A stretch of 64,000 nucleotides of DNA from contig JBEHWO010000002.1 of NCBI GenBank assembly GCA_040217695.1, positions 8,538 through 72,537 of the forward strand, read 5' to 3'. Below are positions 1 through 64,000 of the stretch, in pieces; position 1 is the first letter of the stretch; every line of letters begins with the position of its first letter. This DNA is from Vulcanimicrobiota bacterium. GTDB taxonomy: Bacteria > Vulcanimicrobiota > SpSt-956 > JAKJGF01. The notes under the pieces were generated by a model, which was not told where the DNA came from, made no database searches, and saw nothing but the letters and a program-made list of their open reading frames with translations. The position numbers were made by a program, and so were the translations under genes.

Positions 1-857
1 TACCGGAGGAAAGCCTTGAAGAAATATTTTCACCTTTCACGCAGCTGGGAGACCATCTCAGAAAAGCCGAAGGAACAGGGCTGGGACTTACTATAACACG
101 GAATCTGATTAAACTGATGGGAGGAAAACTGAAGGTAGAAAGCCTTTATGGTAAAGGCAGTAAATTCCGGTTCGAAATAGAACTTCCCGAAATATCCGGC
201 CTTAACTATTATCAGGTAAGTAATGAGGATATAATCACCGGATATAAAGGGAGAAAAAGAAGGATTCTCGTTGTTGACGATAAATTTGAAAACAGGATGG
301 TTCTGTCTGACATATTAAACAGATCGGGATTTTATGTAGAAGAAGCGGAACTCGGCATAGAATGTCTGGAGAAATTAGACAGTTTCAGGCCGGATCTGAT
401 TTTTATGGACTTAATTATGCCCCATATGGATGGCTATGAAAGTACCAGAAAAATCAGGGAAAATAACGCATATAAGGAGATAAAGATTATTGCCATATCG
501 GCAGGTAAATTGGATAAACCTGTTAACGAACTCATAGAGATTGGATTTGATGACTGGATTACAAAACCATTTCTTTACAATGATTTATTTACCATATTAA
601 TGAAACATCTCAGACTGGAACCGGAATATAAAAAAGAAGAAGAAAAATTTATACTTCCTCCCGCTGAATTAATAGAACATTTATATAACATGTCTATGGG
701 AAGTAATTTTAAGCTTATAAGGCAGGAGCTGGAGAAAATTAAAGATTTAAATAAAGATTATATGGCTTTTTACAGAAAAATTAAAGAACTGGCCGATGGT
801 TTCGAGATAGAGAACATGAGGAGTTTACTGGAAACATATCTGGAGGCAGTGAAATGA
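1..857 (+). CDS. Hybrid sensor histidine kinase, C-terminal part (5' end lies outside the window): HATPase_c lid, receiver domain and a helical tail
   Basis: Frame 3 is open from base 3 (PEESLEEIFSPFTQLG..GTGLGLTITRNLIKLMGGKLKVES, a G2/ATP-lid box). A REC signature follows: RILVVDDKFENR..DLIFMDLIMPHMDG..IIAISA. The stop overlaps the next ATG (ATGA). Confidence 0.85.
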   Translation, partial: PEESLEEIFSPFTQLGDHLRKAEGTGLGLTITRNLIKLMGGKLKVESLYGKGSKFRFEIELPEISGLNYYQVSNEDIITGYKGRKRRILVVDDKFENRMVLSDILNRSGFYVEEAELGIECLEKLDSFRPDLIFMDLIMPHMDGYESTRKIRENNAYKEIKIIAISAGKLDKPVNELIEIGFDDWITKPFLYNDLFTILMKHLRLEPEYKKEEEKFILPPAELIEHLYNMSMGSNFKLIRQELEKIKDLNKDYMAFYRKIKELADGFEIENMRSLLETYLEAVK

Positions 858-1978
858 AAGACAATATTATTGAAGGTTCAAAAATTTTGATTATTGATGA
901 TCAACCGGGGAATTTAGGCATACTTTTTGATTATCTGGATATGTTTAATGCAGAGATCATACTGGAACAGAACACTGAAATTGCTCTAAAAATCGCTGAA
1001 AGTAAAAAACCTGATCTTATACTCCTTGATATTATAATGCCTGAAATGAATGGTTTTGAAGTCTGTAAAAAGTTAAAGGAACATATAAAAACAAAGGACA
1101 TTCCCGTTATTTTTATGAGTGCTCTCAACGATACTGATAGTATTGTAAAGGGCTTTAATGCCGGAGGGGTAGATTATATAGTAAAACCTGTACGTCAGGA
1201 AGAGGTAATAGCCAGAATTACAAACCATTTAAGGATTATTCGCGCAGAACATGAACTCAGAGAAAAGGCAAAACATGATTGTATGACCATTATGGCAGGA
1301 GGAATATGTCATAATTTTAACAATATCCTCATGGGAATAATGGGACGTGCAGAACTCAGTCTGCTGGATCTTCCCGAAGATTCGCCTGTGGCATATAATA
1401 ATCGGATTATTGTAAATCTCTGTGAACGTGTGTCCGGTATGACTAGAAAAATACTTGATTATTCAGGACATGGTCGATTTATGCCGGAGAGAACAGATCT
1501 TTTTACTATGGTTAAAGAAGTGTCTGAATTATTAAACATATCTGTTTCTAAAAAAATATTATTAAAATACGATTTAGCGGCAGATCTTCCGGTACTTCAG
1601 ATTGACAGGGATCTTATAAGTCAGAGCCTTATAAATCTTGTTACCAATTCCTCTGAATCTATCGGAGACAATGAAGGGACTATTACCGTAAAAACAGGTT
1701 CCATGGTGTGTAATAGAGAATACCTGTCGTCATGTCATATTAAAGGAGACCACAGAGAAGGACTTTATGTATATCTGGAAGTAAAAGATACAGGATGCGG
1801 TATAGAAGAAGAGAATCTGAATAAGATTTTCGATCCCTTTTTCAGTACAAAATTTACCGGCAGAGGTCTCGGACTTGCCGCAGTTTACGGAATCATTAAA
1901 AATCATAAAGGAACAATAAAAGTTGAAAGTAATTCAGAAAAAGGAACATGTATAAAATTACTTTTCCCCGTTAAATAA
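854..1978 (+). CDS. Response-regulator receiver fused to a histidine kinase (REC-HisKA-HATPase_c)
   Basis: REC motifs KILIIDDQPGN..DLILLDIIMPEMNGFE..IFMSA. H-box-like HNFNNILMGIMGRAEL. G-boxes DTGCGI..FDPFFSTK..GRGLGLAAVYGIIKNHKGTIKVES. Confidence 0.85.
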   Translation: MKDNIIEGSKILIIDDQPGNLGILFDYLDMFNAEIILEQNTEIALKIAESKKPDLILLDIIMPEMNGFEVCKKLKEHIKTKDIPVIFMSALNDTDSIVKGFNAGGVDYIVKPVRQEEVIARITNHLRIIRAEHELREKAKHDCMTIMAGGICHNFNNILMGIMGRAELSLLDLPEDSPVAYNNRIIVNLCERVSGMTRKILDYSGHGRFMPERTDLFTMVKEVSELLNISVSKKILLKYDLAADLPVLQIDRDLISQSLINLVTNSSESIGDNEGTITVKTGSMVCNREYLSSCHIKGDHREGLYVYLEVKDTGCGIEEENLNKIFDPFFSTKFTGRGLGLAAVYGIIKNHKGTIKVESNSEKGTCIKLLFPVK

Positions 1979-2065
1979 TTATTTGACTTTGTCATACGTT
2001 TTGTGTATACCTCTGTTAAATCCTTATTTCATGGTAAGTTTACACAAAATATCTAACAGTATCAA

Positions 2066-3652
2066 TTATTTTCTGTCATGATTTAACCACACGGTAAGCT
2101 GCGGGAAAGCAATGAAAATGCCTTTCGAATAAAATTCATTTTTTATTCTTAAAAACAGCTCTCTCTTCATCTGCCATTGTTCGCTCGGCGCAGTTTTAAG
2201 GAGCATACGGAGTTTTACTGACGATTCAGCCAGTTCATTTACTCCGAGCATTACAGGATCTTCAAGTATTTTCTCAGGATGATCTTCTTTCAATTTCTTT
2301 CCCGTGGCAATCATAATATCCATTGCATGTTTCAAATCCGTATCATAGGCGACACCTATGATACAATCAATCTGGCTCCAGGTAGAAGAGAAATTTTCCA
2401 CGGCACGGATAGAAGAATTTGGCATTGTAATAAGAGATCCTCCCATATCGCGAATTCTGGTAATTCTCATATTAAAATACTCCACTGTTCCCGTAAAATT
2501 ACCAGATCTGATAACATCTCCCACGGCGAATTGATCCTCTATGACAATAAAAGTACCTGCTATAACATCTTTAAGGAGATCCTGTGCGGCAAGGCCAATT
2601 CCTACACCGATAATTCCCGCTCCTGTAAGGCCTGTGGCAAGATCCACATGGAGTGATTTGAGAAAAAGCAATCCACCGATAATATAAATACCTGCTCTGA
2701 AAAACATAGCAATAACCAGTCTATACATTGTAATCCTGTGTGCTGCCCTTGCATCTTCTACTATTTCATGTCCTCTGAGTTTTTTCGCAAGATCAAAATA
2801 ATGCTTTATAAAAATATCCAGAGGTTTTGCAAGTATATTGATTATTACAAGTATAACAGACAGTGTCAGAGCCGGATTTAAAATATAATCTCCAATACCT
2901 TTCGCCCAGGAACGGCTCGTAGGGAAAACCCAGAATATATAGGAAAGAACCATAAGCCATATAAGAAATACAGCAAAGTAAGCAGGCCTCTTAATCCATC
3001 TGTGCCATATAATGACAGAGATTACAGAGATCAGTATTCCCGTAATAATAGCTATTACAGAATCTCTGAAGGCTTCTCTTGCGTAGTCTTCACTTTTTTC
3101 CTTTAATGCAGTTTCCAGGCCATGTTCAAGTTCATCACGCCACAGTGCGGCGAGCTGGCTTACAGAGGTTTTGTTATAAGAAGCATCGTTATTTGTGATA
3201 GAAATAAGGTATACTCCTTCACTTTCAAGGACAGGTGTACCGTCAACAGTGTTGACTTTAACAAAAGGAGTTGTTTTTGTCCTTTCCAGGACTTCTTCCA
3301 GCCTTTTTTCAAGGATATATGCCCTTTCTGAAGCGCTCAATCCTGAATCTGAATAGATTTTAAATAGAGGTCTGTAATAGAGCATAACAGTTGCTTCGTC
3401 AGTTATCCGCGTAGCAGAAGGTAAAGGAGTAGAAGGAACAGGTATCTGAGTCGATACAGGTACAGGAGGTAAAATAACAACAGGTGTTTGAGTGGCATGA
3501 GGTTTTGAAGATGGATGAGCAGATGGCGATGGATTGTTCGGCTCATTTTCTGGCTGAGAAGGAACAGAACTTTCCCGGGCCATTACAGAAAAAAAGCAGA
3601 GAGAGAAAAGTATTATTATTAAAATTATTATAAATTTTCTATGGAACTTCAT
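2066..3652 (-). CDS. MscS-family mechanosensitive channel with a signal peptide, a Pro/Ser-rich linker and an extracytoplasmic N-domain
   Basis: 528-aa ORF with an N-terminal hydrophobic leader. MscS core GAGIIGVGIGLAAQDLLKDVIAGTFIVIEDQFAVGDVI..GTVEYFNMRITRIRDMGG. Paralogue of 24585-26159. Confidence 0.85.
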   Translation of the reverse strand: MKFHRKFIIILIIILFSLCFFSVMARESSVPSQPENEPNNPSPSAHPSSKPHATQTPVVILPPVPVSTQIPVPSTPLPSATRITDEATVMLYYRPLFKIYSDSGLSASERAYILEKRLEEVLERTKTTPFVKVNTVDGTPVLESEGVYLISITNNDASYNKTSVSQLAALWRDELEHGLETALKEKSEDYAREAFRDSVIAIITGILISVISVIIWHRWIKRPAYFAVFLIWLMVLSYIFWVFPTSRSWAKGIGDYILNPALTLSVILVIINILAKPLDIFIKHYFDLAKKLRGHEIVEDARAAHRITMYRLVIAMFFRAGIYIIGGLLFLKSLHVDLATGLTGAGIIGVGIGLAAQDLLKDVIAGTFIVIEDQFAVGDVIRSGNFTGTVEYFNMRITRIRDMGGSLITMPNSSIRAVENFSSTWSQIDCIIGVAYDTDLKHAMDIMIATGKKLKEDHPEKILEDPVMLGVNELAESSVKLRMLLKTAPSEQWQMKRELFLRIKNEFYSKGIFIAFPQLTVWLNHDRK

Positions 3653-3828
3653 AGAAAGAAATTCTTCTAAAATAAATATTTTTCCTGCTAAATCTTTAAT
3701 ATTCCCATTTTCAGAGAGAGGAACTGGCAGAAGAGATTATAAAGCTGATTTTACTTAAAAAAATAATAAATATGAGAGAAAGGAGGTATAAAGAACTTCT
3801 ATTGATACCACATAATGACAGACTGATA

Positions 3829-3927
3829 TATACCAAAGTATAACTTCACACAAACTATTCACTGTTTTTTCAGTCAAATTACCTATACTAAAGGATATAT
3901 TTCTTTATTTCCAATAAGCTGTATAAT
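3829..3927 (+). promoter_or_regulatory. Dual-box promoter module P1 (box A, box B, TATAAT) upstream of the GH63-like gene
   Basis: Box A tataccaaagtata 3829-3842. Box B tatactaaaggata 3884-3897, 55 nt later. tataat 3922-3927, 38 nt after the start of box B. No TTGACA-like -35. Confidence 0.55.
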
Positions 3928-3931
3928 ATAT

Positions 3932-4030
3932 TTACTGACCTAAGCATAAGCATGTAATAAAATTTTTTCCTCCCGTTACGCGTCACGCGTCACGAGAGCA
4001 GTTATGTATTATTTATGCTCACCTCAGTAA
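3932..4030. mobile_element. MITE-like repeat element, copy 1 (about 99 bp, TIR TTACTGAnnTGAGCATAA, CGTCACG heptamer core)
   Basis: ttactgacctaagcataagcatg..cctcccgttacgcgtcacgcgtcacgagagc..ttatgctcacctcagtaa. It is the reverse complement of the copies at 46312, 47238 and 56911. Confidence 0.7.
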
Positions 4031-4103
4031 TAAAACGATAGTGGGGAATTTTTTATCGGAGAATAATCAGGTAAACTATAATAAAATAAAGGAGATGCTC
4101 GTT

Positions 4104-6815
4104 ATGGCTCAAAAAACCCATGCAAATGAAGAAAAAAGACTTAAAGAAACAAAAGAAAAAAAGATACCATGGAAAAAATGGGGGCCCTATCTTTCAGATA
4201 GGCAGTGGGGTACTGTAAGGGAAGATTACAGCAGTGACGGAAATGCCTGGGATTATTTCCCCCATGATCAGTCCCGCTCCAGAGCATACAGATGGGGAGA
4301 AGACGGACTGGGAGGCATAAGTGATGAAAGACAGAACCTCTGTTTTGCCCTTGCCCTGTGGAACGGACAGGATGGGATAATCAAGGAAAGACTCTTCGGC
4401 CTCACAAACAGCGAGGGAAACCACGGAGAAGATGTAAAGGAATATTATTATTACCTTGACAGCACTCCAACCCATTCCTACATGAAATACCTCTATAAAT
4501 ATCCCCAGGATCCTTTCCCCTATGGACAGCTTATCAAAAAGAACAGGGAACTTACAAGACATGATTTCGAATATGAACTCATAAATACAGGAGTTTTCGA
4601 CAGAAACCGTTATTTTGATGCCTTTGTGGAATATGCCAAAAAAGACCCGGAGGAAATCTTAATAAAAATTACCATTCATAACAGAGGAGATATGGAGTGG
4701 ACTCTCCATGTAATGCCCACTCTATGGTTTCGGAATACATGGTCATGGTCTCAAGGTGCAGAGAGGCCGGAATTGAAAGAAGTAAAATCTTCTGTCATTA
4801 AGGCTTCCCACCCGGAACTTGGTGACAGGTACCTATACTGTGAAGGCTCTCCTGAACTTCTATTTACGGAAAATGAGACGAACATGGAGCGTATCTTCAA
4901 CAGAAAGAGCAGAACTCCCTATGTAAAAGACGGAATAAATAATTATGTAGTCTACGGAAAAAAAGAGGCAGTAAATCCGCAGAAAAGAGGGACAAAAGCA
5001 TCACCTTACTATGTCCTCAAAATAGCTCCCGGCAAGGCATCTGTCATAAGATTATGTCTCTCTGATAAAGGTCTTTCAGATTCTGGTAAAATATTTGAAA
5101 ATTTTGAAGATATAATGAAAACCCGTGTGGAAGAAACAGATGAATTTTATGAAACCATATCTCCTCCATCTCTTACGAAAGATGAAAAGAACGTAATGAG
5201 ACAGGCTCTTTCCGGAATGCTCTGGTCAAAACAGTTCTTCAATTTTGATCTTGATACATGGCTCAAAGAACATGGAGTGGATCCATTTAAGACCTTAAAA
5301 GCCTCGGGGGTAAGAAACAGCGAATGGCATCATATGATAAATGAAGATGTTGTATCCATGCCTGATAAATGGGAATATCCCTGGTATGCAGCATGGGATC
5401 TGGCCTTTCATACACTCGCCCTCGGCATGGTAGATATTGATTTTGCAAAAAGCCAGCTTGCTCTGATGCTGAAAGAAACCTATCTTCATCCCCATGGACA
5501 GATACCTGCCTATGAATGGAATTTCAGTGATGTAAATCCTCCGGTACATCCCTGGGCAACTATTTATCTCTACAGAATGGAAAAGGAACTTCATGGCAAA
5601 GCAGATATAAATTTCTTAAAACAGATGTTCACAAAACTTACATTAAACTTTTCCTGGTGGGTTAATAAAAAGGACAGAGGAGGAAGGAATATTTACGAAG
5701 GAGGCTTCCTGGGCCTTGATAATATAGGTATATTTGACAGGAGTTCTCCCCTTCCTACAGGAGGTTATCTTGAACAGGCAGATGCTACGGGATGGGTTGC
5801 CCTTTTTGCCCAGAATATGGTTGAAATAGGCCTTGAACTTGTCATGCATGATCCGACCTATGAAGATATGGTAATTAAATTTGTGGAACATCTTCTCTGG
5901 ATAGGCAATTCCATTTACAGACTCGGTGAACATTCGGAAGGCATGTGGGATGAAAAAGACGGATTTTTCTATGATGTATTGAGACTGCCTGACGGAAGCA
6001 GCCGCAGAATGAAGGTACGTTCTATGGTAGGACTTCTTCCTCTATGTGCCACAACTACAATATCTGCTGAAATGCTGGAGAAATTACCCCATCTTCTGGC
6101 CAGGGCAAAGAAGAGGGCTGAAAGATTACCGGAACTAAAGAAAGCCCTCACTTATATGGGGAAACCAGGTTTTAACGGAAACACTCTTCTGGCTCTTATT
6201 GATGAAGGGAAACTCAGGCGCATACTAAATAAATTACTCGATGAAAATGATTTTTTAAGCACATACGGCATAAGGGCTCTTTCCCGTTATCATCTTGAAC
6301 ATCCCTATGTCGTAAATATAAAGGGCCAGGAATTCCGTGTAGATTATGTTCCTGCAGAATCTGACACAGGCATGTTCGGAGGCAATTCAAACTGGAGGGG
6401 GCCCATATGGTTCCCCATGAATCTGCTCATTCTCAGGGGTCTCCTTATGTTCTACGGTTATTTCGGGAATGATTTTAAGGTAGAATGTCCCACAGGTTCA
6501 GGCATAAAAATGAATTTATTTGAAGTAACCCTGGAAATTGCCAGACGCCTTTCAAACATATTCCTGAAAGATGAACATGGTTTAAGGCCTGTTTACGGAG
6601 GGGCAGATAAATTCCAGAATGATCCCCATTTCCGTGATTATCTGTTATTTTATGAATATTTCCACGGAGACAATGGCGCAGGTATCGGTGCAAGCCATCA
6701 AACAGGCTGGACAGGACTTGTAGCAAGACTTATTCAGACTCTCGGCTTTGCCAATGCAGATAAATTACTCGGCGAGGGTGCTGCAAAAGGCGTAACTGCT
6801 TATAAAAAAAGTTAA
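4104..6815 (+). CDS. GH63-like (MGH1-type) glycoside hydrolase / glucosidase
   Basis: The long ORF is open from 4041. The ATG at 4104 sits 9 nt after AAGGAG. The N-terminal signature WGPYLSDRQWGTVREDYS..AWDYFPHDQSRSRAYRWGEDG..ERLFGLTN.EGNHGEDVKEYYYYLD and an (alpha/alpha)6-type C-terminus are recalled from this family. Confidence 0.75.
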   Translation: MAQKTHANEEKRLKETKEKKIPWKKWGPYLSDRQWGTVREDYSSDGNAWDYFPHDQSRSRAYRWGEDGLGGISDERQNLCFALALWNGQDGIIKERLFGLTNSEGNHGEDVKEYYYYLDSTPTHSYMKYLYKYPQDPFPYGQLIKKNRELTRHDFEYELINTGVFDRNRYFDAFVEYAKKDPEEILIKITIHNRGDMEWTLHVMPTLWFRNTWSWSQGAERPELKEVKSSVIKASHPELGDRYLYCEGSPELLFTENETNMERIFNRKSRTPYVKDGINNYVVYGKKEAVNPQKRGTKASPYYVLKIAPGKASVIRLCLSDKGLSDSGKIFENFEDIMKTRVEETDEFYETISPPSLTKDEKNVMRQALSGMLWSKQFFNFDLDTWLKEHGVDPFKTLKASGVRNSEWHHMINEDVVSMPDKWEYPWYAAWDLAFHTLALGMVDIDFAKSQLALMLKETYLHPHGQIPAYEWNFSDVNPPVHPWATIYLYRMEKELHGKADINFLKQMFTKLTLNFSWWVNKKDRGGRNIYEGGFLGLDNIGIFDRSSPLPTGGYLEQADATGWVALFAQNMVEIGLELVMHDPTYEDMVIKFVEHLLWIGNSIYRLGEHSEGMWDEKDGFFYDVLRLPDGSSRRMKVRSMVGLLPLCATTTISAEMLEKLPHLLARAKKRAERLPELKKALTYMGKPGFNGNTLLALIDEGKLRRILNKLLDENDFLSTYGIRALSRYHLEHPYVVNIKGQEFRVDYVPAESDTGMFGGNSNWRGPIWFPMNLLILRGLLMFYGYFGNDFKVECPTGSGIKMNLFEVTLEIARRLSNIFLKDEHGLRPVYGGADKFQNDPHFRDYLLFYEYFHGDNGAGIGASHQTGWTGLVARLIQTLGFANADKLLGEGAAKGVTAYKKS

Positions 6816-6838
6816 ATAAAATTAAGGAGGTTTTTATT

Positions 6839-7891
6839 ATGCACAGTGCAAAAATAAGAGTCCATTATCCTTTAGAAAAGGGAACTATTGTCCTGAGGAC
6901 AGAAAAAGACTGGAATAAAGACATATATCCTGCTGAGGTTAATGAGAAGGAGCATTATTATGAATTTGATCTGAAACATGATAAATATTATCTGAATGTC
7001 AAACCATGCATAAGAGACGGATCAGAGATCATATGGGCACAGGGAGAAAACAAACAGCCAGTTTTCGATTTAAAAACTGTTATAAATATGTATCCCTATT
7101 TTTACTCTGAACCTTCTGGGAAAATTACCAATGTTATGGAATTTTACTCAGATGTATTTAACCGTAAAAGATTGTTCCGCATCTATCTTCCTGCTGGATA
7201 TAATGAAAATCAGATGAAGAAATATCCCATAATATATATGCATGACGGGTCAAATCTCTTTTTCCCGGATGAAGCCTTCGGAGGTAGCGAATGGCAGGTA
7301 GATGAAACTCTTCACCTCCTTGACTCAATGAATATCATCGATCAGGTCATCGTAGTAGGTGTCTATGCGGCAGATAGAAATAATGAATATACAAAACCAG
7401 GCTATGAAGACTATGGTAAATTTATGGTTAATGAACTTAAACCCTGGGTAGACTCCAATCTTCGAACCCTTACGACTCCCTGGTATACTTCTATTATGGG
7501 TTCATCCCTCGGAGGGGTGGTTTCCTTCTATCTTGCCTGGGAATATCCTCATATTTTCGGATCGGCAGCGTGTTTTTCAAGCACTTTTTCCTGGAGAGAT
7601 GATCTTATTGAAAGAGTGGAAACTGATTCTTTTGAGGAAAGGAAAAATTCGAAATTTTATATTGACACAGGGTGGCCTGGAGATAATTACGAAGTGGGAT
7701 TTAAAATGGCTTCCACACTTGTTACCAGGGGATTTCGTGCTGGCAGGGATTTCATGTATCTTGTCTTCCCCATGGCAAAACACAATGAAGGTGCATGGGC
7801 CGCAAGGTTACATATACCGATACAGCTTTTTTCAGGGAAATTAAGAGCGCTCAATCTGAAGTTTCATGTTCCAGAGGCAAAGATTCATTAA
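6839..7891 (+). CDS. Alpha/beta-hydrolase 'putative esterase' family protein with an N-terminal beta-sandwich domain
   Basis: AAGGAGG lies 8 nt upstream. IYLPAGYNEN..YPIIYMHDG..W.VDE..VVGV and the nucleophile elbow MGSSLGG. Confidence 0.8.
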   Translation: MHSAKIRVHYPLEKGTIVLRTEKDWNKDIYPAEVNEKEHYYEFDLKHDKYYLNVKPCIRDGSEIIWAQGENKQPVFDLKTVINMYPYFYSEPSGKITNVMEFYSDVFNRKRLFRIYLPAGYNENQMKKYPIIYMHDGSNLFFPDEAFGGSEWQVDETLHLLDSMNIIDQVIVVGVYAADRNNEYTKPGYEDYGKFMVNELKPWVDSNLRTLTTPWYTSIMGSSLGGVVSFYLAWEYPHIFGSAACFSSTFSWRDDLIERVETDSFEERKNSKFYIDTGWPGDNYEVGFKMASTLVTRGFRAGRDFMYLVFPMAKHNEGAWAARLHIPIQLFSGKLRALNLKFHVPEAKIH

Positions 7892-7910
7892 AAGTTTTTA
7901 GATTTATAGA

Positions 7911-7938
7911 GCAGGAGTCAGCCATAGCTGTCTCCTGC
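7911..7938 (+). terminator. Hairpin downstream of the esterase gene
   Basis: gcaggagtcagc / cata / gctgtctcctgc: a 12-bp stem with one mismatch. No clear T-tract. Confidence 0.4.
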
Positions 7939-7953
7939 GCTATAAACTGTTTA

Positions 7954-7989
7954 CCATCCACCGCTATACCTCAGGTTAGCGGTGGATGG
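7954..7989. terminator. Perfect 13-bp hairpin between convergent genes
   Basis: ccatccaccgcta (7954-7966), a 10-nt loop, tagcggtggatgg (7977-7989). Confidence 0.55.
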
Positions 7990-7994
7990 TTGAC

Positions 7995-8921
7995 CTACAT
8001 TTTATAGTTGAAACCTATATTAAGAATCCAGTTTTTATCAGAGTTTGTCATACCTTTTGTTATTTTAAAAATCAACTGTTTATCTTCACTCAATTCTCTG
8101 TTATATCCGGCACCAATGGCAAGAAAACTGAAGTCAGCGTTACTGTTATCAGGAAATTCTCTTCCTATATCCATATAAAGATAGTCTTTTTCATTTAACT
8201 TACAGCCCAATTTTATAGCAGATTTTCCTTCCTGATAATAATCATCGTCACTGTCATCATCTGCGGCATAATCGACTTTATCTGTCCAGCTGCCTCTTAT
8301 GGAAATATCAAAGTCATCAGTCAATTTGTAATCAAGGGAACAGGAAAGAGTTCCAAGATAGGCATCATCGGAGAAATGTTCTGTTCCGGAAGGACATTTC
8401 GTCCCCGCCGTTACTGCCATAGATATTCTTTTTCTCCGTAAAAAATTCCATTTCAAAGCGATAGTAATATCATCAATTCCCATATAATGGTTTTTATACT
8501 GCAGAAAATCACTGTAAACTATCAGTTCCAATCTGTCCGTAAGGGTAAAACGGAGTAAAAAGGGCATAGATATTTTTGTTGGTTTATCATTTTTATAGGT
8601 AGTAATCATAGTGTCTATCTGGTACTGAAATCTATCATGAAAGAGTGTATTGGAATAGCTCAGGCTGTCATCTTTTTCTTCTTTATTTTCCGGAGAAGGA
8701 GACCCCTCTTACTGCACTGAAGGTTTATTTTGATTATCATCTAAAATTACTAAAGCTTTGCCTGAAACTTCAGAGGGATAAACAATATAATTAAACGTTA
8801 CAGGAAACGTAATATCCGGTTCTTTTGCAAAAGATCCGGCAGAACACAAAAGAATCAAAATGAGTATAGAAAATACTATTTTTTTGAAATATTTTATATA
8901 TTTTATAAAAAAATCCCCCTG
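7995..8921 (-). pseudogene. Outer-membrane beta-barrel gene (MetA-pathway/transporter-like), disrupted by an in-frame TAA and lacking a canonical start codon
   Basis: The 204-aa ORF 7995-8609 continues upstream in the same frame: ..KYFKKIVFSILILILLCSAGSFAKEPD.. (signal peptide) ..NQNKPSVQ-TAA(8711-8709)-EGSPSPENKEEKDD..TMITTYKND. No ATG, GTG or TTG lies between the upstream stop (8924-8922) and the signal peptide. Confidence 0.6.
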
Positions 8922-9064
8922 TCACAGGTGTGGGTTAAAAATTTATTTATATTTTACCATATAAAAAATTTAAAATCATTCATATAACTATACTTTTGCA
9001 GAATCTTATAAAAGCCTTATCTGTAGTGAACAGGCAATGGTTCACTACTTACCTATCATTAACC

Positions 9065-9162
9065 TATACCAAAGTATAATTAAAAATAATTTTTTTCTAT
9101 TTTTTTTACTTATTTACCTATACTAAAGTGTATATTTCTTTATTTATAATAAGGTATATAAT
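9065..9162 (+). promoter_or_regulatory. Dual-box promoter module P2
   Basis: Box A tataccaaagtata 9065-9078. Box B tatactaaagtgta 9119-9132 (54 nt). tataat 9157-9162 (38 nt). The inter-box spacer is nearly identical to that of P3. Confidence 0.55.
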
Positions 9163-9247
9163 ATATTTGTACAATTATGGACTGGAATTCAGGAAATGTC
9201 TAAAAAAATATGGATTATGCCATAGATCGTGATAATGAGAATGGAGA

Positions 9248-9272
9248 GGTTTTCTGGCACAGTTCTATAAAA
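9248..9272 (+). promoter_or_regulatory. Conserved 25-nt motif GGTTTTCTGGCACAGTTCTATAAAA, copy 1 of 2
   Basis: Near-identical to 22611-22636. Both copies lie 10-30 nt upstream of start codons of exported proteins. Confidence 0.35.
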
Positions 9273-9280
9273 CCAAGAAA

Positions 9281-10471
9281 GTGAAGGTGTTCTGTTATTT
9301 GATTAAAAAAAGTTTATTAATATTATTAATATTATTTCTTCTGGCTGCATGTGATGTATCTCCTGCTTTTTCTTACATAGAAAAACACGTAAATAAAAGA
9401 GACAAAATTTTCGAACCTCTTACCGATGAAACTCTTACCAATGAAAACCAGGATAATTCTTCATCTATCTGTTCTGATGATAATACTCAGTTAAGTCCGG
9501 ATAATTACGATTTTAACGAAAAAAAATTAGGAAATATAAATCTGGAAAGATATAATTACAGGACATCCTTATCAGTCACAGATTATGATAACAAAAACAG
9601 TATTACTGCTGATAATTCCAGAGAAGAAAAAGTTCCTGACAGGGAAAAGAAAGAAGAGCCAGATACGGTAGAAAAAGCTCCTGTTTCCGGGGAAGAGAAA
9701 AAAGAGGATCCAAATACAGCAGAGAAAGCTCCTGTTTCCGAAGAAGAAAAAAAGGAAGAGCCAAATACAGGAGAAAACCCTGCAAAGCCAAAAACCAGAT
9801 TTGAATTGAGATTTAAATATCAAAATCTTTCCAATGATAGAGATGCTTTAGCCCTCACCTTTCGCGCCGATAAAGTTATAGATCTTGATAATCGCTGGGC
9901 TCTTGCACTCAGATTTGATTTCCCCCTTTTACTCAATGATGTTTCTCCCGTAAGTGCAGGCCCTGCAGAAAACTACAAATTCGGCTCAAGTGATCTAGTT
10001 GCTCAAATACTTTTTATTCCTCCGAGGAATAGAAATTTTGATATTTTCTTCGGCGTGCAGCACATACTTCCCGTGGGAAGTGATGATCAGTTCGGCAGAG
10101 GGAAATATATTATTGCCCCTGTATTTGGAGTGGTAGATGTGCCTTCATCTTTACCGGGAGGAAGTTTTTCCGGATTTCTTCTGAGAAATGAAATCAGTTA
10201 TGCAGGGAATGAAGATAGACGGGATGTAAATGAACTTGTCATTCAGCCCTTTTTAAATGTAATGCTTCCTGACAGATGGTTTATATATATGTCACCTCAC
10301 ATGAGAATAAACTGGGCACAGAATAACAGTTTCTTCCTTCCCATTGATCTTACCGTAGGAAAAGTTGTGGGTAAAAATAAGTCTATCTCTGTAAAAGCAA
10401 GTGTGGGAGTTATAAAAGATTATAACTTTTATGACTATGAACTGGAATTTACGACAGCCATATATTTTTAA
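9281..10471 (+). CDS. Exported (lipobox LLAAC) protein with an acidic repeat linker and a C-terminal beta-barrel-like domain
   Basis: GTG start. Leader LLILLILFLLAAC. Three copies of EKKEEPxTxEKAPVS. The beta-rich C-terminus ends in an aromatic residue (..FTTAIYF). Confidence 0.7.
   Translation: MKVFCYLIKKSLLILLILFLLAACDVSPAFSYIEKHVNKRDKIFEPLTDETLTNENQDNSSSICSDDNTQLSPDNYDFNEKKLGNINLERYNYRTSLSVTDYDNKNSITADNSREEKVPDREKKEEPDTVEKAPVSGEEKKEDPNTAEKAPVSEEEKKEEPNTGENPAKPKTRFELRFKYQNLSNDRDALALTFRADKVIDLDNRWALALRFDFPLLLNDVSPVSAGPAENYKFGSSDLVAQILFIPPRNRNFDIFFGVQHILPVGSDDQFGRGKYIIAPVFGVVDVPSSLPGGSFSGFLLRNEISYAGNEDRRDVNELVIQPFLNVMLPDRWFIYMSPHMRINWAQNNSFFLPIDLTVGKVVGKNKSISVKASVGVIKDYNFYDYELEFTTAIYF
9643..9779 (+). 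repeat. In-frame 51-bp tandem repeat (about 2.7 copies) inside the 9281-10471 CDS
   Basis: Units at 9643-9693, 9694-9744 and 9745-9779 encode EKKEEPDTVEKAPVSGE / EKKEDPNTAEKAPVSEE / EKKEEPNTGENP. Confidence 0.85.
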
Positions 10472-10477
10472 TAAAAT

Positions 10478-10495
10478 CGTGATGCGTGATGCGTA
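10478..10495. repeat. Heptamer array (CGTGATG x2.5), a variant of the GTGACGC family
   Basis: cgtgatgcgtgatgcgta, 7 nt after the stop of the upstream gene. Confidence 0.8.
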
Positions 10496-10554
10496 TAAAA
10501 AACCTCATCTGTAAAGACATAGATTACGATAGAACGGGAAAGGAGTAAAAGATA

Positions 10555-10971
10555 ATGGCAGAAAAAGAACAAAAATCGGCAAATGATTTAGCAGTTGACC
10601 GTACTGACCTTGCAGTTGAGAGAACTATTATGGCGGCAAACAGGAGCCTGATGGCCTGGGTACGCACAGGCCTGTCCCTTATAAGTTTTGGTTTTACCAT
10701 ATACAAATTCCTTCAGGCTGAAATAAAGATCTCAGGGACTTCCCTGATAACAGCCCATGGCCCCCGTCGTTTCGGCCTTATGCTTATAGCTCTCGGCACA
10801 GCATCTGCCATAGCAGGTGCACTGGAGTATTTCGGCACAGTAAAGAGATTGAACAGGCTTTTTAATATGAAATTCAGCCCTGTAAATGTTTCTTTTATTG
10901 TGGGACTTGTAGTAACCCTTATAGGATTATTCCTCTTTATTACTATTTTGACTCATACAGAAGTGTTTTAA
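10555..10971 (+). CDS. DUF202 (YidH-like) membrane protein
   Basis: An RBS (GGAAAGGAG) is present. LAVDRTDLAVERTIMAANRSLMAWVRTGLSLISFGFTI followed by 2 further TM segments. Confidence 0.75.
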   Translation: MAEKEQKSANDLAVDRTDLAVERTIMAANRSLMAWVRTGLSLISFGFTIYKFLQAEIKISGTSLITAHGPRRFGLMLIALGTASAIAGALEYFGTVKRLNRLFNMKFSPVNVSFIVGLVVTLIGLFLFITILTHTEVF

Positions 10972-10989
10972 TAAAAGAAAGGAATTTTT

Positions 10990-11352
10990 ATGGAACATCA
11001 TAAAACCATTTTTCATCTGATAGAATTAATTGCCATTGGAATTGAGATTTTAGGCGTTGCAGTAATAGGTTTTTCCTTTCCCTTTGGAATAATCAGAAGC
11101 ATTTTCCATCATTTTCAGAAAAAAGGCGATGCCTTCAAGGAACTTAAAATTTATATAGGAAAATCATTGCAACTGGGGCTGGAATTTCTTATAGCGGCAG
11201 ATGTTATAAAGACAGTAACCATAGAGCCTACAATGAACGGGTTATTATCTCTCGGTCTGTTGATTCTCGTAAGAACGATACTGAGCTGGTCTATTATACT
11301 GGAAATAGAAGGCTGCTGGCCATGGAATATATCAAAAAACAGAAAGGAATGA
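10990..11352 (+). CDS. DUF1622-like small membrane protein
   Basis: 120 aa, 3-4 TM segments, motif LQLGLEFLIAADVIKTV. Confidence 0.65.
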   Translation: MEHHKTIFHLIELIAIGIEILGVAVIGFSFPFGIIRSIFHHFQKKGDAFKELKIYIGKSLQLGLEFLIAADVIKTVTIEPTMNGLLSLGLLILVRTILSWSIILEIEGCWPWNISKNRKE

Positions 11353-11356
11353 AACT

Positions 11357-11743
11357 ATGGAAGATATTTTGATGAGATTTGTTACTAATTTTTTCGGCCG
11401 GTTAGATGGCCCACTTCATTTCCGGTTTATCTTTCAGCCTCTTATGGCAGTCATATTTGCGGTTATTGACGGGCGTAAAGATGCACTACATCGTAAAACT
11501 GCCTATTTATTGACTGTAGTTACCGATCCGGCACAGCGCAAAGAACTTTTAAAAGAAGGCTGGAAGAGTTTCGGGAAGATTTTTATTATGGCAGTCATTC
11601 TTGACATTGTCTATCAGCTGACAGTTCATCATACTATTTATCCCGGTGAAACCCTATTAGTAGCCTTCATCCTGGCTATTTTACCCTATATTGCACTGCG
11701 CGGCCTGGTTAACCGCCTCATACGCATGTTCAAAAAACATTGA
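11357..11743 (+). CDS. Small membrane protein of unknown function, paralogue of 28965-29390
   Basis: FGRLDGPLHFRFIFQPLMAV..GWKSFGKIFIMAVILDIVYQ aligns with LGRLDGPMHMRLILQPLMAS..GWKDFGKIFIAAFILDTVYQ in the paralogue. Confidence 0.7.
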   Translation: MEDILMRFVTNFFGRLDGPLHFRFIFQPLMAVIFAVIDGRKDALHRKTAYLLTVVTDPAQRKELLKEGWKSFGKIFIMAVILDIVYQLTVHHTIYPGETLLVAFILAILPYIALRGLVNRLIRMFKKH

Positions 11744-11765
11744 AAGGAATCAGGTTCAAAAAAAA

Positions 11766-13046
11766 ATGACAGATACATCTCATGCATTTCATGTTATGGC
11801 CAAACCGGCAGGTTCTGCCTGCAATCTTCACTGTGACTACTGTTTCTTCCTGAAAAAGGAAAAACTTTATCCTGGAAGCAATTTCCGTATGTCTCATGAG
11901 GTTCATGAAGCTTATATCAGGCAGCTATTCGAAGCCCATAAGGTTCCTCAGGTAACAGTGGCATGGCAGGGAGGGGAACCGACACTGATGGGTCTGGATT
12001 TTTTCAGGCACTCTTTAGAATTACAGAAGCATTATGCAAAACCCGGCACTCAGATTGAGAATACCTTTCAGACCAACGGCATACTCCTTGACTACAACTG
12101 GTGCCGTTTTTTTCATGAGAATAATTTCCTTATCGGTCTGAGTATGGACGGGCCGAAAGAGCTTCATGACTTTTACCGTAAAGATACCGGAGGACATGGA
12201 ACTTTTGAGAAGGTTATGAAATCTGCCGGACTGCTTCAGGAACATAAGGTAGAATTTAACATACTCTGCACAGTCAATTCAAAAAACGGTTCTCACCCTC
12301 TGGAGGTTTACCGGTTCTTCCGGGATGAACTTAAAGCCCAATACATACAGTTTATTCCCATAGTAGAGAGGGATAATGAAAGCGGTTTTCAGGAAGGTAA
12401 CAGAGTGACTGACAGATCTGTCCGGCCTGATCAGTGGGGGCATTTTTTGATTAAAATCTTCGATGAGTGGGTCAAAAGAGATGTGGGCCAGACCTTCGTT
12501 CTGAATTTTGATGGGGTACTGGCCGGCTGGATAGGGAGGGCAGGAACTATATGCATATTCGGTCCTACATGCGGTCAGGGCGTGGCTCTGGAACACAACG
12601 GGGACCTCTATTCCTGCGACCATTTCGTCGAACCTGATTACTATCTGGGAAACATTCTGAAGACACCGATGAGCGAACTGGTAGATTCTGAAAAACAGAG
12701 GAAATTCGGACAGGATAAAAGGGATAATCTGCCTCAGTTCTGCCGAAAATGTGATTTTCTCTCTGCCTGTAACGGCGAGTGTCCGAAGAACCGATTCGTA
12801 GAGACGTCTGATGGAGAACAGGGGCTGAACTACCTCTGCGAAGGTTTTAAAGCTTTTTTTAAACACTCTGACAGGGCAATGAAGATTATGGCCGGGTTGA
12901 TTCAGAAGGGCAGACTGGCAGAAGAAGTAATGACGTTAATAGAAAAAAAAGAGAATGGAGGGGAAAATCCATCAATGAAACAGGGCAGAAATGAATTCTG
13001 TTTCTGCGGGAGTGGAGTGAAGTTCAAGAAGTGTCACGGAAAATAA
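11766..13046 (+). CDS. Anaerobic sulfatase-maturating enzyme (radical SAM/SPASM) with a C-terminal SEC-C motif
   Basis: MTDTSHAFHVMAKPAGSACNLHCDYCF (CxxxCxxC), GGEPTL, and SPASM cysteines CGQG..CDHF..CRKCDFLSACNGECPKNR. Tail CFCGSGVKFKKCHG. The 11691 start would overlap the upstream gene and was rejected. Confidence 0.85.
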   Translation: MTDTSHAFHVMAKPAGSACNLHCDYCFFLKKEKLYPGSNFRMSHEVHEAYIRQLFEAHKVPQVTVAWQGGEPTLMGLDFFRHSLELQKHYAKPGTQIENTFQTNGILLDYNWCRFFHENNFLIGLSMDGPKELHDFYRKDTGGHGTFEKVMKSAGLLQEHKVEFNILCTVNSKNGSHPLEVYRFFRDELKAQYIQFIPIVERDNESGFQEGNRVTDRSVRPDQWGHFLIKIFDEWVKRDVGQTFVLNFDGVLAGWIGRAGTICIFGPTCGQGVALEHNGDLYSCDHFVEPDYYLGNILKTPMSELVDSEKQRKFGQDKRDNLPQFCRKCDFLSACNGECPKNRFVETSDGEQGLNYLCEGFKAFFKHSDRAMKIMAGLIQKGRLAEEVMTLIEKKENGGENPSMKQGRNEFCFCGSGVKFKKCHGK

Positions 13047-13053
13047 AGTTTGA

Positions 13054-13251
13054 CCAATTTTAGAAAAGATCTACCATAACTCGAAAACTTACTGGGAGCA
13101 GGTGATTTTTCACGCCTGCCTGCTCTACGGAATGCAGGCAATGGTGGCACAGCAGTTCGAATCTTACATCAAGTTCCATCCCAGCCAAAAGCCTGCCTCC
13201 TTCAACCTGGATATGGTAATGAGAAAGCTGGAGGAAGCATCGGCTGGCAGG
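13054..13251 (+). pseudogene. Possible 3' gene remnant with no start codon, at the left edge of the GC-rich island
   Basis: 66-codon open frame ..YWEQVIFHACLLYGMQAMVAQQFESYIKFHPSQKPASFNLDMVMRKLEEASAGR-stop. No start codon or RBS is present and I do not recognise the family. Confidence 0.25.
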
Positions 13252-13394
13252 TAAAATAAGTTGTTCTGCAATTACGCAGGTTAAATAAACAGTTCTTCCC
13301 GGCAGACAAACGATCTGCCATGGAACTCTGTTGTATAAAATAAACTATGGGTTTCATCTAATTCTCAATGAAACCCGCAGAAAGGAAGAAAACA

Positions 13395-14870
13395 ATGAAA
13401 AAAGCAAGCACACAAAACCCGACACCTGGCTACAACTACAGGATCCCCGAGCAGATAATGACTCCCGATACTGTGGAGACACGGATCGGCACACTCAAGT
13501 TCTTCGATGGTTTTCCAACTGAGGAGACGACTCAGAAAGTCTATGACCACCTGGATTTCATCAGGGGTGTCGAGGTGTTCCTCAACTTCATTCCGGCGAC
13601 TTCCATCGAAGCGATGCGCCGGGGCAACCTGGAACTGGGCGCCATTACGGCTAACCAGGTTCTCATCATGGACGAATTGTGCGATTCGTCTCCACTGTTT
13701 CTCACGGCTAACACCGATACAGTTTACGTTTCAGGCTTTATAGACCTGGGGAAAGACGGCCCCACGGTCGTGGAGATTCCGCCTGGATGCGGACCTGGCA
13801 CAGTGAACGATGCCTTTTTCCGCTTTGTCATTGATATGGGCGGACCGGGACCAGACAGGGGGAAAGGCGGTAAATATCTAATCTTGCCTTCTGATTACAG
13901 TGGCGAGGAGCCAGAGGGCTATTTCGTGTCCCGCTCACCCTCCTATGTGAACTGGTTGATTCTGCGCGGCTTCCTGGTGGATGGCAAACCAGATACAGCC
14001 AACAAAAACTTCAGGGACGGCCTGAAAGTATATCCCCTCTCCCAGAGGAATAATCCGCCGGCCATGCAGTTCATCAGCGCATCGAAGCTGTCCTACAACA
14101 CGATTCACGCAAACACCTACGAGTTCTATGAGGAGCTGGCTCACTTACTGGCCAGGGAGCCGGTAGACTTCATTGACCCGGAACTGCGCGGCCTCGCAGC
14201 CAGCATCGGCATCCGTAAAGACAGACCCTTTGCCCCTGATGCACGAATGAAGGCCATCCTGACCGAAGCCGTCTCTGTAGGTAATGCCACTGCAAGGGCC
14301 ATCTGCTTTGAAACCCGCGACAGAGAGGCCTATTACTACAAGAACAGCGCATGGAAGATGGCATTCGTCGGCGGAGATTACCGGTGGTTGATTGATGGCG
14401 GAACTGGCGGCAGGAATCTGGATGCCCGCACACTCTTCTTCTATGCAGCCACAGTGAATACTCCCGCCATGGCGATGAAAATGGTCGGTCTGGGCTCCCA
14501 GTATGCCTATGCAGAACATGACAGAGACGGAAACTTCCTGGACGGGGGGAAGAACTACAGACTGAATATCCCGGGTAACGTGCCTGCCAGAGACTTCTGG
14601 TCAGTAGTTGTTTACGATCCGCAGACCCGCTCCGAACTTCAGACATCCCAGCCATTTCCCAGCAAGAACAGCAAGAGGGATCCACTGGCCGTGAATGATG
14701 ACGGATCAGTGGATCTCTATTTCGGCCCTACTGCTCCGGCCGGCAAAGAAAAGAACTGGACTGAGACTGTTCCCGGCAAAGGCTGGTTCCCCATACTGCG
14801 TCTCTACGGCCCGCTGGAACCATGGTTTGACCAGACCTGGAAGCCGGGAGAGTTCGAACAGTTGAAGTGA
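13395..14870 (+). CDS. DUF1254/DUF1214 domain protein
   Basis: GC-rich ORF. The ATG at 13395 follows AAAGGAAG. The 13368 ATG lies inside a leader hairpin (13349-13376). The two-domain architecture is recalled from this family (..FLTANTDTVY.. / ..RTLFFYAATVNTPAMA..FWSVVVYD). Confidence 0.75.
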   Translation: MKKASTQNPTPGYNYRIPEQIMTPDTVETRIGTLKFFDGFPTEETTQKVYDHLDFIRGVEVFLNFIPATSIEAMRRGNLELGAITANQVLIMDELCDSSPLFLTANTDTVYVSGFIDLGKDGPTVVEIPPGCGPGTVNDAFFRFVIDMGGPGPDRGKGGKYLILPSDYSGEEPEGYFVSRSPSYVNWLILRGFLVDGKPDTANKNFRDGLKVYPLSQRNNPPAMQFISASKLSYNTIHANTYEFYEELAHLLAREPVDFIDPELRGLAASIGIRKDRPFAPDARMKAILTEAVSVGNATARAICFETRDREAYYYKNSAWKMAFVGGDYRWLIDGGTGGRNLDARTLFFYAATVNTPAMAMKMVGLGSQYAYAEHDRDGNFLDGGKNYRLNIPGNVPARDFWSVVVYDPQTRSELQTSQPFPSKNSKRDPLAVNDDGSVDLYFGPTAPAGKEKNWTETVPGKGWFPILRLYGPLEPWFDQTWKPGEFEQLK

Positions 14871-15026
14871 ATAAACCAATCAATGAGAGAAAGGACAGAA
14901 CAATAAAAAAAAGAAACAAACAAAACTTCCCCGCCGCCGCGTCCGATGGCACTCAGACCGAACAGATCGGCTGGTTGGGAAGACATAAAGAACAGGAGTA
15001 ATCTAAATAAAGAGAGGAGAAATATT

Positions 15027-17390
15027 ATGTCAATCAAGACCTATAAAGATGGAACCCCTTTTACCGGCGTCATTGGACGCACTACCGAAGAGTCCTCTCC
15101 GGCATGGCCGGAACCTCAGCGCCCCCGGGAGGGTGCACCAAACGTGCTCTTCTTCGTGCTGGACGATGTGGGATACGGACAGTTATCGAGCTTCGGAGGG
15201 CTGGTGGAAACGCCGGTGATGGACAGCCTTGCCGCAAACGGCCTGCGCTACACCAACATGCACACCACTGCCCTGTGTTCGCCGTCGCGCGGCTGCATCA
15301 TTACAGGGCGCAATCACCACTCCCTCGGGCTGGCATCGATCACCGAGCTATCCACCGGATACCCGGGCTACAACGGTATCCTGCCTTTTGACAAGGGCAT
15401 GCTCAGCGAGATACTGCTGCCGCAGGGCTACAATACTTTCTGTATCGGGAAGTGGCATCTGACTCCCCCTGAACACGAAACAGCGGCAGGTCCCTACGAC
15501 AGATGGCCCCTTGGCCGCGGGTTCGAGCGTTACTACGGATTCCTGGGGGGCGACACCAACCAGTGGTATCCGGAACTGGTCTATGACAACCACGGAATCG
15601 AGCAGCCCAGGACGCCGGAGGAGGGTTATCACCTGAGCATCGATCTGGCTGATAAGGCTATCGAGTTCATCCAGGATGCCCACGTCAATGCGCCGGAAAA
15701 GCCTTTCTTCCTGTATTACGCCACTGGCGCAGGCCACGCGCCGCACCATGTGCCCAGGGAATGGGCAGACAGGTACAAAGGCAAATTCGATATGGGCTGG
15801 GACGAGTACCGCAAAATCGTCCACCAGCGCCAGCTCAAGATGGGCATCATACCCCCGGGTACCGAACTGTCGCCCCATGACCCTGACGTGCCGGTCTGGG
15901 ATACCCTTCCGGCCCACGCCAGACAGCTCTATGCCAGGATGATGGAGGTCTATGCGGGCTTTATTACCTTTACAGATCATCATTTTGGACGGATTCTTGA
16001 GTTCCTGAAAGAGATCGGCGAACTGGACAATACTCTGATTATGGTTATATCAGACAATGGCGCCAGCTCCGAGGGCGGAGTCGTGGGCTCTCTCAACGAG
16101 ATGTGCTTTTTCAACAACCTGAAGGAGTCCCTCGAGGACAATCTCAAGCAGATAGATAAGCTGGGCGGTGTGGAAGTTTTCAACCATTACGCCTGGGGCT
16201 GGACCAATGCCGGCAACACGCCGTTCCGCCGCTGGAAGCGCGAGACCTACAGGGGCGGCTGCACAGACCCCTGCATCGTGTCCTGGCCGAAGGGTATCAA
16301 GGCCCGCGGCGAGATACGGGCACATTACGCCCATGCCATTGACCTGGTACCCACGGTTTTAGAAGCCCTGGGTATGGAGGCACCGGAGAGCATCCGCGGA
16401 GTGACCCAGGCGCCCATAGATGGTGTGAGTTTCGCCCACACCTTTGACAATGCTGCTGCACCCGGCAATCACCACACACAGTATTTCGAAATGTTCGGTC
16501 ACAGATCGATCTACCATGACGGCTGGAGGGCGGTCTGTCCGTGGCCTGGCCCGAACTTTACCGAGGCCGCAAAGAAGGGCCGCCAGTTCGGCTCCCCCAT
16601 TACAAACGAGGTGCTGATGGATATCGAGGCTCATGACTGGGAACTGTACCACATTGATAAGGACTACTCCGAATGTCATAACCTGGCTGCCGAGAACCAT
16701 GAAAAGGTAATTGAAATGGTGGGCCGCTGGTGGGCTGAAGCCGGTAAGTACCAGGTGCTGCCCATCGATGGCAGTTCCTTACCACGGATGAACGTGGAAC
16801 GCCCGACTATAGCCAGACCGAGAAACAAGTTTGTCTATTACCCGGGCGGGTCGTCGATTCCATTTTCCGCCGCACCAAAATCCTACAACCGGCCCTGGAG
16901 CATCACGGCCGATGTCGTGATTCCGAAGGGCGGCGCAGAAGGGGTTCTGCTGGCCCATGGCGGACGTACCGGCGGTTACACCATGTTTATCAAGAACCAC
17001 CGTCTCTACTTCCTGTACAACTTCCTGGCCCGTGACAGATTCTGGCTCAAGTCAAACGAGATTGTTCCCGAAGGCGAAGTCGAACTGCGTTACGAGTTCG
17101 AGCCAACTGGCAAGCCAGACGTGGCCAATGGGAAAGGAGTGCCGGCCCGGGGCCAGCTTTACATCAACCGCAGGCTGGTTGCCAGCATCGATATGCCCCA
17201 TTCGGTACTGAACATGTACGGGACTGAGGGTCTTTCCTGCGGCTATGACGGCGGATCTCCCATAGCACCGGAAGAATACACAGATGAGTTCCGATTCACC
17301 GGGACCATCAAGCGTGTCACAGTGGATCTGTCCGGTGAGCTCATCCCGGATAGTGAAGCCGACCTGAAGATCGCCATGGCGCGGCAGTAA
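15027..17390 (+). CDS. Cys-type arylsulfatase (formylglycine-dependent)
   Basis: The RBS AGAGGAG lies 8 nt upstream. VLFFVLDDVGYGQLSSFGG..TALCSPSRGCIITG (the C-x-P-x-R FGly motif)..GKWHL..ISDNGAS. Confidence 0.9.
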   Translation: MSIKTYKDGTPFTGVIGRTTEESSPAWPEPQRPREGAPNVLFFVLDDVGYGQLSSFGGLVETPVMDSLAANGLRYTNMHTTALCSPSRGCIITGRNHHSLGLASITELSTGYPGYNGILPFDKGMLSEILLPQGYNTFCIGKWHLTPPEHETAAGPYDRWPLGRGFERYYGFLGGDTNQWYPELVYDNHGIEQPRTPEEGYHLSIDLADKAIEFIQDAHVNAPEKPFFLYYATGAGHAPHHVPREWADRYKGKFDMGWDEYRKIVHQRQLKMGIIPPGTELSPHDPDVPVWDTLPAHARQLYARMMEVYAGFITFTDHHFGRILEFLKEIGELDNTLIMVISDNGASSEGGVVGSLNEMCFFNNLKESLEDNLKQIDKLGGVEVFNHYAWGWTNAGNTPFRRWKRETYRGGCTDPCIVSWPKGIKARGEIRAHYAHAIDLVPTVLEALGMEAPESIRGVTQAPIDGVSFAHTFDNAAAPGNHHTQYFEMFGHRSIYHDGWRAVCPWPGPNFTEAAKKGRQFGSPITNEVLMDIEAHDWELYHIDKDYSECHNLAAENHEKVIEMVGRWWAEAGKYQVLPIDGSSLPRMNVERPTIARPRNKFVYYPGGSSIPFSAAPKSYNRPWSITADVVIPKGGAEGVLLAHGGRTGGYTMFIKNHRLYFLYNFLARDRFWLKSNEIVPEGEVELRYEFEPTGKPDVANGKGVPARGQLYINRRLVASIDMPHSVLNMYGTEGLSCGYDGGSPIAPEEYTDEFRFTGTIKRVTVDLSGELIPDSEADLKIAMARQ

Positions 17391-17401
17391 AAATATTATT
17401 G

Positions 17402-17430
17402 ACCGGTAGTCCGGTTCTGGACTGCCGGTT
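17402..17430 (+). terminator. Imperfect hairpin after the sulfatase gene
   Basis: accggtagtccgg..ctggactgccggt, 12 nt after the stop. Confidence 0.4.
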
Positions 17431-17483
17431 ACCGGAGATAAACAGACAAATGACAAATATTATCAGTAACAGGTGATTGGATT

Positions 17484-18653
17484 ATGAAAAAAGACGAAAA
17501 AATACAGGAATTCTCACTATCTGGCGGCCCATTGTACAGGCTTGGATGCCGTCTTGGCCTGGTAAGGGGAGGAACTAATACCTTATGGATGGGAATTGCC
17601 ATCAGCCTGTTGTTCTGGGGCATCCTGGTTTTACTGAGTCTCCCGGAGGGAAAGCTGCACAGGATATTTTCTCTTGAAGCAATCGGCGGGAATATACGTC
17701 TCATGGTGGTAATCCCGCTGTTTTTCTTATGCGAAACCATTGTGGTTCCCAGGATGGCAGAGTTTGTTCAAAATATCGTAAGTTCCGGACTGGTGAGAGA
17801 ATCCTCATTGCCGTCACTGGAGGCGGGCATCTGTCGTGTCAGGCGTATGAAAGATTCCTGGCTGGCCGAGGTTATTTTTCTCGTGGCAGCCTTTATATTT
17901 CCCCTGCTGGATAGTATCATTGATATGCCCGGCAGGACGGCCCACTGGGAGGCCATCCTTTCATCGAGCGGAGGCGGACTGGGATTGCACGTTATCTGGT
18001 ATATGATGTTCTGCCTGCCTCTCTTTCGATTTTTGTTATTGCGATGGTTATGGAATCTTGGTCTCTGGTTTTACTTCCTCTGGCTCGTGGAAAAACTGGA
18101 TCTCAATCTTATACCCACTCATCCCGATGGAGCGGCAGGCCTGGGGTATCTGGAGGTTGTACAGGAAAATTTTGCTTCCCTGGCACTGGCGATATCGACT
18201 CTCTGTTCCGGAAATTTTGCCGAAGAAATTTCCGCAGGGACTATGACATTCGAGACAGTGTACCCTTTTATGCCTGTTGTAATGATTGTGTTTGCAGTAA
18301 TATTTATAGGCCCTCTCTTAATATTCTCCCGTAAGCTCCTGATCAGCCGGAGAACAGGGTTGAAAGAATATATGGTCATGGCATCCAGATATGTGAACGG
18401 CTTTGACCTAAAGTGGATAAGAGGTGAAAATACCTCAGGCGAACCACTGATTGGTACGGCAGATATACAGTCCCTGGCAGATCTGAATAACAGCATGAGT
18501 GTTGTCCGGGAGATGCGAGTGGTTCCATTCAGCCAGAGGCTCATAACTATCCTTGCAGTATCCGTAATTCTGCCTCTGATACCGCTCCTTCTCTTCAAAT
18601 ATCCCGTTAACGAACTGGTGTTAAAATTATTCCGGATACTCAGCGGTATGTAG
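17484..18653 (+). CDS. Polytopic membrane protein of unknown function
   Basis: 389-aa ORF of intermediate GC with about 7 hydrophobic segments. I recognise no motif. Confidence 0.6.
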   Translation: MKKDEKIQEFSLSGGPLYRLGCRLGLVRGGTNTLWMGIAISLLFWGILVLLSLPEGKLHRIFSLEAIGGNIRLMVVIPLFFLCETIVVPRMAEFVQNIVSSGLVRESSLPSLEAGICRVRRMKDSWLAEVIFLVAAFIFPLLDSIIDMPGRTAHWEAILSSSGGGLGLHVIWYMMFCLPLFRFLLLRWLWNLGLWFYFLWLVEKLDLNLIPTHPDGAAGLGYLEVVQENFASLALAISTLCSGNFAEEISAGTMTFETVYPFMPVVMIVFAVIFIGPLLIFSRKLLISRRTGLKEYMVMASRYVNGFDLKWIRGENTSGEPLIGTADIQSLADLNNSMSVVREMRVVPFSQRLITILAVSVILPLIPLLLFKYPVNELVLKLFRILSGM

Positions 18654-18682
18654 GATATTTATAATAAAAAAAGCATTTTTTA

Positions 18683-18781
18683 TATACCAAAGTATAGTTT
18701 AAAACAATTTTTTTTCTATTTTTTTACTTATGTACTTATACTAAAGTATAGGTTTTTTTTATTTATAACAGGGTATATAAT
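18683..18781 (+). promoter_or_regulatory. Dual-box promoter module P3
   Basis: Box A tataccaaagtata 18683-18696. Box B tatactaaagtata 18737-18750 (54 nt). tataat 18776-18781 (39 nt). Confidence 0.6.
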
Positions 18782-18826
18782 ATTAATACATAATATTTTA
18801 ATTTTATTTTCGAAAGGGGTATATTC

Positions 18827-21133
18827 TTGATTAAAAAGGTATTAATAACAGGTTTCATTTTGTTTTTTCTCACAGCAGGTCATGTACTTGCCGATCCATT
18901 TTCCGATGTTCCCTCCGGCCACTGGTCCTATGATGCAGTACAGATGCTCGAAGAAAAAGGACTTGTAGAAGGCTATCCAGATGGTCTTTTTAAAGGAGAC
19001 CGTCCCATGACGAGATATGAAATGGCTATGGTAGTCGCCAGGGTTATAGCAAAACTGGAACAGGTTCAGGCATCAATTCCTGAACTGCCGGATCTTTCCA
19101 TTTATGCCACAAAAAGCGATATAGAAACAATAAATAAACTTCTTGCAGAATATAAAGGAGAACTGAATGCTCTCGGAGTAAGGGTTAGTAATATAGAAGA
19201 AACTGCAGGCAAACTTTCTCAAAGGGTTTCTGAGAAAGAAAGAATAAAGATAAACGGTCTTTTTTATACCACTGCTCAAACAATCGGCTATGCACCGGGG
19301 GTAAATAATACATCCAGTTACGGAAATCCAAATACTGGCGCAGCCTATGGCCCTGCAATTAAAAACGCCTCCGATCCCTATATGAAATTACCTCTCTTCC
19401 AGGGAACAGAGAATTCAAGTAAAATGAGACTTTTTGTGACAGCAATTTTTTCAGAGAGTGATTTTGCAGGAGGGGAACTCACAGCTTTTTCAGCCTTTGG
19501 AGAAAAAGGTATAAGGGATATTTCCATTGCTCCTTCCTATAATTCTCTCGGTTCTAACATAAACGGAAATTTCAGAGCTAATATGTCAAGCCTGTGGTTT
19601 CAGCACGCAGGAGCAGATGTAAATCTGAAAGGCACCTTCGGAGATTATGATTTTACGAAGAATAAAACATCCAATAAACTCTTTCAGCCCAGTATGACAC
19701 CTTACGGTTTTGATCTGGCATTCCTTTATCCTCTGAATGGAATAAACCTTCAGGGAAAACTCTATAACACAGTAGATGTAGAAGCATATATGGGAAGAAA
19801 TATCAATTCTTTTGCAAATTTCAATTATCCTGCTTCAGGTAAACTGAAAGATTCTTTATATTATTACGGAACTGCCGATTACCTGCAGACAGTCCCCAGC
19901 TGGTATCCTCTTGCCACACCTTATAATAACGGAGCAGGTTCCTATCATGTATATTCCTATGACAGGAATGCTGCAGGACAGTATGATAATTATGTTTATG
20001 GCATGTGGGCAGGTTATGATTTTAATGAAGGTAAAGGCCACTTTGAAGGAGCCTATGTCAGAATATTTGAAGATTCTGCATCAAACCCTGTTGTGGCAGA
20101 TGCCCTTGTCGCTCCTAAAGGTACTGTTTCCTTCGGTTTTAAAGGACATTATAAATTACTTGACGATAAGTTAAAGGTTTATGGAGAATTCAATCAGAGC
20201 AGATTTGACTATAATTTCACCAACAAAAACCATAGCACATCTGCCGGCAACTTCTTTGAAGTCGGTGCTGCCTATGAATTCCCTTCTTTAAAGTTAGACG
20301 GAAAATTCATATGGGTAGATGCTAACTATAATCCCATCGGATATTATAATCAATTACAGATTGATTATCTTGACACCCACCATCAGGGATGGTATCCATG
20401 GAAGGAAGGTTCAAATTATTTTCAGCCTTTCTTCAGTAACTATATGCCTAACAGAAAAGGAGTCAATCTTTCTGCAGACTGGACTCTCGGAAGTAATAAA
20501 GAAGGTCTTATTTACGGTGATTTTACCTGGCAGAATCAGGTAAATCCCACTATGATAACAAATGACCAGAATTCTTTCCAGAAGAACGATTTCCTCACGG
20601 GAACAATCGTTCCGGGAGTTATAGGCGCCAATATTTACGGGAACCAGGATATAATTTTCACTTTAAATGATCCTGCAAGAGGAAGCCAGACCTTTTATAA
20701 AGTGGGAGGGAAATATACACTCAATAATAAATGGCATATGTGGGCATCTTTTAACAGATATCATTTTGCCCGTGACCTTCAGTCAAGAGTGTTTAATTCT
20801 GAACTGAATCTGAATTTTGTTTATACAGGTGTTACATATGATCTGACAGACAATTTTTCAGTTCAGGGTAATTTCGCCTATGTAAAACAGTCAGGAAATT
20901 TACAGATAGATGCAAATGTAATAGGTCTTGACAGCAATGTGAGTTTCATAGACAATAATGCCCTTGTACCGGGAGCAGGTATCATGTGGTATACAGGCCA
21001 GAGCCAGGCATTAACTGTAGATTATAAATTCTACAATTTTACCGATAATGTATTATCCGGTACAGATGCATTGTCCGGGAGAAATGACTATCATGCCAAT
21101 AGAGTTATGATGAGGTATATGATTAATTTCTAA
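18827..21133 (+). CDS. SLH-domain outer-membrane porin-like protein (OmpM-type architecture)
   Basis: TTG start and a signal peptide. SLH domain FSDVPSGHWSYDAVQMLEEKGLVEGYPDGLFKGDRPMTRYEMA, a coiled-coil linker, and a long Y/N/G-rich beta-rich C-terminus ending ..RYMINF. Confidence 0.8.
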   Translation: MIKKVLITGFILFFLTAGHVLADPFSDVPSGHWSYDAVQMLEEKGLVEGYPDGLFKGDRPMTRYEMAMVVARVIAKLEQVQASIPELPDLSIYATKSDIETINKLLAEYKGELNALGVRVSNIEETAGKLSQRVSEKERIKINGLFYTTAQTIGYAPGVNNTSSYGNPNTGAAYGPAIKNASDPYMKLPLFQGTENSSKMRLFVTAIFSESDFAGGELTAFSAFGEKGIRDISIAPSYNSLGSNINGNFRANMSSLWFQHAGADVNLKGTFGDYDFTKNKTSNKLFQPSMTPYGFDLAFLYPLNGINLQGKLYNTVDVEAYMGRNINSFANFNYPASGKLKDSLYYYGTADYLQTVPSWYPLATPYNNGAGSYHVYSYDRNAAGQYDNYVYGMWAGYDFNEGKGHFEGAYVRIFEDSASNPVVADALVAPKGTVSFGFKGHYKLLDDKLKVYGEFNQSRFDYNFTNKNHSTSAGNFFEVGAAYEFPSLKLDGKFIWVDANYNPIGYYNQLQIDYLDTHHQGWYPWKEGSNYFQPFFSNYMPNRKGVNLSADWTLGSNKEGLIYGDFTWQNQVNPTMITNDQNSFQKNDFLTGTIVPGVIGANIYGNQDIIFTLNDPARGSQTFYKVGGKYTLNNKWHMWASFNRYHFARDLQSRVFNSELNLNFVYTGVTYDLTDNFSVQGNFAYVKQSGNLQIDANVIGLDSNVSFIDNNALVPGAGIMWYTGQSQALTVDYKFYNFTDNVLSGTDALSGRNDYHANRVMMRYMINF

Positions 21134-21145
21134 ATATTTTATTCA

Positions 21146-21179
21146 AGCCGGAATTCAGAACTTATTCTGAATTCCGGCT
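21146..21179 (+). terminator. Perfect 15-bp hairpin after the SLH-porin gene
   Basis: agccggaattcagaa / ctta / ttctgaattccggct. Confidence 0.6.
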
Positions 21180-21255
21180 ATGGCAGTAATATGGACATTG
21201 GATGCGGCAACGGAGGGGGCCGTTGACTTTACCTGCGAGGAGAAGGGAGTTGTCT

Positions 21256-22590
21256 ATGGAAAAACAATTTATATCAATAATTTTCTGTATTTTATTAATC
21301 TCTTTATTTACAGGTATTACTGGATGTGGTAATGATGTCCCTTATTACAAACCAGTAATTGCTATAAGAGGGTTTGTTTATAAACCAGTAGAAACTGCCT
21401 TTTTAAATTCTGAAGCATTTGCTACCAGAAAAGGATTACTGGTAACTCGTTATACACTGGCAGATCCCAATTATGTTCCAGTAATTGGAGCAACTATAGA
21501 ATGTGACGGCATATCACAGCAAACAGATAGTAACGGGCAATTTGTATTAAATTTATTTAATCAGGGTATTAAAAATATCATTGTTAATACGTCTACATCA
21601 CAAAATGCACAGGATTATTCACCAATAGTAGTCAAAATGGCTGCCGCTGATCCTAATACAGCCAGTCAACCGCCGGACTCTATGAAAGTTGTACCGCCAA
21701 ATATTACTGTACCGAACGGCAAGAAACATCAATTTAATCTGAATTTTAAGCAGGGTAACAATGATGTTGACACTCCCCCGGGAACAATAACATGGTCAGT
21801 TGAAGGTGGAATAGGTGTAGTAGATTCTAATGGATTGTTTACTGCAACTACTCCCGGCCAGGGAAAGGTCATTGCTGTATGGGATACCCTGTCCAGTTAT
21901 TCCGATGTAAGAGTAAAAGGTGATAGTGAAGATACCGGAACTTTACACGGTTTTGTTAGTTCCGGAACAATGATGGTTCCAGGAGTTATAATTGAAGTTG
22001 ACGGTATATCTGAAATTGGCATCACTGATGTAAATGGAGAGTATACAATTACAGAGATACTACCGGGAAACTATAATGTAACTGCAACGCTTAATAATCA
22101 AACTGCAGGGCAGGAAAAGATTAATATAAAAGCAAACAAGATTAATGAATGTAATTTTATTATTACTACTCCCATAACTCCAACAGCATCTGTTACCGTA
22201 AAACCAAATCCAACTAATACGGTCAGTCCGAATCCAACTAATACGGTCAGTCCGAATCCAACAACTGCTCCGGTATTTTACAATATTAGCGGTAAATACC
22301 AGAATTCCCAGGGAACGCCAATACCTAATGTAAGGCTGGTTTTGAAAAAGGGTCATGTGTCAATAGGAGATAAAGGTGTTACTTTAGCCTTTACGGATAC
22401 TGCCGATGGCTTCTATTCTTTTTCTAATATTACTTCACGATTATCCTATACTATAGATGTGTTTTCTCCTGATGACAGTAGTTTTGGGAACATTAGAGCA
22501 CATATTTATCTTTATGTGGCTCCTGAAGAAACAAACAAAGTTGTAAATATTACGGAAGGAACCTATATTTATATCAGAAGCAATCAATGA
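21256..22590 (+). CDS. Lipoprotein with Big_2 and carboxypeptidase-regulatory-like domains
   Basis: The ATG at 21256 follows AAGGGAG. Lipobox ITGCG. Big_2-like ITWSVEGGIGVVDSNGLFTATTPGQGKVIA. CarboxypepD_reg-like VIIEVDG..TDVNGEYTI..LPGNYNVTA. Confidence 0.75.
   Translation: MEKQFISIIFCILLISLFTGITGCGNDVPYYKPVIAIRGFVYKPVETAFLNSEAFATRKGLLVTRYTLADPNYVPVIGATIECDGISQQTDSNGQFVLNLFNQGIKNIIVNTSTSQNAQDYSPIVVKMAAADPNTASQPPDSMKVVPPNITVPNGKKHQFNLNFKQGNNDVDTPPGTITWSVEGGIGVVDSNGLFTATTPGQGKVIAVWDTLSSYSDVRVKGDSEDTGTLHGFVSSGTMMVPGVIIEVDGISEIGITDVNGEYTITEILPGNYNVTATLNNQTAGQEKINIKANKINECNFIITTPITPTASVTVKPNPTNTVSPNPTNTVSPNPTTAPVFYNISGKYQNSQGTPIPNVRLVLKKGHVSIGDKGVTLAFTDTADGFYSFSNITSRLSYTIDVFSPDDSSFGNIRAHIYLYVAPEETNKVVNITEGTYIYIRSNQ
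22207..22263 (+). repeat. In-frame 24-bp tandem repeat (about 2.4 copies)
   Basis: aatccaactaatacggtcagtccg x2 plus a partial copy, encoding NPTNTVSP NPTNTVSP NPT. Confidence 0.85.
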
Positions 22591-22610
22591 CCCCGCCCAC
22601 AAGGGAACGA

Positions 22611-22636
22611 GGGTTTCTGGCACGGTTCTATAAAAA
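22611..22636 (+). promoter_or_regulatory. Conserved motif GGGTTTCTGGCACGGTTCTATAAAAA, copy 2 of 2
   Basis: Matches 9248-9272 and lies 16 nt upstream of the ATG at 22652. Confidence 0.35.
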
Positions 22637-22651
22637 ATGAAAGGAAACTAA

Positions 22652-23728
22652 ATGAGAAAATCATATATTCTGATTTCAAGCAGCACATTATTACTTTTTC
22701 TTTTATGTTACATGTCAGGTTGCGGCGGAGACAGTCTCATTACAGGCAACGTGCCGACTGCCACACCGACGAATTCACCCGGGAATCAAACTGTCAACGG
22801 TAAAGTCTATAACTTATTTACCAGTGTTCCTGTAGCCAATGCCAGTATTGTAAACGGCAGCAATATGGTAACTACTGATCCAAACGGTAATTATAAAGAT
22901 TTATTCATAGACGAGAAAAACACCAGAATAAAAATCACTGCATCCAATTATGTTGACCGTGAAATGAGTTTTTCTTCAGACAATAAGTCTCAGGATATCT
23001 CATTAATCCCTGGCAGTTATAATATGGAGATGTACAGAGCCCTGAACAAGTTATCTGTGTTTCCAAATACAGTTAGATTCATTCGGCAGCCAAAAATAAT
23101 TATTTATACAAAATTTCTGGTTTCCGGCCAGACCGTTGATCCCGGTACGCTAAAATTGACTGAAGATACATTAAAAAACGATCTGACCGGCTCCAGCGAC
23201 GGCATAATGAGCAATCCGGAAATTACTTATCTCAATATGTCTCCCAGAGAAGACCCGAATATGTCATACGATCCGAACAATTCATCTGCATATACGTTAT
23301 TACCGGATACTATAAGCGTTTCTTATGTTGAAACATTTCTTTATAAAGATATTTACGGATGTGCAATATGTATATGTGATTTTAAAACAGGTTTAATAAA
23401 TTCCGGCGGTATATGTATTCCAATCGATGGCAATAATAATATTGTCTATACAATCTCTCATCAAACAGGTCATGCATTTGGACTTCAGCATCCTTTTGAA
23501 TATTTTGTAAATTCGATATCTGATCCTTTATGTGAAGTCTCTGTTATGAATCTTTATCAACTGGGAAAAAGTACTGACACTTTTTCCGAAGCAGATAAAA
23601 AAGCATTGATAATCAATAATCACCGTGCTCCTAAACACAAGACTCCCGATATTGATCCGGCAGATTGGCCTGGCTATTATAAAAATACCAGTTGCCGGCA
23701 GGTTTATAAGTATTACGACAAATTTTAA
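22652..23728 (+). CDS. Lipoprotein with a carboxypeptidase-regulatory-like domain and a metzincin-like module carrying HQxxHxxGxxH in place of HExxH
   Basis: Lipobox MSGCGG. VNGKVYN..ANASIV..TDPNGNY. Motif ISHQTGHAFGLQHP at 23459-23491. Confidence 0.7.
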   Translation: MRKSYILISSSTLLLFLLCYMSGCGGDSLITGNVPTATPTNSPGNQTVNGKVYNLFTSVPVANASIVNGSNMVTTDPNGNYKDLFIDEKNTRIKITASNYVDREMSFSSDNKSQDISLIPGSYNMEMYRALNKLSVFPNTVRFIRQPKIIIYTKFLVSGQTVDPGTLKLTEDTLKNDLTGSSDGIMSNPEITYLNMSPREDPNMSYDPNNSSAYTLLPDTISVSYVETFLYKDIYGCAICICDFKTGLINSGGICIPIDGNNNIVYTISHQTGHAFGLQHPFEYFVNSISDPLCEVSVMNLYQLGKSTDTFSEADKKALIINNHRAPKHKTPDIDPADWPGYYKNTSCRQVYKYYDKF

Positions 23729-23788
23729 TAAAACAATAGAGATAGAATTCTGCTGTTGTATGAGGAGGTGGAATAACAAATTCATAAG

Positions 23789-23823
23789 CATTCAGCAGCT
23801 AGCTATCAGCTGTCAGCTAAGAC
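23789..23823. repeat. Degenerate heptamer array of the AGCTATCAG family, period 7 (CnnnCAG)
   Basis: cattcag cagctag ctatcag ctgtcag ctaagac. Confidence 0.6.
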
Positions 23824-23868
23824 CTGTAATGACTATGTAATTTAGTCTTTAGTGCTGCCGGAATTTTA

Positions 23869-24465
23869 CTATTCCTGAATATATTCTCTAAACACCAGAC
23901 TTAAATCAATCTCTAAATCAGGAAATATATCTACTTTTATTTTATCTTCTGCTGTATATATTTCAGGAAATTTATATTTATTATCTTCAAGTTTATATAC
24001 ATTTATAATTTTATCATTTGGATATACAATCCAATATTCTTTTACACCTTCACGTTCATATAGCTTTAACTTATCTTTCAAATCCAGCTTGCTTGTAGAT
24101 GGAGATAAGATTTCTATTACTAAATCAGGAGATCCTGCACAATGCTTATGGTTCTTAATCTTCTTATGGTCGCATACAATTATTATATCAGGCTGAACTA
24201 CATCTTTAACATCTTTTATGTCTTCATTTTGTTTAGGAAATACGACATCAACGGGAGATGTAAATATTCTACATGTCTTATCTCTTAAATAAATGCCAAA
24301 TTGAAGATGCAATTCACTTAGAATAAATTGATGGTCTAAATTTGGAGCAGGACTCATATTATATGCAATACCATCTATAATCTGCCACCTTTCGTCATCA
24401 GGCCATGTAAGATAATCTCCATATGTAAATTCCTGTCGATGGTTTAATGCTAAATTACTCTGCAT
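23869..24465 (-). CDS. Uma2-family (DUF820) putative endonuclease
   Basis: The RBS GAGGTGA is present. YGDYLTWPDDERWQIIDGIAYNMSPAP..VQPDIIIVCD..GSPDLVIEILSPST...D...K...Y...GVKEYWIV. Confidence 0.8.
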   Translation of the reverse strand: MQSNLALNHRQEFTYGDYLTWPDDERWQIIDGIAYNMSPAPNLDHQFILSELHLQFGIYLRDKTCRIFTSPVDVVFPKQNEDIKDVKDVVQPDIIIVCDHKKIKNHKHCAGSPDLVIEILSPSTSKLDLKDKLKLYEREGVKEYWIVYPNDKIINVYKLEDNKYKFPEIYTAEDKIKVDIFPDLEIDLSLVFREYIQE

Positions 24466-24584
24466 TTGTAATCACCTCATTATATATTATAACATATTAT
24501 TTTCTTTATCCTGAGAATTTCTGAAGAGATTTTTTGCTGTAAATTCTTCCATATTATTGAATATTTTATATTTCCTCCAGAACG

Positions 24585-26159
24585 TCACTTTTCCTCTGTT
24601 TTTTGCAAAAACACAGTATGCAGTGGGAAGGCAAATTCAATCTTTTCCTTCTCAAAGAGGGATTTTATCCTCAGGAGTAGCTCTCTTTTTACTGTCCACT
24701 GCTGGAGAGGTGCTGTTTTGACAAACATACGAAGTTTCACTCCGGAAGCTGACAGTTCATCCACTCCGAGCATTACGGGTTTATCCAGTATTTTCTCAGG
24801 CCACTCCTCTTTTAATATCCTGCCGGTTTCAAGCATAAGTTCCATTGCTTTTTTAAGATCTGTATCATAGGAAACTGACAGGATACAATCGAACTGACTC
24901 CAGGTAGATGAAGAATTTTCCACAGAACGAATAAGAGAATTGGAAATTGTAATAAGACGTCCTTCAGTATCACGGACACGGGTGGATCTCAGATTAAAAT
25001 CCTCCACTATTCCTGCAAAACCGCCGGTGCGTATATGATCTCCTATGGCAAACTGGTCCTCTATAACAATAAAAGTGCCGGCAAAAAAATCTTTACAGAG
25101 ATCCTGAAATATAAGACTCAGCCCCACACCGATAATCCCTGCGCCTGTAAGACCTGCAGAAAAATCTACATTAAATGATTTGAGAACGATTATAGCCGCA
25201 AAAATTATCATGCCTGCTTTAACAAACATGGAGAGAACCATCCACCTCATTTTAAGGCGATGACTGGCACGAATGTCCTTTGTAAGTTCCCGGCCTTTCA
25301 ATTTCTCCGATAGTTCAGAGGAATATTTCAGAAACATATCGACAGGTTTAAAAAGCATGCTGAGAATTAAAATTGAAAGAAATAATATCAGCACAGGCTG
25401 TAAAATATTTTCTATAAGCTGTCTGGATAATAAACGGCTTACAGGAAATATCCAGAGGATATGGGAAATGACCCACATCCATATAACAATTGCCACGAAA
25501 TGGCCCGGCTCTTTAAACCATTTTCGATATACATAAATAACAATTACTGTTACCAGTATGCCTGCAATGAATGTTTTTAAAGACTCCACAAGAGCTTCTT
25601 TTTTATATCCTTCGCTTCTTTCCTTCATGGTACTGGCCAGTCCCTTTTCCAGTGCATCACGCCATAAACCTGCCAGTATACTTACGGAAGCATTGTTAGC
25701 AGATGCATCACCATTTGTGACAGAGAGAATAAAAATGCCTTTAGTCTCCAGTACAGGACATCCTTCAATTATTTTAACTACTACATAAGGTGGTTTATCT
25801 GTCCTCTGAAGGACAGCTTCAAGTCTCTCCTGAATAATACCCGCTCTTTCAGAGGCGCTCAGACCAGAGTCAGCCACTACATTGATAATAACTCTGTTAT
25901 TCAGCATAACAGGTGCTTTCTCAGGCGCCTGAGTGGCAGCAGGTAATGGTGTATTTAAAACAGCAGGTGTTGGTTCAGGCACAGAAGAAACAGTCGGTAC
26001 AGGTGTTTCTTTCACCTGGCTCCCGTCCTGTGTGGAAGATGAATTTACTGTCACCTCTGTCGGAACAGGGGATGTTTCTATCCCTTCTGCCCGCCATCCC
26101 TGGAATGACCAGGGTATGAGCAGGAATATTATTAAAGGTATTATCAAGTATTTATTCAT
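24585..26159 (-). CDS. MscS-family mechanosensitive channel, paralogue of 2066-3652
   Basis: Same architecture as the paralogue. GAGIIGVGLSLIFQDLCKDFFAGTFIVIEDQFAIGDHI..GIVEDFNLRSTRVRDTEG. Confidence 0.85.
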   Translation of the reverse strand: MNKYLIIPLIIFLLIPWSFQGWRAEGIETSPVPTEVTVNSSSTQDGSQVKETPVPTVSSVPEPTPAVLNTPLPAATQAPEKAPVMLNNRVIINVVADSGLSASERAGIIQERLEAVLQRTDKPPYVVVKIIEGCPVLETKGIFILSVTNGDASANNASVSILAGLWRDALEKGLASTMKERSEGYKKEALVESLKTFIAGILVTVIVIYVYRKWFKEPGHFVAIVIWMWVISHILWIFPVSRLLSRQLIENILQPVLILFLSILILSMLFKPVDMFLKYSSELSEKLKGRELTKDIRASHRLKMRWMVLSMFVKAGMIIFAAIIVLKSFNVDFSAGLTGAGIIGVGLSLIFQDLCKDFFAGTFIVIEDQFAIGDHIRTGGFAGIVEDFNLRSTRVRDTEGRLITISNSLIRSVENSSSTWSQFDCILSVSYDTDLKKAMELMLETGRILKEEWPEKILDKPVMLGVDELSASGVKLRMFVKTAPLQQWTVKRELLLRIKSLFEKEKIEFAFPLHTVFLQKTEEK

Positions 26160-26185
26160 AAAAAATTTCCCCCCTATCTGACGGG

Positions 26186-26899
26186 TTATCCCTGGTTCCT
26201 TGCAAGCTCTTCGGCAAGAATGGGAATACTCAGGTTACAGGCCTGAACTCCATGTACCACGCACAGCTTGAGCACCTCCATAATCTCCTCCATAGATACG
26301 CCAAGTTTCAATGCCGCCTTAATATGACGGCAGGTGCCGGGGGCATACATATGAGTGTAAGATGCATCGAAGGCAATGCTTAGAAGCTCAATATCCTTTG
26401 GTGACAGGACATCGGTGCCGTAAATACCCATGCCTGTGGCAAAAAAATCATCAGTCCACATAGGATCGAGTTTAAATAAAGGATCCCATGCAGTATTCCA
26501 CTGGCCTATTTCTTTCATCTTATCACAGAACGGAGTAGCAGGTATGGATTGTTCTCTCTGTTTCACTCCTGCTTCTTTTGCTTCTTCAAGAAGAATGGGA
26601 GCGCCGAGACTGCATGAATGTATGGACAGAAGAGAGGCCATTTTGATTATCATCAGAATTTCTTCTTTTGTTGCTCCTTCCTTTAGAGCAGCTCTGATAT
26701 GACGTCTGGTTCCTTCAGGATTTAAATTCGTGCATGCTGCATTCAATGCAATACTGATTAATTCTACAGTTTTACGGGGCAGTACTCCTTTTTCCCATGG
26801 ATTTTTACTCATCTTTTCACAGACCCCGGCCCAGGAAGGATCCCACTCCTTCAGTAAGTCCAGAGACTCTTCCCAGGGGCCCTTATTTTTTTCTATCAT
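26186..26899 (-). CDS. Carboxymuconolactone decarboxylase (AhpD-like) family protein with two CMD repeats
   Basis: Internal duplication: ..LPRKTVELISIALNAACTNL..GTRRHIRAALKEGATKEEILMIIKMASL.. and ..LSPKDIELLSIAFDASYTHMYAPGTCRHIKAALKLGVSMEEIMEVLKLCVV.. Confidence 0.7.
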   Translation of the reverse strand: MIEKNKGPWEESLDLLKEWDPSWAGVCEKMSKNPWEKGVLPRKTVELISIALNAACTNLNPEGTRRHIRAALKEGATKEEILMIIKMASLLSIHSCSLGAPILLEEAKEAGVKQREQSIPATPFCDKMKEIGQWNTAWDPLFKLDPMWTDDFFATGMGIYGTDVLSPKDIELLSIAFDASYTHMYAPGTCRHIKAALKLGVSMEEIMEVLKLCVVHGVQACNLSIPILAEELARNQG

Positions 26900-26916
26900 A
26901 TTAATTCTCCTTATTT

Positions 26917-27840
26917 TTAAAAAACTTCATCAATAATTCCCTGGAGATGCTGCATTACATCGGAAGATGTTGAAGGAAAGTCTTCTAATTCATAAACCTT
27001 TCCCAGAAAACCGTATTTACTCCCTCCGAAACGGTGATATGGCAGAAGTTCATAGAGAACAACATTTTTATATTTCCTTACTGCATTCAGTACACCGCGG
27101 ATATGTTCTTCATAGTCATTTACGCCCGGAATGACGGGAGTCCTTGCAATGAATACTTTATCAGGAAAGGTTTCATAGGCTTTTCTGAAATTTTCAAGGC
27201 TGCGGGCGTTGTCAACTCCTGTCCATTTCCTGTGTCTCACAGGATCCATCTGCTTGTAATCGTGGAGCATTGTATCCACATGGGGAAGTACTTTTTCCAT
27301 AAAATGCCAGGGTACATTACCTGCCGTTTCTATGGCAGTATTAAAGCCCCTGTTGTGTGCTCCTTTAAGTAATGCAGCGCTGAAATCCGGCTGCATCAAA
27401 CACTCTCCTCCGGAAAGTGTAATACCTCCTCCTGATTCCCTGTAAAAACTGTCATCTCTTTCCACTTCATCAAGTACCTGATCCACAGTCATCTTCTGTC
27501 CGAAGAGATAAAGAGCTTTAGATGGGCATATGTCAACACATTTGCCGCAGTTTGTACAGAGATCCCAGTTAATTCTTACCTTATCGTCAGGTCGGTCCCC
27601 GGATCCTACTGTATATATGGCACATTCCGGGCATTCCTTCAGACAGAAGCCGCATTCCTTTTCACCGATACATCTTTTCATATCACAGGCCAGTTCCGGC
27701 TTATAGTGAATGCTTTCAGGGTTACAGCACCATTTACATCTAAGGGGGCATCCCTTCAGGAAAACATTGGTTCTAATACCCGGGCCGTCATGGGTGCAGA
27801 AATGCTGAATATTAAGAACTATACCTTCAGGATTTTCCAT
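26917..27840 (-). CDS. Glycyl-radical enzyme activating enzyme (radical SAM with auxiliary ferredoxin-type clusters)
   Basis: The ATG at 27840 lies 9 nt after GGAGGTG. THDGPGIRTNVFLKGCPLRCKWCCNPE. Extra Cys clusters CGFCLKECPECA and CTNCGKCVDICP. Confidence 0.85.
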   Translation of the reverse strand: MENPEGIVLNIQHFCTHDGPGIRTNVFLKGCPLRCKWCCNPESIHYKPELACDMKRCIGEKECGFCLKECPECAIYTVGSGDRPDDKVRINWDLCTNCGKCVDICPSKALYLFGQKMTVDQVLDEVERDDSFYRESGGGITLSGGECLMQPDFSAALLKGAHNRGFNTAIETAGNVPWHFMEKVLPHVDTMLHDYKQMDPVRHRKWTGVDNARSLENFRKAYETFPDKVFIARTPVIPGVNDYEEHIRGVLNAVRKYKNVVLYELLPYHRFGGSKYGFLGKVYELEDFPSTSSDVMQHLQGIIDEVF

Positions 27841-27841
27841 A

Positions 27842-28990
27842 TTATATGACACCTCCATCTCCGAGAGATATGCCCATAGCTCTTGCAATCTTCATAAATA
27901 AACTGTCAGATGGAACAGTCCTTATTTTATTAATAGCCTCCGTAAGAGGAACGAATTTGAGTTCAGGCGGTCTGAAAGACACCATTACACCGCTCAGATT
28001 TTCCTTCAGAGCAAGAACTGCCCCCGCACCATAGCCCATTGCAAGCTGTCTGTCCACTGCAGTCGGTGTCCCTCCTTTTACCAGAGGTCCTGTTACCAGG
28101 GGGTAAGTATCATGGGCAGTGAGGCGGCGAAGTTCCAGTGCCACACTATGGGCAGCATGACCTGTTCTTTCTATGACATGAGAGCCTTCAGCATCTGTAG
28201 CCAGAGGAGAAAGAGATGCTCTGAGAGGATTATTAACAGTCTGCTGGACGTTAGAAGGAGATGCACCATCTGCCACTATTACCAGTCCGTAAGTTTTTCC
28301 TCTCTTAAACTTCTCTTCCAGCTTTTCCGCCACCTTACGGAGATCGTAAGGTATTTCCGGTATAAGCACTGCATCGGCACATACTGCTATGGCAGACTGT
28401 AAAGCAAGCCATCCCGTGTGTTCGCCCATTACTTCCACTACTCCGATTTTTCCTGCCGATTCTGCTGCCTGTCTGGCTCTTTCCAGCAATTCTGTGGTAA
28501 AACTCAGTGTGCTGTTAAAGCCATAGGACAGCATGGTAGCTTCCATATCATTTTCTGCCGATTTCGGTATGCAGATAGTTTTAAGCCCCTTACGGTGTAA
28601 TTTATATATTATGCCGAGTGCTCTATTTCCTGATACCGAGATAACACTCTGAATATTTTCTTTACCTATCCTGTCCAGAAGTTCTTCAGATCTGTCTATC
28701 TCACTTACCCCCTCATCTGATTCAGTGCGGACATGAAAAGGATCTGTACTGGCCGATGTGCCCAGTATGCATCCTGTAGAACTTAAAAGACCTTCTACTA
28801 TGGCGGGAGTAAGTTTTACCGTGCCGCCATGGGGATAACGGTCAGGGAAAAGCAGTCCATCAAAGCCGTCTCTGATACCAATGACTTCCCATCCAAGTTC
28901 ATTTGCAGCCATTACTGCTCCTGCCAGGACAGAATTCAGGCCTGGCACATATCTGCCGGCAATATTAATGGCTATTTTCTGTGTGTTCAT
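27842..28990 (-). CDS. Phosphofructokinase-fold protein with degenerate catalytic and ATP-binding motifs
   Basis: Aligns with the PfkA layout, but GGD is AGR (IAINIAGRYVPGLN), GGDGS is SGNRA, TIDND is SAEND and MGR is MGE (VEVMGEHTGWLA). The ATG at 28990 was chosen; the longer 29089 ORF would overlap the upstream gene extensively. Confidence 0.65.
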   Translation of the reverse strand: MNTQKIAINIAGRYVPGLNSVLAGAVMAANELGWEVIGIRDGFDGLLFPDRYPHGGTVKLTPAIVEGLLSSTGCILGTSASTDPFHVRTESDEGVSEIDRSEELLDRIGKENIQSVISVSGNRALGIIYKLHRKGLKTICIPKSAENDMEATMLSYGFNSTLSFTTELLERARQAAESAGKIGVVEVMGEHTGWLALQSAIAVCADAVLIPEIPYDLRKVAEKLEEKFKRGKTYGLVIVADGASPSNVQQTVNNPLRASLSPLATDAEGSHVIERTGHAAHSVALELRRLTAHDTYPLVTGPLVKGGTPTAVDRQLAMGYGAGAVLALKENLSGVMVSFRPPELKFVPLTEAINKIRTVPSDSLFMKIARAMGISLGDGGVI

Positions 28991-29390
28991 AATCTTGTTC
29001 CTTTCTTTTCTTATAAAACAGGCGGGCAATATGTGTGGCAGGGCCACGTAACAGTATATATGGCACAGTAGCAAGGACCAGAGCCACAATCAGGGCCTGT
29101 ACCGGGTAAAAAAATCTGAGGGCTATTATCTGATATACAGTATCCAGTATAAAGGCAGCTATAAATATCTTACCAAAATCCTTCCACCCGTGCTGAAGGA
29201 GTCTTTTTCTTGTAGAGGGATTTGTAAGAATTTCCGATAAATAGGCAGGATTACCTTCCCTGGCATCTCTTATGCCGGCTCTTATTGCAAGGATGGAGGC
29301 CATGAGAGGCTGAAGGATCAGTCTCATATGCATTGGCCCATCTAACCGTCCAAGTAACTGTGTTATTCCACGAATTATCATTTCTTCCAT
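28965..29390 (-). CDS. Small membrane protein of unknown function, paralogue of 11357-11743
   Basis: See 11357-11743. Its 3' end overlaps the PFK-like gene by 26 nt. Confidence 0.7.
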   Translation of the reverse strand: MEEMIIRGITQLLGRLDGPMHMRLILQPLMASILAIRAGIRDAREGNPAYLSEILTNPSTRKRLLQHGWKDFGKIFIAAFILDTVYQIIALRFFYPVQALIVALVLATVPYILLRGPATHIARLFYKKRKEQDYEHTENSH

Positions 29391-29411
29391 AGTTTAGTTC
29401 CTCTGAGAAAT

Positions 29412-29446
29412 AGACCGGGAGTTAGATTGACTCTATCTCCCGGTCT
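29412..29446 (-). terminator. Intra-operon hairpin directly downstream of the GRE gene; possible partial terminator
   Basis: agaccgggag / 15-nt loop / ctcccggtct: a 10-bp perfect stem between the GRE stop (29451) and the next gene start (29390). Confidence 0.4.
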
Positions 29447-29450
29447 GTTA

Positions 29451-31928
29451 CTATACTTCCTCTGTCCTTGCTATAATCTCTGCCTGAAGTGCCGGCGAGA
29501 GATCCACAAAGTAGGCAGAATATCCTGCTATTCGCACAATGAGGTTACGGTATTTATCCGGTTCCTTCTGTGCTGCAAGGAGCGTTTCCCTGTTAAGAAT
29601 ATTGAACTGAATATGCCAGTGTTTCATCTGACTCCAGGAGCGGATTATCTGCATAAGTCTTCTTGTGCCTTCCTCTCCTGCAACACTGGCAGGGCTGAAC
29701 TTCATGTTCAGGAGGTCCGGCCCCTTTTCTTTATAGCTCAGGCATCTGCCTGCGGCTGCAGACTTCAGTGTGGCAGTAGGCCCTTTTACATCCATGCCGT
29801 GACAGGCGGAAATACCTTCGGACAGATATTCTCCGGCTTTTCTCCCGTTAGGTGTGGCCCATGTAACCATGCCCATAGGGACATGGAAGGTAATGGGAAC
29901 ACAGCGAAGGAGGAAACACTGTCCGTGAGGTTTTAAGTGTTTATCCAGATATTTCAGAATGAATTCTTCAATCCTCCAGCCAAGGTGATCCACCCATTCT
30001 ATATCATTTCCGAATTTGGGAGCATTAACACACATCTGTCTTATAGCTTCTTTGCCTTCCCAGTTCTTTTCTATGGCATCAAGGAGTTGATCCCAGGTGA
30101 GCTTCTTTGTGTCATAAATAAGATGTTTGACTGCTGCAAGGCTGTCTATGGCAGTGGCCTTTCCTATGGTTTCAAGACAGGAGTGGTCTATGCCTCCCGG
30201 AATATATTCACCATGTCTGTGCAGATCCATACAGTGTTCCATAGCAAGGTCGTGTAACATAGATGTGGCAGGAGCGGCAAAATAATTTGATTTAATCCTG
30301 AGTGCCACATGCTGCTGTATCATGGCATGTTTTGTCAGATGTTCTATCTGGGTGCAGAATGCTTTAAAGCAGTCCTCAAAATCAGACCATTCCCGCGGGT
30401 CTCCTGTATCAACACCGAATTGTATGTCTCTTAAAACTTTGAGTTTTCCCCTGCGGCACATCATCTCTACGGCAGAACCGTAGTTGAATCCTCCGTTCCC
30501 TGTAACATTTGTTTCCCTGTTAATAAGACGGTTTTCACAGCACCCTGATATGTTCCAGTCCAGAGCTTCATGTAAAGTGGCACCATTGGCCAGATAGAAG
30601 GGCACAATATACTCATCGTTCAGGAGTTTCGGGAAGCCCTTGCCGTCTTTTATAACCTCTGCCACATAATGGAGGAACTTATCAGGTGTACCGGCATGAA
30701 TTCTGATACATGGTTCAGGAGTGGTAATGGGAAGGGCTCTCGTAGATTCCAGTATAAGATAGGAAAGTTCATTTGTTGCATCCAGTCCGTCCGGAGTCTG
30801 TCCTCCCAGGCATATATCTTCGAATTTGGCAAATCCTTCGGCACCTTTTGCTACTACCGGGTTAAGTTTAAGCTCCACACATTGATTCATATTCAGCCAC
30901 ATACAATGAAGTAATTCTCTGGCGGATTCTTTCGTAATCCTTCCTTCAGAAATATCCTTCCTGTAATAAGGCAGGAGATACTGATCCCATCTGCCCTGTC
31001 CCATGGCACTGCTTGTCTGTTCTATGCGGTTAAACATCTGTCCCCACCACTGGGCCTGAAGGGCTTCATAGAAATTTCTTGCAGGATTTTCCGGCACATG
31101 ATTACAGATTTCTGCAATCTGTTTCAGTTCTTTTTTCCTCTGTTCATTCTTCTCTTTTTCTGCCATTTCATGTGCAAGGGCAGCATAACGTTTTGACCAT
31201 ATTGTCATGGCGTCACAGGCAATAATCACTGCCTCAAGGAAAGGCTTTTTATAGACAAAATCCCTTGGTTCTTCTATATCGGCCAGTTTTGCCTGAGCTT
31301 CTTCCCTTATGCCTTTACAGCCTTTCATAAGGATCTTGTTAAAGTCAGGGGTCCAGTTCTGGGAGTGGCGCATTATAGAACTTCCCATTATAACAAGAGT
31401 GAGAAGGACTGTATTCTTCGGATCAGGCCCGTATAGCATGGTTCTTGTTTCCTGCGGCAATTCCCTGTGATATGCAGTGCCATAATCCCTGCCTGACCAG
31501 TAAGGAGTGAGGATTTCATCTATTATCTTTTTATCCTCATCTGTTACCACTACTTCCCCTGTCTTTCCTTTATTTTTGAGAAATTCTTCCACACCCAGAG
31601 GCATAATGCTCCCGTCCAGTTCTGCATAGACGATACCCCATTTCCCGAGCCATGTATTTGGTCTTCCCAGAATGAGCTCATCATCGAAAATAGTTACAGG
31701 CACATGTTCTGCAAAATGCTTCTCCGCTTTCGCCCAGCGAAGAACAAGGGGCTGCCCTTCTGTTTCCTTCAGAGATTCTGTAAAGAGAACTGCTCTATCC
31801 AGGCTGACTCTTGGAGGGCCGTATTTCTGAATAGCTTCCAGTATCCTCAATACCCTGTCTGTGACTCCTTCCAGGAGGGATTTCTTTTCGCTATGAATAG
31901 CCTGTTCCTGTGTTGATAATACTTGCAT
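29451..31928 (-). CDS. Glycyl radical enzyme (PFL2/dehydratase-like clade), substrate unknown
   Basis: C-terminal glycyl motif LIVRIAGYSAYFVDLSPALQAEIIART, with Gly at 29523-29525. Catalytic Cys loop NISGCCENR at 30534-30545. The ATG at 31928 follows AAAGGA. Confidence 0.85.
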   Translation of the reverse strand: MQVLSTQEQAIHSEKKSLLEGVTDRVLRILEAIQKYGPPRVSLDRAVLFTESLKETEGQPLVLRWAKAEKHFAEHVPVTIFDDELILGRPNTWLGKWGIVYAELDGSIMPLGVEEFLKNKGKTGEVVVTDEDKKIIDEILTPYWSGRDYGTAYHRELPQETRTMLYGPDPKNTVLLTLVIMGSSIMRHSQNWTPDFNKILMKGCKGIREEAQAKLADIEEPRDFVYKKPFLEAVIIACDAMTIWSKRYAALAHEMAEKEKNEQRKKELKQIAEICNHVPENPARNFYEALQAQWWGQMFNRIEQTSSAMGQGRWDQYLLPYYRKDISEGRITKESARELLHCMWLNMNQCVELKLNPVVAKGAEGFAKFEDICLGGQTPDGLDATNELSYLILESTRALPITTPEPCIRIHAGTPDKFLHYVAEVIKDGKGFPKLLNDEYIVPFYLANGATLHEALDWNISGCCENRLINRETNVTGNGGFNYGSAVEMMCRRGKLKVLRDIQFGVDTGDPREWSDFEDCFKAFCTQIEHLTKHAMIQQHVALRIKSNYFAAPATSMLHDLAMEHCMDLHRHGEYIPGGIDHSCLETIGKATAIDSLAAVKHLIYDTKKLTWDQLLDAIEKNWEGKEAIRQMCVNAPKFGNDIEWVDHLGWRIEEFILKYLDKHLKPHGQCFLLRCVPITFHVPMGMVTWATPNGRKAGEYLSEGISACHGMDVKGPTATLKSAAAGRCLSYKEKGPDLLNMKFSPASVAGEEGTRRLMQIIRSWSQMKHWHIQFNILNRETLLAAQKEPDKYRNLIVRIAGYSAYFVDLSPALQAEIIARTEEV

Positions 31929-31979
31929 AAATATAATCCTTTCTTTCAGGGGCGCATATCTCACTGCACCCCTGTGTGA

Positions 31980-32801
31980 TTAATGATGCCCTTTTGCTTT
32001 CATTTCTTCCATTCTCTGTCTCACTATGGGACGGAGATCTTCTCCGAAACCAGTAAGGACGCCGCCGTCCACTGCCAGGAACTGTCCTGTAATCATATCT
32101 GATTTATCACTGGCAAGAAATACTGCTGCATAACCTATTTCTTCTATCGTACAGAAACGGCCAAGGGGAACCAGTCTTTTGCTGACCTTATCCCTGTATT
32201 CCTGAGTGGTTCCTTCTGCCATAAGAGGAGTAAAAACTCCTCCCGGACAGATGGCATTTACATTAATACGGCTGTCTGCAAGTTCCCAGGCAAGGTGATG
32301 GGTAAGTCCTGTCACTGCATATTTTGAAGCAGTATAGTCTGCACTGCCGAAAAAGGTCATTCTGAGGCCTGCTGTAGAGGCTATGTTGATTATCTTTCCT
32401 TTACCCTGTGACATCATAGTGGGAATAACTGCCTGACAGCAGATATAAACACCTTTCAGGTTCACTCCCAGAGTTCTGTCCCATTGATCTTCAGGAATAT
32501 CTTTTAAAAGACGGGGCGGTGCTTCTATGCCGGCATTATTTACCAGAATATCAACTGAACCGTATTCTTTCAGAGTGGCAGCAACCATAGAGTCAACCTC
32601 TGATTTCTTTACTACATCTGCAGCAATGGGCATAGCAATACCCCCTGCTGCTATGATTTCCTGAGCTGTGCCTTCAACTTCTTTCAATTTCCTGCCGTTT
32701 ATGATAACCTTTGCCCCGGCACGGGCGAATTCCATAGCTATACCTTTTCCTATGCCTCTTCCTGAGCCTGTTACAATTGCTACTTTATCTTTTAATTCCA
32801 T
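31980..32801 (-). CDS. Short-chain dehydrogenase/reductase (FabG-like)
   Basis: TGSGRGIGKGIA (TGxxxGxG), NNAG, and the S..YxxxK triad (YTASKYAV). Confidence 0.85.
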   Translation of the reverse strand: MELKDKVAIVTGSGRGIGKGIAMEFARAGAKVIINGRKLKEVEGTAQEIIAAGGIAMPIAADVVKKSEVDSMVAATLKEYGSVDILVNNAGIEAPPRLLKDIPEDQWDRTLGVNLKGVYICCQAVIPTMMSQGKGKIINIASTAGLRMTFFGSADYTASKYAVTGLTHHLAWELADSRINVNAICPGGVFTPLMAEGTTQEYRDKVSKRLVPLGRFCTIEEIGYAAVFLASDKSDMITGQFLAVDGGVLTGFGEDLRPIVRQRMEEMKAKGHH

Positions 32802-33011
32802 AATTATTCTCCTTTTTGATATTTAAGTTTTTCTTTTTAATAACCTGTGATTTTTATTGACTTTTTCTCTTCACCTCCATGATGTTATTTTTGAAAATTT
32901 TCCCTCACTTTCATTGCTGCAATTTCTACATGGAACTATTCTGTAACAAATCTCCTTTTTTTGCTTGATTTGCAGATATTACCTGGAATTTTTTCATACT
33001 TTATACTAAAA

Positions 33012-33099
33012 ATTATAGCAATAATAACAGAAGGATGTAAATTATACTTTAGTATAGGTTCACTGCTATGGTTTGATAAAATTTATATACTAAAGTATA
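33012..33099 (-). promoter_or_regulatory. Dual-box promoter P4-minus driving the SDR-GRE operon
   Basis: On the minus strand: box A 33099-33086, box B 33056-33043 (tatactaaagtata, 43 nt later), tataat 33017-33012 (39 nt after the start of box B). Confidence 0.55.
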
Positions 33100-33129
33100 A
33101 TTTGTATTTTTTATTAAATCTAATATAAT
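33043..33129 (+). promoter_or_regulatory. Dual-box promoter P4-plus; uses the same two boxes in mirror image
   Basis: Box A 33043-33056, box B tatactaaagtata 33086-33099 (43 nt), tataat 33124-33129 (38 nt). It points into the antisense strand of the PIN/antitoxin pair. Confidence 0.5.
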
Positions 33130-33173
33130 ACTTTTTACAAATTAATAAGGAGGTGTGTAAAAAATGCAGCTAT

Positions 33174-33590
33174 TTATTGAGGTTTTCTTAAAAATCCCAT
33201 ATGTTCAAAATGTCTATCAAAAGCAAATACTTCTATAAGACCGAGTTTTTCCATTACAACTTTACTTGTACAATCAGTGAAAGACCATATTTTGTCTCTA
33301 TTAAACTGTTCAAAAACTTCCCAGGAATATTTTTCTATTTCTATATTTACATAATATATAATAAGCAGATTATTACTTATAAATTGATCCAGTTTATATT
33401 TAAAATCAATTGTTTTCCCATAGCCTGTATTCATCAGCATTAATGTATAGGTTTCATCCAGAATATAATTGGTAGTGATAAGACGGCTTCTGGAAATAAG
33501 AATTTTATTCTTAAATTCCATTGCTTTTTCATGATTGGCATCTTTCTTATCTTCAATAGCTATCCATGCACCTGTATCTACAAAGATCAT
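33174..33590 (-). CDS. vapC: PIN-domain toxin (VapC-like)
   Basis: MIFVDTGAWIAIEDKKDANHEKA.., conserved acidic residues, and a 4-nt overlap (ATGA) with the upstream antitoxin. Confidence 0.8.
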   Translation of the reverse strand: MIFVDTGAWIAIEDKKDANHEKAMEFKNKILISRSRLITTNYILDETYTLMLMNTGYGKTIDFKYKLDQFISNNLLIIYYVNIEIEKYSWEVFEQFNRDKIWSFTDCTSKVVMEKLGLIEVFAFDRHFEHMGFLRKPQ

Positions 33591-33829
33591 TTTTTTTCTC
33601 CATATAAATATTGATTATGATTTTCAGAAGGATTATCTAAAATACCTTCTACAGCATCTTCTCCAAATTTTTTTAATAATTCCCAGCCTTCCAATCTGAC
33701 TGACGGCAATATAAATATAGCCCCCTTCTGGATTACTAATTCCACCTCTTCACCTATATCTGCTTCATTTATTATAGATTTTCCAAGTACAAGACGATTA
33801 TTTATTTTTTGTTTTAAAATCCTGCTCAT
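33587..33829 (-). CDS. vapB: AbrB/SpoVT-type antitoxin (VapB-like)
   Basis: 80 aa. RLVLGKSIINEADIGEEVELVIQKGAIFILP, a swapped-hairpin barrel signature. Translationally coupled to the PIN gene. Confidence 0.7.
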   Translation of the reverse strand: MSRILKQKINNRLVLGKSIINEADIGEEVELVIQKGAIFILPSVRLEGWELLKKFGEDAVEGILDNPSENHNQYLYGEKK

Positions 33830-33989
33830 AATACGTGCCTCCTTTCTTCCATCAAATTTATATTTTCAGTTTCAGCATAACAGAAACCCCTCTGTAAAGC
33901 AACCTTTTTATTCATATTTTCCTCATCTTCACTGTCAGAATTTATTTTGACTTCTGACTTCTTTCTGTCCTGTTTTTAAAAAATAGATA

Positions 33990-34088
33990 TATACTAAAGT
34001 ATAGTTTTTTTATTTTTTACATAATATATTTCTCATAGTTTCTTATACTAAAGGGTAATATACTTACCATATTTCCCAATGATATAAT
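33990..34088 (+). promoter_or_regulatory. Dual-box promoter module P5
   Basis: Box A tatactaaagtata 33990-34003. Box B tatactaaagggta 34044-34057 (54 nt). tataat 34083-34088 (39 nt). Confidence 0.55.
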
Positions 34089-34144
34089 AAATTAATTCTC
34101 TTCTTTAGAAAAATCACCGGTAATTATAAAAGGAGGTTACATTT

Positions 34145-35191
34145 ATGAAAGCAATTATAGTTGACCCGAAAGTTCCAAATTCCGCAAGACTGGAAGATAT
34201 ACCTGAGCCGGATATAAGTGAAGGATCAGTTCTTGTGGAAGCCATTGCCGTAGGTGTCTGCGGTACAGATGTGGAGATTGTAGAAGGTAAATACGGATGG
34301 GCACCGCCGGGATATAAAAGTCTTGTGCTCGGTCATGAATCCCTTGGAAGGGTAATAGATCCCGGGCCGAAGAGCCATTTAAAAAAGGGAGATCTCGTAG
34401 CCGGTATAGTCCGTCGTCCTGATCCTGTGCCATGTCCTAACTGTGCCGTAGGTGAGTGGGATATGTGCCGTAACGGCCAGTATACAGAGAGAGGTATTAA
34501 AGAAATTCACGGATTTATGTCAGAAAGATGGCGCACCGAACCGGAATATGCCATAAAGGTAGATCCTTCCCTTGGAATACTTGGAGTACTTCTGGAACCT
34601 ATGACAGTTATAACTAAAGCCCTGGAACAGGTAGTCTTTGGAGGAAGGAGGTCCTTCTGGGAACCGAAAACTGTCCTCGTTACAGGAGTCGGTGCCATAG
34701 GCCTCCTGGCAGCACTCAGAGTGAAAGCTATAGGTCTTGAGCTCCATGTTCTTGCCAGAACCAAAACGGGACTCAAGCCGGAACTGGTACGTGAACTGGG
34801 CGCAAACTATCATACAGGAAGTGTCCTGGACCTTGACTTTGAACCTGATGTCATAGTGGAGTGCACCGGTGTCGGTTCTGTAATATCAGAATGTATACAG
34901 AAAGTCGGAGCAGGAGGAATAATATGTCTCACAGGAGTCGGATCTGGAGGTTTTGCCAACAGACCTGTAGCAGATATTGCATCGGCAGCAGTTCTCAAAA
35001 ACAATCTGATTGTAGGAAGTGTAAATGCCAACAAACGTCACTGGTATAAAGCTGCTGAGAACCTGGCTTCTTCTGACAGAAAGTGGTTGAGAAAGATGAT
35101 CACCAGAATTGAAAAACCTGAGAATTTCAAAGATGCTCTGGCAAGAAGCTCAGAGGATATAAAAGTTATCATTCAGTTCAGCGAGGTGTAA
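34145..35191 (+). CDS. Zn-dependent MDR dehydrogenase, glucose 1-dehydrogenase-like
   Basis: The RBS AAGGAGG is present. AIAVGVCGTDVEIVEGKYG..LVLGHESLGRV, structural-Zn Cys cluster PDPVPCPNCAVGEWDMC, and Rossmann motif VTGVGAIGLL. Confidence 0.8.
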   Translation: MKAIIVDPKVPNSARLEDIPEPDISEGSVLVEAIAVGVCGTDVEIVEGKYGWAPPGYKSLVLGHESLGRVIDPGPKSHLKKGDLVAGIVRRPDPVPCPNCAVGEWDMCRNGQYTERGIKEIHGFMSERWRTEPEYAIKVDPSLGILGVLLEPMTVITKALEQVVFGGRRSFWEPKTVLVTGVGAIGLLAALRVKAIGLELHVLARTKTGLKPELVRELGANYHTGSVLDLDFEPDVIVECTGVGSVISECIQKVGAGGIICLTGVGSGGFANRPVADIASAAVLKNNLIVGSVNANKRHWYKAAENLASSDRKWLRKMITRIEKPENFKDALARSSEDIKVIIQFSEV

Positions 35192-35199
35192 TATATATA

Positions 35200-35907
35200 A
35201 TGAAAAATTATAATGAACAGAATATTCCGGGCCAGGAGGCATTAATCCACCCGATAACTACGGACTGGATCGATATTTCTGTGCCGATTTATTCCGGTAT
35301 GGTCCACTGGCCAGGCGATCCTGCCGTGCAGATCGAACTTGTTCATGATATGTCCCGTGGAGATGTGGCCAATGTTTCAAAGCTGGATATGGGTGCCCAT
35401 AGTGGCACCCATATGGATGGACTCCGGCATTTCATTGCAGACGGTGCAGGGCTCGATGAAATGCCACTGGATGCCACGATTGGCCCGGCCCGGGTGATAC
35501 CCATAAAGCATCATGAGGCTATACTTCCTGCAGAGCTGGAGTTACACAGTCTGAAAGCAGGGGAGCGAGTACTCTTTCGCACCAGAAACTCAGAAAGATG
35601 CTGGAAAGAAAGCAGATTTATCGAAGATTTTGTCTATATAAGTGCTACAGCAGCAAAATTCCTTGTTCAGAAAAAGATAAGGACTGTAGGCATTGATTAC
35701 CTGTCAGTGGGAGGTTATGTCCACGATGGCGTCGAAACCCATCAAATACTACTTGGTGCTGGAATATGGCTCATAGAAGGGCTAAACCTGTCTGCTGTGA
35801 AACCAGGAACCTATGAACTGGTCTGTCTGCCTCTGAGAGTTCTCGGTTCCGATGGAGCACCGGCAAGGGCTATTCTGAGGGAGGCCGGTCATCAGGCAAG
35901 CAAATAA
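35200..35907 (+). CDS. Cyclase-family protein (arylformamidase/kynurenine formamidase-like)
   Basis: HWPGDP..GAHSGTHMDGLRHF..VGIDYLSVG. Confidence 0.8.
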   Translation: MKNYNEQNIPGQEALIHPITTDWIDISVPIYSGMVHWPGDPAVQIELVHDMSRGDVANVSKLDMGAHSGTHMDGLRHFIADGAGLDEMPLDATIGPARVIPIKHHEAILPAELELHSLKAGERVLFRTRNSERCWKESRFIEDFVYISATAAKFLVQKKIRTVGIDYLSVGGYVHDGVETHQILLGAGIWLIEGLNLSAVKPGTYELVCLPLRVLGSDGAPARAILREAGHQASK

Positions 35908-35963
35908 GGATGCTTATGGTAATGACGGTACCCTTCGCCAGGAGTGCAATGGTATTAAGATAA

Positions 35964-36000
35964 GGGAAATCTCTCCATGATTTCCCTCCCCGTCGGGGAG
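35964..36000 (+). terminator. Two adjacent hairpins after the cyclase gene
   Basis: gggaaatc/tctccat/gatttccc, then ctcccc/gtc/ggggag. Confidence 0.45.
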
Positions 36001-36060
36001 AAGTCAGGAGAGGGGGCGAATTTAATTGTTTATCTTTTAAGGTTTAAAGGAACAGCCAAT

Positions 36061-39000
36061 ATGCAAATCCTGTCATCGCCTTCAAACAGTGTAATTTTTC
36101 TTTTATCTTTCCTCTTGATTTTTCTCATGGTAATAAATATATCTGCCGGAGAAGAGAACCAGGAGCAGCTTTTAAAAAAGTTACTCACCCTCAAAGGAGA
36201 GGAAAGAGCATCTAAAATAAAAGAAAATAAAGATAAACTCAATGAGAACTTTATAGATGAAATTCTCAGAGAAACAAATGAATACTGTAATAATAGAGAA
36301 GCTATCCCTGAATGTAAAGAATTTATGGAACTTGCCCTTGAAATCTCTCTTTTCATAGAAGATAAAAAATCCCATGGGAAAATCCTGCTTTTTAATACGG
36401 TAATAGACATTCTGGAAAGAAAAGGTAAAGATCTGTCTGACCTTAATAAAGCTCTGGAGTTATTTAAAGAAACAGGAGATTTAAAAGGTCAGGCATCATG
36501 CTATATCTTACATGGGATAATACTGCAGGCATGGAATAATCATGAAGAAAGCCTTTCTTATTTCAATAAAGGTCTGGAAATTTATGAGAAAAGAGAAGAC
36601 AGAATAGGTGAAATAAATAGTCTGATAAGAATAGCAGATCTGTATTCTTCTAAGGACGAAGAAGAAGCTCTTGAGGCTTATAACATGGCTCTCGCCATAT
36701 GTGAAAAAAATGAATATTTTCTAAAAAAAATACCTGTCCATCAGCTTATGGCAGGAATATTTTTAAAACAGGGAAGATTTGAAGAAGCCCTTTCCCATCT
36801 CGATATATGTGAACATTTGCTCTCCTCTGTAAAAGAAGAAAAGAGGGATGAAATTTACTATCCTGAGAAATTTGAAACAGAAAGATACTATGACAGACTC
36901 TATCTTCTCATAAATAACTGCAGTGAATACGGCAGGTTATACAGTCAGAGAGGGAAATATGAGGAAGCCCTTAAATATTATCAAAAAGAACTGGAACTTG
37001 CCGGAACTTCAAAATACAGATCAGAAGAGATAAAAGCTCTATGGAACACAGGAATAACTTACGGAAAAATAGGTAAAAAAGAGAATGCTCTGAAATTCTT
37101 CCGCATGTCTCTTAATATTCAAAGTAATGAAATGGAACACAGTCTGAAGAGTGTAAACTATTATTTTCTGGGACGTTATTATCTTCAGGAAATGAATGAT
37201 CTCTATTCCTGCCTGGAATGTTATAAGGAAGGCATTAAATATGCAGAAAAAATTGATTTATCCATATTAAAAGATTTTCTCATAAGTATGGGACTCAGAT
37301 TTACAGGGGAAGCATTTCTCTGTAATGGCGACCTCTCTTCAGCAGAAAAAAATCTGAAAGAAAGTTTTCTTATATATGAAAAAATTCAAAACTATTATAC
37401 ACCAAAGGATGATCATATAGCCCGCATTTATATGGCTCTCGGAGAGGTTTACCGGAAGAAGAAAGACTATGACAGGGCTATGTCATATTATAAAAAATCT
37501 TTAGCGATTACGGAAGAGTATTATTTTACTGCTGCCAGAGCAGATTGTTATGAATACATGGGAGTCCTTTATGAAGAACAGGGTAAATATGGGAAAGCCA
37601 TTAAGCATTACGAAGAAGCTCTTAAAATAAATCAGAAGATAAATAATCCCGACAGGATATGGAAAAATTTCTTCTCTTTAGGAAAGCTCTATCAGAAAGA
37701 AGGAAAGTCACAGGAAGCTTTCAATTATTATAAATCTTCACTCACAGTCATAGAAACTATGAGACAGGAAATGAAAATAGGCGATTTCAAGAAGGATTTT
37801 ATGAAAGATAAAATAGAAGTTTATGAAAAATCCATAGAATTTCTTGCGCAAATAAAAGATTACAATAAAGCTTTTAACTGCAGTGAAAGATGTAAAGGCA
37901 GAGTTTTCCTGGATTTGCTCAATAAAAATAAAGTTGATAAAGTCCATAATATGTCTTCAGAACTTGTAAAAAAAGAAAAAGATCTGTCAGAAAAAATAGA
38001 GATACAGAATGTCAGGCTTGGAGAAGAAGAGCAGAAACCTCCCAAAAAACAGGATAAAGATTTAATAAATCTTCTCTCTTCGGAGCTGAAGAAGTTAAAA
38101 AGTGATTATGAAGATCTTCTGGATGAAATCAGAATTAAAGATCCCGAATATTTATCACTTATAAGTGTTTCACCGGAAAAAGTGGAAGATATTCAGAAAC
38201 TTCTGGATGAAGATACCCTTCTTATCGAATATTTTACAGGTATAGAGAAAACTTTTCTATGGACTGTAACAAAAGATGAACTTCATATGTTTATAATACC
38301 TGTTAAACAGGATGAGTTAGAAAGACAGATTAAAGATTACAGAGAAGAAATTGCAGAACATATGACAGAAGAAAAAATAAAATCGGAACAGTGGAGAGAC
38401 ATGGCAAAAAACCTTTATTCTCTCCTTCTAAAAAAAAGCGAACTTTCTTTCAGTAATAAAAAAAATATTCTCATAGTACCCGATGGTATGCTTAATTATC
38501 TCCCTTTTCATACCCTTGTTGATGACAAAAACAGATGTTTTATAGAAAATTTTAATATTACCTTTATTCCCTCGGGAAGTATATTAAAATACTGTAAAGA
38601 AAAAAATACCTTTTCAAATAATAAACTGATTCTTTTCGCTCTTGGTAATCTTAAAATAAGAGGTTATTCATCTCTCCCTTTTACAGTGGATGAAGTTAAA
38701 TCTATAGGGAAATTATACGGTGAAAAAGAATGTTATATGGAAAAAGATATGACTCTGGAAAAAGTTATTCAAAACTCCGGTAAAGGTGATATTATTCATT
38801 TTGCCACTCACGGTATTCTTGATCCTGAGACTCCATTTTTTTCACATCTTGTCCTTTCGGACTGTGACCTTGAACTTTATAAAATCTTCAGTCTTGATTT
38901 ACATGCCTATCTTGTAACACTGAGCTGCTGTTCAACCGGTCTGGGGAAGATTGTAAAAGGTGATGAACTTACAGGTATTTCCAGGGCTTTTATTTATGCA

Positions 39001-39198
39001 GGCACTCCTTCTGTATGTGTAAGCCTCTGGGATATATCAGATGAGTCCACTTCCATCTTAATGGAAAGATTTTATTCCTATATGAAAGAAGGGAAAGATA
39101 AATCAGAAGCTCTCAGACTCGCAGAACTGGATGTAAGAAAGAAATTTCCCCATCCCTTCTTCTGGGCTCCTTTTATTTTAACAGGAGACTGGAAGTAA
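36061..39198 (+). CDS. Exported TPR-repeat / CHAT-domain (caspase-like) protein
   Basis: The ATG at 36061 gives the leader MQILSSPSNSVIFLLSFLLIFLMVINISAG. Many TPR-like repeats (..AL.YY.K.L.I..). CHAT dyad IIHFATHG and LVTLSCCSTG. Confidence 0.8.
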   Translation: MQILSSPSNSVIFLLSFLLIFLMVINISAGEENQEQLLKKLLTLKGEERASKIKENKDKLNENFIDEILRETNEYCNNREAIPECKEFMELALEISLFIEDKKSHGKILLFNTVIDILERKGKDLSDLNKALELFKETGDLKGQASCYILHGIILQAWNNHEESLSYFNKGLEIYEKREDRIGEINSLIRIADLYSSKDEEEALEAYNMALAICEKNEYFLKKIPVHQLMAGIFLKQGRFEEALSHLDICEHLLSSVKEEKRDEIYYPEKFETERYYDRLYLLINNCSEYGRLYSQRGKYEEALKYYQKELELAGTSKYRSEEIKALWNTGITYGKIGKKENALKFFRMSLNIQSNEMEHSLKSVNYYFLGRYYLQEMNDLYSCLECYKEGIKYAEKIDLSILKDFLISMGLRFTGEAFLCNGDLSSAEKNLKESFLIYEKIQNYYTPKDDHIARIYMALGEVYRKKKDYDRAMSYYKKSLAITEEYYFTAARADCYEYMGVLYEEQGKYGKAIKHYEEALKINQKINNPDRIWKNFFSLGKLYQKEGKSQEAFNYYKSSLTVIETMRQEMKIGDFKKDFMKDKIEVYEKSIEFLAQIKDYNKAFNCSERCKGRVFLDLLNKNKVDKVHNMSSELVKKEKDLSEKIEIQNVRLGEEEQKPPKKQDKDLINLLSSELKKLKSDYEDLLDEIRIKDPEYLSLISVSPEKVEDIQKLLDEDTLLIEYFTGIEKTFLWTVTKDELHMFIIPVKQDELERQIKDYREEIAEHMTEEKIKSEQWRDMAKNLYSLLLKKSELSFSNKKNILIVPDGMLNYLPFHTLVDDKNRCFIENFNITFIPSGSILKYCKEKNTFSNNKLILFALGNLKIRGYSSLPFTVDEVKSIGKLYGEKECYMEKDMTLEKVIQNSGKGDIIHFATHGILDPETPFFSHLVLSDCDLELYKIFSLDLHAYLVTLSCCSTGLGKIVKGDELTGISRAFIYAGTPSVCVSLWDISDESTSILMERFYSYMKEGKDKSEALRLAELDVRKKFPHPFFWAPFILTGDWK

Positions 39199-39219
39199 AA
39201 GAGCCATGAGATGGTTTAG

Positions 39220-39286
39220 AGTTGATAGTTGATAGTTTTATTTAATTCTTTCACCTCTCAACCCTCAACCCTCAACCCTCAGTTAA
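39220..39286. repeat. Two heptamer arrays: AGTTGAT x2-3 and CAACCCT x3 (5 units in register)
   Basis: agttgat agttgat agtttta ... cacctct caaccct caaccct caaccct cagttaa, between convergent genes. Confidence 0.85.
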
Positions 39287-39771
39287 TATCTCCCTGTTCC
39301 TCCGCAGGAAGAACATTTACCTGTACCGCAGCAGGAACCGCATCTATCATCTGAACCCGGCCCGGCCTTACCTGAACCAACGGGACAGCAGTAGCTACAT
39401 TCACCTGTACCGTCACACCAGACACATTCCGGCTTTTGCTCCCCTCTGGTCTTAAGGGCTTCATCAGATGGATGATATTTTCTTATAACCTCAACCTTTT
39501 TACTTTCTTTATCATACCTGATAATAACTTCCCATTTATTTTCTCCTTCTTTAAATGGAATATTGACAGGCACCATATAGAGGTCTTTTTCTCCTTTACA
39601 GACAATGGAGGTTTCCTGCCCGTCCATATATACCTTAAGAGTCTCGGAAACAGCACAGAAAGCTTTTGATATAAAACAGTTTTCTTTAAAAGACAGGGTA
39701 ATCTGAGATAAAAAAACGAGAAGCAGCAGGGCAGAAGAGAAGATTAAGACACTTCTTCCAATTTTTTTCAT
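39283..39771 (-). CDS. Small exported protein with C-terminal DnaJ-type CxxCxGxG zinc-finger repeats
   Basis: The RBS AAGGAGGTG is present. Leader LIFSSALLLLVFL. C-terminus CVWCDGTGEC..CGSCCGTGKCSSCGGTGRY. Confidence 0.7.
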   Translation of the reverse strand: MKKIGRSVLIFSSALLLLVFLSQITLSFKENCFISKAFCAVSETLKVYMDGQETSIVCKGEKDLYMVPVNIPFKEGENKWEVIIRYDKESKKVEVIRKYHPSDEALKTRGEQKPECVWCDGTGECSYCCPVGSGKAGPGSDDRCGSCCGTGKCSSCGGTGRY

Positions 39772-39857
39772 AACTTATTCACCTCCTTATGATTTTAATG
39801 CAGATTTAACTGGCTATGTTCAAAATTCTTTAGAATGAGTCATAATCCTTCATATAT

Positions 39858-39947
39858 TATACCAAAGGATAAGTTGAGTAACCCTTCAACGGAATAAAAC
39901 CTATACTTTGGTATAGGTTTTATTATTTACCAAAAGTGATATATAAT
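39858..39947 (+). promoter_or_regulatory. Dual-box promoter module P6
   Basis: Box A tataccaaaggata 39858-39871. Box B tatactttggtata 39902-39915 (44 nt, inverted orientation). tataat 39942-39947 (40 nt). Confidence 0.45.
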
Positions 39948-39981
39948 ATTACAGGTAGTTTCAGAAATTCTTATAATTTAA

Positions 39982-40428
39982 ATTCATAATTTTCAATTTA
40001 AAACACCTCCACTTAATTTCTTCAGAACAGTAGAATGTGAAGGAGATGTATGTGATATTATCAGAGCAGAGCCGAATGTGATTATTTTTCGTGTTCTGCC
40101 TGATGAAGAAATCTCCCTGGTCTTTTCAGCAAAAAGGCCGGGAGTGGATTTTTTACTTCAACCGGTAAAGATGGATTTCGGTTATAAAGAATCTTTCCAG
40201 AAACGTCTTCCTGAAGCCTATGAAAGATTGCTTTTAGATGTAATCAGAGGAGATGCCACACTTTTCCCGAGGTTTGATGAAATTGAAGCTACATGGGACA
40301 TTGTAGAATCGGTAATAAATTTATGGGAAACAAAAAATGAGCCGCCTGTGTTAAAATATATTCACGGCACAGACGGCCCCGGTGAAAATTTATTTGACTG
40401 CTGTGAAGGAAACTGGAAGAAATTGTAG
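39982..40428 (+). pseudogene. zwf: 3' remnant of glucose-6-phosphate dehydrogenase (last 120-140 codons only)
   Basis: ..EPNVIIFRVLPDEEISLVFSAKRPG..VKMDFGY..LPEAYERLLLDVIRGDATLFPRFDEIEATW..GTDGP is the C-terminal G6PD signature. The N-terminal roughly 350 codons (NADP and substrate sites) are absent. Confidence 0.7.
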
Positions 40429-40440
40429 TTCTGAAGAGAA

Positions 40441-40466
40441 GTGGTGGTTTGCAAACCGCCGCTTTT
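40441..40466 (+). terminator. Rho-independent terminator retained after the zwf remnant
   Basis: gtggtggtttg/caaaccgccgc (stem with G-U pairs) followed by tttt. Confidence 0.5.
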
Positions 40467-40467
40467 G

Positions 40468-41376
40468 CTATATATTCCATAATCCCTTTAATTGTTCCGC
40501 CCGTGGTATTCCTTTTCTCCCTCCGAGAGAACGGCATTTAAGACCTGCTATAAGGGATGCAAACTCCAGGTTTTTCTCAAGACTGTATCCGAGAGTAATA
40601 CCACGGGCAAAGGCACCGTGAAACACATCTCCGGCGCCGGTAGTATCTACGACAGGAGAAACACTGTATGCTTTCTGCCTTATGACTTTACTGCCATCGC
40701 AGGCAAGAGAACCTTCTTCTCCAAGGGTAACTACAAGTACGGAAGAAGGGAATTTTTTCTGCCATAAGATTACGGCTTTTTGAAGTGTTGTCTCTCCCGT
40801 AAAGGAAAGAAGATATTTTACAGGAAGAATATTATGGGTAGCGAGAGAAAAAATTTCATCATTTTCAGGAGCATACCTTTCTATATCAGTGACAACAGGG
40901 ATATTTTCCTTTCTGGCAATTCTGACTGCTTCAAGGGAAGCTCTGGAATGATGCACATCGGTAAGAAGACAGGAACAATTTTTTATAAAATCTCCGTCTA
41001 TATCTTTTTCTGAAAGCAATCTTTTATTTCCTCTGTTATAAAAGATTGTACGTTCTCCGCTATGGGTAAAACAGAAAGCTATATGAGAGGTAGCGCCTGT
41101 ATCAATAAATAAACGGCTCACATCCACTCCTTCTGCTACAAGAGACTGTCTTATCTTCTCCCCTGTTTCATCATCGCCTGTGACTCCTGTTACGGCACAT
41201 ATTCCTCCCAGACGGGCTGCCGTTACAATCGCTGTTCCTGCCTGCCCTCCGCCCTGTTGATCCAGAAAAGATATTTCTGCCTTTTCACCGGCACCGGGAT
41301 ACTTATTTACAATACCGATATAATCCCAGGCAACGCCGCCTATGGCAATGATATCAAATGTTCCGGGTGAATTCAT
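40468..41376 (-). CDS. PfkB-family carbohydrate kinase (ribokinase-like)
   Basis: IIAIGGVAWDYIG..GGGQAGTA..the DTTGAGDVFHGAF anion-hole/catalytic motif. Confidence 0.85.
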   Translation of the reverse strand: MNSPGTFDIIAIGGVAWDYIGIVNKYPGAGEKAEISFLDQQGGGQAGTAIVTAARLGGICAVTGVTGDDETGEKIRQSLVAEGVDVSRLFIDTGATSHIAFCFTHSGERTIFYNRGNKRLLSEKDIDGDFIKNCSCLLTDVHHSRASLEAVRIARKENIPVVTDIERYAPENDEIFSLATHNILPVKYLLSFTGETTLQKAVILWQKKFPSSVLVVTLGEEGSLACDGSKVIRQKAYSVSPVVDTTGAGDVFHGAFARGITLGYSLEKNLEFASLIAGLKCRSLGGRKGIPRAEQLKGLWNI

Positions 41377-41384
41377 GTTAGAAT

Positions 41385-41417
41385 CGTGACGCGTGACGCG
41401 TGACGCGTGACGCGTGA
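41385..41417. repeat. Heptamer array CGTGACG x4.7, 8 nt upstream of the PfkB start codon
   Basis: gaatc gtgacgc gtgacgc gtgacgc gtgacgc gtgaaat. Confidence 0.9.
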
Positions 41418-41440
41418 AATACTCCGTTTATAGTAGAAAA

Positions 41441-41488
41441 ATGGCGAACACGGCAATAATCTCTACTCACCATTCACTGTTCACCGGT
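41441..41488. repeat. GTGAGTA-family heptamer element, related to 50601-50640
   Basis: The reverse complement reads ccggtgaacagtgaatggtgagtagagattattgccg; compare gccggtgaacagtgagtagaggattaccgc at 50611-50640. Confidence 0.6.
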
Positions 41489-41532
41489 AAATAAACATGA
41501 AAGAAACTGATGGTTCGCATCATGTTATATAG

Positions 41533-43293
41533 TTAAACTTTTTTATAAACACAGCGTGGTACAACATATTTAACAGGACATTTATCTGCATCGTCTCCGT
41601 AAGGACATGTTATTACCATTTCCGTTAAAGCCACTTCCTCATCAACAGAATATTCGGTAATTCCGAGATTGTACAGAGCATTACAGGCATTACGTCTCAC
41701 GCTCCAGAAATCACAGGTTTTAATCAATTCCTCCAGAGGGGATGTTGCCTTTTTATCATTCAATTTTCCAAGGACTCTTGCTGCTTCTTTCCTGATCTCT
41801 CTGTTTTCATCCTTCAGTCTTTCTATTACAATATCGGTAACAGCAGAATTCCCTGCGCCTATAGTACCGAGAACCGACAGAACTTTGTTTCTGATAAGAG
41901 GTTCTCTGTGACCTGCCAGAGCCATAACATCCTCTATTGCATCAGAGGCTTTCATGGATTTTATAGCTTCCAGTGCCTGACAGATAACATTTTTATCTGC
42001 ATCATTCAAATGTAACCTGATTACAGGCAATGCTTCTACTGCTTTAATTCTTCCAAGAACCTGAAGGGCACCTATTTTTGCCCATACGGCAAGTTTAATT
42101 TTCTTCAAAGCCAGAAGAATTTCTTTCTCTAAAAGCTCCGACTCCCTGCGGGCGAACATATCTGTCAGGGCAGGAAGGGCTCTGCTGTCTTTGAGCTCTG
42201 CAAGAGCTCTTATAGCTCTTATTTTAAGGCGTATTACATCGCCGCTTACTGCCATATTTATCAGTTCCTTTATATCTATGGGATTGATACAGAGGACTTC
42301 TACAAGATCCTGCACGGACGAAAGACTGCTCATTTCGGAAAGGGTATTGACAGCCGTTATACGTACCAAATTATGGCTGTCCTGAAGACAATCTATAAGA
42401 GCCATTAAAGCTTTTTCGGATTTCAACTTGCCAATTGCTTCAATAATAGCTTTCTTTTTATATTTATTATTTGTATGTTTGAGAGCCTCAATAAGAGCTT
42501 CCACAACTGACTCTCCCTGAGCAGCCATAGCAGCTACGGCTTTTTCTCTCACAACGGCATTAACATCTCCCATGAGTTTCAGCAAAGGTGTTATAACTTC
42601 ATGGCCCCCTATTTTACCGAGAGCTCTTACTACCTCTTCTCTGACGGAAATATCTTCATCACAGGAAAGCCTGATAAGTTCCTCTTTTGCAGATGTACAC
42701 TTCAACTCGCCGAGAACCCTTACAATACCTGCTTTTATCTGGGTACTGTGAGAGGAAAGAGAACTGATTAATATATCTACTTCTTCTTTCCCTGTTTCTA
42801 TAAGTGCCTCTACAGCCTTTTTATGTATTTCTTCATCAGGCAACTGTAATATATACAGCAGAGAAAGGACCGATTGGAAATCTCCCTCTGATTTTATGAC
42901 ATCAATCTCATTGTTAATAATATTTACAGCAGTATTTCTGACAAACCATTCAGGGTCCTGACACAGTCCTATCAATTCACCTATAACATAGAGACCGCCG
43001 ATTTTCCTGAAATTCCCCAGGGCTCTTATTGCAGCGGTTCTTATATTGGGATTTGCATCCAGAAGAATTTTGGGTTTTAAAAGATATTTCATGGAATCGG
43101 GATTTTTTGTATCAGCCAGAGCGTATATAGCTGTTTCTCTTACACTGTCATCTTTATCATTCAGTGCATCTACAAGAAGAGAAAAAGCATCTTCCCCGGA
43201 CATCTTTGAAATATCAACGACTGCTCTTCTTCTTACTTCAGTTATATCACTGTTTAATTGTCCTGACAATTCGCTTAAAGTCATAGTAAACAC
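41533..43293 (-). CDS. HEAT-repeat (PBS-lyase type) protein
   Basis: About 15 repeats of the D..VR..A..ALG..G form, with a Cys-rich tail CPYGDDADKCP..PRC. Confidence 0.75.
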   Translation of the reverse strand: MFTMTLSELSGQLNSDITEVRRRAVVDISKMSGEDAFSLLVDALNDKDDSVRETAIYALADTKNPDSMKYLLKPKILLDANPNIRTAAIRALGNFRKIGGLYVIGELIGLCQDPEWFVRNTAVNIINNEIDVIKSEGDFQSVLSLLYILQLPDEEIHKKAVEALIETGKEEVDILISSLSSHSTQIKAGIVRVLGELKCTSAKEELIRLSCDEDISVREEVVRALGKIGGHEVITPLLKLMGDVNAVVREKAVAAMAAQGESVVEALIEALKHTNNKYKKKAIIEAIGKLKSEKALMALIDCLQDSHNLVRITAVNTLSEMSSLSSVQDLVEVLCINPIDIKELINMAVSGDVIRLKIRAIRALAELKDSRALPALTDMFARRESELLEKEILLALKKIKLAVWAKIGALQVLGRIKAVEALPVIRLHLNDADKNVICQALEAIKSMKASDAIEDVMALAGHREPLIRNKVLSVLGTIGAGNSAVTDIVIERLKDENREIRKEAARVLGKLNDKKATSPLEELIKTCDFWSVRRNACNALYNLGITEYSVDEEVALTEMVITCPYGDDADKCPVKYVVPRCVYKKV

Positions 43294-43794
43294 CTATATT
43301 CTTTCTATAAATCCTTCACAGCATTTACCGGGGTTAAAGCCAGTCAAAGTATGATTACATGCTATATTTGCCGTTATCCCTGCAACACCGGCAAAACATC
43401 CGATACGGGGACAGGTCAATTCACTGATGACATTGCCTCTGTCCAGTATATCCTGACAGCATGGAAGGTAGACACAGTTAAATACAGATACCTCGAGTTT
43501 ATTGGGATTTACCTCTCTTAATACAAATTGCCTGGTATCTTCAAAAAGTCCGCTCTTAAGCCCCAGCTCTATATAAGCTTCCACTGCTTCTTTTATTGTA
43601 CCGGCCGGTTTCATATGATAACCATATTCATTGCATATGATATCAATCAAATTACCGGCTGCATTTTCATATACTCTCCTGCAGAATTCCCCCGGATGAG
43701 GGAAAAAATCCCTGGCACTTTCCTCTATGGCTGTAACCCAGATTCTTACAAGTTCTCTTTGAGTTCTTCCATGTTTATATTTGGGATCTATCAT
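43294..43794 (-). CDS. V4R-like small-molecule-binding domain protein
   Basis: 166 aa. Conserved Cys pattern ..VFNCVYLPCCQDIL..LTCPRIGCFAGVAG. Directly abuts both neighbouring genes. Confidence 0.55.
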   Translation of the reverse strand: MIDPKYKHGRTQRELVRIWVTAIEESARDFFPHPGEFCRRVYENAAGNLIDIICNEYGYHMKPAGTIKEAVEAYIELGLKSGLFEDTRQFVLREVNPNKLEVSVFNCVYLPCCQDILDRGNVISELTCPRIGCFAGVAGITANIACNHTLTGFNPGKCCEGFIERI

Positions 43795-43795
43795 G

Positions 43796-44992
43796 TTACT
43801 TCTCCTCCACTAATTTCTTTGTTTCCTGTGCTATTACAAGCTCTTCATTTGTGGGGACACATAAAACTGCAGTTTTCCCTTTACTTATTATTAAACTTCT
43901 CTTATCATTCATCTCTTTATCAATTTCTATGCCCAGGAATTCAAGTCCTTCACAGACAAGTTCTCTTACACGGGAAGCATTTTCTCCTATACCGCCGGTA
44001 AAAACAACCGCATCAAGACCTCCCATGACTGCCCCGTAGGCACCTATATATTTTTTAATCCTGTGGCAGAAAACATCGAGAGCCAGTTTAAACTGAGCTT
44101 CTCCTCTGTCGGCCCCGTCTATTATCTCTCTCATATCATTTGATCTTTCCGAAATGCCTTTGAGACCTGACTGGTTATTCATAAGTTTATCCATTTCGGC
44201 AGGTTTGAGTCCTTCTTTTTCTATGAGATAGGTAACAATGGCAGGGTCAATATCCCCGCATCTTGTTCCCATAACAACACCTTCAAGAGGAGTAAATCCC
44301 ATGGACGTATCTATGGAAATACCTCCTTTAACTGCAGCAATACTTGCGCCGTTTCCGAGATGACATGTGACTATCTTCAAATCCTCAACAGGTCTTTTTA
44401 AAATTTCTGCAGCTTTCTTTGAAACATAATAATGGGATGTGCCGTGAAAACCATATCTTCTGATACCCATTTTCTTATATAAAGAATAAGGAAGGGCATA
44501 TATGTAAGAAGAAGGAGGCATTTTCTGATGAAAAGCAGTATCAAAAACGCCAACCTGAGGTTTTCCCGGTATAATTCTGGCACATTCTTTTATACCTTTC
44601 AGATTATGGGGATTATGAAGAGGAGCGAACTTAATACAGTCTTCTATTTGCTGTATAACTTCGTCGTTAATGATAACAGAACTGGCAAATTTCTCTCCCC
44701 CGTGAACCACGCGATGACCGATGGCCATAATTTCATCCATGTTTTTTATTGTACCATGCTGGGGATGGGTAAGAATATCAATTATCTTCTGAATTGCCAC
44801 TGCATGATTACTGATTTCCGTAACTTCTCTGTATTCGTTTTTACCTTTCGGTTGATACCTGAAAATAGCATCAGTACTGCCTATTCTTTCTACTATACCT
44901 TTTGCCAGATTTTCTTCTGTCTCTGCACGGATAAGTTGAAATTTAGCAGATGAGCTGCCACAGTTTAATACCAGGATATTTATTGTTACCAC
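43796..44992 (-). CDS. ackA: Acetate kinase
   Basis: ILVLNCGSSSAKFQL..GHRVVHGGE..FDTAFHQ.MP..YG.HGTSH..CHLGNGAS..FTGGIGEN. Confidence 0.92.
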   Translation of the reverse strand: MVTINILVLNCGSSSAKFQLIRAETEENLAKGIVERIGSTDAIFRYQPKGKNEYREVTEISNHAVAIQKIIDILTHPQHGTIKNMDEIMAIGHRVVHGGEKFASSVIINDEVIQQIEDCIKFAPLHNPHNLKGIKECARIIPGKPQVGVFDTAFHQKMPPSSYIYALPYSLYKKMGIRRYGFHGTSHYYVSKKAAEILKRPVEDLKIVTCHLGNGASIAAVKGGISIDTSMGFTPLEGVVMGTRCGDIDPAIVTYLIEKEGLKPAEMDKLMNNQSGLKGISERSNDMREIIDGADRGEAQFKLALDVFCHRIKKYIGAYGAVMGGLDAVVFTGGIGENASRVRELVCEGLEFLGIEIDKEMNDKRSLIISKGKTAVLCVPTNEELVIAQETKKLVEEK

Positions 44993-45003
44993 CTTCTTTT
45001 AAT

Positions 45004-45059
45004 TAGCTATTAGCTATCAGTCGGGCTATCAAGCTGTTTAAAGCTGACGGCTGAAGTGC
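45004..45059. repeat. TAGCTAT x2 with a degenerate period-7 tail (AGCTATCAG family)
   Basis: tagctat tagctat cagtcgg gctatca agctgtt.. Confidence 0.55.
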
Positions 45060-45139
45060 TGAATTATTTTTCGACAAATAATTTAAAAGCCCTTTTAAAG
45101 AGTCCAGAGTTTAATGTTTTCTCTAATTTATATTAGAAT

Positions 45140-45167
45140 CGTAACGCGTAACGCGTTACGCGTGACG
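45140..45167. repeat. Heptamer array CGTAACG/CGTTACG/CGTGACG x4
   Basis: gaatc gtaacgc gtaacgc gttacgc gtgacgg. Confidence 0.9.
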
Positions 45168-45202
45168 GGACGAACAGTTTTTCATTTAAACACCCATCTA
45201 TC

Positions 45203-46273
45203 TTATTGCAATTCCCATTCGATGGTATAATTTTCCTGCCATATATTCTTCAGATGCAGTTCTATCTTATCAGTAGATATCTTCGGGAAATAAATATAAC
45301 CGTCTGCTTTTTGCCCCTGTGATATAGTACTATCAAAAATGCTGTCACATCTTATCATATCATGTCTGTTTCCGTCTCCGTCTATCATATAGGCATTATC
45401 TTTGAAAGGAGTAATATTCATATCCGAATGACTTGCATTATCAATGATTACCTGGAATACGATGTTTGTAGAGATACCTCTGTTTTTTATCTCCTGTTGC
45501 ATAAGTTTTGTTTTCATATCATTATTAATATCTGTTCTCTGAGAAAGACGGTAAGTAGAATAAACTCTGAACAGTTCCTGATCCCACATTATAACTGTAA
45601 TTTTTGATACGGGAGGGGTAACAGGTTTACCGTAATCCGGCTGGCCGTAATTATAATTATTATAATCACTGTAATCGAGCCTGTCTGAAGACATTCTCGT
45701 AGCTGTAGTAGCCATATATAAAGGGTCGCCGTACATTATGGCCAGGCCGAGATTGGCAAGATTATACTGCCAGTCATCATCTTCTGAAGTATTGTTTTCT
45801 TTTTTACTTCCTGTTTCTATCTTTATAGCCCTGGTTCTCATGGCAAGCACACTGTAATAATCGTCTACAGGATTACTTGAAGGACTGTATTTTATATTAA
45901 CAGGCTGTGAAGTAATTTCATCGGGAACAGGAGATTTTTCGCCGACTGAAACAGGAGGATTATCAGTGCTGACTGAAGAAAAATCTTTTGTGACAGTATC
46001 TCCAAGGTCAGCTATGGAAGAAGACAGTTTTTCAGTTATCCTTACATTACATGAATTCTCACCGAGAACAGCAATAACTTTTCCTTTTGCAATGGGTTTT
46101 TGCAGTCTTAAAATAAGGAGAGTATCGTCTGTCTGAATATTATCATTGCTTCCAAGACTTACTATAATCTCATCCTGTGATACAACCTTCACAACCATGC
46201 CAACCCTTCCGTAAGCCAGAAAAACAGTTGATAACACCATTACCAGTGTTAGAAAAACAATTTTAAATTTCAT
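45203..46273 (-). CDS. Exported protein of unknown function
   Basis: The ATG at 46273 lies 9 nt after GGAGGTG. Signal peptide MKFKIVFLTLVMVLSTVFLAYG. The C-terminal beta-sandwich-like region is unassigned. Confidence 0.65.
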   Translation of the reverse strand: MKFKIVFLTLVMVLSTVFLAYGRVGMVVKVVSQDEIIVSLGSNDNIQTDDTLLILRLQKPIAKGKVIAVLGENSCNVRITEKLSSSIADLGDTVTKDFSSVSTDNPPVSVGEKSPVPDEITSQPVNIKYSPSSNPVDDYYSVLAMRTRAIKIETGSKKENNTSEDDDWQYNLANLGLAIMYGDPLYMATTATRMSSDRLDYSDYNNYNYGQPDYGKPVTPPVSKITVIMWDQELFRVYSTYRLSQRTDINNDMKTKLMQQEIKNRGISTNIVFQVIIDNASHSDMNITPFKDNAYMIDGDGNRHDMIRCDSIFDSTISQGQKADGYIYFPKISTDKIELHLKNIWQENYTIEWELQ

Positions 46274-46311
46274 TTGAATAAACACCTCCGGACATGAGTG
46301 ATTATAATATA

Positions 46312-46408
46312 TTACTGAGGTGAGCATAAATAATAAATATATGCTCTCGTAAAGCGTAATGCGTGACGGGAGGAAAACTTTTATTACATGGTTATGCTCA
46401 GGTCAGTA
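46312..46408. mobile_element. MITE-like repeat element, copy 2
   Basis: ttactgaggtgagcataaat..ctcgtaaagcgtaatgcgtgacgggagg..ttattacatggttatgctcaggtcagta. Confidence 0.7.
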
Positions 46409-46451
46409 TCATAATTATTATATCATACATGAGAAAAAAGGCAATTGGTTT

Positions 46452-46472
46452 CGTGACGCGTCACGCGTGACG
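46452..46472. repeat. Palindromic heptamer array CGTGACG-CGTCACG-CGTGACG
   Basis: cgtgacgcgtcacgcgtgacg followed by ggag. Confidence 0.85.
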
Positions 46473-46618
46473 GGAGAGCTTATTTTTTGTATAATGATAG
46501 TTATAAAAAAATCACATATATTTACATTTTATTCTAAATAAAATATAATGTAATCTATAGCTGGTTTCATTAAATACTCAACCCGGTAATTAATCTTTTA
46601 TTTAAGTTAAAACCTTCG

Positions 46619-46646
46619 CGTCACGCGTTACGCGTCACGCGTCACG
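46619..46646. repeat. Heptamer array CGTCACG x4, 10 nt upstream of the 46657 start
   Basis: cgtcacg cgttacg cgtcacg cgtcacg attc. Confidence 0.9.
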
Positions 46647-46656
46647 ATTCATCGAG

Positions 46657-47169
46657 GTGATTTATATCAGAACCTTTATAGTTATATTACTCATAATCTT
46701 TACCATATTTGTTGTAGTTATGAATCTTCTGAGTAATTATTACCAGCCGGCAGATACAAGTACCTCTCTCAGTACAGGTCAGCTGGAATTCACCCTGGAA
46801 ACAGGTAAAAAAGTATTTCAACAGGGCGAAGATATAGATATAAAACTTTCTGTAAAAAATATAACAGATAAACCTGTTACACTGGAGTTCGAAACAACAC
46901 AGTCCTGTGTATTTATAATAAGACAGCAGGTAAATTTCGTATTTTTCAGCTACGGTATGGATGTATGGAAATCATCGTACGGGAAGAGATATGAAGAAAA
47001 AGAAAATCAAATAGTCCTGAAACAGGGGCAGAAAAAAACATTTCAAACAGCATGGAAACAGGTAAACGCAAAAGGTGAACCGGTAAACCCCGGGAAATAC
47101 GTTATAAGCGCTGCCTTACTTACAAAAAACAAACAGCCTCTTTTACAGCTCAGGATGAATACAAAATAA
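46657..47169 (+). CDS. Membrane-anchored BsuPI-like (intracellular proteinase inhibitor fold) protein
   Basis: GTG start and an N-terminal TM segment. LEFTLETGKKVFQQGEDIDIKLSVKNITDKPVTLEFETTQSCVFIIR..VWK..LKQGQKKTF is the BsuPI-type pattern. Confidence 0.55.
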   Translation: MIYIRTFIVILLIIFTIFVVVMNLLSNYYQPADTSTSLSTGQLEFTLETGKKVFQQGEDIDIKLSVKNITDKPVTLEFETTQSCVFIIRQQVNFVFFSYGMDVWKSSYGKRYEEKENQIVLKQGQKKTFQTAWKQVNAKGEPVNPGKYVISAALLTKNKQPLLQLRMNTK

Positions 47170-47170
47170 A

Positions 47171-47205
47171 TAGCTATCAGCAGTCAACTTTCAGCTTTCA
47201 GGCAA
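47171..47205. repeat. Period-7 array of the AGCTATCAG family
   Basis: tagctat cagcagt caacttt cagcttt caggcaa. Confidence 0.6.
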
Positions 47206-47237
47206 TTGAATAACATGTTGAAGAATAATATAAGATT

Positions 47238-47325
47238 TAGTGTGGTGAGCATAAATAATACATATCTGGTCCCGTTACGCGTGACGGTAGGAAGACTTTT
47301 ATGATATGCTTATGGTCATGTCGGC
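47238..47325. mobile_element. MITE-like repeat element, copy 3 (degenerate ends)
   Basis: gtggtgagcataaataatacatatctggtcccgttacgcgtgacggtaggaagacttttatgatatgcttatggtcatgtc. Confidence 0.55.
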
Positions 47326-47371
47326 AGTTTATAGCTGACATTGCTCAATGGTAATAAACAAAGAGGAAGTT

Positions 47372-49342
47372 ATGTCAGTAACCTGTATAAAGTGTAAAAC
47401 AAGTAATAGGGAAAAAGCAAAATTTTGTTCTAAATGCGGAAATCTTATGGTTCAGACACAGAACCCTGAGAAAAAGAACAGTGAAAAAATTCTCGGCAAC
47501 AGATACAGAATAGAAAAATTAATAAAAAGCGGCGGCATGGGAGCCATATACAGAGGGAAACATATAAAACTTGACGAAACCTTTGCCATAAAAGAAATGA
47601 TATTTACCTCTACAGATGAAAAACAAAATCAATATGCTATGAAACGCTTTTATGAAGAGGCAAAACTCCTATCCAGATTAAGACATCCGAACCTTCCCGT
47701 AGTAACGGATTATTTTGATGAAGATAATAAATATTACATAGTAATGGATTTTGTAGAAGGAGAAGATCTGGGAGAAATATTAAAAAAATACGGTTCTCCG
47801 GGCCTTCCGGAAAAACATGTAACGTTCTGGACAGAAGAAATATTAAAAGTCCTGGATTATCTTCATTCACAGAACCCGCCTGTTATATACAGAGATATAA
47901 AACCTTCAAATGTAATGATAAGAAGAAGTGATAAAAAAGTCATGCTTGTAGATTTTGGCATAGCCAGAACTGTTCAGGGTAATGTTTATTCGGGACAGAC
48001 TGCCATAGGAACATTCGGCTATGCACCTCTGGAACAGTACAGAGGCTCTGTGGAACCAAGAAGTGATATATATGCCCTTGGAGCTACAATGCACTGTCTT
48101 CTCACAGGTGTGGAACCTGTATCATGTGACTTCAGGCCTGTAAGAGAAATAGTGCCGTCACTGTCGGAAGAAATAGAGAAAATAATAGCAAAATCTGTCA
48201 TGGAAAAACCGGAAGACAGATATTCTTCTGCAAAAGATATGTTAAAGGCCATGAATTTTTCACAGGAAGGATACAGGCAACATTTACGTAAAAACCTTCC
48301 CCCTCAACCGGTGGAAAGAAAAAAAATAATATGTGATTTAAGGACAAGAACATTTTTAAAAGAGCAAATAAGAGATGAAAAAAATATAAATGCCATAAAA
48401 AATATTATAAACAACTGGGGTAATAAAGAAAGCTGGTTTTCAAGGGATCTCGGAAAAAAAATAGACATCACGCAAATAGTAAGGGAAAATGGTTTTATAA
48501 TTTCTATTGAAGTGCTCTTTCTGGAAAGACTCCTGGAAGAAGGGATGGAGCCATGCAGTGGTGAGACACAGAAAAGTCCGGTTTTTAATGAACCGTCTTA
48601 TAAATCTCTGGAAGATTTCCCTGTAACGGGCCCTCCGGCAAATTTCACGACAAAACTGGATGAACATTATATTTTCCCTGATTCAAAGGAAGTAGTAAGG
48701 TGTCCGAAATGCGGAGGCGACGGTGATATTACCTGTAAAGACTGCAGGGGAAAAGGGATAACAACAAAAACAAAAAAGATAAACAGTAATTCTCCTCCTT
48801 CAACGGAATCTGCAAAATGTAAATATTGCAGGGGCACAGGTGAGTCTACATGTGATCTGTGTAATGGCTATAAAGAAATTATAAAATATCTCTATTTCAG
48901 CACAAAATATTATCCCATGTATTTTTCGGAAATACTCTACAGGGGAAGACTAGATAAAGGTTTGTTCCAGGAAAGTGATAAATTTCTTATATATGAAGAA
49001 GAAATCTTTGACAGACAGAAGGGCAAATCCTTTGATGACATAAAACTTAAGCCCCTTCACAACTCTTTATTTGATGAGTCCTTACATGCCCTTATGGATG
49101 AAATAAGCTCCCATCATAAAGATGAGAAAAAAATGCTTAAAATACCTCTTAAAATGAAACTTTCCATAGAAGAAATGGTAATAAGGGAAGTGCAGTTTAA
49201 AGATAAAAAGAAAAACAATACCCTCTGGTTATACGGAACGGAAACGGAAAAAGACAGATTGACAATAGAAAACCGTCCCCTTCTATGGTCTGCCGAAGAT
49301 GTAATAGACGGCGTGAGAAACATGCTTACAGGACGCAGATAA
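47372..49342 (+). CDS. Ser/Thr protein kinase with an N-terminal zinc ribbon and a C-terminal domain holding DnaJ-type CxxCxGxG fingers
   Basis: CIKCKTSN..CSKCGN. Hanks motifs GGMGAIY..AIK..YRDIKPSN..DFG..GT.GYAPLE. CPKCGGDGDITCKDCRGKG..CKYCRGTGESTCDLCNG at 48701-48878. Confidence 0.85.
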   Translation: MSVTCIKCKTSNREKAKFCSKCGNLMVQTQNPEKKNSEKILGNRYRIEKLIKSGGMGAIYRGKHIKLDETFAIKEMIFTSTDEKQNQYAMKRFYEEAKLLSRLRHPNLPVVTDYFDEDNKYYIVMDFVEGEDLGEILKKYGSPGLPEKHVTFWTEEILKVLDYLHSQNPPVIYRDIKPSNVMIRRSDKKVMLVDFGIARTVQGNVYSGQTAIGTFGYAPLEQYRGSVEPRSDIYALGATMHCLLTGVEPVSCDFRPVREIVPSLSEEIEKIIAKSVMEKPEDRYSSAKDMLKAMNFSQEGYRQHLRKNLPPQPVERKKIICDLRTRTFLKEQIRDEKNINAIKNIINNWGNKESWFSRDLGKKIDITQIVRENGFIISIEVLFLERLLEEGMEPCSGETQKSPVFNEPSYKSLEDFPVTGPPANFTTKLDEHYIFPDSKEVVRCPKCGGDGDITCKDCRGKGITTKTKKINSNSPPSTESAKCKYCRGTGESTCDLCNGYKEIIKYLYFSTKYYPMYFSEILYRGRLDKGLFQESDKFLIYEEEIFDRQKGKSFDDIKLKPLHNSLFDESLHALMDEISSHHKDEKKMLKIPLKMKLSIEEMVIREVQFKDKKKNNTLWLYGTETEKDRLTIENRPLLWSAEDVIDGVRNMLTGRR

Positions 49343-49347
49343 CGAAT

Positions 49348-49370
49348 CGTGACGCGTGACGCGTGACGCG
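49348..49370. repeat. Heptamer array CGTGACG x3.3
   Basis: gaatc gtgacgc gtgacgc gtgacgc gagga, 5 nt after the kinase stop. Confidence 0.9.
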
Positions 49371-49421
49371 AGGATACCAATCGTTCTAATAATGTGCCAG
49401 CGTTATTTTTCTTAACAGCTC

Positions 49422-50123
49422 TTAATTACCTTTATTTTCTGTTTCAGTCATAGAAACGGAAAATCTCTTTTTTACCAGAAAAACAATAATAATTAATAAA
49501 ATTATACATGGCATTACTACAATCCAGACTTTTTTGAAGGATTCAAAATAATATTTAAATGTCTCTCCTCCGTAATATATGGCACAGCAGAAAAATGTAG
49601 ACCATAAAAAGGCACTCAACAGATTTATAAGGCCAAATTTAACAGGAGACATCTGGCCGCTGCTGCATACCAGGGCTATGGCTGTACGAAGACCTATGAG
49701 AAACCTGGAAGGAAGAACAGCCCAACCTCCGTAAGTATCTACCATCTTTTTAATCCATGGATACCAGGCCTGAAGCCTCTTCGATTTTGCTATGACCTTA
49801 TCAGTATTACCTCTAACCAGATGAAAATAAATATTGTCTCCAGTAGCTCCTCCTATGGTGGCCATAAGAATTATACCGGGAAGACTCATATAACCCATAC
49901 CGCAGAAAATACATGATACGAAAAGAACTGTCTCACCTTCAACAATAGTACCGATAAGAACTGCCAGATACCCCAGAAGAGAAAGAAACTGTTTATTTTC
50001 ATTACCACCATTCTGAAACATGGCAAAAACATAATCTTTAAACGATGCTCCGTATAAAGACAGTAAAACTATAACTATAAGAAGCACTATTACAATAATC
50101 ACATTTTTTATATTTTTATTCAT
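49422..50123 (-). CDS. DedA-family membrane protein
   Basis: The ATG at 50123 was chosen. G(T)IVEGETV..the DedA core, and 5-6 TM segments. Confidence 0.7.
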   Translation of the reverse strand: MNKNIKNVIIVIVLLIVIVLLSLYGASFKDYVFAMFQNGGNENKQFLSLLGYLAVLIGTIVEGETVLFVSCIFCGMGYMSLPGIILMATIGGATGDNIYFHLVRGNTDKVIAKSKRLQAWYPWIKKMVDTYGGWAVLPSRFLIGLRTAIALVCSSGQMSPVKFGLINLLSAFLWSTFFCCAIYYGGETFKYYFESFKKVWIVVMPCIILLIIIVFLVKKRFSVSMTETENKGN

Positions 50124-50142
50124 AAAAACAAGCCTTTCCACC

Positions 50143-50170
50143 CGTCACGCGTCACGCGTTACGCGTCACG
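50143..50170. repeat. Heptamer array CGTCACG x4
   Basis: ccc gtcacgc gtcacgc gttacgc gtcacg aattt. Confidence 0.9.
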
Positions 50171-50173
50171 AAT

Positions 50174-50596
50174 TTACCATATCCACTTGAAACCTGCTAT
50201 CATGACAATATATCTTACAATTCTCCCGCTGTAAGTATAAATTATAAAATCTCTCAATCTGATGCCTATTATTCCCGATGCAAGAACAATAGGGTCTCCT
50301 ATACCGGGAATCCAGGACAGAAGCAGTATGGGACTTTTATATTTGTTCACTCTCTCTATGGCTTTTTTTATACCGGGATTATTTTTATCTACAGAAAAAT
50401 ATCTTTTTATTATATAATTATCACACATTACACCCATAAAATAAGTTGCAGTAGAACCGAGACAGTTTCCTGCCGATGCGGAAAGGAAACAGAGAACCGG
50501 ATCCATACCTTTGACTAAAGCAACGATAATAAAACCTTCAGATGCGAAAGGAAGTATGGTGGCAGATAAAAAACACCCCGTAAATAAATAGAACAT
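50174..50596 (-). CDS. YqaA/DedA-related (SNARE-associated domain) membrane protein
   Basis: The ATG at 50596 gives MFYLFTGCFLSATILPFASEG.. The longer ORF would read through heptamer repeats. Confidence 0.65.
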   Translation of the reverse strand: MFYLFTGCFLSATILPFASEGFIIVALVKGMDPVLCFLSASAGNCLGSTATYFMGVMCDNYIIKRYFSVDKNNPGIKKAIERVNKYKSPILLLSWIPGIGDPIVLASGIIGIRLRDFIIYTYSGRIVRYIVMIAGFKWIW

Positions 50597-50600
50597 GCAG

Positions 50601-50672
50601 GTGAGTAGCAGCCGGTGAACAGTGAGTAGAGGATTACCGCTATTCACTATTCACTATTCACTATTCACTATT
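50601..50672. repeat. Two abutting heptamer arrays: GTGAGTA-type (degenerate) and CACTATT x5
   Basis: gtgagta gcagccg gtgaaca gtgagta ga.. then cgctatt cactatt cactatt cactatt cactatt. Confidence 0.85.
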
Positions 50673-52097
50673 TCACCTCCAGAGAAAATCTTCTTTCCAC
50701 ATATTATTCTTCTTCAAAGATTTTATCATCAAACTGTCATGTTTACCGTGGGCCCATGTATCTGCCATATCGGACAGATCTTTATACTGGCCGTATGAGC
50801 CGTAATTTCCTCTGTATCTGAAATATTGAGACGGTCTCGCAAAAAACCTGGCATAGGCATGTTCAAGAAGGAATTTCATCTCTTCATTTGATATACGGGG
50901 ATGATGAAAAGTAAGATTGAGGCCGTCAAATTTTTCCCAGTCAGACTCAAAAATTTCATCCCTTATCTCTTCATAAAATTTCGTTCCCGGAAAGGGAGTC
51001 AGTATTTTATAGGAAGCAAGAGTAGTATCCAGTTCAAGAGAATATCTCGTTGTTTCCACAACACTCTTTACCGTATCTTTCAGATAACCGAATATATAAA
51101 AAGCCTGTGTCTGTATTCCCTTTTTCCAGCAATATTTTATCATATTTCTCTGATGTTCGTCAGGGACGGGCCGCCTTCCGAGTTCTCTCATAGATTCTTC
51201 ATTTATTGACTCAACGCCGAAAGTCATTCTCTTCAATCCGAGCTTCTTAAGCCTCTCAAGGAGAGGTATATCTACTGTATCAAGCCTTGTTTCTATTTCA
51301 AAATATATATCCAGCCCGAGTTTTCCCAGTTCTTTCATAAATTCTTCAATTCTGTCTTTTCTCCCTGTAAAATTTGAATCCCGAAATATTATATAATGAC
51401 TTCCGAAAAGCCTGTAATTTCTTTTTATTTCTTTTATAACCCTGTCTATCGATTGAAATCTGTATGAACCGCCTATACGATGGGGGCAGTAACTGCACAT
51501 TTCAGGACAGCTTCTGCTGCTTACCATCGGTATGACTTTACTGATAGATTTCATTGTCCCCGGTAGAGCATTTTTTGTTTTATTAAATATTTCCCAGTCG
51601 GAAAAAGGAAGACTGTCCATATCAGCAATCTCAGGAGAATCTATCATACCTGAAAAATTTTCGCTGAAAGCAAGTTCCATACATGCTGCTTCCGGCTCTC
51701 CCTTTATAATAAAATCTGCGGCAGAAGAAAAAAGATGAGGGAGATGGGTGGCACAGAGCCCTATAAAACCTGTTTTACCATGCCTGTTTTTTTCTTTAAA
51801 TTTTCTTGCCCAGTACCGTTCATTTTTATAATCTACAAGAGAAGACAATATTATGGCCACATCACCTTCCGGCACGGGGCCGTCTGTAAATATAACTTCA
51901 TGACCTGCCCCTTTAAAGATAGACGCAAGAAGAGACATTTGAATACTGGGAATATTCTGATAGGCTCTCCTTACCCATTCGAGCCACAGGGTTGTTATGG
52001 AGAAAGCTTTAAATCTGGCGCCGAAACCGCCTACAATGGTATCTTTATTGACAAAACCATTTTTTCCTTTTATATCTGCAAGAACTATTTTTGACAT
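50673..52097 (-). CDS. B12-binding-domain (class B) radical SAM enzyme
   Basis: The N-terminal region is Rossmann-like and resembles a cobalamin domain. Radical SAM motif SRSCPEMCSYCPH. 474 aa. Confidence 0.75.
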   Translation of the reverse strand: MSKIVLADIKGKNGFVNKDTIVGGFGARFKAFSITTLWLEWVRRAYQNIPSIQMSLLASIFKGAGHEVIFTDGPVPEGDVAIILSSLVDYKNERYWARKFKEKNRHGKTGFIGLCATHLPHLFSSAADFIIKGEPEAACMELAFSENFSGMIDSPEIADMDSLPFSDWEIFNKTKNALPGTMKSISKVIPMVSSRSCPEMCSYCPHRIGGSYRFQSIDRVIKEIKRNYRLFGSHYIIFRDSNFTGRKDRIEEFMKELGKLGLDIYFEIETRLDTVDIPLLERLKKLGLKRMTFGVESINEESMRELGRRPVPDEHQRNMIKYCWKKGIQTQAFYIFGYLKDTVKSVVETTRYSLELDTTLASYKILTPFPGTKFYEEIRDEIFESDWEKFDGLNLTFHHPRISNEEMKFLLEHAYARFFARPSQYFRYRGNYGSYGQYKDLSDMADTWAHGKHDSLMIKSLKKNNMWKEDFLWR

Positions 52098-52114
52098 TAT
52101 TTACCTCTTTAAAT

Positions 52115-52199
52115 AGTGAGAAGTGAGAAGTGAGAGGTGAGATGAAAGAGTAGAGAATTATGACTTCTCACTTTTCACTTTTCACTTTTCACTTTATTC
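52115..52199. repeat. Inverted pair of heptamer arrays: (AGTGAGA)x4 ... (TTTTCAC/TCTCACT)x4, forming an imperfect long hairpin
   Basis: agtgaga agtgaga agtgaga ggtgaga tgaaaga gtagaga ..attatgac.. ttctcac ttttcac ttttcac ttttcac. Confidence 0.85.
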
Positions 52200-53420
52200 A
52201 TATCTCAAAGCATCGATAGGATTTAACTTGGAAGCCCTCAGAGCAGGATATACACCTGCTATTAAACCAACAAGAGCAGAGAAGAAACAGACAAAAAACA
52301 TATAATAAAGCGGAACTTCAGCAGGAAGATCTATCATATAACTTAGAATTCTGGAAAAAGAGATACCGATGATTATGCCTATAAGAGCACCTATTAATGT
52401 GAGTATAATCGATTCCATAAGAAACTGTATGAGAATATCCTGGGTTTTTGCTCCCACGGCTTTTCTTACTCCAATTTCTCTGGTCCTTTCACCGACAGAC
52501 ACAAGCATAATATTCATTATGCCAATGCCTCCGACGAGTATTGATATGGAAGAAATTCCTCCCAGCATAAGAGTAAGTATTCTGCTTATTACCGAAAGAA
52601 GAGAAAATATTTCTGTCTGAGAACCTACGGTAAAATTATTTTCCTTATCCTTTTTAAGATTATTTCTTTTTCTTAAGAGATCTACAATTTCATTTTTGGC
52701 GGAGTTCATACTGTCAGAATCATTCGGCTGAACAAGTATATTTGTTACATTCCTGGTTTTTCCCATACTCAATTTCTTCTGCATGGACGAAAGAGGAACA
52801 AAAATCGTATCGTCCATATCCTGTATGATAATCATACCTTTTTCCTGAAGTATGCCTATTACTTTAAAATTGGCTGTATCTACCTTTATGATTTTACCTA
52901 TGGGGTCTTCTCTTCCGAAGAGCTTTTTCACAACAGTTCTTCCCAGGAGACAGACACTTCTCTGGGAATTATAGTCCTGAATATCGAAAGGCTTGCCTAT
53001 ATCTACAAACCAGTTTCTTACAACATAATAATCGGGTGTGGTGCCGGAAATACTTGTTCTGTATTCGGATTTTTTATATTTACATGTTACGGAATCGCTT
53101 AATACAGGCACTGCATATCTTACGGAAGGACATTCTTTTTCTATGACTTTTGCATCTTCCATGGACAGATTACTTTTCACAAGGCCTGTAAGCCTTATGG
53201 CCTGACTGTCTCCGCCGCCGGGAAGAACAGTTATAAGATTGGGGCCGAGACCGTTAATTTTACTGCTTATGGCAGCTTCGGCACCGATACCGACAGAAAC
53301 AATACATATAACAGAAGCCACACTTACAGTAACTCCCATCATACTTATAAGGCTTCTCACAAAATTATCTTTAAAATTGTTTTTCGCAATAATCAGATTT
53401 TCAAGTATTTTAAGAAACAT
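52194..53420 (-). CDS. MacB/FtsX-type ABC transporter permease (MacB_PCD plus FtsX domains) with no adjacent ATPase
   Basis: 408 aa: TM1, a large periplasmic domain, then 3 C-terminal TM segments with ..RTREIGVRKAVGA...I..QFL.ES. Confidence 0.8.
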   Translation of the reverse strand: MFLKILENLIIAKNNFKDNFVRSLISMMGVTVSVASVICIVSVGIGAEAAISSKINGLGPNLITVLPGGGDSQAIRLTGLVKSNLSMEDAKVIEKECPSVRYAVPVLSDSVTCKYKKSEYRTSISGTTPDYYVVRNWFVDIGKPFDIQDYNSQRSVCLLGRTVVKKLFGREDPIGKIIKVDTANFKVIGILQEKGMIIIQDMDDTIFVPLSSMQKKLSMGKTRNVTNILVQPNDSDSMNSAKNEIVDLLRKRNNLKKDKENNFTVGSQTEIFSLLSVISRILTLMLGGISSISILVGGIGIMNIMLVSVGERTREIGVRKAVGAKTQDILIQFLMESIILTLIGALIGIIIGISFSRILSYMIDLPAEVPLYYMFFVCFFSALVGLIAGVYPALRASKLNPIDALRYE

Positions 53421-53432
53421 AATTTTAGATGA

Positions 53433-53462
53433 CGTGACGCGTAACGCGTGACGCGTGACGCG
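53433..53462. repeat. Heptamer array CGTGACG/CGTAACG x4, 12 nt upstream of the permease start
   Basis: cgtgacg cgtaacg cgtgacg cgtgacg cgagga. Confidence 0.9.
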
Positions 53463-53491
53463 AGGATTTTATAGATTATACGTGTTTTACG

Positions 53492-53525
53492 CATACAGGG
53501 GTACGGCGCACCGTACCCCTGTATG
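53492..53525 (-). terminator. Perfect 15-bp GC-rich hairpin downstream of the Tes-like gene
   Basis: catacaggggtacgg / cgca / ccgtacccctgtatg. Confidence 0.6.
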
Positions 53526-53546
53526 ATGATTGAATTCTATTCCTGA

Positions 53547-55106
53547 TTATACAGGACTTTCCACCTTTTCAGGGATATCAGAACTCTTTGCAGGTCTTCC
53601 GAACTGTTTTTCTATATCCTGTCTGTATAAATTATTATAGGTACAGAAAGGTATGAGTCTTCCGTCCGGCACTGCATAATGTATTACACATCTGCTGGTT
53701 CTCTCCACATCAATATTATAGAGATCCATAAAATGCATATTACTCACAGTGATTGTATTACGGTTGAGTCTGTCAACAGTTTTTCTCTCACCTGTTGTGA
53801 CAATCTCTTTAATGAGATTTACAAAGGTATTTACATTCAGATCTGACGGTAAATTCTTTGTTTTTACAAACTTTGCAATATTTGTGACAAAATTATAAGA
53901 AATCTTCAGTTTGCTTGTACCTTTATCGAGTAAAGTTGCCTGTTGGTCAAGGAAATCGACAATCCCTGCCATATCAAGGAATCTTGTGTAAGGTATAAGT
54001 TTTCCGTTATCTACATAGGTAAGACAGTGACTTCCGCAGTGAGGATGACATGAAACATTTTTAAAACGTTTCATCTGCATCTTCCATGAATTATAGAAAT
54101 GAAGGAATTTGGATGTAAAGGCATAGGGCAGGAAATCATCTGCCGTAATAGCTCCGTCTGTCTGTTCTTCAAGGAGTCTGAAACCATCGGGAGTAGTTAT
54201 TCTCTGTTCTACAAGATCCTTGAATTCAAGATCCATCCTTCCCATAAAGGAAACCTGCTGGAAATTAACGGTTTTTATGACATCTTTATTATCGGCACAG
54301 AACCTTACTATATCACCTAGTTGATGGTCGTTTACACCTTTGGCCACTGTAACAACGAGGAAGAAGCAGTTATCTGCTATTTCTTTACTCTTAAATCCGG
54401 CCTGTCTCATATTCTCTATGGCTTTCATCTTTATCGGAAGAATATCAAAGCCTCTTGTTTTTAAATATACGTCGGGAGTAGTGCCGTCAAACTGTAAATA
54501 TACCTTTGTAAGTCCGCTGTCTATAAGTTTTTTACAGTAATCGACACTCTTTGCCAGTTTAATGCCATTTGTATTGATATAAATAGCAGTATAACCGACC
54601 TCTTTTGCAAGGGCAAGTATTTCAGGCAGATCTTCTCTGACAGTCGGCTCACCGCCTGAGAACTGTATTGTTGTAAGGGGAGCAGGGTTTACTTTCTTTG
54701 CATTTTCAAGCATAAACCTTATCTCTTCCATAGTAGGTTCAAATACATGTCCTCCTTCATTGACCTTGGCAAAACAGACAGGACATCTCAAATTACATCT
54801 GTTTGTAATATCCATTATGAGCATATAGGTTCCCGAATGATGTTCTTTACATATACCGCAGTCAAGAGGGCATCCCTTTATTTTATCATTATGCGGTGTC
54901 TCAAACCCCTTATCTGTTACGCTGTAATAATTGAATCTTTTAAAAGATTTCGGGTCGGACCAGTAAATATCAAGAGTTTCTCCATGTTCGGGACAATGCT
55001 TTTTCATCCATATCTTATCATTTTCTTCATAAACATGGGCTTCCAGCATCTTTCTACATGTGGGACACATGGACCCGGTTTTAAAATCAACTTTATTGTT
55101 ATCCAT
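53547..55106 (-). CDS. Radical SAM enzyme of the MJ0619 / tetraether-lipid-synthase (Tes, GDGT-MAS) family
   Basis: N-terminal zinc ribbon CPTC..CPEHG, GCPLDCGICKEH, radical SAM motif DITNRCNLRCPVCFA, GGEPT, and the C-terminal block MHFMDLYNIDVERTSRCVIHYAVPDGRLIPFCTYN. The family is recalled from memory and not searched. Confidence 0.7.
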   Translation of the reverse strand: MDNNKVDFKTGSMCPTCRKMLEAHVYEENDKIWMKKHCPEHGETLDIYWSDPKSFKRFNYYSVTDKGFETPHNDKIKGCPLDCGICKEHHSGTYMLIMDITNRCNLRCPVCFAKVNEGGHVFEPTMEEIRFMLENAKKVNPAPLTTIQFSGGEPTVREDLPEILALAKEVGYTAIYINTNGIKLAKSVDYCKKLIDSGLTKVYLQFDGTTPDVYLKTRGFDILPIKMKAIENMRQAGFKSKEIADNCFFLVVTVAKGVNDHQLGDIVRFCADNKDVIKTVNFQQVSFMGRMDLEFKDLVEQRITTPDGFRLLEEQTDGAITADDFLPYAFTSKFLHFYNSWKMQMKRFKNVSCHPHCGSHCLTYVDNGKLIPYTRFLDMAGIVDFLDQQATLLDKGTSKLKISYNFVTNIAKFVKTKNLPSDLNVNTFVNLIKEIVTTGERKTVDRLNRNTITVSNMHFMDLYNIDVERTSRCVIHYAVPDGRLIPFCTYNNLYRQDIEKQFGRPAKSSDIPEKVESPV

Positions 55107-55247
55107 AATTTAACTTAATTACTATCTGAAATACTTACGTCACAGTTTCGTAACGAATATCCAGTAGTTTACACCTCCTTAAAATTAAAACGATTTCACA
55201 TTTTATCATATTTCTTATAGAAATATAGAGATCCTTTTTAAAAATAT

Positions 55248-56051
55248 TTAAAATATTTTCTTTATCAAAGACGGAATTAAAAGTCCTAAAAAAGTAATCC
55301 ATGTAATTATATACGGAGTTAAAAGAACCTTACGTTTTTCGACCCAGTCAGGGCAAACAGGTTCTTTTATTTTAAACTTGCTGGACGGTCCGCCCATAAA
55401 AAACGTCTTGTAACATTCAACAACCATTCTCTCGGAGCCGATACAGGCAAAAAACAGCAGAGAATATTCACCCGTTACAAGAGGTGACAGAATACCTCCC
55501 CATATGCCGCCAAAGATAAAACTCCTGGGGAATTTCACAATATCAAACCCCTCTATAGGAGCATCTTTCCACATGCCTCCCAGAGAAGAAGCAAGTCCGC
55601 TCATAGCCCCCCAGAAAATACAGGTCAACAAATGGATCCTTATAAAATTCCCGTATATTTCAGGTATGCAGAACATGGCATAAATCAGTCCGAGGAAACC
55701 GATACCGAGAAAAATTCTGAGTATTTTGCCGTCTACGATTTTTCCGAGATAATGAAATTTTGTAGGTATATTATATTTTTCCTGGTTTTCTTCTCTGAAA
55801 AATGCTTTGAGAGTCTCTGTAAATACTCTTTCCAGAGCGATTACAAAAACAAAAAAGAGAGCCAGATTAATTTCTTTATAACCGTGGATCTTCAGAAGAA
55901 AAGGCATTATCAGCCCGAATACGGCACCGACAATTATACTTCTTATATATTTTTTTATAATAAACGGTTCATAGGGAGAATCTTTATATCCACCCCAGCA
56001 GGATGAATGTAATCCTGCTATAGAGCCTACCAGAACATAGATTAATAACAT
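55248..56051 (-). CDS. Polytopic membrane protein of unknown function (about 8 TM)
   Basis: 267-aa hydrophobic ORF, 24 nt downstream of the CDP-alcohol phosphatidyltransferase gene. Confidence 0.6.
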   Translation of the reverse strand: MLLIYVLVGSIAGLHSSCWGGYKDSPYEPFIIKKYIRSIIVGAVFGLIMPFLLKIHGYKEINLALFFVFVIALERVFTETLKAFFREENQEKYNIPTKFHYLGKIVDGKILRIFLGIGFLGLIYAMFCIPEIYGNFIRIHLLTCIFWGAMSGLASSLGGMWKDAPIEGFDIVKFPRSFIFGGIWGGILSPLVTGEYSLLFFACIGSERMVVECYKTFFMGGPSSKFKIKEPVCPDWVEKRKVLLTPYIITWITFLGLLIPSLIKKIF

Positions 56052-56075
56052 CAGGAATCTCTTCAGTATAAGAAT

Positions 56076-56738
56076 TTAGTGGATTACACATTCATGTGTT
56101 TCCACGGAAGAAGAAATTTTCTCTTCTTTTTCAGGGAGAGCTTTCTCTTCTTTTTTCAATATAATAGAATATTCTATTAACATAACAATGACTGTTATAT
56201 GTGAAAGAATTGTTATCAAAATAATACTGTAGCTGAAAAACACAGGTTTTATAAGTCCGAGTATAAGACCGACCCATATAATCAAACCTCTGTCTCCCCT
56301 GCCTACAAGTTTAAAAGGCTGCTTTTTTGTGAGTATTCCGCCTACATTTGACACAACACTTATGAGAACACTGCCCCATATAGATAAAATACCCCATATA
56401 AGAGAAGGCATAAGAACAGGTTCCATAGAAAGACCTGCAGCAAGTCCGATAAAACCTTCCACATATTTGTCTACTGTAACATCAAGGAGACGACCAAAAG
56501 GAGTCGTAGTTTTTTTGAGTTTCGCTATTTCTCCGTCCATTATGTCACAGCATGCCATAGCAAGTCCAAAAACCATAGCCCAGAAATAGGAACGGAAATA
56601 TATCATTAAAGACATGGAAAAACCCATAAAAAGCCCTATCATAGTCCACGTATTCGGTGTAAAACCCCATCTGGAAAGACGGTCTGCCACTTTAAGATAA
56701 TATTTCCTGTGGGCACTCTGTCTGAGTTCGTAAATCAT
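56076..56738 (-). CDS. CDP-alcohol phosphatidyltransferase family protein
   Basis: Exact family motif D-x2-DG-x2-A(K)-x8-G-x3-D-x3-D in CDIMDGEIAKLKKTTTPFGRLLDVTVDK. 6 TM segments. Confidence 0.85.
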   Translation of the reverse strand: MIYELRQSAHRKYYLKVADRLSRWGFTPNTWTMIGLFMGFSMSLMIYFRSYFWAMVFGLAMACCDIMDGEIAKLKKTTTPFGRLLDVTVDKYVEGFIGLAAGLSMEPVLMPSLIWGILSIWGSVLISVVSNVGGILTKKQPFKLVGRGDRGLIIWVGLILGLIKPVFFSYSIILITILSHITVIVMLIEYSIILKKEEKALPEKEEKISSSVETHECVIH

Positions 56739-56910
56739 AATTATCTCCTAATAATCACAGAAAGCTTTAAGAGCATCTTTTTTTGAGTAAGAACAAAGTA
56801 AAAAAGTAAATTGGAAGTATTATATCACAGGGAATTTTAAAAAGCAACCATATTTTATTATGAGAAGGGTTTCATAAAATTATGTAGAAAATATTTTATT
56901 CTGTAAAACA

Positions 56911-57000
56911 TTACTGTGGTGAGCATAAAATATATGCTCCCGTGACGCGTAACGCGTGACGGGAGGAAAAATTTTATTACATGCTTATGCTCAGGTCAGA
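56911..57000. mobile_element. MITE-like repeat element, copy 4
   Basis: ttactgtggtgagcataaaatatatgctcccgtgacgcgtaacgcgtgacgggaggaaaaattttattacatgcttatgctcaggtcag. Confidence 0.7.
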
Positions 57001-57195
57001 AAAAGGGAAAAACTTCATAAATCGAAGACAATTTTAAATAAAAAACTATTGCTCTCCAGAGATTTTTCCTGTATAATCTACAATTCGAGGTATTTTTAAC
57101 AGTTAAAATCTGGTTTCTGGTTCCGGGATTCAGGTTTTTAAAATGCAACCCGGCCCATATAACCAAATTCTAAGATTCCTGTAATTTTAAAATTT

Positions 57196-58548
57196 ATGAA
57201 CAAAAAAATTATATTATTACTATCGATTTTCATATTTTTGCTTACCCCGTATATTAAAGCATCGGAAAAATCTCTAACACTGGAAGAATGTATAAACTTT
57301 GCCCTGGAGAATAATTCTTCCATAGAGGTGGCACAGAAACAGATAGATGTAACCGGTGCAAACATAAAAGAGATTAATGCAGGAAAATATCCCAGAATAT
57401 ATGTATTGGGTTCTGCAAGAAAGTGTGAGTATCAGACAGGTTATATGGATTTCAGCCTGTCACCTCCAAACCCGGACTTAACGGACGGCAAACAGATATA
57501 TTTAAACAGTGATAATTTCGATGCATCTATGGCAGTAGAAATAAGTCAGACTGTATATGACGGAGGAGACATACACATTAAATTAATCGCTGCACAGCTT
57601 GAAAAAGAAAATGCAGAAATCAACATGGAATCGGTAAAGGAAGATGTATCATATAAAGTAAAATTGGCTTTTTATTCTGCTCTTAAATCAAAAGACCAGT
57701 TCCGTCTATCAGAAGAAAATGTAAAAACCGGTGAAGAGCATTTAAAACTTGCAAAAGCACTCTTTGATGCCGGTCTTGTGCCGCAGGTAGATATGGTAAC
57801 AGCAGAAGTGGCCCTTACAAAAGCCTCCATGCTTTTTTCTCAGGCTCAGAACGAATATAATAAATCCGTTAATAATCTCAATACTGCAATGGGAAGAGAA
57901 CTGGAAGATACCGTTGATATTTACGGCGACAGCTCATACATTCTTTTACATATAGATGAAAAATCTGTGATGGAAAGAGCACTTACGGGCAGATGTGAAA
58001 TAAGACAGCTTAACCTGGCCCTCTCCAACCAGCAGGACAGTGTAAGTAATATTGAAGCCCTTATAAAACCTACAATAAATGCAAATGCAGGTTATATAGT
58101 AAGAAACAACAATTCTATCGGAAGAAAAGGGTTTTATTTCGAAGTTGGTTTAAATTTACCTATATTCAATGTAGCAGACAGGGCAGAACTTGAGAAAATC
58201 CGGGCTAAAACAGCAGAAGCGGAAAAACAGAAAGAACTGCTGGTATCAACTGTAAAACTTGAAGTAAAAAATGCCCTGCTTGATGTAAAAAGTGCGGAAA
58301 GCTGTATAGAAATAGCAGAAAAAGAAGTGGAACTGGCATTGCTTCACCTGCAGATTTCCGAAGGAAAATATAAACAGGGCGCAGGAACTATAATGGAAGT
58401 AACAAATTCACAGTTAAATCTTATGAAATCAAAAACCGATTATATCAATGCAATCTATAATTATAAAATAGCTCTGGCAACTGTCGAGCATGTAGCCAAT
58501 ATTAAGCTAGAAGACGTCCGGCAAAAAAATGATTTAACAGATAAATAA
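57196..58548 (+). CDS. TolC-family outer-membrane efflux protein
   Basis: Signal peptide. SLTLEECINFALENN. Two OEP repeats with coiled-coil heptads. Confidence 0.85.
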   Translation: MNKKIILLLSIFIFLLTPYIKASEKSLTLEECINFALENNSSIEVAQKQIDVTGANIKEINAGKYPRIYVLGSARKCEYQTGYMDFSLSPPNPDLTDGKQIYLNSDNFDASMAVEISQTVYDGGDIHIKLIAAQLEKENAEINMESVKEDVSYKVKLAFYSALKSKDQFRLSEENVKTGEEHLKLAKALFDAGLVPQVDMVTAEVALTKASMLFSQAQNEYNKSVNNLNTAMGRELEDTVDIYGDSSYILLHIDEKSVMERALTGRCEIRQLNLALSNQQDSVSNIEALIKPTINANAGYIVRNNNSIGRKGFYFEVGLNLPIFNVADRAELEKIRAKTAEAEKQKELLVSTVKLEVKNALLDVKSAESCIEIAEKEVELALLHLQISEGKYKQGAGTIMEVTNSQLNLMKSKTDYINAIYNYKIALATVEHVANIKLEDVRQKNDLTDK

Positions 58549-58604
58549 CTGAGTACCGAGATCTGTCATTCCCGCTTTCAAAGACCAGCGGTACAAGGGC
58601 CTCG

Positions 58605-58632
58605 CGTCACGCGTCACGCGTCACGCGTCACG
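58605..58632. repeat. Heptamer array CGTCACG x4, 24 nt upstream of the HlyD-family start
   Basis: cctcg cgtcacg cgtcacg cgtcacg cgtcacg attc. Confidence 0.9.
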
Positions 58633-58656
58633 ATTCTTATATAAGGGGGCATTGAA

Positions 58657-60231
58657 GTGCGACATATATTGAATTGCATATTATTCCTGACATTTATAAT
58701 AATATTATCAGGGTGTACAGAACAGAAAACCGACACACAGGATCTCAAACCGGCAGTAAAAGGCGATATAAATGAAGTGGTATCCGCATCGGGTATGGTT
58801 CTTACAAAAAAAGATCAGGTCGCTGTAACTCCTAAAATTATGGGTACAGTTGAGAAGATTTGTTTCGAAGAAAACTGCGTGGTAAAAAAAGATCAGATTC
58901 TTGTAGAGCTTGATAAAACAGATCTGTTGAAACAACTTCAGCAGGCACAGGCAAGCCTTGCAGTCGCACAGGTGCGTGTCAAACAGGCAGAAACGACAGT
59001 AGCACTTCAGCCGGACGAAATCAAAGGAAAAATAGCACAGGCAGAAGGTGCTTACAGAGCGGCACAGAAACAGGTAGAACAGTTAAAAATACAGATTGCT
59101 TCCCAGGAAGAACAGCTTAAAGCAAAAGTAACAGACGGAGAAATACTCCTTAAAGCAGCACAGGATAATATGGCACAGGCACAGGGACAGGTTCCTGTAA
59201 TAGAAGGGGAAGCATCGGCAGGATTATCCCAGGCACGTCTGGCAGTAGATACTGCAAAATCAAATTATGAAAGACAGAAAAATCTGTACAGTCAGGGATT
59301 TATATCCAAACAGGATTATGAAATATCGGAAAGTCAATATCAAAAAACATTAAATGATTATAAAATAGCAGAAGAAAAAGTAGAATCAGCCAGACTTCAA
59401 AGCCAGCAGGTCAGAAACGGTGCTGAAACTCAGGTAAAACAGGCAGAAGAAGCTCTGAGACTTGCCAGAACCTCTCTTACAAAGCAGAAAGAAGCTTCAA
59501 AAAAGCAGATAGATATTGCACAGGCACAGGCAGATCAGGCATATTCCGCTCTGGAAAGTGCCAGAACTCTCTATGGTCAGATAACCCTCCGTGAACAGGA
59601 AGCAGAAGCTGCAAGACATAATGTCACACAGTTAGAGATAGGCATAGAACAGATAAAAGATCAGATTAATAAGACTTCCATTAAAGCACCTGTAAGCGGA
59701 ACTATTATACAAAAGCAGGTAGTGCCGGGGCAGGCAGTTTCTCCTACCTTTCCCGTTGCCATCATAGCAAATCTGGACAGACTCATCATACAGGCTATGG
59801 TAGATGAAGGGGATATAGGTAAAGTGAAAGAACACCAGAAGGTCTTTGTAACAACCGATAATTTCCCTGAAGAAAAATTTTCAGGAGAAGTAATTATGGT
59901 GGCCTCTGCCGCTTTCGAAGGCACCAAATCAATAGAAAATGTTGCAAATTATAAAGTCACAATAGCACTGGATAATACTAAAGGACTGCTGAAGATGGGC
60001 ATGAATACCTATAATGATATAGTAGTGGCACAGAGAAAAAATGTACTTACTGTTCCAAACATAGCCATTCATCAGAGTAACGGGAAAAGTGTCGTTTATA
60101 TACCGGCTTCAAACGGACATGTAGAAAGAATAGTAGAAACAGGACTGAGTGACAATGAAAATACTGAAATAATCTCCGGTTTATCGGAAGGAGAAAAAAT
60201 AATAGCCGGTTCTGTGATAAAAAGTGAGTAG
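58657..60231 (+). CDS. HlyD/MacA-type periplasmic adaptor with a very long coiled-coil hairpin
   Basis: GTG start after AAGGGGG. Lipobox LSGC. Biotinyl-lipoyl-like halves (V.KDQILVELD / IKAPVSGTIIQK) flank about 250 aa of Q/A/E-rich coiled coil. Confidence 0.8.
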   Translation: MRHILNCILFLTFIIILSGCTEQKTDTQDLKPAVKGDINEVVSASGMVLTKKDQVAVTPKIMGTVEKICFEENCVVKKDQILVELDKTDLLKQLQQAQASLAVAQVRVKQAETTVALQPDEIKGKIAQAEGAYRAAQKQVEQLKIQIASQEEQLKAKVTDGEILLKAAQDNMAQAQGQVPVIEGEASAGLSQARLAVDTAKSNYERQKNLYSQGFISKQDYEISESQYQKTLNDYKIAEEKVESARLQSQQVRNGAETQVKQAEEALRLARTSLTKQKEASKKQIDIAQAQADQAYSALESARTLYGQITLREQEAEAARHNVTQLEIGIEQIKDQINKTSIKAPVSGTIIQKQVVPGQAVSPTFPVAIIANLDRLIIQAMVDEGDIGKVKEHQKVFVTTDNFPEEKFSGEVIMVASAAFEGTKSIENVANYKVTIALDNTKGLLKMGMNTYNDIVVAQRKNVLTVPNIAIHQSNGKSVVYIPASNGHVERIVETGLSDNENTEIISGLSEGEKIIAGSVIKSE

Positions 60232-60280
60232 TGAAAGGATAAATCTGCTAATAAAAATAAAAACATGGCATAATTATTGC

Positions 60281-60307
60281 AATATGACTTGTGATACAAG
60301 TCATATT
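60281..60307 (+). terminator. Perfect 12-bp hairpin after the adaptor gene
   Basis: aatatgacttgt / gat / acaagtcatatt followed by tta. Confidence 0.55.
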
Positions 60308-60342
60308 TTATGTACGAATAAAACCTTAAGGGGAAAGTTATT

Positions 60343-60876
60343 ATGCCGATGATTGTAAAGATATTTATTACCTTATTAATACTGTTCAGTATATGTGAGA
60401 CAGGTTTCTGTAAGGAGCAGAAAATACCTGTAATGATAGTTATAGATGAAAAGCTTCCTTTAAATATAGAAAGTAGAGCCTATCAGGAACTGGCAGAATT
60501 TTTAAAACAGAATGGTTTTGAACTTATAGTTTTTCCACAGGAAAAAAAGAATGACCTCTGCAGTCTTATTTCCGGGATTATGGAAAACAATTCTCAATCT
60601 CTGAGTCAAATAGCAAAAGACAAAGGCGCTTTATTTCTCATATGCGGTAAGCTTCAGACCATGACAACAGGAACTACGATAGTATATGATGCGACACTGA
60701 ATGAAGTTGAAATCTTCGGTGAAATAAAGTTAATTTTTCTCAACAAACCTGACATACCTCTCAATATGAAACTGAAAGAAAAAGGACTTTCAATCCATCT
60801 CCAGGAAAGTTATCAACAGGCCCTCGGAAAAGCACTGGAAGGATTCGAACGCTCCATAATCGATAGAATCAAGTAG
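60343..60876 (+). CDS. Small exported protein of unknown function
   Basis: 177 aa with a signal peptide (IFITLLILFSICETGFC). I recognise no motif. Confidence 0.55.
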   Translation: MPMIVKIFITLLILFSICETGFCKEQKIPVMIVIDEKLPLNIESRAYQELAEFLKQNGFELIVFPQEKKNDLCSLISGIMENNSQSLSQIAKDKGALFLICGKLQTMTTGTTIVYDATLNEVEIFGEIKLIFLNKPDIPLNMKLKEKGLSIHLQESYQQALGKALEGFERSIIDRIK

Positions 60877-61066
60877 AATTCAGAGACCGACAATCAGTTA
60901 CAATGGAATGGAATATGAGTTATTTCTGCAATCTCAGGCACTGCTCCCTGTCCGCTGCAAAATTTACATGCTATCCCTGATTTATAAAAGGATATATCTC
61001 ATGTCTATAGAATTTTACAGTTAGTTCCATAACTTTTAAATCCTCAAGGGGTAAAATATCTATATA

Positions 61067-62509
61067 ATGACAGAAATTCCACATAATATAATTAAAGCTC
61101 AGAAAGTATCGAATTTAATATTATTCAGTATATCTTTTGCCTCTTTTATGGTTAATCTGGATACCTATATTGTGAATATTTCATTACCATCTATAACATC
61201 AAGCTTTAATACAACAGCAGGAGAAGTTTCCTGGGTAGCTCTTTCATATAATCTCACAGTAGCCAGTCTTTTGATAATTTTTGGGAAACTCGGCGATAAA
61301 CTTGGTTTAAAAAAAGTTTTCCTATCCGGTCTTTCTATCTTTACAATCAGTTCTTTACTGTGCGGCCTGTCTCCATCTCTTCATTGTCTCATAGGTGCCC
61401 GTTTTCTTCAGGGTATAGGAGCATCTATATTATATGCCATGACACCTGCTATGGTTCCTAAATATCTTCCGGAAAACATGAGAGGTCCTGCATTCGGTAC
61501 CCTTGCTACAGCTGCAGCCCTTGGTATTATTATTGGTACCCCTCTCGGAGGGTTATTGACCGGTTATTTATCCTGGCACTGGATATTTTATATCAATATT
61601 CTTCCCGGAATAGCTGCAATTATAGTCTGTAATCATATTATTCCTGATGATGAAAAATCATGGAGGAAAAACACTGAAACTTTTGATTTTCCCGGTTCAT
61701 TTCTCAGTTTTTTTGCGTCTCTTACTTTTATTTATGGTTTAAATATGGGTCACGAACTTGGCTGGACATCATTTACTATTGGCGGTTCATTTTTTATAGC
61801 TGTCCTTTCTATAATTATTTTTATATTATGGGAATACAGAACATCAGATCCGCTTGTAGAATTAAATCTTTTTAAAAATTCTGGATTTACATGGGGAAAT
61901 ATTGCAGGTTTCTTTGCATCTAATTTTCTCTCAGGACACAACTTTTTAATGCCCTTTTACCTGACCCTTATTTTAAAACTATCGCCACAGGAAGCAGGGA
62001 TCATATATATGGTCTACTCAGCCATATATATGATTACAGGCCCTCTTACAGGCAAATTTTCCACATCAGAAAATTCAGCGATGTTATCTACTGTATCAAT
62101 GATTGCAGGTTCTATATCTACATTCATTTTTGCATTTTTTATTTCATCGAAAAGTTTTACATCAGTCATAATTTATTTTATCAGTCTCGGAATAGTTTAT
62201 GGTATATTTATAACAGCAAATAATAATTTAGTCATAGGAATGGCGCCAGAAGGGAAACATGGTATTGTTTCCGGGATTTTCAGGATGACAGGAAGACTTG
62301 GTATGGCAAGCGGCGTATGTATTTTTGAAACAATATTCTCCTCTGGCTTTGATACTAATAATTATTCATCTATTTCATCTAATTTTCTTGTCAATGGTTT
62401 CTATATTGCCTATATGTCAGGGGGATTAATTTTTATGCTTACAGCTATATGTTCAATTATTCCGGTACTTCATAAAAATGTAATAAAACAAAATGAGGTG
62501 ATAAAATGA
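61067..62509 (+). CDS. MFS transporter, 14-TM DHA2/EmrB-like
   Basis: ..GKLGDKLGLKKVF (motif A-like), and 14 hydrophobic segments. Confidence 0.8.
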   Translation: MTEIPHNIIKAQKVSNLILFSISFASFMVNLDTYIVNISLPSITSSFNTTAGEVSWVALSYNLTVASLLIIFGKLGDKLGLKKVFLSGLSIFTISSLLCGLSPSLHCLIGARFLQGIGASILYAMTPAMVPKYLPENMRGPAFGTLATAAALGIIIGTPLGGLLTGYLSWHWIFYINILPGIAAIIVCNHIIPDDEKSWRKNTETFDFPGSFLSFFASLTFIYGLNMGHELGWTSFTIGGSFFIAVLSIIIFILWEYRTSDPLVELNLFKNSGFTWGNIAGFFASNFLSGHNFLMPFYLTLILKLSPQEAGIIYMVYSAIYMITGPLTGKFSTSENSAMLSTVSMIAGSISTFIFAFFISSKSFTSVIIYFISLGIVYGIFITANNNLVIGMAPEGKHGIVSGIFRMTGRLGMASGVCIFETIFSSGFDTNNYSSISSNFLVNGFYIAYMSGGLIFMLTAICSIIPVLHKNVIKQNEVIK

Positions 62510-63606
62510 AAGTTGCTGTACTTGGAGCAGGCCATGGAGGGCAGGCTATGGCAGGAGATCTTACACTTGGAGGGCATGAAGTACGTCTGGCTGCAGTGCC
62601 TGAACATGCGACAAATATAAAATTATTGGAAGCTTTCGGAGGAATCTTTGTGGAAGGGGTAACTGCAACAGGTAATCCGCCGGGCTTTGCCAGACCGGCA
62701 ATGATTACAACAGATGTGCCTTCTGCCATAAAAGGAGCACAGGTAATAATGATAGTTGTTCCTGCCTTCGGCCAGGAAGTCTACATGAAACATTTAGTTG
62801 AATCAGGAGAAAAAGGACAGATCATTGTATTCAATCCGGGGAAATTCGCTTCCCTGGTTTTTGCAAAGATGCTTCGAGATGCCGGCAGAGAAAATGATTT
62901 TCTTATCGGTGAAACAGCATGTCTTATATATGCAGCCAAGACCAGGGGGCTTGGCCATGTACATATTAAAGCAGTAAAGGAAGAACTGCTTTTTTCTGCT
63001 TTACCTTCAATTCTTTCAGGTAAAGCCCTCTGGTTACTATCAGAACTTTACCCGCAGCTTACCCCTGCATACAATATTCTTCAGACAAGTGTTGATGACC
63101 CGGGAAGTATTGTTCATCCTGTTACCACTTTATTAAACATGAGCCGAATCGAACAAATGGGACCCTATCGTAATTCTCATTATGATATTACACCTTCCAT
63201 TGCACGTATTTTAGAAACTGTAGATAAAGAACGTATGGATATTGCCAGAGCTCTCTGTTATGAAACCTATACCCTTATGGAGAGCACACAGATCATGTAT
63301 AAAATTAAAGCCCATAATCTTTATGACACGGTGTATCAAATAACAGCTCATAATATACAGATGTCACCTGGCGATCTTACTCACAGGTATATTACGGAAG
63401 ATGTACCTTACGGTCTGGTGCCAATAAGTTCAATTGGAAAAATGCTTGGTATTCCTATACCTGGCATAGATGCAATTATAAAAATAGCCTCTATGGCCAA
63501 TGGTGTTGATTACCTGTCTACAGGTATTACTGTAGAAAAAATGGGGATCAGCGACATGTCTTTAAAAGAGCTTATAAATTATGTGACAGGGAGAAAAAGC
63601 AATTAA
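62506..63606 (+). CDS. NAD(P)-dependent opine (octopine/nopaline) dehydrogenase-family protein
   Basis: MKVAVLGAGHGGQAMAGDL (Rossmann motif), with a family-type helical C-domain. The start overlaps the MFS stop (ATGA). Confidence 0.7.
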   Translation: MKVAVLGAGHGGQAMAGDLTLGGHEVRLAAVPEHATNIKLLEAFGGIFVEGVTATGNPPGFARPAMITTDVPSAIKGAQVIMIVVPAFGQEVYMKHLVESGEKGQIIVFNPGKFASLVFAKMLRDAGRENDFLIGETACLIYAAKTRGLGHVHIKAVKEELLFSALPSILSGKALWLLSELYPQLTPAYNILQTSVDDPGSIVHPVTTLLNMSRIEQMGPYRNSHYDITPSIARILETVDKERMDIARALCYETYTLMESTQIMYKIKAHNLYDTVYQITAHNIQMSPGDLTHRYITEDVPYGLVPISSIGKMLGIPIPGIDAIIKIASMANGVDYLSTGITVEKMGISDMSLKELINYVTGRKSN

Positions 63607-63607
63607 T

Positions 63608-63659
63608 GAGTGAGTAGTGAGTGGACTTTCCTGCTCACTACTCATTACTCACCGCTCAC
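63608..63659. repeat. Inverted GTGAGTA-type heptamer arrays forming a hairpin between convergent genes; a likely bidirectional terminator
   Basis: gagtgagtagtgagtgg actttcctg ctcactactcattactcaccgctcac. tgagtagtgag (63611-63621) pairs with ctcactactca (63634-63644). Confidence 0.6.
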
Positions 63660-64000
63660 ACTCTCCCGTCCTCCTCAATAAAACAATAATTATTCCAGTC
63701 ATCGAAATAATATTTTCTCTCCTCTTTATACCTTACCGGTGACAGTTTCAGGTATTTAGGTTCTTCCGTATGAGGTTCTATCAATTTTCTTATTCTGGAA
63801 ACAGACATTTTAACAGTAGGACAATCGGTCATATGAACATATCTTGCTTTCCATACGCGGGGGAACACTTCTGCAGGAGAAAAAAATTGGCCACTGTTTC
63901 TTACAAAGAAAAACAAAAGATCTGACAGGGATTTTTTTCTGTAAAGTTCTATGGTTCCTCTTGTTTTTTCCGTTACAGTACCGTCTATACCGTCCAGAAA
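63656..64000 (-). CDS. Winged-helix (OmpR/Trans_reg_C-type) DNA-binding protein, C-terminal part (5' end lies outside the window)
   Basis: The frame is open to the window edge: ..GTIELYRKKSLSDLLFFFVRNSGQFFSPAEVFPRVWKARYV...TVKMSVSRIRKLIEP. There is an extra roughly 40-aa tail. Confidence 0.7.
   Translation of the reverse strand, partial: FLDGIDGTVTEKTRGTIELYRKKSLSDLLFFFVRNSGQFFSPAEVFPRVWKARYVHMTDCPTVKMSVSRIRKLIEPHTEEPKYLKLSPVRYKEERKYYFDDWNNYCFIEEDGRV

Follow-up and report, generated by a model that had tools for sequence, protein, structure and literature searches.

Six intergenic loci in a 64-kb window (the whole stretch of Vulcanimicrobiota DNA that was analysed, 64,000 nucleotides from an uncultured bacterium of low GC content) each carry a pair of palindromic boxes and probably (at a probability of about 0.6) represent a previously undescribed but ordinary FixJ/StyR-type regulon, whose candidate regulator is encoded beside such boxes in relatives. 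The sequence TATACYAAAGTATA occurs exactly eight times in the window, compared with 0.00 expected from 100 shuffles, and TATAC-N4-GTATA with no more than one mismatch occurs 14 times, compared with 2.1 expected. Twelve of the 14 matches are the boxes at 3829/3884, 9065/9119, 18683/18737, 33043/33086, 33990/34044, and 39858/39902, which form six pairs, one per locus, as listed in the initial annotation. The core described there as a 14-nt pseudo-palindrome is present, but the real palindrome is longer, with an 18-bp consensus of CCTATAC-N4-GTATAGG (7-4-7), that is, an inverted repeat with 6-7-bp half-sites and a short spacer. Sites were scored across the 64 kb with a symmetrised 18-bp weight matrix. 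The 12 boxes scored 17.9 to 24.8 bits, and the runner-up scored only 13.4 bits, which indicates that there are no further sites in the window; no weaker box sites were found by the matrix elsewhere in it. Although coding sequence takes up about 90% of the window, all six loci lie between genes. The boxes, the −10 hexamers, and the predicted target genes are as follows.

3829..3842, no strand assigned: distal box of module 1, TATACCAAAGTATA, conserved at 14/14 positions in L208 and L209
3884..3897, plus strand: proximal box of module 1, TATACTAAAGGATA
3922..3927, plus strand: TATAAT (−10) of module 1, 38 nt after the start of the proximal box
4041-6815 and 6839-7891: predicted targets of module 1, a GH63/MGH1-like glycosidase and an esterase
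9065..9078, no strand assigned: distal box of module 2
9119..9132, plus strand: proximal box of module 2, TATACTAAAGTGTA
9157..9162, plus strand: TATAAT of module 2, at +38
9281-10471: predicted target of module 2, a 396-aa protein (OMP-like)
18683..18696, no strand assigned: distal box of module 3, identical in L213
18737..18750, plus strand: proximal box of module 3
18776..18781, plus strand: TATAAT of module 3, at +39
18827-21133: predicted target of module 3, an SLH-domain porin, with the genes downstream of it
33043..33056, minus strand: proximal box of the SDR-GRE promoter (minus strand) and distal box of the plus-strand promoter
33012..33017, minus strand: TATAAT of the SDR-GRE promoter, at +39, TG-extended, with TTTACA as −35
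32801-31980 and 31964-29451: predicted SDR-GRE targets, an SDR and an HpsG-like glycyl radical enzyme, with the genes downstream
33086..33099, plus strand: proximal box of the plus-strand orphan promoter
33124..33129, plus strand: TATAAT of the orphan promoter, at +38, now facing an inserted PIN/antitoxin pair
33990..34003, no strand assigned: distal box of the glucose-DH module
34044..34057, plus strand: proximal box of the glucose-DH module, TATACTAAAGGGTA
34083..34088, plus strand: TATAAT of the glucose-DH module, at +39, TG-extended
34145-35191 and 35200-35907: predicted targets of the glucose-DH module, a glucose-DH-like gene and a cyclase
39858..39871, no strand assigned: distal box of the zwf module, TATACCAAAGGATA
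39902..39915, plus strand: proximal box of the zwf module, TATACTTTGGTATA, with the central spacer inverted
39942..39947, plus strand: TATAAT of the zwf module, at +40

The geometry of the modules agrees with that reported earlier. The centre-to-centre spacing of the boxes is 55, 54, 54, and 54 bp at four loci and 43 and 44 bp at two, and overall the spacings fall into two classes, 43-44 and 53-55 bp, equal to 4 or 5 helical turns. TATAAT starts 38 to 40 nt past the start of the proximal box at all seven promoters of the window. The proximal box ends 24-26 bp ahead of TATAAT, and 31.5-33.5 bp separate its centre from the first T of the hexamer, which would place the centre at about −43.5 to −45.5 provided that the transcription start is some 7 nt past the hexamer. 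In the 53-55-bp class, the spacers contain A/T tracts no shorter than 6 nt, which in many cases recur in phase at intervals of 8-11 nt. The earlier statement that no −35 element is present holds for six of the seven promoters, at which the best match is at most 3/6, but not for the SDR-GRE promoter on the minus strand, which has TTTACA (5/6) at an 18-bp spacing and a TG-extended −10; the −10 of the glucose-DH promoter is also TG-extended. A good −10 (TATAAT, 7/7) together with a poor or absent −35 is the pattern of class-II-type promoters, and the tandem class-II-like geometry proposed initially fits the sequence and holds up against the relatives, with the proximal site predicted to abut the −35 position.

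Each locus would have a promoter of the sigma-70 type whose −10 matches the consensus and whose −35 is weak or missing, a combination that suggests dependence on a DNA-bound activator. The activator site would be CCTATAC-N4-GTATAGG, the proximal copy of which, centred at about −44 if transcription begins some 7 nt past the hexamer, would abut the −35 position. A second, identical palindrome is located upstream of it at a distance of 43-44 or 53-55 bp, in most cases with phased A/T tracts in between. The binding protein would be a phosphorylation-controlled dimer, a response regulator of the FixJ/StyR subfamily with a LuxR-type GerE helix-turn-helix (HTH), which the lineage may encode together with a FixL-like kinase, either in one fused gene or in a neighbouring one. 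The promoter-proximal dimer may recruit RNA polymerase in a class-II-like manner, and the upstream dimer may provide cooperativity or modulation by bending the DNA, for which PstyA, the promoter controlled by StyR, offers a precedent. A FixJ/StyR-type protein is the most likely ligand of the box, and once bound it presumably activates rather than represses. The predicted regulon would include the SLH porin and OMP-like envelope proteins, the GH63-like glycosidase and esterase, the operon of the SDR and HpsG-like glycyl radical enzyme, and the glucose-DH-like gene with the cyclase, and gnd-zwf would formerly have belonged to it.

The opposite sign of regulation, with the boxes as repressor operators and a box-bridging tetramer looping the upstream DNA to shut off promoters that a consensus, sometimes extended, −10 makes intrinsically active, appears rather unlikely. 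The −10 and the start site are not covered by either box, and six of the seven promoters have no usable −35, which suggests that RNA polymerase has to be recruited, although a pair of operators separated by 4-5 helical turns, with bendable A/T tracts in the intervening DNA, would suit a loop, and two promoters have a TG-extended −10 and one has a good −35. StyR bound to STY1 and STY2 does make a repressive loop (PMC2442086); however, activation at PstyA comes from the site at about −40. The chance that an alternative sigma factor instead reads the box as its −35-like element is extremely remote. Sigma region 4 is a GerE-like HTH, and Sigma70_r4_2 co-matches GerE proteins, but the 24-26 bp from the end of the box to TATAAT is too far for a −35, the box is palindromic and occurs twice per promoter, and the −10 is the housekeeping consensus.

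The initial annotation had listed a downstream gene or gene remnant for each locus. Five of the seven promoters would drive intact genes; the two others, on the plus strand at 33086 and 39902, are orphans. Ahead of the former are only an ORF of <25 aa and, in antisense, a PIN toxin gene belonging to the following insertion.

33174..33829, minus strand: inserted pair of a PIN toxin gene (33174-33590) and its 80-aa partner (33587-33829)

The pair splits what in the related contig L216 is one divergent promoter region, and comparison with L216 identifies the box at 33086 as the putative ancestral box of the glucose-DH promoter. The 39902 promoter faces only a C-terminal remnant of zwf (40078-40428), gnd and the 5′ part of zwf having been deleted in the window relative to L213. 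The gnd-zwf promoter of L213 has the same −10 and 5′ untranslated region and lacks the boxes, which indicates that at least this promoter can exist without them; the homology between the window and L213 at this promoter ends exactly at the box edge.

Local rearrangement is also associated with the copies of the module at 9065 and 18683.

9065..18750, plus strand: block between near-identical cassette copies, rearranged relative to L208

Synteny with L208 shows that the two copies border a rearranged 9.6-kb block, which contains the OMP-like gene, genes for DUF202, DUF1622, an rSAM/SPASM protein, DUF1254/1214, and a sulfatase, and a gene for a 389-aa protein. The 396-aa OMP-like protein (9281-10471) has no Pfam match, and its homologue in L208 comes after the SLH porin. 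The promoters of the GH63, OMP-like, and SLH-porin genes are paralogous over about 100 bp, and the remaining three loci have the boxes and their spacing in common but not the spacer sequence; the idea of the module as a spreading cassette is therefore sustained for the first three loci only. This paralogy, with two of the three modules flanking a rearranged block, would also suit a repeat, selfish or recombinogenic (MITE-like or a target of site-specific recombination), whose copies have no regulatory role and occupy positions where insertions are tolerated, as would the end of the L213 homology at the box edge and the different placement of regulator-plus-box segments in L208, L213, and L214. 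Such an origin is nevertheless highly improbable. The box pairs at 33043/33086, 33990/34044, and 39858/39902 and at 12017/12061 of L213 have no common spacer sequence, the module always points towards a start codon within 40-120 nt and keeps TATAAT at a constant distance, and the boxes are better conserved than their surroundings. Neither terminal inverted repeats beyond the boxes nor target-site duplications or duplicated flanks were seen at the modules, and with a spacer sequence common to only three of the six loci they do not have the make-up of MITE-like or other mobile repeats.

Four related metagenomic contigs keep the boxes and the geometry despite the divergence of the surrounding DNA. 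In ortholog and paralog comparisons, 155/168 box positions are identical, versus 685/1163 elsewhere, where gap columns and poorly alignable flanks are included. Between the window and L216, 27/28 box positions are identical and the spacer is altered by 12 nt; the ortholog of box 33043..33056 in L216 differs at 1/14 positions. A symmetric box variant, TGTAC-N4-GTACA, is found in L208, and TATAAT lies at +37 to +39 of independent promoters in L213, L216, and L152. A scan of the whole collection for box plus TATAAT gave about one match per genome, which is near chance and indicates that the motif does not mark a regulon common to many genomes.

No GerE-type HTH was found in any reading frame of the 64-kb window, and no other HTH Pfam match was obtained there, in line with the initial remark that no regulator is evident; the assignment of the regulator thus rests on adjacency in other contigs. 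Two junctions mark where relatives carry regulator genes that are absent from the window.

7900..7997, no strand assigned: junction 1, where L208 has a 2.4-kb segment absent from the window
24544..24564, no strand assigned: junction 2, where L213 has about 6.5 kb absent from the window

The segment at junction 1 consists of a box pair and the gene of a 660-aa HisKA-HATPase-REC-GerE regulator, and that at junction 2 contains a gene for a 655-aa HK-REC-GerE paralogue, a box pair, and a REC-only gene. In total, a FixL/FixJ-like kinase and a GerE (LuxR-type) response regulator adjoin box pairs in three relatives, being fused in L208 (boxes 14177/14230, then the regulator gene 14342-16324) and L213 (regulator gene 10001-11968, then boxes 12017/12061) and split into two genes in L214 (boxes 4692/4745, HK and RR genes, then boxes 6916/6970). 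At the promoters of the regulator itself, the hexamer is TAGAAT and lies at +43, outside the range of +38 to +40. GerE-type regulator genes also adjoin boxes in the unrelated L152, in Thermoanaerobacter/Caldanaerobacter L081/L004/L031, and in L083. A further case, L029, was rejected, as its "box" is a terminator hairpin.

In searches of the PDB with the REC-HTH part of the candidate regulator, StyR (1yio) came first (E = 3e-44) and FixJ (5xso) second, followed by NarL, and the recognition helix (TVKMHRKNIMKKL) is nearly identical to that of StyR (TVKVHRHNIMQKL). In NCBIfam, the REC-HTH part matched FixJ best and the kinase core matched FixL best, with scores (173 versus 255 and 127-159 versus 850) far under the equivalog cut-offs, which indicates that the candidate regulator is not a FixL/FixJ orthologue. 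At its N terminus it has a cysteine-rich, GAF-like sensor instead of a haem-PAS domain. LuxR-type genes are common, and adjacency to boxes is not binding; the HK-RR genes could themselves be targets of another factor.

An activator of another family acting through the identical architecture, such as a CRP/FNR-type dimer or an uncharacterised HTH protein encoded elsewhere, with the HK-RR genes as mere members of the regulon, is unlikely. FNR-type boxes have a 5-4-5 layout, which is that of the 14-bp core TATAC-N4-GTATA, the site would abut the −35 position, and the dependence of the assignment on other contigs leaves room for such a factor. However, the full palindrome is 7-4-7, which is typical of NarL/FixJ-family sites, and the inferred centre of about −44.5 (with the start position assumed) would differ from the −41.5 of CRP/FNR. 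Among the neighbours of box pairs in the window, L208, L213, L214, L216, and L152, no Crp/FNR or other HTH gene was found, whereas GerE-type genes stand repeatedly beside box pairs in those contigs.

The proposed FixJ/StyR-type regulon resembles several known systems. The LuxR-type class-II activators, among them LuxR (lux box), TraR (tra boxes), and DosR/DevR, are GerE-HTH dimers whose palindromic sites, centred at about −42 to −45, take the place of a −35, and DosR uses tandem sites as well; the sites of these activators are 18-20 bp long and unlike the present boxes in sequence, and LuxR and TraR are controlled by ligands, not by phosphorylation. FixL/FixJ gave the best NCBIfam matches and the second PDB match, but is set apart by the cut-offs, by its haem-PAS sensor, and by the fusion of kinase and regulator here. 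TodT of Pseudomonas putida, also of the FixJ/StyR type, binds two pseudopalindromic boxes and a half-site upstream of the promoter (bioRxiv 10.1101/2025.05.12.653411; PMC2442086), and TodS/TodT thus shares paired palindromic boxes and the type of regulator with the candidate system. However, the TodT boxes lie further upstream at PtodX and IHF bending is needed to reach RNA polymerase (PMC2442086), whereas the proximal box of the present modules would lie directly against the −35 position.

Among proteins of solved structure, the candidate regulator is closest to StyR (1yio), of the StyS/StyR system of Pseudomonas fluorescens ST in the FixJ subfamily. At PstyA, the high-affinity site STY2 at about −40 is essential for activation, STY1 lies at −110/−90, and two StyR dimers bind cooperatively and form a tetramer, with intrinsically curved DNA between the sites (PMC2442086). 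The present system would control many promoters rather than one; its half-site is TATAC rather than TAAAC/T, neither an IHF site nor a third downstream site is apparent, kinase and regulator are one polypeptide in L208 and L213, and the predicted targets are envelope and carbohydrate genes rather than styrene catabolism. The two-box layout of PstyA, with an inverted-repeat site at about −40, a second at about −100, and curved DNA between them, is comparable to the one predicted here. STY1, rebuilt from the primers of PMC2442086, reads GTAAAT-ATAA-GTTTAT, the 6-4-6 layout also found here, and its half-site GTTTAT has GT.TA in common with the GTATAG of the present boxes.

The exact 14-mer TATACYAAAGTATA occurs 8 times in the window, against 0.00 expected from shuffled sequences; when up to one mismatch is allowed, TATAC-N4-GTATA has 14 matches where 2.1 would be expected. 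Twelve of the 14 matches form the six box pairs described in the initial annotation, and this pairing is real and far beyond chance.

Box pairs in the window and their predicted target genes
3829/3884: GH63-like glycosidase and esterase genes
9065/9119: gene for an outer-membrane-protein-like (OMP-like) product
18683/18737: SLH-porin gene
33043/33086: operon of a short-chain dehydrogenase (SDR) and a glycyl radical enzyme, minus strand
33990/34044: glucose dehydrogenase (glucose-DH)-like gene
39858/39902: zwf remnant

The sites yielded a symmetrised 18-bp matrix with the consensus CCTATAC-N4-GTATAGG. Scores under this matrix are 17.9 to 24.8 bits at the twelve sites and no more than 13.4 bits elsewhere in the 64 kb, and the motif is therefore all-or-none in the window. 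All six loci are in intergenic DNA, although about 90% of the window is coding. The box-to-box distances are 55, 54, 54, 54, 43, and 44 nt, and a perfect TATAAT begins 38 to 40 nt past the promoter-proximal box at all seven promoters, both in agreement with the original description. The accompanying claim that no -35 element is present holds for most promoters but not for the minus-strand SDR promoter, which has TTTACA as a decent -35 with an 18-bp spacer, plus a TG-extended -10. A/T tracts 6 nt or longer occur in the 53- to 55-nt spacers, in many cases with a phasing of 8 to 11 nt. Recognition of these promoters by an alternative sigma factor is practically excluded by the geometry. Repression through a DNA loop, of which StyR is capable, is unlikely, given that the boxes keep clear of -10 and +1 and that most of the promoters have no -35 to begin with.

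One homologue of the GH63-like protein, 91% identical, is encoded on the JGI metagenomic contig L208; the others, only 66 to 67% identical, come from high-GC metagenome-assembled genomes (MAGs) labelled Vulcanimicrobiota or Eremiobacterota. Vulcanimicrobiota and Eremiobacterota MAGs also give the best named protein matches, with identities of only 57 to 66%. A search for flanking DNA with a protein from the end of the window returned only a 2.5-kb Logan contig. Contigs in the sequencing run SRR21798919 encode products identical to two proteins of the window. Four contigs of close low-GC relatives, L208 (with L209), L213, L214, and L216, all carry the boxes, which are absent from the distant GH63 orthologue loci L210 to L212 (66 to 67% identity, GC content 0.51); the regulon thus appears limited to the low-GC lineage. 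In six pairwise module alignments, five of orthologous promoters and one of paralogous copies, the boxes agree at 155 of 168 positions, compared with 685 of 1,163 surrounding positions, among which gap columns and flanks that align poorly are counted as well. The footprint stands out most in the SDR/glucose-DH region. There, both operons of L216 are served by a single divergent pair spaced at 55 nt, with a -10 at +39 on each side. The boxes of the window match those of L216 at 27 of 28 positions, with a spacer 12 nt shorter. L208 also contains the symmetric variant TGTAC-N4-GTACA, a change that would be tolerable for a palindrome bound by a dimer.

No DNA-binding regulator is encoded in the window, as had been noted initially, and a custom HMM of the LuxR-type DNA-binding domain GerE has no match in any of its six frames. 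The first ORF (117-857) was considered as a response regulator and rejected; it encodes the C terminus of a hybrid kinase and lacks a DNA-binding domain. The relatives offer a candidate. In L208, the box pair 14177/14230 immediately precedes the gene for a 660-amino-acid protein (14342-16324) with, in order, a GAF-like cysteine-rich N terminus, HisKA, HATPase, a receiver domain (REC), and a GerE helix-turn-helix. L213 encodes a 655-amino-acid paralogue (10001-11968) that is 62% identical to the L208 protein; right behind its gene lie the boxes 12017/12061, with TATAAT at +38, and a REC-only gene. In L214 (4846-6848), separate genes encode the kinase and the REC-GerE regulator; one box pair precedes these genes and a second follows them, ahead of a further FixL-like kinase gene. 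The FixL-like kinase and FixJ-like REC-GerE portions thus form one 655- to 660-residue polypeptide in two relatives and two genes in the third. Proteins in which a kinase is joined to its own DNA-binding regulator are uncommon. L218, which bears a truncated regulator homologue, has neither the helix-turn-helix nor boxes and was uninformative.

A scan of a genome collection, whose representatives do not include the source genome, for the proximal box followed by N24-26 and TATAAT gave 86 matches, about one per genome, in unrelated phyla and near chance; the only useful cases were Thermoanaerobacter and loci L083 and L011. The pattern of the metagenome scan, with YWWR as the central four bases, was too loose and returned TA-rich satellites and palindromes, L152 being the only real module among the matches listed. 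The Vulcanimicrobiota match L032, two adjacent box-like sequences at a GC content of 0.58 with no related genes, was taken as chance. Outside the lineage, a box with TATAAT at +37 or +38 directly follows a GerE-type regulator gene in three settings.

Boxes directly after GerE-type genes outside the lineage
L152: 1.6-kb metagenome contig
L081, L004, and L031: Thermoanaerobacter and Caldanaerobacter genomes, box upstream of a radical SAM (rSAM)/SPASM cluster
L083: GC-rich locus

In the second setting, which belongs to a distant phylum (L081:3025-3530; also L004 and L031), a small GerE-type gene precedes two TATACT(A/T)3GTATA boxes with TATAAT at +38. A further GerE-adjacent case, L029, was discounted as a terminator hairpin. 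Each single adjacency is weak because LuxR-type genes are common; the argument for a GerE-type regulator is that such genes directly adjoin the boxes time and again, in three relatives and in three unrelated settings. The REC and helix-turn-helix part of the candidate matches StyR (1yio) with an E value of 3e-44, followed by FixJ and NarL, and among NCBIfam models the candidate is nearest to FixJ and FixL, well under the equivalog cutoffs. Its recognition helix, TVKMHRKNIMKKL, is close to TVKVHRHNIMQKL of StyR; across all box-adjacent GerE proteins, the recognition helices have only the family-wide TVK.H motif in common, which is not discriminating. An activator from another family is rather unlikely: the 5-4-5 core does resemble FNR-type boxes, but no FNR-type gene is adjacent to the boxes in the window or in L208, L213, L214, L216, or L152, and the site centre lies about 3 bp too far upstream for that type.

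The interpretation in the initial annotation, tandem activator-dependent promoters, holds up for the most part and can be narrowed to a predicted FixJ/StyR-type regulon. With a probability of about 0.6, a FixJ/StyR-type regulator acting on the two boxes would activate weak sigma-70 promoters without a -35. A phosphorylated dimer on the proximal palindrome, centred at about -44 from the predicted start site, would recruit RNA polymerase, and a second dimer 4 or 5 helical turns upstream may stabilise or modulate the first through DNA bending. The kinase-regulator genes would themselves be members of the regulon, a case of autoregulation, and so would accessory kinase and REC genes of the relatives.

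The initial annotation also proposed that the module spreads as a cassette. The GH63-like, OMP-like, and SLH-porin genes and a kinase gene of L214 have promoters that align for about 100 bp, through the distal box, the T-tract spacer, the proximal box, and TTTATTTATAATAAGGTATATAAT; judging from this alignment, these promoters are paralogous copies of one. L208 has a single module, ahead of the SLH porin, which is followed by the OMP-like gene. The window has two copies of this module (9065 and 18683), one at either end of a 9.6-kb block with a GC-rich sulfatase segment inside; synteny with L208 thus explains the near-identity of these copies. The cassette claim therefore stands for three of the window loci but not for the other three, which are not copies and have the boxes and spacing in common and nothing else. 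Their geometry was therefore kept or reached independently, which argues for function rather than mere repetition. That the modules are a selfish or recombinogenic repeat is very unlikely: rearrangements do cluster at them, but half of the loci are alike in the boxes only, and the modules are always aimed at a start codon at a fixed offset.

Relative to its kin, the window looks eroded. Behind a still-perfect module, a deletion has removed gnd along with the 5' two-thirds of zwf (window 39992-40428 versus L213:15733-18851); in L213 itself, zwf is split into two ORFs. The L213 gnd-zwf promoter has the -10 and 5' untranslated region (UTR) of the window promoter without the boxes, the homology ending at the box edge. 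A PIN toxin gene and an 80-amino-acid partner (33174-33829) split the control region that in L216 is one divergent SDR/glucose-DH promoter region, and the glucose-DH gene has a second, nonhomologous module after this insertion. The 33086 promoter now reads antisense into the toxin gene. Compared with L208, the GH63 5' UTR carries an inserted 100-nt repeat element. Both regulator-bearing segments of the relatives are absent at the syntenic junctions 7900/7997 and 24544/24564, and the regulon of the window may therefore be orphaned or re-assigned. It is conceivable, if rather speculative, that the two-box unit is a portable, self-contained activator-dependent promoter that is copied or recombined to new genes, with kinase-regulator genes relocating with their own boxes, so that the regulon is rewired by cassette moves and not by point mutation. 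The copies flanking the rearranged block, the second glucose-DH module, and the boxes present on the zwf promoter of the window and absent from its L213 counterpart fit this reading; such oddities allow a portable cassette without demonstrating it.

Pfam supports most of the original gene calls: the GH63/MGH1-like glycosidase and esterase, the SLH-domain porin, the SDR and glycyl radical enzyme with activase, the glucose-DH-like gene with the cyclase, and a G6PD_C fragment. The product of 9281-10471, labelled "outer-membrane barrel protein", has no family match in Pfam or NCBIfam, so the label is tentative. As for the genes assigned downstream of the modules, the plus-strand promoter at 33086 faces none, and that at 39902 faces only the C-terminal third of zwf. 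The minus-strand operon (26917-32801) encodes the SDR, the glycyl radical enzyme, an rSAM activase, a PFK-like protein, and a CMD-family protein. Against the HpsG ((2S)-3-sulfopropanediol dehydratase) model, which has a cutoff of 1,000 bits, the glycyl radical enzyme reaches 988; this score, together with the sulfatase and rSAM/SPASM protein at 11691-17390, hints at organosulfur metabolism. The block 13368-17390, with a DUF1254/DUF1214 protein and an 814-amino-acid sulfatase, has a GC content of 0.55 versus about 0.38 for the window and was probably acquired horizontally. A similar sulfatase gene adjoins the GH63 gene of L210. Two MscS-type channel genes (2066-3652 and 24585-26159) are paralogous, with 67 to 72% DNA identity, and L208 has a third copy between the first channel gene and the GH63 module. 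A 51-nt tandem repeat (2.6 copies, 9644-9777) inside the OMP-like gene, whose 396-amino-acid product has no Pfam match, encodes a Glu/Lys/Pro-rich repeat. Scans of the window found no Rfam families or tRNAs.

Short tandem heptamer arrays occupy many intergenic spots, and ACGCGTSACGCGT occurs 22 times against 0.01 expected.

Heptamer arrays in the window
Mostly CGTGACG/ACGCGTC: 3974-3994, 41385-41417, 45140-45167, 46452-46472, 46617-46646, 49348-49370, 50139-50170, 53433-53462, 56941-56961, 58603-58632
Other units, including CTCAACC, CTATTCA, AGTGAGA, and ACTTTTC: 39257-39281, 50640-50672, 52115-52142, 52163-52195, 63634-63663

Such arrays also occur in L208 and are reminiscent of the heptameric STRR repeats known from cyanobacteria. 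A longer repeat element, about 100 nt in length and with CCTCCC and a heptamer array, is present at 46305-46406 (overlapping the start of the gene at 45203-46327), 47230-47324, and 56904-56999 and, inverted, at about 3929-4028, the last being the insertion in the GH63 5' UTR. This element may be a MITE or a regulatory RNA of the 5' UTR.

To our knowledge, nothing is known of transcription control in this uncultured low-GC diderm lineage, for which the modules provide a cis-regulatory code that can be tested, together with a named regulator candidate. One predicted regulon joins envelope porins, the GH63-like glycosidase, an HpsG-like glycyl-radical pathway, and sugar-oxidising enzymes, and a complete promoter, predicted to be activator dependent, has been duplicated as a unit. 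Since the mechanism is textbook (a two-component regulator, palindromic sites, and replacement of the -35), the findings are of use for annotation and for designing experiments and do not add a new principle. The kind of system is well known; the motif, regulon, and lineage are undescribed, and the four exact box strings were found in no paper.

The plan of the StyR-dependent promoter PstyA appears almost the same as that of the modules, and its STY2 site, like the Tod boxes, reportedly reads ATAAAC-N4-GTTTAT. At PstyA, the high-affinity inverted repeat STY2 lies at about -40 and is essential for activation, a second site, STY1, is protected at -110/-90, and the sites are occupied cooperatively with tetramer formation (PMC2442086). 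STY1, as rebuilt from the mutagenic primers of that study, is GTAAAT-ATAA-GTTTAT, in which a TT-to-AA change in GTTTAT abolishes StyR binding (PMC2442086). Its 6-4-6 layout is that of CTATAC-N4-GTATAG here, and GT.TA is common to both. The DNA between STY1 and STY2 is intrinsically curved (PMC2442086), which the phased A/T tracts of the 53- to 55-nt spacers match. TodT likewise binds two pseudopalindromic boxes and an extra half-site (bioRxiv 10.1101/2025.05.12.653411).

Follow-up and report, generated by a model that had tools for sequence, protein, structure and literature searches.

Tandem CGTNACG heptanucleotide arrays at gene borders of an uncultivated Vulcanimicrobiota bacterium: candidates for a transcribed hairpin module

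A 64,000-nt stretch of DNA (the window) from an uncultivated, low-GC (38%) Eremiobacterota/Vulcanimicrobiota bacterium carries short tandem heptanucleotide repeats, which raises the question of what these repeats are and what they might do for their host. A preliminary description had listed 13 intergenic arrays, and analysis of the window bore this out: each of the 13 sites is occupied by a (CGTNACG)n array of 1.3–4.7 units, and none overlaps an ORF (cut-off 80–90 aa or more). No such arrays are expected by chance; searching for two units with up to one mismatch gave 27 matches, every one at a listed site, and none in 100 dinucleotide shuffles. The arrays were also detected by TRF and by a period-run scan, and all 30 copies of CGTGACG/CGTCACG in the 64 kb lie within arrays, with no singletons. 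Two of the listed sites call for correction: 46359–46367 has only one good unit following two degenerate ones (CGTAAAG CGTAATG CGTGACG; 46355–46368) and lies in a transposable element, and 10478–10495 (+ strand; CGTGATG CGTGATG CGTA) is built from the variant unit CGTGATG. The unit is itself a palindrome, CGT-N-ACG, with a free central base (A or T in 31% of units), so the "orientation" of an array depends on that single base. Four units is the commonest length (62 of 114 arrays). The conserved flanks noted earlier are real, reading (A)GAAT-array-(C/G)GAGGA in the CGTGACG sense and ttCCTCG-array-AtT on the opposite strand. Assembly artefacts were considered and dismissed, because orthologous arrays occur in independent assemblies (NCBI, ENA, JGI and Logan).

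Position relative to genes was analyzed for 95 arrays from the window and related low-GC loci, 93 of which fall clear of any ORF of at least 90 aa. Arrays sit either 8–24 nt upstream of starts or about 5 nt past stops. The distance to the start peaks at 21–23 nt where a Shine–Dalgarno (SD) sequence intervenes and is 8–14 nt where it does not. Strand is also biased: among 36 arrays with a start at most 50 nt away, the mRNA sense is CGUCACG in 28, CGUGACG in 4 and mixed in 4 (p = 2e-5), and most arrays within 10 nt past a stop present the TGA strand. The "transcript punctuation" suggested in the preliminary description fits such a polarity at transcript and ORF edges.

Four window arrays precede starts and read CGUCACG in the sense of the following gene. 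The 4.7-unit array at 41385–41417 (+) ends 8 nt upstream of the pfkB ATG at 41376 (− strand), with no SD in between, and the 4.3-unit array at 53433–53462 (+) ends 12 nt upstream of the ATG at 53420 of a MacB/FtsX gene (− strand), with a terminator hairpin and TATAAT upstream of the array; both have orthologous arrays in locus L113. Four-unit arrays lie at 46619–46646 (−), 10 nt upstream of the GTG at 46657 of a BsuPI-domain gene, and at 58605–58632 (−), 56 nt past an OEP gene stop and 24 nt upstream of the GTG at 58657 of an HlyD-family gene, with AAGGGGG between array and start. Others follow stops: the 3.3-unit array at 49348–49370 (+) begins 5 nt past a Ser/Thr kinase gene (47348–49342) with the TGA-bearing strand in kinase sense, and 10478–10495 lies 6 nt past the stop of ORF 9281–10471 and 59 nt ahead of ORF 10555–10971. 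The four-unit array at 50143–50170 (−) separates two co-directional VTT-domain genes (− strand), 3 nt past one stop and followed by the SD-like GGTGGAAAGG and an ATG about 19 nt beyond. An array at 45140–45167 (+; centers A, A, T, G) with class-D flanks (ATTCTAATATAAAT on the opposite strand) is 35 nt past the stop of ORF 45203–46327 (−) and about 150 nt upstream of ackA; L101 has an orthologous array. The mixed array at 46452–46472 (centers G, C, G; no strand assigned) opens with a perfect 14-nt palindrome, has TATAAT 17 nt downstream and has orthologues in L108 (4 units, degenerate) and L113; folding agreed with the earlier view of mixed arrays as perfect hairpins. Several arrays have candidate promoters (−10-like) or terminators on their upstream side; this would place them in leaders, with transcription start sites assigned solely from −10-like hexamers.

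The explanation that we favor, with slightly less than even confidence, is that the arrays are a transcribed hairpin module bounding UTRs. They would most likely be transcribed within 5′ leaders, intercistronic spacers and 3′ trailers, where 3–5 units could fold into a stable hairpin of 6-bp ACGCGU helices with unpaired central bases between them. The predicted energies are −13.9 kcal/mol for (CGUGACG)4, −9.9 kcal/mol for (CGUCACG)4 and about 0 for two units, which agrees with the four-unit length mode, and in native leaders the array is predicted to fold as a discrete hairpin. Positioned on the outer margin of the ribosome-binding region or just beyond the stop, such a hairpin may serve as a structural boundary that caps, stabilizes or insulates the adjoining ORF at its mRNA end. 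The CCUC(G/C) flank opposite GGAGG may also pair with the SD, but does so in only about 7 of 22 folded leaders, so SD sequestration is not general. Strand choice seems to be filtered by translation: the CGUYACG strand, free of stops and starts, is used in leaders, and past stops the opposite strand, which has TGA/TAA in every frame and forms the stronger hairpin. Some new copies would be carried in by miniature inverted-repeat transposable elements (MITEs) that target TA, and unit number would change slowly through slippage.

Orthologous arrays persist across three species. At the six arm positions of their units, 10 of 204 comparisons show a difference (4.9%, a value biased low because orthologues were located by intact units), against 18 of 34 (53%) for the central base. 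Four-fold degenerate sites in neighboring genes diverge by 28–41% (window versus L108 or L113), so that the arms evolve 6–8 times more slowly than these sites and the central base at least as fast. On these alignments, the paired arm positions are apparently under stronger conservation than silent codon positions. This could stem from recognition by a protein or transposase-type enzyme rather than from RNA pairing; the three-species orthologous arrays contain no compensatory arm changes that would separate the two. Four units are kept in all three species at 46619–46646 and, with different central bases, at 50143–50170. At some orthologous sites the array has been lost or another heptamer takes its place, which indicates that any single array is dispensable.

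Four window arrays are cargo of TA-flanked MITEs (MITE-B), and the other nine lie outside MITE-B; the preliminary description had not noted this carriage. The array at 3974–3994 (−; CGTTACG CGTCACG CGTCACG on the + strand) is the center of a 93-bp copy (3935–4027) with terminal inverted repeats CTGA(GG/CC)TGAGCATAA and TA…TA flanks. The copy at 46315–46406 holds the degenerate array; L108 and L113 lack this copy and show the empty orthologous site. A MITE-B-like copy (47240–47324) carries two units (47273–47286), three in L108, and the whole element is missing in L113. In the copy at 56914–56999, with three units (56941–56961), CUCC/GGAG flanks lengthen the array hairpin (predicted RNA fold −35 kcal/mol, z = −5.2). 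At least two further dispersed families, C and D, bear arrays centrally, and the flank at 49348–49370 matches the left half of a class-C element. Small TA-duplicating MITEs are known in bacteria, such as Correia elements in Neisseria and IS630/Tc1-type elements. MITE-B resembles these in size (85–99 bp, with forms of 85, 92 and 99 bp), in its 15–17-bp terminal inverted repeats with TA on both sides, in insertion polymorphism between species, in lying next to genes and in its capacity to form hairpins, but differs in carrying a heptamer array of variable unit number. No parent transposase of MITE-B was found.

These elements bear on a less probable alternative, namely that the arrays have no host function and reflect heptamer-biased slippage and selfish MITE spread, with position and polarity recording only where insertion is tolerated (ORFs kept free of stops, and leaders free of upstream GUG or uORFs). 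This is consistent with the presence/absence polymorphism of the MITE-borne arrays and their 2, 3 or 4 units, with the central arrays of families C and D, with gain and loss between species, with the lack of arrays in 21 kb of a relative at 76% nucleotide identity, and with the dominance of period 7, nearly the sole tandem period present whatever the unit. It does not readily account for slow arms around a fast center, which slippage would homogenize, nor for the constant four units at two sites, the tight start-codon spacing, or the sharing of heptamer, flank and polarity with distant phyla.

Slippage had also been invoked in the preliminary description for contingency loci, in which rapid changes in unit number would switch neighboring genes. 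Species do differ (3 versus 2 units at 49348, where L108 has 2 and L113 none, and 2 versus 3 at 47273), and MITE-B exists in several lengths. However, no copy-number variation was seen within a species: for three species, 5, 3 and 3 independent samples gave identical arrays, which leaves the idea unsupported. The tracts are short (2–5 units), outside CDS and not between −35 and −10 boxes, and four units are often retained over about 30–40% silent-site divergence. We regard phase variation as the least credible of the explanations considered.

Scarcely more credible is an action on double-stranded DNA, in which ACGCGT (MluI-type) or GTNAC clusters would serve restriction–modification (R-M) or methylation, a nucleoid protein, or a recombinase or HUH enzyme acting on extruded hairpins in the way that REP-associated tyrosine transposases (RAYTs) act on REP elements. 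All 28 ACGCGT sites in the 64 kb lie within arrays, the palindromic arms are conserved, 3–5 units have predicted DNA-hairpin energies of −6 to −16 kcal/mol, and arrays build long inverted repeats in Bacteroidota. A symmetric duplex site, however, predicts no strong gene-relative polarity, and dimers at each ACGCGT would probably clash sterically at 7-bp spacing. Outside arrays ACGCGT occurs 0 times against 0.3 expected, which gives no sign of avoidance. A Pfam scan of 30 window ORFs, none of them in 23.8–40 kb, revealed no transposase, RAYT or R-M gene.

The hairpin module does not cover a wider set of non-palindromic GTGA-N3 arrays with the same positions and polarity, a family absent from the preliminary description. 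GTGA occurs in 79 of 100 heptamer arrays and in 36 of the 44 that are not CGTNACG, and the latter show the same polarity in 23 of 26 cases past stops and in 7 of 9 ahead of starts. In the window, other heptamers include AGTTGAT at 39220, CTCAACC at 39257, ATTAGCT at 45002 and (CTATTCA)4.7 at 50640–50672 (−), which in gene sense is (AGTGAAT)n and begins at the stop of a radical-SAM gene; the matching L113 spacer holds (AGTGAAA)5.4 and (ACTGGTC)4.6. The spacer at 52115–52195 (−) contains two arrays, AGTGAGA ×4 (52115–52142) and ACTTTTC ×4.7 (52163–52195), which in gene sense read GAAAAGT after the MacB stop and TCTCACT 17 nt upstream of a radical-SAM start. CGTNACG is the commonest, GC-rich and palindromic subfamily of a clade-wide heptamer system with consensus GTGA-N3. 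The genome-wide repeat system proposed earlier is supported, and it is lineage-wide as well.

A common core raises the possibility, rather doubtful and a little behind selfish spread in our estimation, that the arrays are sites for an oligomeric sequence-specific nucleic-acid-binding protein, with one subunit per GUGA/UCAC core in 7-nt register. The ring-shaped regulators HutP and TRAP read UAG-N4 repeats (a 7-nt register) and GAG/UAG triplets, respectively, and their sites share with the present arrays a short conserved core at fixed register, a spacer of free sequence and a low, fixed number of repeats. Such a protein would create a global control network, either post-transcriptional or polar transcriptional, with CGTNACG as one allele of the site, and could explain the strict phase, the tetranucleotide core with its variable 3-nt spacer, the narrow copy number, the polarity toward genes and the swapping of heptamers within one spacer between species. 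The base that completes GTGA is nevertheless the least conserved in CGTNACG, and a single RNA-binding protein cannot read both GUGA past stops and UCAC before starts; the poorly conserved core base and the use of both strands, depending on the gene end, also set the arrays apart from HutP/TRAP sites. Cross-phylum spread would also need a shared or transferred factor. We know of no ring-shaped regulator for these arrays, and this analysis yielded no candidate protein.

The same proposal has been made for the TAACTGA repeats of marine Beggiatoaceae, 7-nt direct repeats in 2–6 tandem copies with many intergenic sets per genome, a few nucleotides from start codons and often without SD, which are patchy across phyla including Bacteroidetes and for which translational control was proposed (MacGregor 2015, PMC4679880). 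The present arrays share the unit length, the few tandem copies, the intergenic placement near starts and the patchy distribution, but their unit is palindromic, GC-rich and different in sequence, and their host phylum is Eremiobacterota. CGTNACG is never a singleton, whereas the BOGUAY genome has 819 TAACTGA singletons, and polarity is opposite: what is turned toward the start codon is the TGA-containing "forward" strand in BOGUAY (PMC4679880) but the stop-free strand here. Likeness also extends to cyanobacteria, as suggested earlier. Their short tandemly repeated repetitive (STRR) heptanucleotides were reportedly described by Mazel et al. in 1990. Contiguous heptamers lie upstream of Nostoc recF/recO (bioRxiv 10.1101/2022.06.06.494920). 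Like the present arrays, these cyanobacterial heptamers form several families per genome, lie near starts or promoters in intergenic DNA and have a suspected regulatory role; the STRR/Nostoc units (CCCCAGT, TTGGTCA, CAACAGT, TTTTGAA, GACYAAT) are not palindromic. To our knowledge, neither a shared GTGA core nor MITE carriage has been reported for cyanobacterial heptamers. The CGTNACG arrays, a relative of the long-known heptamers of cyanobacteria and giant sulfur bacteria, have not been described before.

REP/BIME elements of enterobacteria and pseudomonads are lineage-specific, intergenic imperfect palindromes of 20–40 nt, located between cistrons and in 3′ UTRs, and their transcripts form hairpins that stabilize or punctuate mRNA; REPs have a conserved 5′ GTAG, are tied to RAYT transposases and do not typically lie just 5′ of ribosome-binding sites. 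The present arrays are likewise dispersed, lineage-specific palindromes in such places, but are tandem heptamers in which neither the 5′ GTAG nor RAYT was found.

The CGTNACG heptamer, with its GA-rich flank and polarity, also occurs in Bacteroidota, Nitrospira, Planctomycetota and others; at ATG-started ORFs within 40 nt of an array, the same polarity is seen in 15 cases versus 3. These other-phylum occurrences, which the preliminary description did not include, have examples on IMG/VR contigs.

The preliminary description had placed arrays of the palindromic heptamer CGTNACG at 13 intergenic sites in the window, and these sites are real. The pattern CGTGACGCGTGACG, with at most one mismatch, has 27 matches in the window, each of them at one of these sites, and none in 100 dinucleotide-preserving shuffles; the arrays were also recovered by a simple period-run scan and by Tandem Repeats Finder, which assigns them a period of 7 and 2.4-4.7 copies. 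All 13 lie between ORFs, and the conserved flanks that had been described are borne out as (A)GAAT-(CGTGACG)n-(C/G)GAGGA or, on the opposite strand, ttCCTCG-(CGTCACG)n-AtT. The array at 46359 is degenerate, and that at 10478 is built on the variant CGTGATG. Every ACGCGT (28) and every CGTGACG or CGTCACG (30) of the 64 kb falls within an array, which indicates that singleton heptamers are absent; for ACGCGT outside arrays, 0 observed against 0.3 expected is too low an expectation for avoidance to be judged. A role in duplex DNA, with the arrays serving a restriction-modification system, a recombinase or an HUH enzyme, is very improbable. Searches for rRNA, tRNA and Rfam families were all negative, both across the whole window at gathering thresholds and at E <= 1 in 45.0-47.5 kb. 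The unit CGT-N-ACG is itself palindromic around a free central base, and array orientation therefore rests on this one base, which is flanked by six pairing positions, the arms.

Homologues of window proteins led to syntenic relatives with nucleotide identities of ~90% (L101-103 and L108-112), ~84-86% (L113-115) and ~76% (L104-107). Arrays are found at orthologous positions (upstream of pfkB, BsuPI, MacB and ackA, at 46452 and in the VTT spacer) in species whose divergence at four-fold degenerate codon sites is 28-41%. These orthologous arrays differ at 10/204 arm positions (4.9%, a figure biased downward because the arrays were recognised through intact units) and at 18/34 central bases (53%; Fisher p = 3e-11). 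This contrast, ~5% versus 28-41% at silent sites, is a direct sign of purifying selection on the pairing positions. When all arrays are pooled, mismatches affect ~2% of arm positions, and A or T occupies 31% of centres. Changes at the centre are mainly transitions, which retain the purine/pyrimidine class and thus neither create nor remove stop codons. Symmetric series of central bases (GATC, ACCT, ACCCT), which would hint at selection for perfect hairpins, are isolated cases, and the copies carried by miniature inverted-repeat elements (MITEs) are not independent.

The most frequent array length is four units (62/114), and at two sites the number is four in all three species. Arrays also turn over: three species have 3, 2 and 0 units at site 49348, and 21 kb of the 76%-identity relative contain no CGTNACG array. 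The suggestion that the arrays are slippage-prone contingency loci is disfavoured by same-species contigs from 3-5 independent samples, in which the arrays are identical, and by the absence of arrays from coding sequences; this reading is hardly credible. A flank-anchored metagenome scan for population variation returned a single contig with a single allele, sampling being thin.

RNA folding predictions give -13.9 kcal/mol for (CGUGACG)4, -9.9 for (CGUCACG)4, about -8 to -10 for three units and about 0 for two, and the predicted folds are series of ACGCGU helices of 5-6 bp with centre-centre mismatches between them. In native leaders the array is predicted to fold as a discrete hairpin. The CCUCG flank is nearly universal and GGAGG follows 5-11 nt downstream in ~20% of arrays. 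The flank is paired with the downstream Shine-Dalgarno (SD) sequence in only ~7/22 minimum-energy folds, so SD sequestration is possible but not general.

Across the window and related loci, 93/95 arrays lie outside ORFs of at least 90 aa, and their strand follows the adjoining gene. Among the 36 arrays within 50 nt of a start codon, the gene-sense reading is CGUCACG in 28, CGUGACG in 4 and mixed in 4 (binomial p = 2e-5). Where a GGAGG-type SD intervenes, array ends lie most often 21-23 nt from the start codon; without an SD the spacing is 8-14 nt and consists only of an A/U-rich spacer, as at pfkB (8 nt) and MacB (12 nt) in the window. Arrays that begin within 10 nt past a stop codon mostly present the strand that has TGA in each of the three frames. 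Several arrays are preceded by terminator hairpins and likely promoters (TTGACA-16-TATAAT in L051; TATAAT 9 nt ahead of CCTCG at window 53433), and this places them in leaders. The region of the array was rejected both as a -10 box and as the start of a leaderless mRNA, since an SD or an A/U-rich spacer comes after it. A -35 box supplied by the array (GTGACG-17-TATAAT) would fit at 46467-46495, where L108 keeps it, but at no other array, and was rejected as a general role.

The most economical reading of these data, which we advance tentatively, is that the arrays are a putative hairpin module that, once transcribed, would mark the ends of leaders, spacers and trailers, with copies seeded in part by MITEs and filtered by translation signals. 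It draws on the arms being conserved well under the silent-site rate while the unpaired centre is free, on predicted folding that requires at least three units where the commonest number is four, on a location that borders the outer side of the ribosome-binding region or comes shortly after stop codons, and on a strand choice that correlates with stop/start codon content and with hairpin strength. If the arrays do act as boundary hairpins, they would also offer small, naturally occurring parts for insulating leaders and operon spacers.

Four of the 13 window arrays, and only these, show the full set of MITE features (terminal inverted repeats, target-site duplication, small size, no ORF). They occupy the centres of copies of MITE-B, a TA-flanked element with terminal inverted repeats CTGA(GG/CC)TGAGCATAA, at 3935-4027, 46315-46406, 47240-47324 and 56914-56999 (85-93 bp each). 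The copy at 46315-46406 is absent at the orthologous site in L108 and L113, and that at 47240-47324 is found in L108 but missing from L113. Such presence/absence polymorphism at orthologous sites is shared with MITEs, of which the Correia and IS630 types are the closest analogues of the array carrier. MITE-B sizes of 85, 92 and 99 bp, corresponding to 2, 3 or 4 units, differ by 7-bp steps, and the element has a predicted fold of -35 kcal/mol (z = -5.2) in which CUCC/GGAG flanks lengthen the array hairpin. A search of the loci examined for a parent transposon, as a 0.3-4 kb pair of terminal inverted repeats around a gene, was negative. Two further dispersed families have a central array: class C, of ~120 bp with GGACTGT...GAAAATAA-type ends, and class D, TATGAGAAT-N10-(array)-ATTCTCATA, which is matched by the flank ATTCT(C/A/T)ATATAA at window arrays 45140 and 58605.

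CGTNACG is one of many heptamers in this clade. In 317 kb comprising the window and non-redundant low-GC loci, which were partly picked for CGTGACG arrays, perfect tandem runs of at least 2.5 units number 100 for period 7, as against 3 (period 5), 5 (period 6) and 0 (periods 8-11); the 44 arrays with non-CGTNACG units alone exceed all other periods together. GTGA is contained in 79/100 period-7 units and in 36/44 of the non-CGTNACG units (AGTGAAA, AGTGAAG, GGTGAAG, CAGTGAG, CGTGAGT, GGTGATG, AGTGACC and others). Further heptamer arrays in the window have the units CTCAACC, AGTTGAT, ATTAGCT, CTATTCA, AGTGAGA and ACTTTTC, and the heptamer in a given spacer can differ between species, with (CTATTCA)n at window 50640 and (AGTGAAA)n plus (ACTGGTC)n in L113. 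As GTGA is shared and heptamers swap within a spacer, CGTGACG (GTGA-CGC) is the commonest member of a family and not a separate system. The other heptamers show the GTGA strand in 23/26 cases after stops, where many themselves provide the stop codon, and the TCAC strand in 7/9 before starts, and none of 44 lies inside an ORF; the GTGA strand is directed away from the nearest gene end. The common GTGA core and the strict register would suit phased protein-binding sites, by analogy with the logic of HutP or TRAP. This is unlikely, given that the core base is poorly conserved in the CGTNACG subfamily and that both strands are in use. The ackA leader (window 44995-45110, L101:183-366, L108:3230-3330) is full of degenerate AGCTGAT/AGCTAAT-type heptamers up to the SD, and their position is kept in four species.

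A one-genome-per-species scan for three perfect units found at least 100 loci. Among the matches listed, it is often one MAG that accounts for many contigs; the MAGs are from Vulcanimicrobiota (DAIOEN01, JBEHWP01), the Synergistia-labelled 37%-GC CAYSLJ01, several Bacteroidota, Nitrospira, Planctomycetota and Longimicrobiales. Bacteroidota arrays alternate with the GA-rich spacers CGGGGGAAT and GAAGGGG, and some have reverse-complement arrays after them, which creates long hairpins; the GAAT and CG(R)RGG flanks are found again. In loci with G+C of at least 0.41 plus seven IMG/VR contigs, ATG-started ORFs of at least 100 aa begin within 40 nt downstream in 15 cases for the CGTCACG reading versus 3 for CGTGACG; an example of a leader outside the low-GC clade is (array)-GGAGGTAAAA-ATG. 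Phage were rejected as the vector, with a 3-unit array in only 7 of 2.9 million IMG/VR contigs.

That this polarity holds across phyla bears on a purely selfish or mutational origin, which MITE carriage and the general bias towards heptamers would favour; together with arm conservation and the constant unit number, it makes such an origin somewhat unlikely. A broader proposal, which we consider quite unlikely, is that all GTGA-N3 heptad arrays, including CGTGACG, are cis sites of a polar 'punctuation' system shared horizontally among Eremiobacterota, Bacteroidota, Nitrospirota, Planctomycetota and others. Here 3-5 phased cores would be read by an oligomeric protein, or by the ribosome or RNA polymerase itself, and the strand read would point away from the nearest gene, thereby setting transcript or translation boundaries. 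If so, cyanobacterial STRR and Beggiatoaceae TAACTGA repeats would be variants of one mechanism.

Several of the loci outside the window have features of their own. CAYSLJ01 ('uncultured Synergistia bacterium SRP239243_co1_332'; L002, L028, L034, L041, L044, L050, L051, L061, L062, L065 and L089) has 35-39% G+C and has MITE families B, C and D in common with the window; its Synergistia label is probably wrong. Long composite hairpins are found in the Bacteroidota MAG JAPLDG01 (L059, reverse strand, 230-330, 1530-1640 and 2060-2230), where two-unit CGTGACG blocks split by GA-rich 5-7-mers are followed by 5-7 contiguous CGTCACG/TGTCACG units; one lies directly 3' of a terminator-like stem with a T-run. 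In other Bacteroidota MAGs (L049, L077, L095, L098), CGTCACG arrays, often of exactly 3 units (21 nt), lie within very long ORFs on the stop-free strand. Arrays in long ORFs of higher-GC genomes could be in-frame coding repeats or could reflect ORF-finder read-through of non-coding DNA.

Heptamer tandem repeats have reportedly been known from cyanobacteria since 1990, through Mazel et al., and the arrays are also related in kind to cyanobacterial STRR and to the heptamers at Nostoc recF/recO. The arrays are of the STRR/TAACTGA kind in having an exact 7-nt unit repeated head-to-tail in 2-6 copies, in many dispersed sets (13 in 64 kb) that are nearly all non-coding, and in lying near start codons with a preferred orientation, but their unit, CGTNACG, is not that of STRR1-3 or TAACTGA. 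In giant sulfur bacteria, such repeats have been known since 2015 (PMC4679880), and the TAACTGA repeat of marine Beggiatoaceae is the closest described system, sharing unit length, copy number, intergenic start-codon position and patchy cross-phylum spread. TAACTGA differs in its non-palindromic unit, many singletons and opposite polarity (in the Beggiatoaceae genome BOGUAY), and the CGTNACG array sequence is absent from that paper (PMC4679880). In the searched literature the array sequence occurs only as a primer, and no link between Eremiobacterota and tandem repeats was found. As dispersed intergenic hairpins, the arrays have their closest analogue in REP/BIME elements, which they resemble as intergenic palindromes with a predicted hairpin of -8 to -14 kcal/mol at 3-4 units; unlike REP/BIME, with their GTAG-type 5' tetranucleotide, they are flanked by CCTCG and ATT, and a Pfam scan of 30 window ORFs found no RAYT (Y1) transposase. 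New here are the phylum, the palindromic unit, the GTGA core common to the clade's heptamers, a strand rule linked to start and stop codons that is valid in other phyla too, the sign of selection on pairing positions, and TA-flanked MITEs as a vehicle of spread.

The 38%-G+C window encodes an acetate kinase that shares 96% identity with its counterpart in 'Vulcanimicrobiota bacterium CTOTU7676' (DAIOEN01) and 88% with a protein named Candidatus Eremiobacteraeota, and homologues of the window's Ser/Thr kinase are nearly all labelled Eremiobacterota. Synteny with L101 (DAIOEN010000228, 90% identity) is broken into at least four blocks, including window 1-3713, 24587-26164 and 40470-45113, which lie within 11 kb of contiguous sequence in L101 but are separated by tens of kb in the window. 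The window is without a 125-aa response-regulator gene that three related species have between pfkB and the HEAT-repeat gene (window 41377-41537 versus L101:3846-4223 and L113:4028-4408), a 156 bp heptamer-rich spacer being left over. The array was rejected as the cause of this deletion, because L113 has the orthologous array beside this gene. A 4 kb segment at 13368-17390, with 54-55% G+C, has the look of a recently acquired horizontal insertion; it encodes an 814-aa sulfatase and a DUF1254/DUF1214 protein. Other repeats lie within ORFs: an A/G-rich 51-bp tandem repeat (9644-9777; 2.6 copies of 17 aa each) in ORF 9281-10471, which has no Pfam match, and a perfect 24-bp tandem repeat (22207-22262; 2.3 copies) in ORF 21202-22590, which has Big_2 and CarboxypepD_reg domains. 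Finally, a perfect GC-rich hairpin (ACAGGGGTACGGCGCACCGTACCCCTGT) lies at 53480-53512, 3' of the radical-SAM/HMPTM gene, and its motif is apparently doubled in the corresponding L113 spacer.

What the first reader, a model, noticed from the sequence alone, without database searches (positions are those of the whole stretch)
26186..32801. Uncharacterised glycyl-radical-enzyme operon with an atypical partner set and a Cys-Cys-Glu catalytic loop
Seen in the sequence:
- The operon on the minus strand runs SDR, then GRE (glycyl motif RIAGYS, Gly at 29523-29525), then a hairpin, a small membrane protein, a degenerate PFK-fold protein, the activase, and a double-CMD (AhpD-like) protein.
- The GRE thiyl loop reads SGCCENR (30534-30545). 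The 1,2-eliminating GREs I recall carry G-C-V-E, and pyruvate formate-lyase carries C-C-V-S.
- No microcompartment shell genes, no choline/propanediol/hydroxyproline accessory genes and no decarboxylase small subunit are present.
- The operon is driven by one arm of the dual-box divergent promoter. That links it to the sugar-related genes that carry the same promoter module.

Inference: this is a GRE of new substrate specificity. The SDR and the kinase-fold partner suggest a sugar or sugar-acid derivative as substrate.
Basis: partly seen in the sequence, partly recalled or inferred. Interest (0 to 1): 0.65.

Follow-up and report, generated by a model that had tools for sequence, protein, structure and literature searches.

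The report
Uncharacterised glycyl-radical lyase operon with pseudo-phosphofructokinase
This is a real operon for an oxygen-sensitive radical enzyme from a widespread, unstudied sister branch of the bacterial sulfonate-cleaving enzymes, and it nearly always travels with a catalytically dead copy of the glycolytic enzyme phosphofructokinase; its substrate is unknown.

Summary
The minus strand carries SDR, GRE (RIAGYS, G-C-C-E loop), a stable hairpin, a small ORF, a PFK-fold protein, the activase and a double-CMD protein at the stated coordinates.

The GRE belongs to no characterised clade. It is 46% identical to IseG and 45% to HpsG, and scores just under NCBIfam's HpsG cut-off (988 vs 1000). 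More than 120 homologues at 69-78% identity occur in at least 10 phyla, including cyanobacteria and Bradyrhizobium.

Of 25 non-redundant loci of at least 12 kb, 23 carry the PFK-like gene, 23 the activase, 19 the SDR and 14 the CMD protein. A GH63-like glucosidase and an archaeal-type glucose dehydrogenase are frequent neighbours, and in the window they share the operon's palindromic operator.

The PFK-like protein has lost the ATP, Mg and phosphate-binding residues across the whole family.

The second Cys is the X of the eliminase CXE motif, not a PFL-type pair. Orthologous operons carry Met, Ser or Ile there.

Both sulfonate-binding arginines are kept, and the third ligand is Gln to Asn. My best reading is a 1,2-eliminase acting on a hydroxylated organic anion, most likely a new desulfonating lyase. 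The substrate is not resolved.

The parts
31980..32801 (-). Short-chain dehydrogenase/reductase, first gene of the operon
   Evidence: Pfam adh_short_C2 E=3.7e-62. Orthologues at 54-73% identity sit next to the GRE in 19 of 25 loci. The nearest solved relatives are 3-oxoacyl and 3-hydroxybutyrate dehydrogenases, a generic match.
29451..31928 (-). Glycyl radical enzyme, 825 aa from ATG 31928 (the ORF extends to GTG 31964)
   Evidence: PFL-like plus Gly_radical domains. Best NCBIfam model is HpsG-type at 988 bits against a cut-off of 1000. Best PDB matches are 5YMR, 6LON and 7KQ3. Identity is 46% to IseG and 45% to HpsG.
29523..29525 (-). Radical-bearing glycine of RIAGYS
   Evidence: Coordinates verified. 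The motif is RIAGYS in 119 and RVAGYS in 1 of 120 homologues.
30534..30545 (-). Cys loop G-C-C-E (a CXE eliminase motif with X = Cys)
   Evidence: It aligns with SGCTE of IseG and HpsG. X is Cys in 112, Met in 7 and not matched in 1 of 120 homologues. X is Ser in L031, Ile in P0362 and Val in P0361.
31353..31370 (-). Beta-1 anion site R-H-S-Q-N-W (IseG has R187-S-S-I190-Q191-W)
   Evidence: RHSQNW is present in 118 of 120 homologues. The Arg is kept, Ile changes to Gln and Gln changes to Asn. The Asn aligns with His164 of glycerol dehydratase.
29883..29906 (-). Beta-8 strand R-C-V-P-I-T-F-H (IseG has R676-Y-V-P-F680-T-S-H)
   Evidence: The second anion-binding Arg is kept, and Phe680 changes to Ile or Val, as in HpsG.
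29412..29446 (-). Stable stem-loop directly after the GRE stop codon, with a weak U tract
   Evidence: -24.1 kcal/mol, z = -4.8. Sequence shown.
28965..29390 (-). 141-aa hydrophobic ORF, specific to this lineage
   Evidence: No Pfam or NCBIfam hit. No counterpart in any related locus apart from L006, the public copy of this same operon.
27842..28990 (-). PFK-fold pseudo-kinase
   Evidence: Pfam PFK E=2.7e-62, but 247 bits against the 430 cut-off of TIGR02483. Changes relative to canonical PFK: GGD to GRY here (GGY in the family), GGDGS to SGNRA, TIDND to SAEND, MGR to MGE, R243 to Y, H249 to P. Present in 23 of 25 loci, directly upstream of the activase where gene order was inspected.
26917..27840 (-). 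GRE-activating radical SAM enzyme
   Evidence: TIGR02494 at 327 bits against a cut-off of 174. The HpsH-type model gives 389 bits against 430. Present in 23 of 25 loci.
26186..26899 (-). Protein with two CMD (carboxymuconolactone-decarboxylase/AhpD-fold) domains
   Evidence: Pfam CMD, two stretches. PDB 2Q0T at E=4e-37, function unknown. No CxxC motif; invariant ACT...TRxH and HSCS. Present in 14 of 25 loci.
33012..33099 (.). Promoter region of the operon: -35/-10 at 33041-33012 (minus strand) and two palindromic boxes at 33043-33056 and 33086-33099
33990..35907 (+). Co-regulated unit: boxes at 33990-34003 and 34044-34057, glucose-dehydrogenase-like MDR at 34145-35191, cyclase-family hydrolase at 35200-35907
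   Evidence: Pfam Glu_dehyd_C and Cyclase. PDB archaeal glucose dehydrogenases. Orthologues at 71-74% identity lie in 8 of 25 GRE loci.
3829..6815 (+). Co-regulated unit: boxes at 3829-3842 and 3884-3897, GH63-like 'glucosidase' at 4041-6815
   Evidence: Pfam MGH1-like_GH and Glyco_hydro_63. The same family lies in 11 of 25 GRE loci. It is a very large family that NCBI names 'glucosidase'.

Best explanation
The operon encodes a working glycyl-radical 1,2-eliminase of new substrate specificity. It belongs to a widespread sister lineage of the isethionate and dihydroxypropanesulfonate sulfite-lyases.

Shown by the sequence:
- The activase (26917-27840) is of the type that installs the radical on Gly (29523-29525).
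- The first Cys of G-C-C-E is the catalytic thiyl residue, and the Glu of the CXE motif is the base for the substrate hydroxyl.
- Two arginines inherited from the sulfonate lyases, plus a Gln/Asn pair, form an anion site.
- The pocket is larger and more polar than in IseG.

Inferred mechanism:
- The substrate is a small organic anion with a hydroxyl next to the carbon that carries the leaving group.
- My first choice is a hydroxy-sulfonate other than isethionate or (S)-DHPS, with sulfite leaving. The alternatives are given as rivals.
- Hydrogen abstraction at the carbinol carbon is followed by deprotonation by Glu and loss of the leaving group. This yields a carbonyl product, which the co-transcribed SDR reduces (or the SDR makes the carbinol substrate).

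Inferred roles of the partners:
- The PFK-fold protein cannot phosphorylate anything. It most likely acts as a non-catalytic partner or ligand sensor of the GRE/activase pair.
- The double-CMD protein and an SBF-type anion transporter are frequent accessories.

In this organism the operon is controlled by the same palindromic operator as a glucoside-hydrolysis and glucose-oxidation module.

The confidence of 0.5 is for the general statement: a functional eliminase of new specificity acting on a hydroxylated organic anion, with a non-kinase PFK-fold partner. The sulfonate choice alone I put at about 0.4.
For: - GRE, activase and CXE features.
- Separate clade: 46% and 45% identity to IseG and HpsG; the NJ tree places the window clade with L031, P0362 and P0361, next to but outside the IseG/HpsG group.
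- Closest 50%-identity representatives are only 59%, 57% and 50% identical.
- Clade signature RHSQNW, Phe in place of the IslA Trp, and R-x-[IV]-P-[IV]-T-F-H.
- Both sulfonate-binding Arg are retained, and all other IseG contacts changed: I190Q, Q191N, T310S, F680I.
- The beta-1 site that holds the general-acid His in glycerol dehydratase holds Asn here. This favours a leaving group that needs no protonation.
- Conserved module across at least 10 phyla: PFK-like 23/25, activase 23/25, SDR 19/25, CMD 14/25.
- Sulfur-flavoured neighbours in divergent members: rhodanese and SulP in L031, a YeiH/PF03601 transporter in L033. The link of PF03601 to sulfonate catabolism is my own recollection.
- SBF transporter in about 10 loci.
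- Pseudo-kinase status of the PFK-like protein.
- Shared operator.
- No description in the literature searched.
Against: - No substrate was tested, and the anion could be a carboxylate or a phosphate ester.
- The third sulfonate ligand (Gln) and the IslA-specific Trp are not kept.
- No sulfite reductase, TauE-type sulfite exporter or known sulfonate-pathway gene was seen in any neighbourhood.
- The recurrent neighbours are glucose-related (GH63-like, glucose dehydrogenase, glucokinase-like, G6P dehydrogenase, alpha-amylase-like) or beta-keto-acid related (BKACE, acetoacetate decarboxylase family, CMD). These fit a sugar-acid or hydroxy-acid substrate better.
- One orthologous locus (L019) lacks the PFK-like gene, so that partner is not indispensable.
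- The partner role of the PFK-like protein rests only on gene order and conservation.
Confidence: 0.5

Rival explanations
1. The enzyme is a radical dehydratase acting on a hydroxy-carboxylate, such as glycerate, 3,4-dihydroxybutyrate (the carboxylate analogue of DHPS), or a C4-C6 aldonic acid made by the adjacent glucosidase, glucose dehydrogenase and lactonase-like genes. The two arginines hold the carboxylate. The product is a (beta-)keto or aldehyde acid, which the SDR reduces or the CMD protein decarboxylates.
For: - GH63-like glucosidase and glucose-dehydrogenase-like genes are co-localised (11/25 and 8/25) and share the operator in the window.
- BKACE occurs in L004 and L033, an acetoacetate-decarboxylase-family gene in L001, carbonic anhydrase in L031, and the CMD protein in 14 of 25 loci.
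- The SDR's best solved relatives are 3-oxoacyl and 3-hydroxybutyrate dehydrogenases.
- SBF/BASS and Asp-Al_Ex transporters are known, from my own knowledge, for hydroxy-, keto- and dicarboxylates.
Against: - The beta-1 position of the general-acid His of C-O eliminases is Asn.
- The nearest characterised enzymes all bind sulfonates.
- The SDR similarity is generic.
- The glucosidase/dehydrogenase module belongs to a far larger family than the GRE and may simply be a neighbour.
Confidence: 0.25
2. The enzyme is an ordinary orthologue of isethionate sulfite-lyase (IslA/IseG) or DHPS sulfolyase (HpsG). The SDR would act as a sulfoacetaldehyde or sulfolactaldehyde reductase, as one JGI annotation of a homologue suggests.
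For: - Best PDB and NCBIfam matches are IseG, HpsG and IslA, and the score is only 12 bits under the HpsG cut-off.
- Both arginines and the CXE motif are kept.
- P0109 is labelled 'isethionate sulfite-lyase' by JGI.
Against: - Identity is 45-46%, whereas IseG and HpsG, which use different substrates, share 64%.
- Gln191, Ile190, Thr310, Phe680 and the family Trp are all replaced.
- The activase is below its cut-off.
- The hosts are cyanobacteria, Acidobacteriota, Planctomycetota and Bradyrhizobium rather than sulfite respirers.
- No sulfite-respiration, taurine or microcompartment genes are nearby.
Confidence: 0.12
3. The enzyme is a phosphate-eliminating lyase acting on a hydroxy-phosphate ester or hydroxy-phosphonate, for example glycerol phosphate, 6-phosphogluconate or 2-hydroxyethylphosphonate. 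The PFK-fold protein would be a phosphosugar-binding partner.
For: - The anion site has two Arg plus extra Gln/Asn donors, and the pocket is larger than in IseG.
- Sugar-phosphate genes are nearby: phosphoglucomutase, phosphoglycerate mutase, glucokinase-like, G6P dehydrogenase, 6-phosphogluconolactonase.
- The IslA paper notes that its site should accommodate hydroxyethylphosphonate.
Against: - The PFK-like protein has lost the arginines that bind the phosphates of fructose phosphate.
- There are no phosphonate or phosphite genes nearby.
- Frequent anion importers suggest an external substrate, not a phosphorylated intermediate.
Confidence: 0.1
4. The adjacent cysteines act as a PFL-type radical relay for C-C bond cleavage.
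For: Two neighbouring Cys in the thiyl loop.
Against: - The register is wrong. The first Cys aligns with the universal catalytic Cys and the second with the X of CXE, whereas in PFL the extra Cys precedes it (the PFL C418/C419 roles are stated in the abstract of PMC12338860, listed).
- The Glu of CXE is present.
- X is Met, Ser, Ile or Val in orthologous operons.
- The PFL model scores 86 bits against a cut-off of 994.
Confidence: 0.02

Closest known systems
Isethionate sulfite-lyase IseG/IslA (PDB 5YMR, 7KQ3)
   Same: Same fold, glycyl motif and CXE loop. Both sulfonate-binding arginines are present. It is the best sequence match in the PDB. It uses a cognate activase with ferredoxin-like insert.
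   Different: - Only 46% identical.
- Q191N, I190Q, T310S, F680I and Trp to Phe.
- No microcompartment and no sulfite-respiration context.
- Always paired with a pseudo-PFK and an SDR.
(S)-DHPS sulfolyase HpsG with activase HpsH (PDB 6LON; NCBIfam NF048011/NF048010)
   Same: Highest-scoring curated family models (988 and 389 bits). Ile at the Phe680 position as in HpsG. The proposed mechanism is the same: loss of an anionic group next to a carbinol.
   Different: - Both scores fall under the curated cut-offs (1000 and 430).
- 45% identity.
- Different beta-1 motif (RHSQNW against RSALQW), Trp to Phe, and one residue fewer in the Thr310 loop.
Glycerol and propanediol dehydratases, and HpfG (C-O cleaving GRE eliminases)
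   Same: CXE motif and the same overall 1,2-elimination logic. A downstream NAD(P)H-dependent reductase is typical.
   Different: - Much lower similarity (455 bits for 1R8W, 414 bits for the HpfG model).
- The general-acid His164 position is Asn.
- Two arginines are present that these enzymes lack.
Pyruvate formate-lyase
   Same: Same superfamily. Two adjacent cysteines in the thiyl loop.
   Different: The extra Cys is on the other side of the catalytic Cys. The Glu of CXE is present instead of Ser. The PFL model scores 86 bits against a cut-off of 994.
ATP- and PPi-dependent 6-phosphofructokinases (PF00365; e.g. PDB 4PFK)
   Same: Clear PFK fold with conserved core motifs: PGLN, (S)xEND, VVEV.G, AEG, GG.PT..D.
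   Different: - GGD to GGY.
- The Mg-binding Asp of GGDGS is lost and that position is variable.
- R171E, R243Y, H249 variable, D127E.
- Below every NCBIfam PFK cut-off.
- Encoded directly upstream of a GRE activase.
PDB 2Q0T, putative gamma-carboxymuconolactone decarboxylase subunit (structural genomics)
   Same: Same two-domain CMD architecture, E=4e-37.
   Different: Its function is unknown too. There is no CxxC motif of AhpD-type peroxidases.

Membership tests
Glycyl radical enzyme superfamily (PFL-like) | PFL-like barrel domain plus C-terminal glycyl-radical domain with an RVxG[FWY]-type motif | tested here: met
   PF02901 E=4.7e-169 and PF01228 E=1.6e-28. RIAGYS at residues 811-816.
Glycyl radical enzyme superfamily (PFL-like) | Cognate radical-SAM activase encoded nearby | tested here: met
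   TIGR02494 at 327 bits against a cut-off of 174. The CPLRCKWC cluster motif is visible in the translation.
Glycyl radical enzyme superfamily (PFL-like) | A glycyl radical actually forms and catalysis occurs | not testable with these tools
   Needs anaerobic reconstitution and EPR.
GRE 1,2-eliminases and isomerases | [quoted passage not shown] | tested here: met
   SGC-C-ENR aligns with SGC-T-EAR of IseG. Motif definition taken from PMC13450708.
C-S cleaving GREs (IslA/IseG/HpsG) | Arg-Gln-Arg sulfonate triad (IseG R187, Q191, R676) | tested here: not met
   Both Arg are kept, but Gln is Asn in 120 of 120 homologues. Triad definition.
C-S cleaving GREs (IslA/IseG/HpsG) | Family-specific Trp (IslA W374) packing on the Gly and Cys loops | tested here: not met
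   Phe (Tyr in a few) in the clade.
C-S cleaving GREs (IslA/IseG/HpsG) | Score above the curated NCBIfam cut-offs for HpsG and HpsH | tested here: not met
   988 against 1000, and 389 against 430.
C-S cleaving GREs (IslA/IseG/HpsG) | Sulfite release from a hydroxy-sulfonate | not testable with these tools
   Requires an enzyme assay.
C-O cleaving GRE dehydratases (GD/PD type) | General-acid His on beta-1 (GD His164) to protonate the leaving hydroxyl | tested here: not met
   GD His164 aligns with the Asn of QNW. The role of this His is described.
Pyruvate formate-lyase | Cys-Cys pair with the extra Cys N-terminal to the radical-accepting Cys, and a score above the PFL model cut-off | tested here: not met
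   The extra Cys is C-terminal. TIGR01255 scores 86 against 994.
6-phosphofructokinase (for the PFK-fold protein) | PF00365 fold | tested here: met
   E=2.7e-62.
6-phosphofructokinase (for the PFK-fold protein) | Catalytic and ligand residues: GGD, the Asp of GGDGS, D127, R162, R171, R243, H249, R252 | tested here: not met
   Alignment to 3PFK/4PFK, family alignments, and all NCBIfam PFK cut-offs missed.
AhpD-type alkylhydroperoxidase (for the CMD protein) | CxxC...H active-site motif | tested here: not met
   No CxxC in either domain across 13 orthologues. TIGR00778 scores 23.3 against 27.8.

The most novel reading that the evidence does not exclude
The GRE performs a reaction not yet known for the family: radical removal of sulfite or phosphate from, or an unusual dehydration of, a sugar-derived acid. 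It would form a new anaerobic branch of glucoside or sulfo-sugar catabolism used by cyanobacteria, glycogen-accumulating Competibacteraceae, Acidobacteriota, Planctomycetota and others. The dead phosphofructokinase would be an obligatory structural or regulatory subunit of the GRE/activase system, a kind of GRE accessory subunit not described before.
Probability: 0.15. Interest if true: 0.85.

Novelty: new variant of a known kind. Interest (0 to 1): 0.6.

Why it matters
The 2026 review consulted here lists thirteen named GRE 1,2-eliminases and isomerases. Recent additions such as IslA, HpsG and HypD revealed a sizeable anaerobic flux of carbon, sulfur or nitrogen.

This clade is abundant in soil, sediment, sludge and cyanobacterial genomes and is highly conserved (about 70-78% identity across phyla). 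It sits next to the sulfonate lyases but has a rebuilt pocket.

Identifying its substrate would add a reaction to anaerobic carbon or sulfur cycling outside the gut.

The near-obligate pseudo-phosphofructokinase would be a new type of GRE partner. It is also a clear case of a glycolytic enzyme recruited as a non-catalytic protein. It is currently mis-annotated as 6-phosphofructokinase in public records, which distorts metabolic reconstructions of these genomes.

Tried and rejected
- Rfam scan of the whole window found nothing. The high-GC stretch at 12-18 kb is a sulfatase island, not rRNA.
- Literature searches for this gene combination and for new GREs from 2024 to 2026 found no description.
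- The PFL-like reading of the Cys-Cys pair was rejected on register and on variability of the X position.
- The small membrane ORF (28965-29390) was tested as a conserved partner and rejected. It has no counterpart in any related locus apart from L006, the public copy of this same operon.
- I first counted the PfkB kinase at 40468-41376 as part of the regulon. The boxes at 39858-39915 lie downstream of that gene and upstream of the 162-aa ORF at 39283-39771, so I withdrew it.
- The neighbourhood of the 50% representative P0363 was uninformative because the contigs are 3-4 kb.
- P0361 (59% identical) has an activase but no PFK-like or SDR gene nearby.
- A metagenome scan added loci but no new recurrent neighbour family.
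- I did not predict the GRE structure. Coordinates are not returned, and fold matches would only recover IseG and HpsG.
- The organism was not identified. The closest GRE homologues are unnamed metagenome proteins at 78% identity.


Full report
**Observation.** The minus strand between 26186 and 32801 carries six ORFs in one direction:
- an SDR (31980-32801);
- a glycyl radical enzyme (29451-31964; the likely start is ATG 31928, giving the 825-aa protein found in public data);
- a 141-aa hydrophobic ORF (28965-29390);
- a PFK-fold protein (27842-28990);
- a GRE activase (26917-27840);
- a protein with two CMD domains (26186-26899).

Pfam and NCBIfam confirm each assignment. The stated codons are correct: the Gly of RIAGYS is 29523-29525 and G-C-C-E is 30534-30545. 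The hairpin after the GRE stop (29412-29446) is real and stable, at -24.1 kcal/mol, z = -4.8. Its U tract is poor, so it is more likely an attenuator or stabiliser than a full terminator; this is inference. No shell-protein gene and no known GRE accessory gene is in the annotated surroundings.

**Promoter module.** The palindrome TATACTWWAGTATA occurs 14 times against 1.5 expected. It occurs in pairs 43-55 bp apart upstream of six units:
- the GRE operon (33043 and 33086), where it abuts an 11/12 sigma-70-like promoter on the minus strand;
- the glucose-dehydrogenase-like gene plus a cyclase-family hydrolase (33990 and 34044);
- a 924-aa GH63-like glucosidase plus an esterase (3829 and 3884);
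- an ORF without a family at 9281-10471;
- an SLH-domain protein at 18827-21133;
- a 162-aa ORF at 39283-39771.

**Position of the GRE among known enzymes.** The best solved relatives are IseG (5YMR), HpsG (6LON) and IslA (7KQ3), followed at a distance by CutC and glycerol dehydratase. The best curated model is the HpsG-type DHPS enzyme, at 988 bits against a cut-off of 1000. The activase scores 389 against 430 for HpsH.

In a joint alignment the window protein is 46% identical to IseG and 45% to HpsG. Those two enzymes, which use different substrates, are 64% identical to each other. A search of 1.84 billion 50%-identity representatives gives nearest representatives at 59%, 57% and 50%. A neighbour-joining tree groups the window clade with these. 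It lies beside, not inside, the IseG/HpsG group.

**Active-site comparison.** The papers on IseG and IslA name these contacts: Arg187, Gln191 and Arg676 for the sulfonate; Ile190, Thr310 and Phe680 for packing; and a family-specific Trp. In this clade:
- both arginines are kept;
- Gln191 is Asn;
- Ile190 is Gln;
- Thr310 is Ser, next to a one-residue deletion;
- Phe680 is Ile or Val, as in HpsG;
- the Trp is Phe.

RHSQNW is present in 118 of 120 close homologues. The Asn aligns with His164 of glycerol dehydratase, the general acid of the C-O eliminases. The site therefore still binds an anion, is roomier and more polar, and lacks the acid expected of a simple diol dehydratase.

**The Cys-Cys-Glu loop.** The first Cys aligns with the universal catalytic Cys. 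The second is the X of the CXE motif that all GRE eliminases and isomerases share. In PFL the additional Cys lies on the other side. Among 120 homologues X is Cys in 112, Met in 7 and not matched in 1. In more distant operons that keep the same partners it is Ser (L031) or Ile (P0362/L033). In P0361 it is Val. CCE is thus a useful clade marker but is very unlikely to carry a special catalytic role.

**Distribution and partners.** Homologues at 69-78% identity are numerous in metagenomes. Named sources include Phycisphaerae, Syntrophorhabdaceae, Competibacteraceae, Verrucomicrobiota, Phormidium and Bradyrhizobium. Species-representative genomes add Acidobacteriota, Nitrospirota, Aminicenantes, Ignavibacteriota, other cyanobacteria and a Mycobacteriaceae fragment.

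| Gene | Present in non-redundant clade loci of at least 12 kb (of 25) |
|---|---|
| PFK-like | 23 |
| Activase | 23 |
| Orthologous SDR | 19 |
| Double-CMD protein | 14 |
| GH63-like glucosidase | 11 |
| Glucose-dehydrogenase-like | 8 |

Other recurrent neighbours are an SBF-family anion transporter (about 10 loci), a MIP channel (8), an Asp-Al_Ex-type transporter and an outer-membrane channel. Occasional neighbours are:
- glucokinase-like, G6P dehydrogenase, transaldolase, alpha-amylase-like and phosphoglycerate mutase genes;
- BKACE, an acetoacetate-decarboxylase-family protein and AcnX;
- carbonic anhydrase, rhodanese, SulP and a YeiH-family transporter.

The small hydrophobic ORF is confined to this lineage.

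**The PFK-fold protein.** It matches PF00365 strongly but misses every curated PFK cut-off. Alignment with Bacillus PFK and across the family shows these changes:

| Canonical PFK | This family |
|---|---|
| GGD | GGY (GRY in the window) |
| Mg-binding Asp of GGDGS | replaced by a variable residue |
| TIDND | SxEND |
| MGR | (L/M)GE |
| R243 | Y |
| H249 | variable |

Phosphoryl transfer is therefore not expected. Even so, the protein is 47-67% identical across phyla. In the loci whose gene order was inspected it sits immediately upstream of the activase. Public records call it 6-phosphofructokinase. One orthologous locus (L019) lacks it. I infer a non-catalytic partner or ligand-sensing role; nothing here demonstrates one.

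**The CMD protein.** It resembles a structural-genomics protein of unknown function, 2Q0T. It lacks the CxxC of AhpD-type peroxidases.

**Mechanism proposed.**
- Shown: all parts needed for a working GRE eliminase are intact and under strong purifying selection.
- Inferred: the thiyl radical on Cys475 abstracts hydrogen from a carbinol carbon. Glu477 deprotonates the hydroxyl. A neighbouring group held by Arg199, Arg687, Gln202 and Asn203 departs. The resulting carbonyl compound is handled by the SDR.

My estimates for the leaving group or substrate class are:
- a sulfonate (sulfite leaving), about 0.4. Lineage, the retained arginines, Asn at the acid site, and sulfur-related transporters and rhodanese in divergent members favour this;
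- a hydroxy-carboxylate dehydration, about 0.25. The glucose-oxidation and beta-keto-acid flavoured neighbours favour this;
- a phosphate ester or phosphonate, about 0.1;
- plain IslA/HpsG function, about 0.12.

**Novelty.** No paper in the searchable library describes this clade or a GRE with a PFK-like partner. The June 2026 review of GREs lists no such enzyme and notes that whole clades remain unvalidated. I rate it a new variant of a known kind: a GRE eliminase of unknown specificity with a conserved, unprecedented partner set.

Noticed in passing
window 3964, 41382, 45137, 46449, 46602, 49344, 50140, 53430, 56938, 58588 (and others): Short arrays of the heptamer CGTGACG/CGTCACG recur at 12 or more mostly intergenic sites, concentrated in the 41-59 kb part of the window (families D1 and D2).
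   Followed up: no
window 3829-3897, 9065-9132, 18683-18750, 33043-33099, 33990-34057, 39858-39915: Paired copies of the palindrome TATACTWWAGTATA define a small regulon: GH63-like glucosidase with an esterase, two ORFs without a family, an SLH protein, the GRE operon, and the glucose-dehydrogenase-like gene. No regulator was identified.
   Followed up: partly
window 33174-33829 (-): A PIN-domain toxin with a small upstream antitoxin-like ORF sits between the GRE-operon promoter and the glucose-dehydrogenase promoter. The box region is duplicated on either side (33059-33112 against 33963-34016, 70% identity). This looks like an insertion into a formerly divergent promoter.
   Followed up: partly
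window 11691-17390 (+): A higher-GC stretch (0.47-0.55 against about 0.38) carries a radical SAM/SPASM enzyme with a SEC-C motif, a DUF1254/DUF1214 protein and a sulfatase. This looks like a sulfatase with its anaerobic maturase, possibly acquired horizontally.
   Followed up: no
window 2066-3652 (-) and 24585-26159 (-): Two MscS-type mechanosensitive channel paralogues (72% DNA identity over 300 nt). One is encoded next to the glucosidase unit and the other directly downstream of the GRE operon.
   Followed up: no
L019 (Thermodesulfobacteriota MAG), L031 (Deltaproteobacteria MAG), L033 (metagenome contig): Variant operons. L019 lacks the PFK-like gene and has a GCME loop. L031 has a GCSE loop with AcnX, rhodanese, beta-carbonic anhydrase, SBF and SulP genes. 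L033 has a GCIE loop with a YeiH-family transporter between the GRE and the PFK-like gene, plus BKACE.
   Followed up: partly
window 4041-6815 (+) and homologues P0121-P0240: The roughly 900-aa GH63-like 'glucosidase' belongs to a very large family that is highly conserved (62-68% identity across phyla). It has no solved structure and no NCBIfam model, and it is often adjacent to the archaeal-type glucose-dehydrogenase-like gene.
   Followed up: partly
window 35977-39198 (+), 41533-43293 (-), 47348-49342 (+): A 1073-aa repeat-rich protein (not annotated here), a HEAT-repeat protein and a Ser/Thr protein kinase lie downstream of the regulon. An acetate kinase is at 43796-44992.
   Followed up: no
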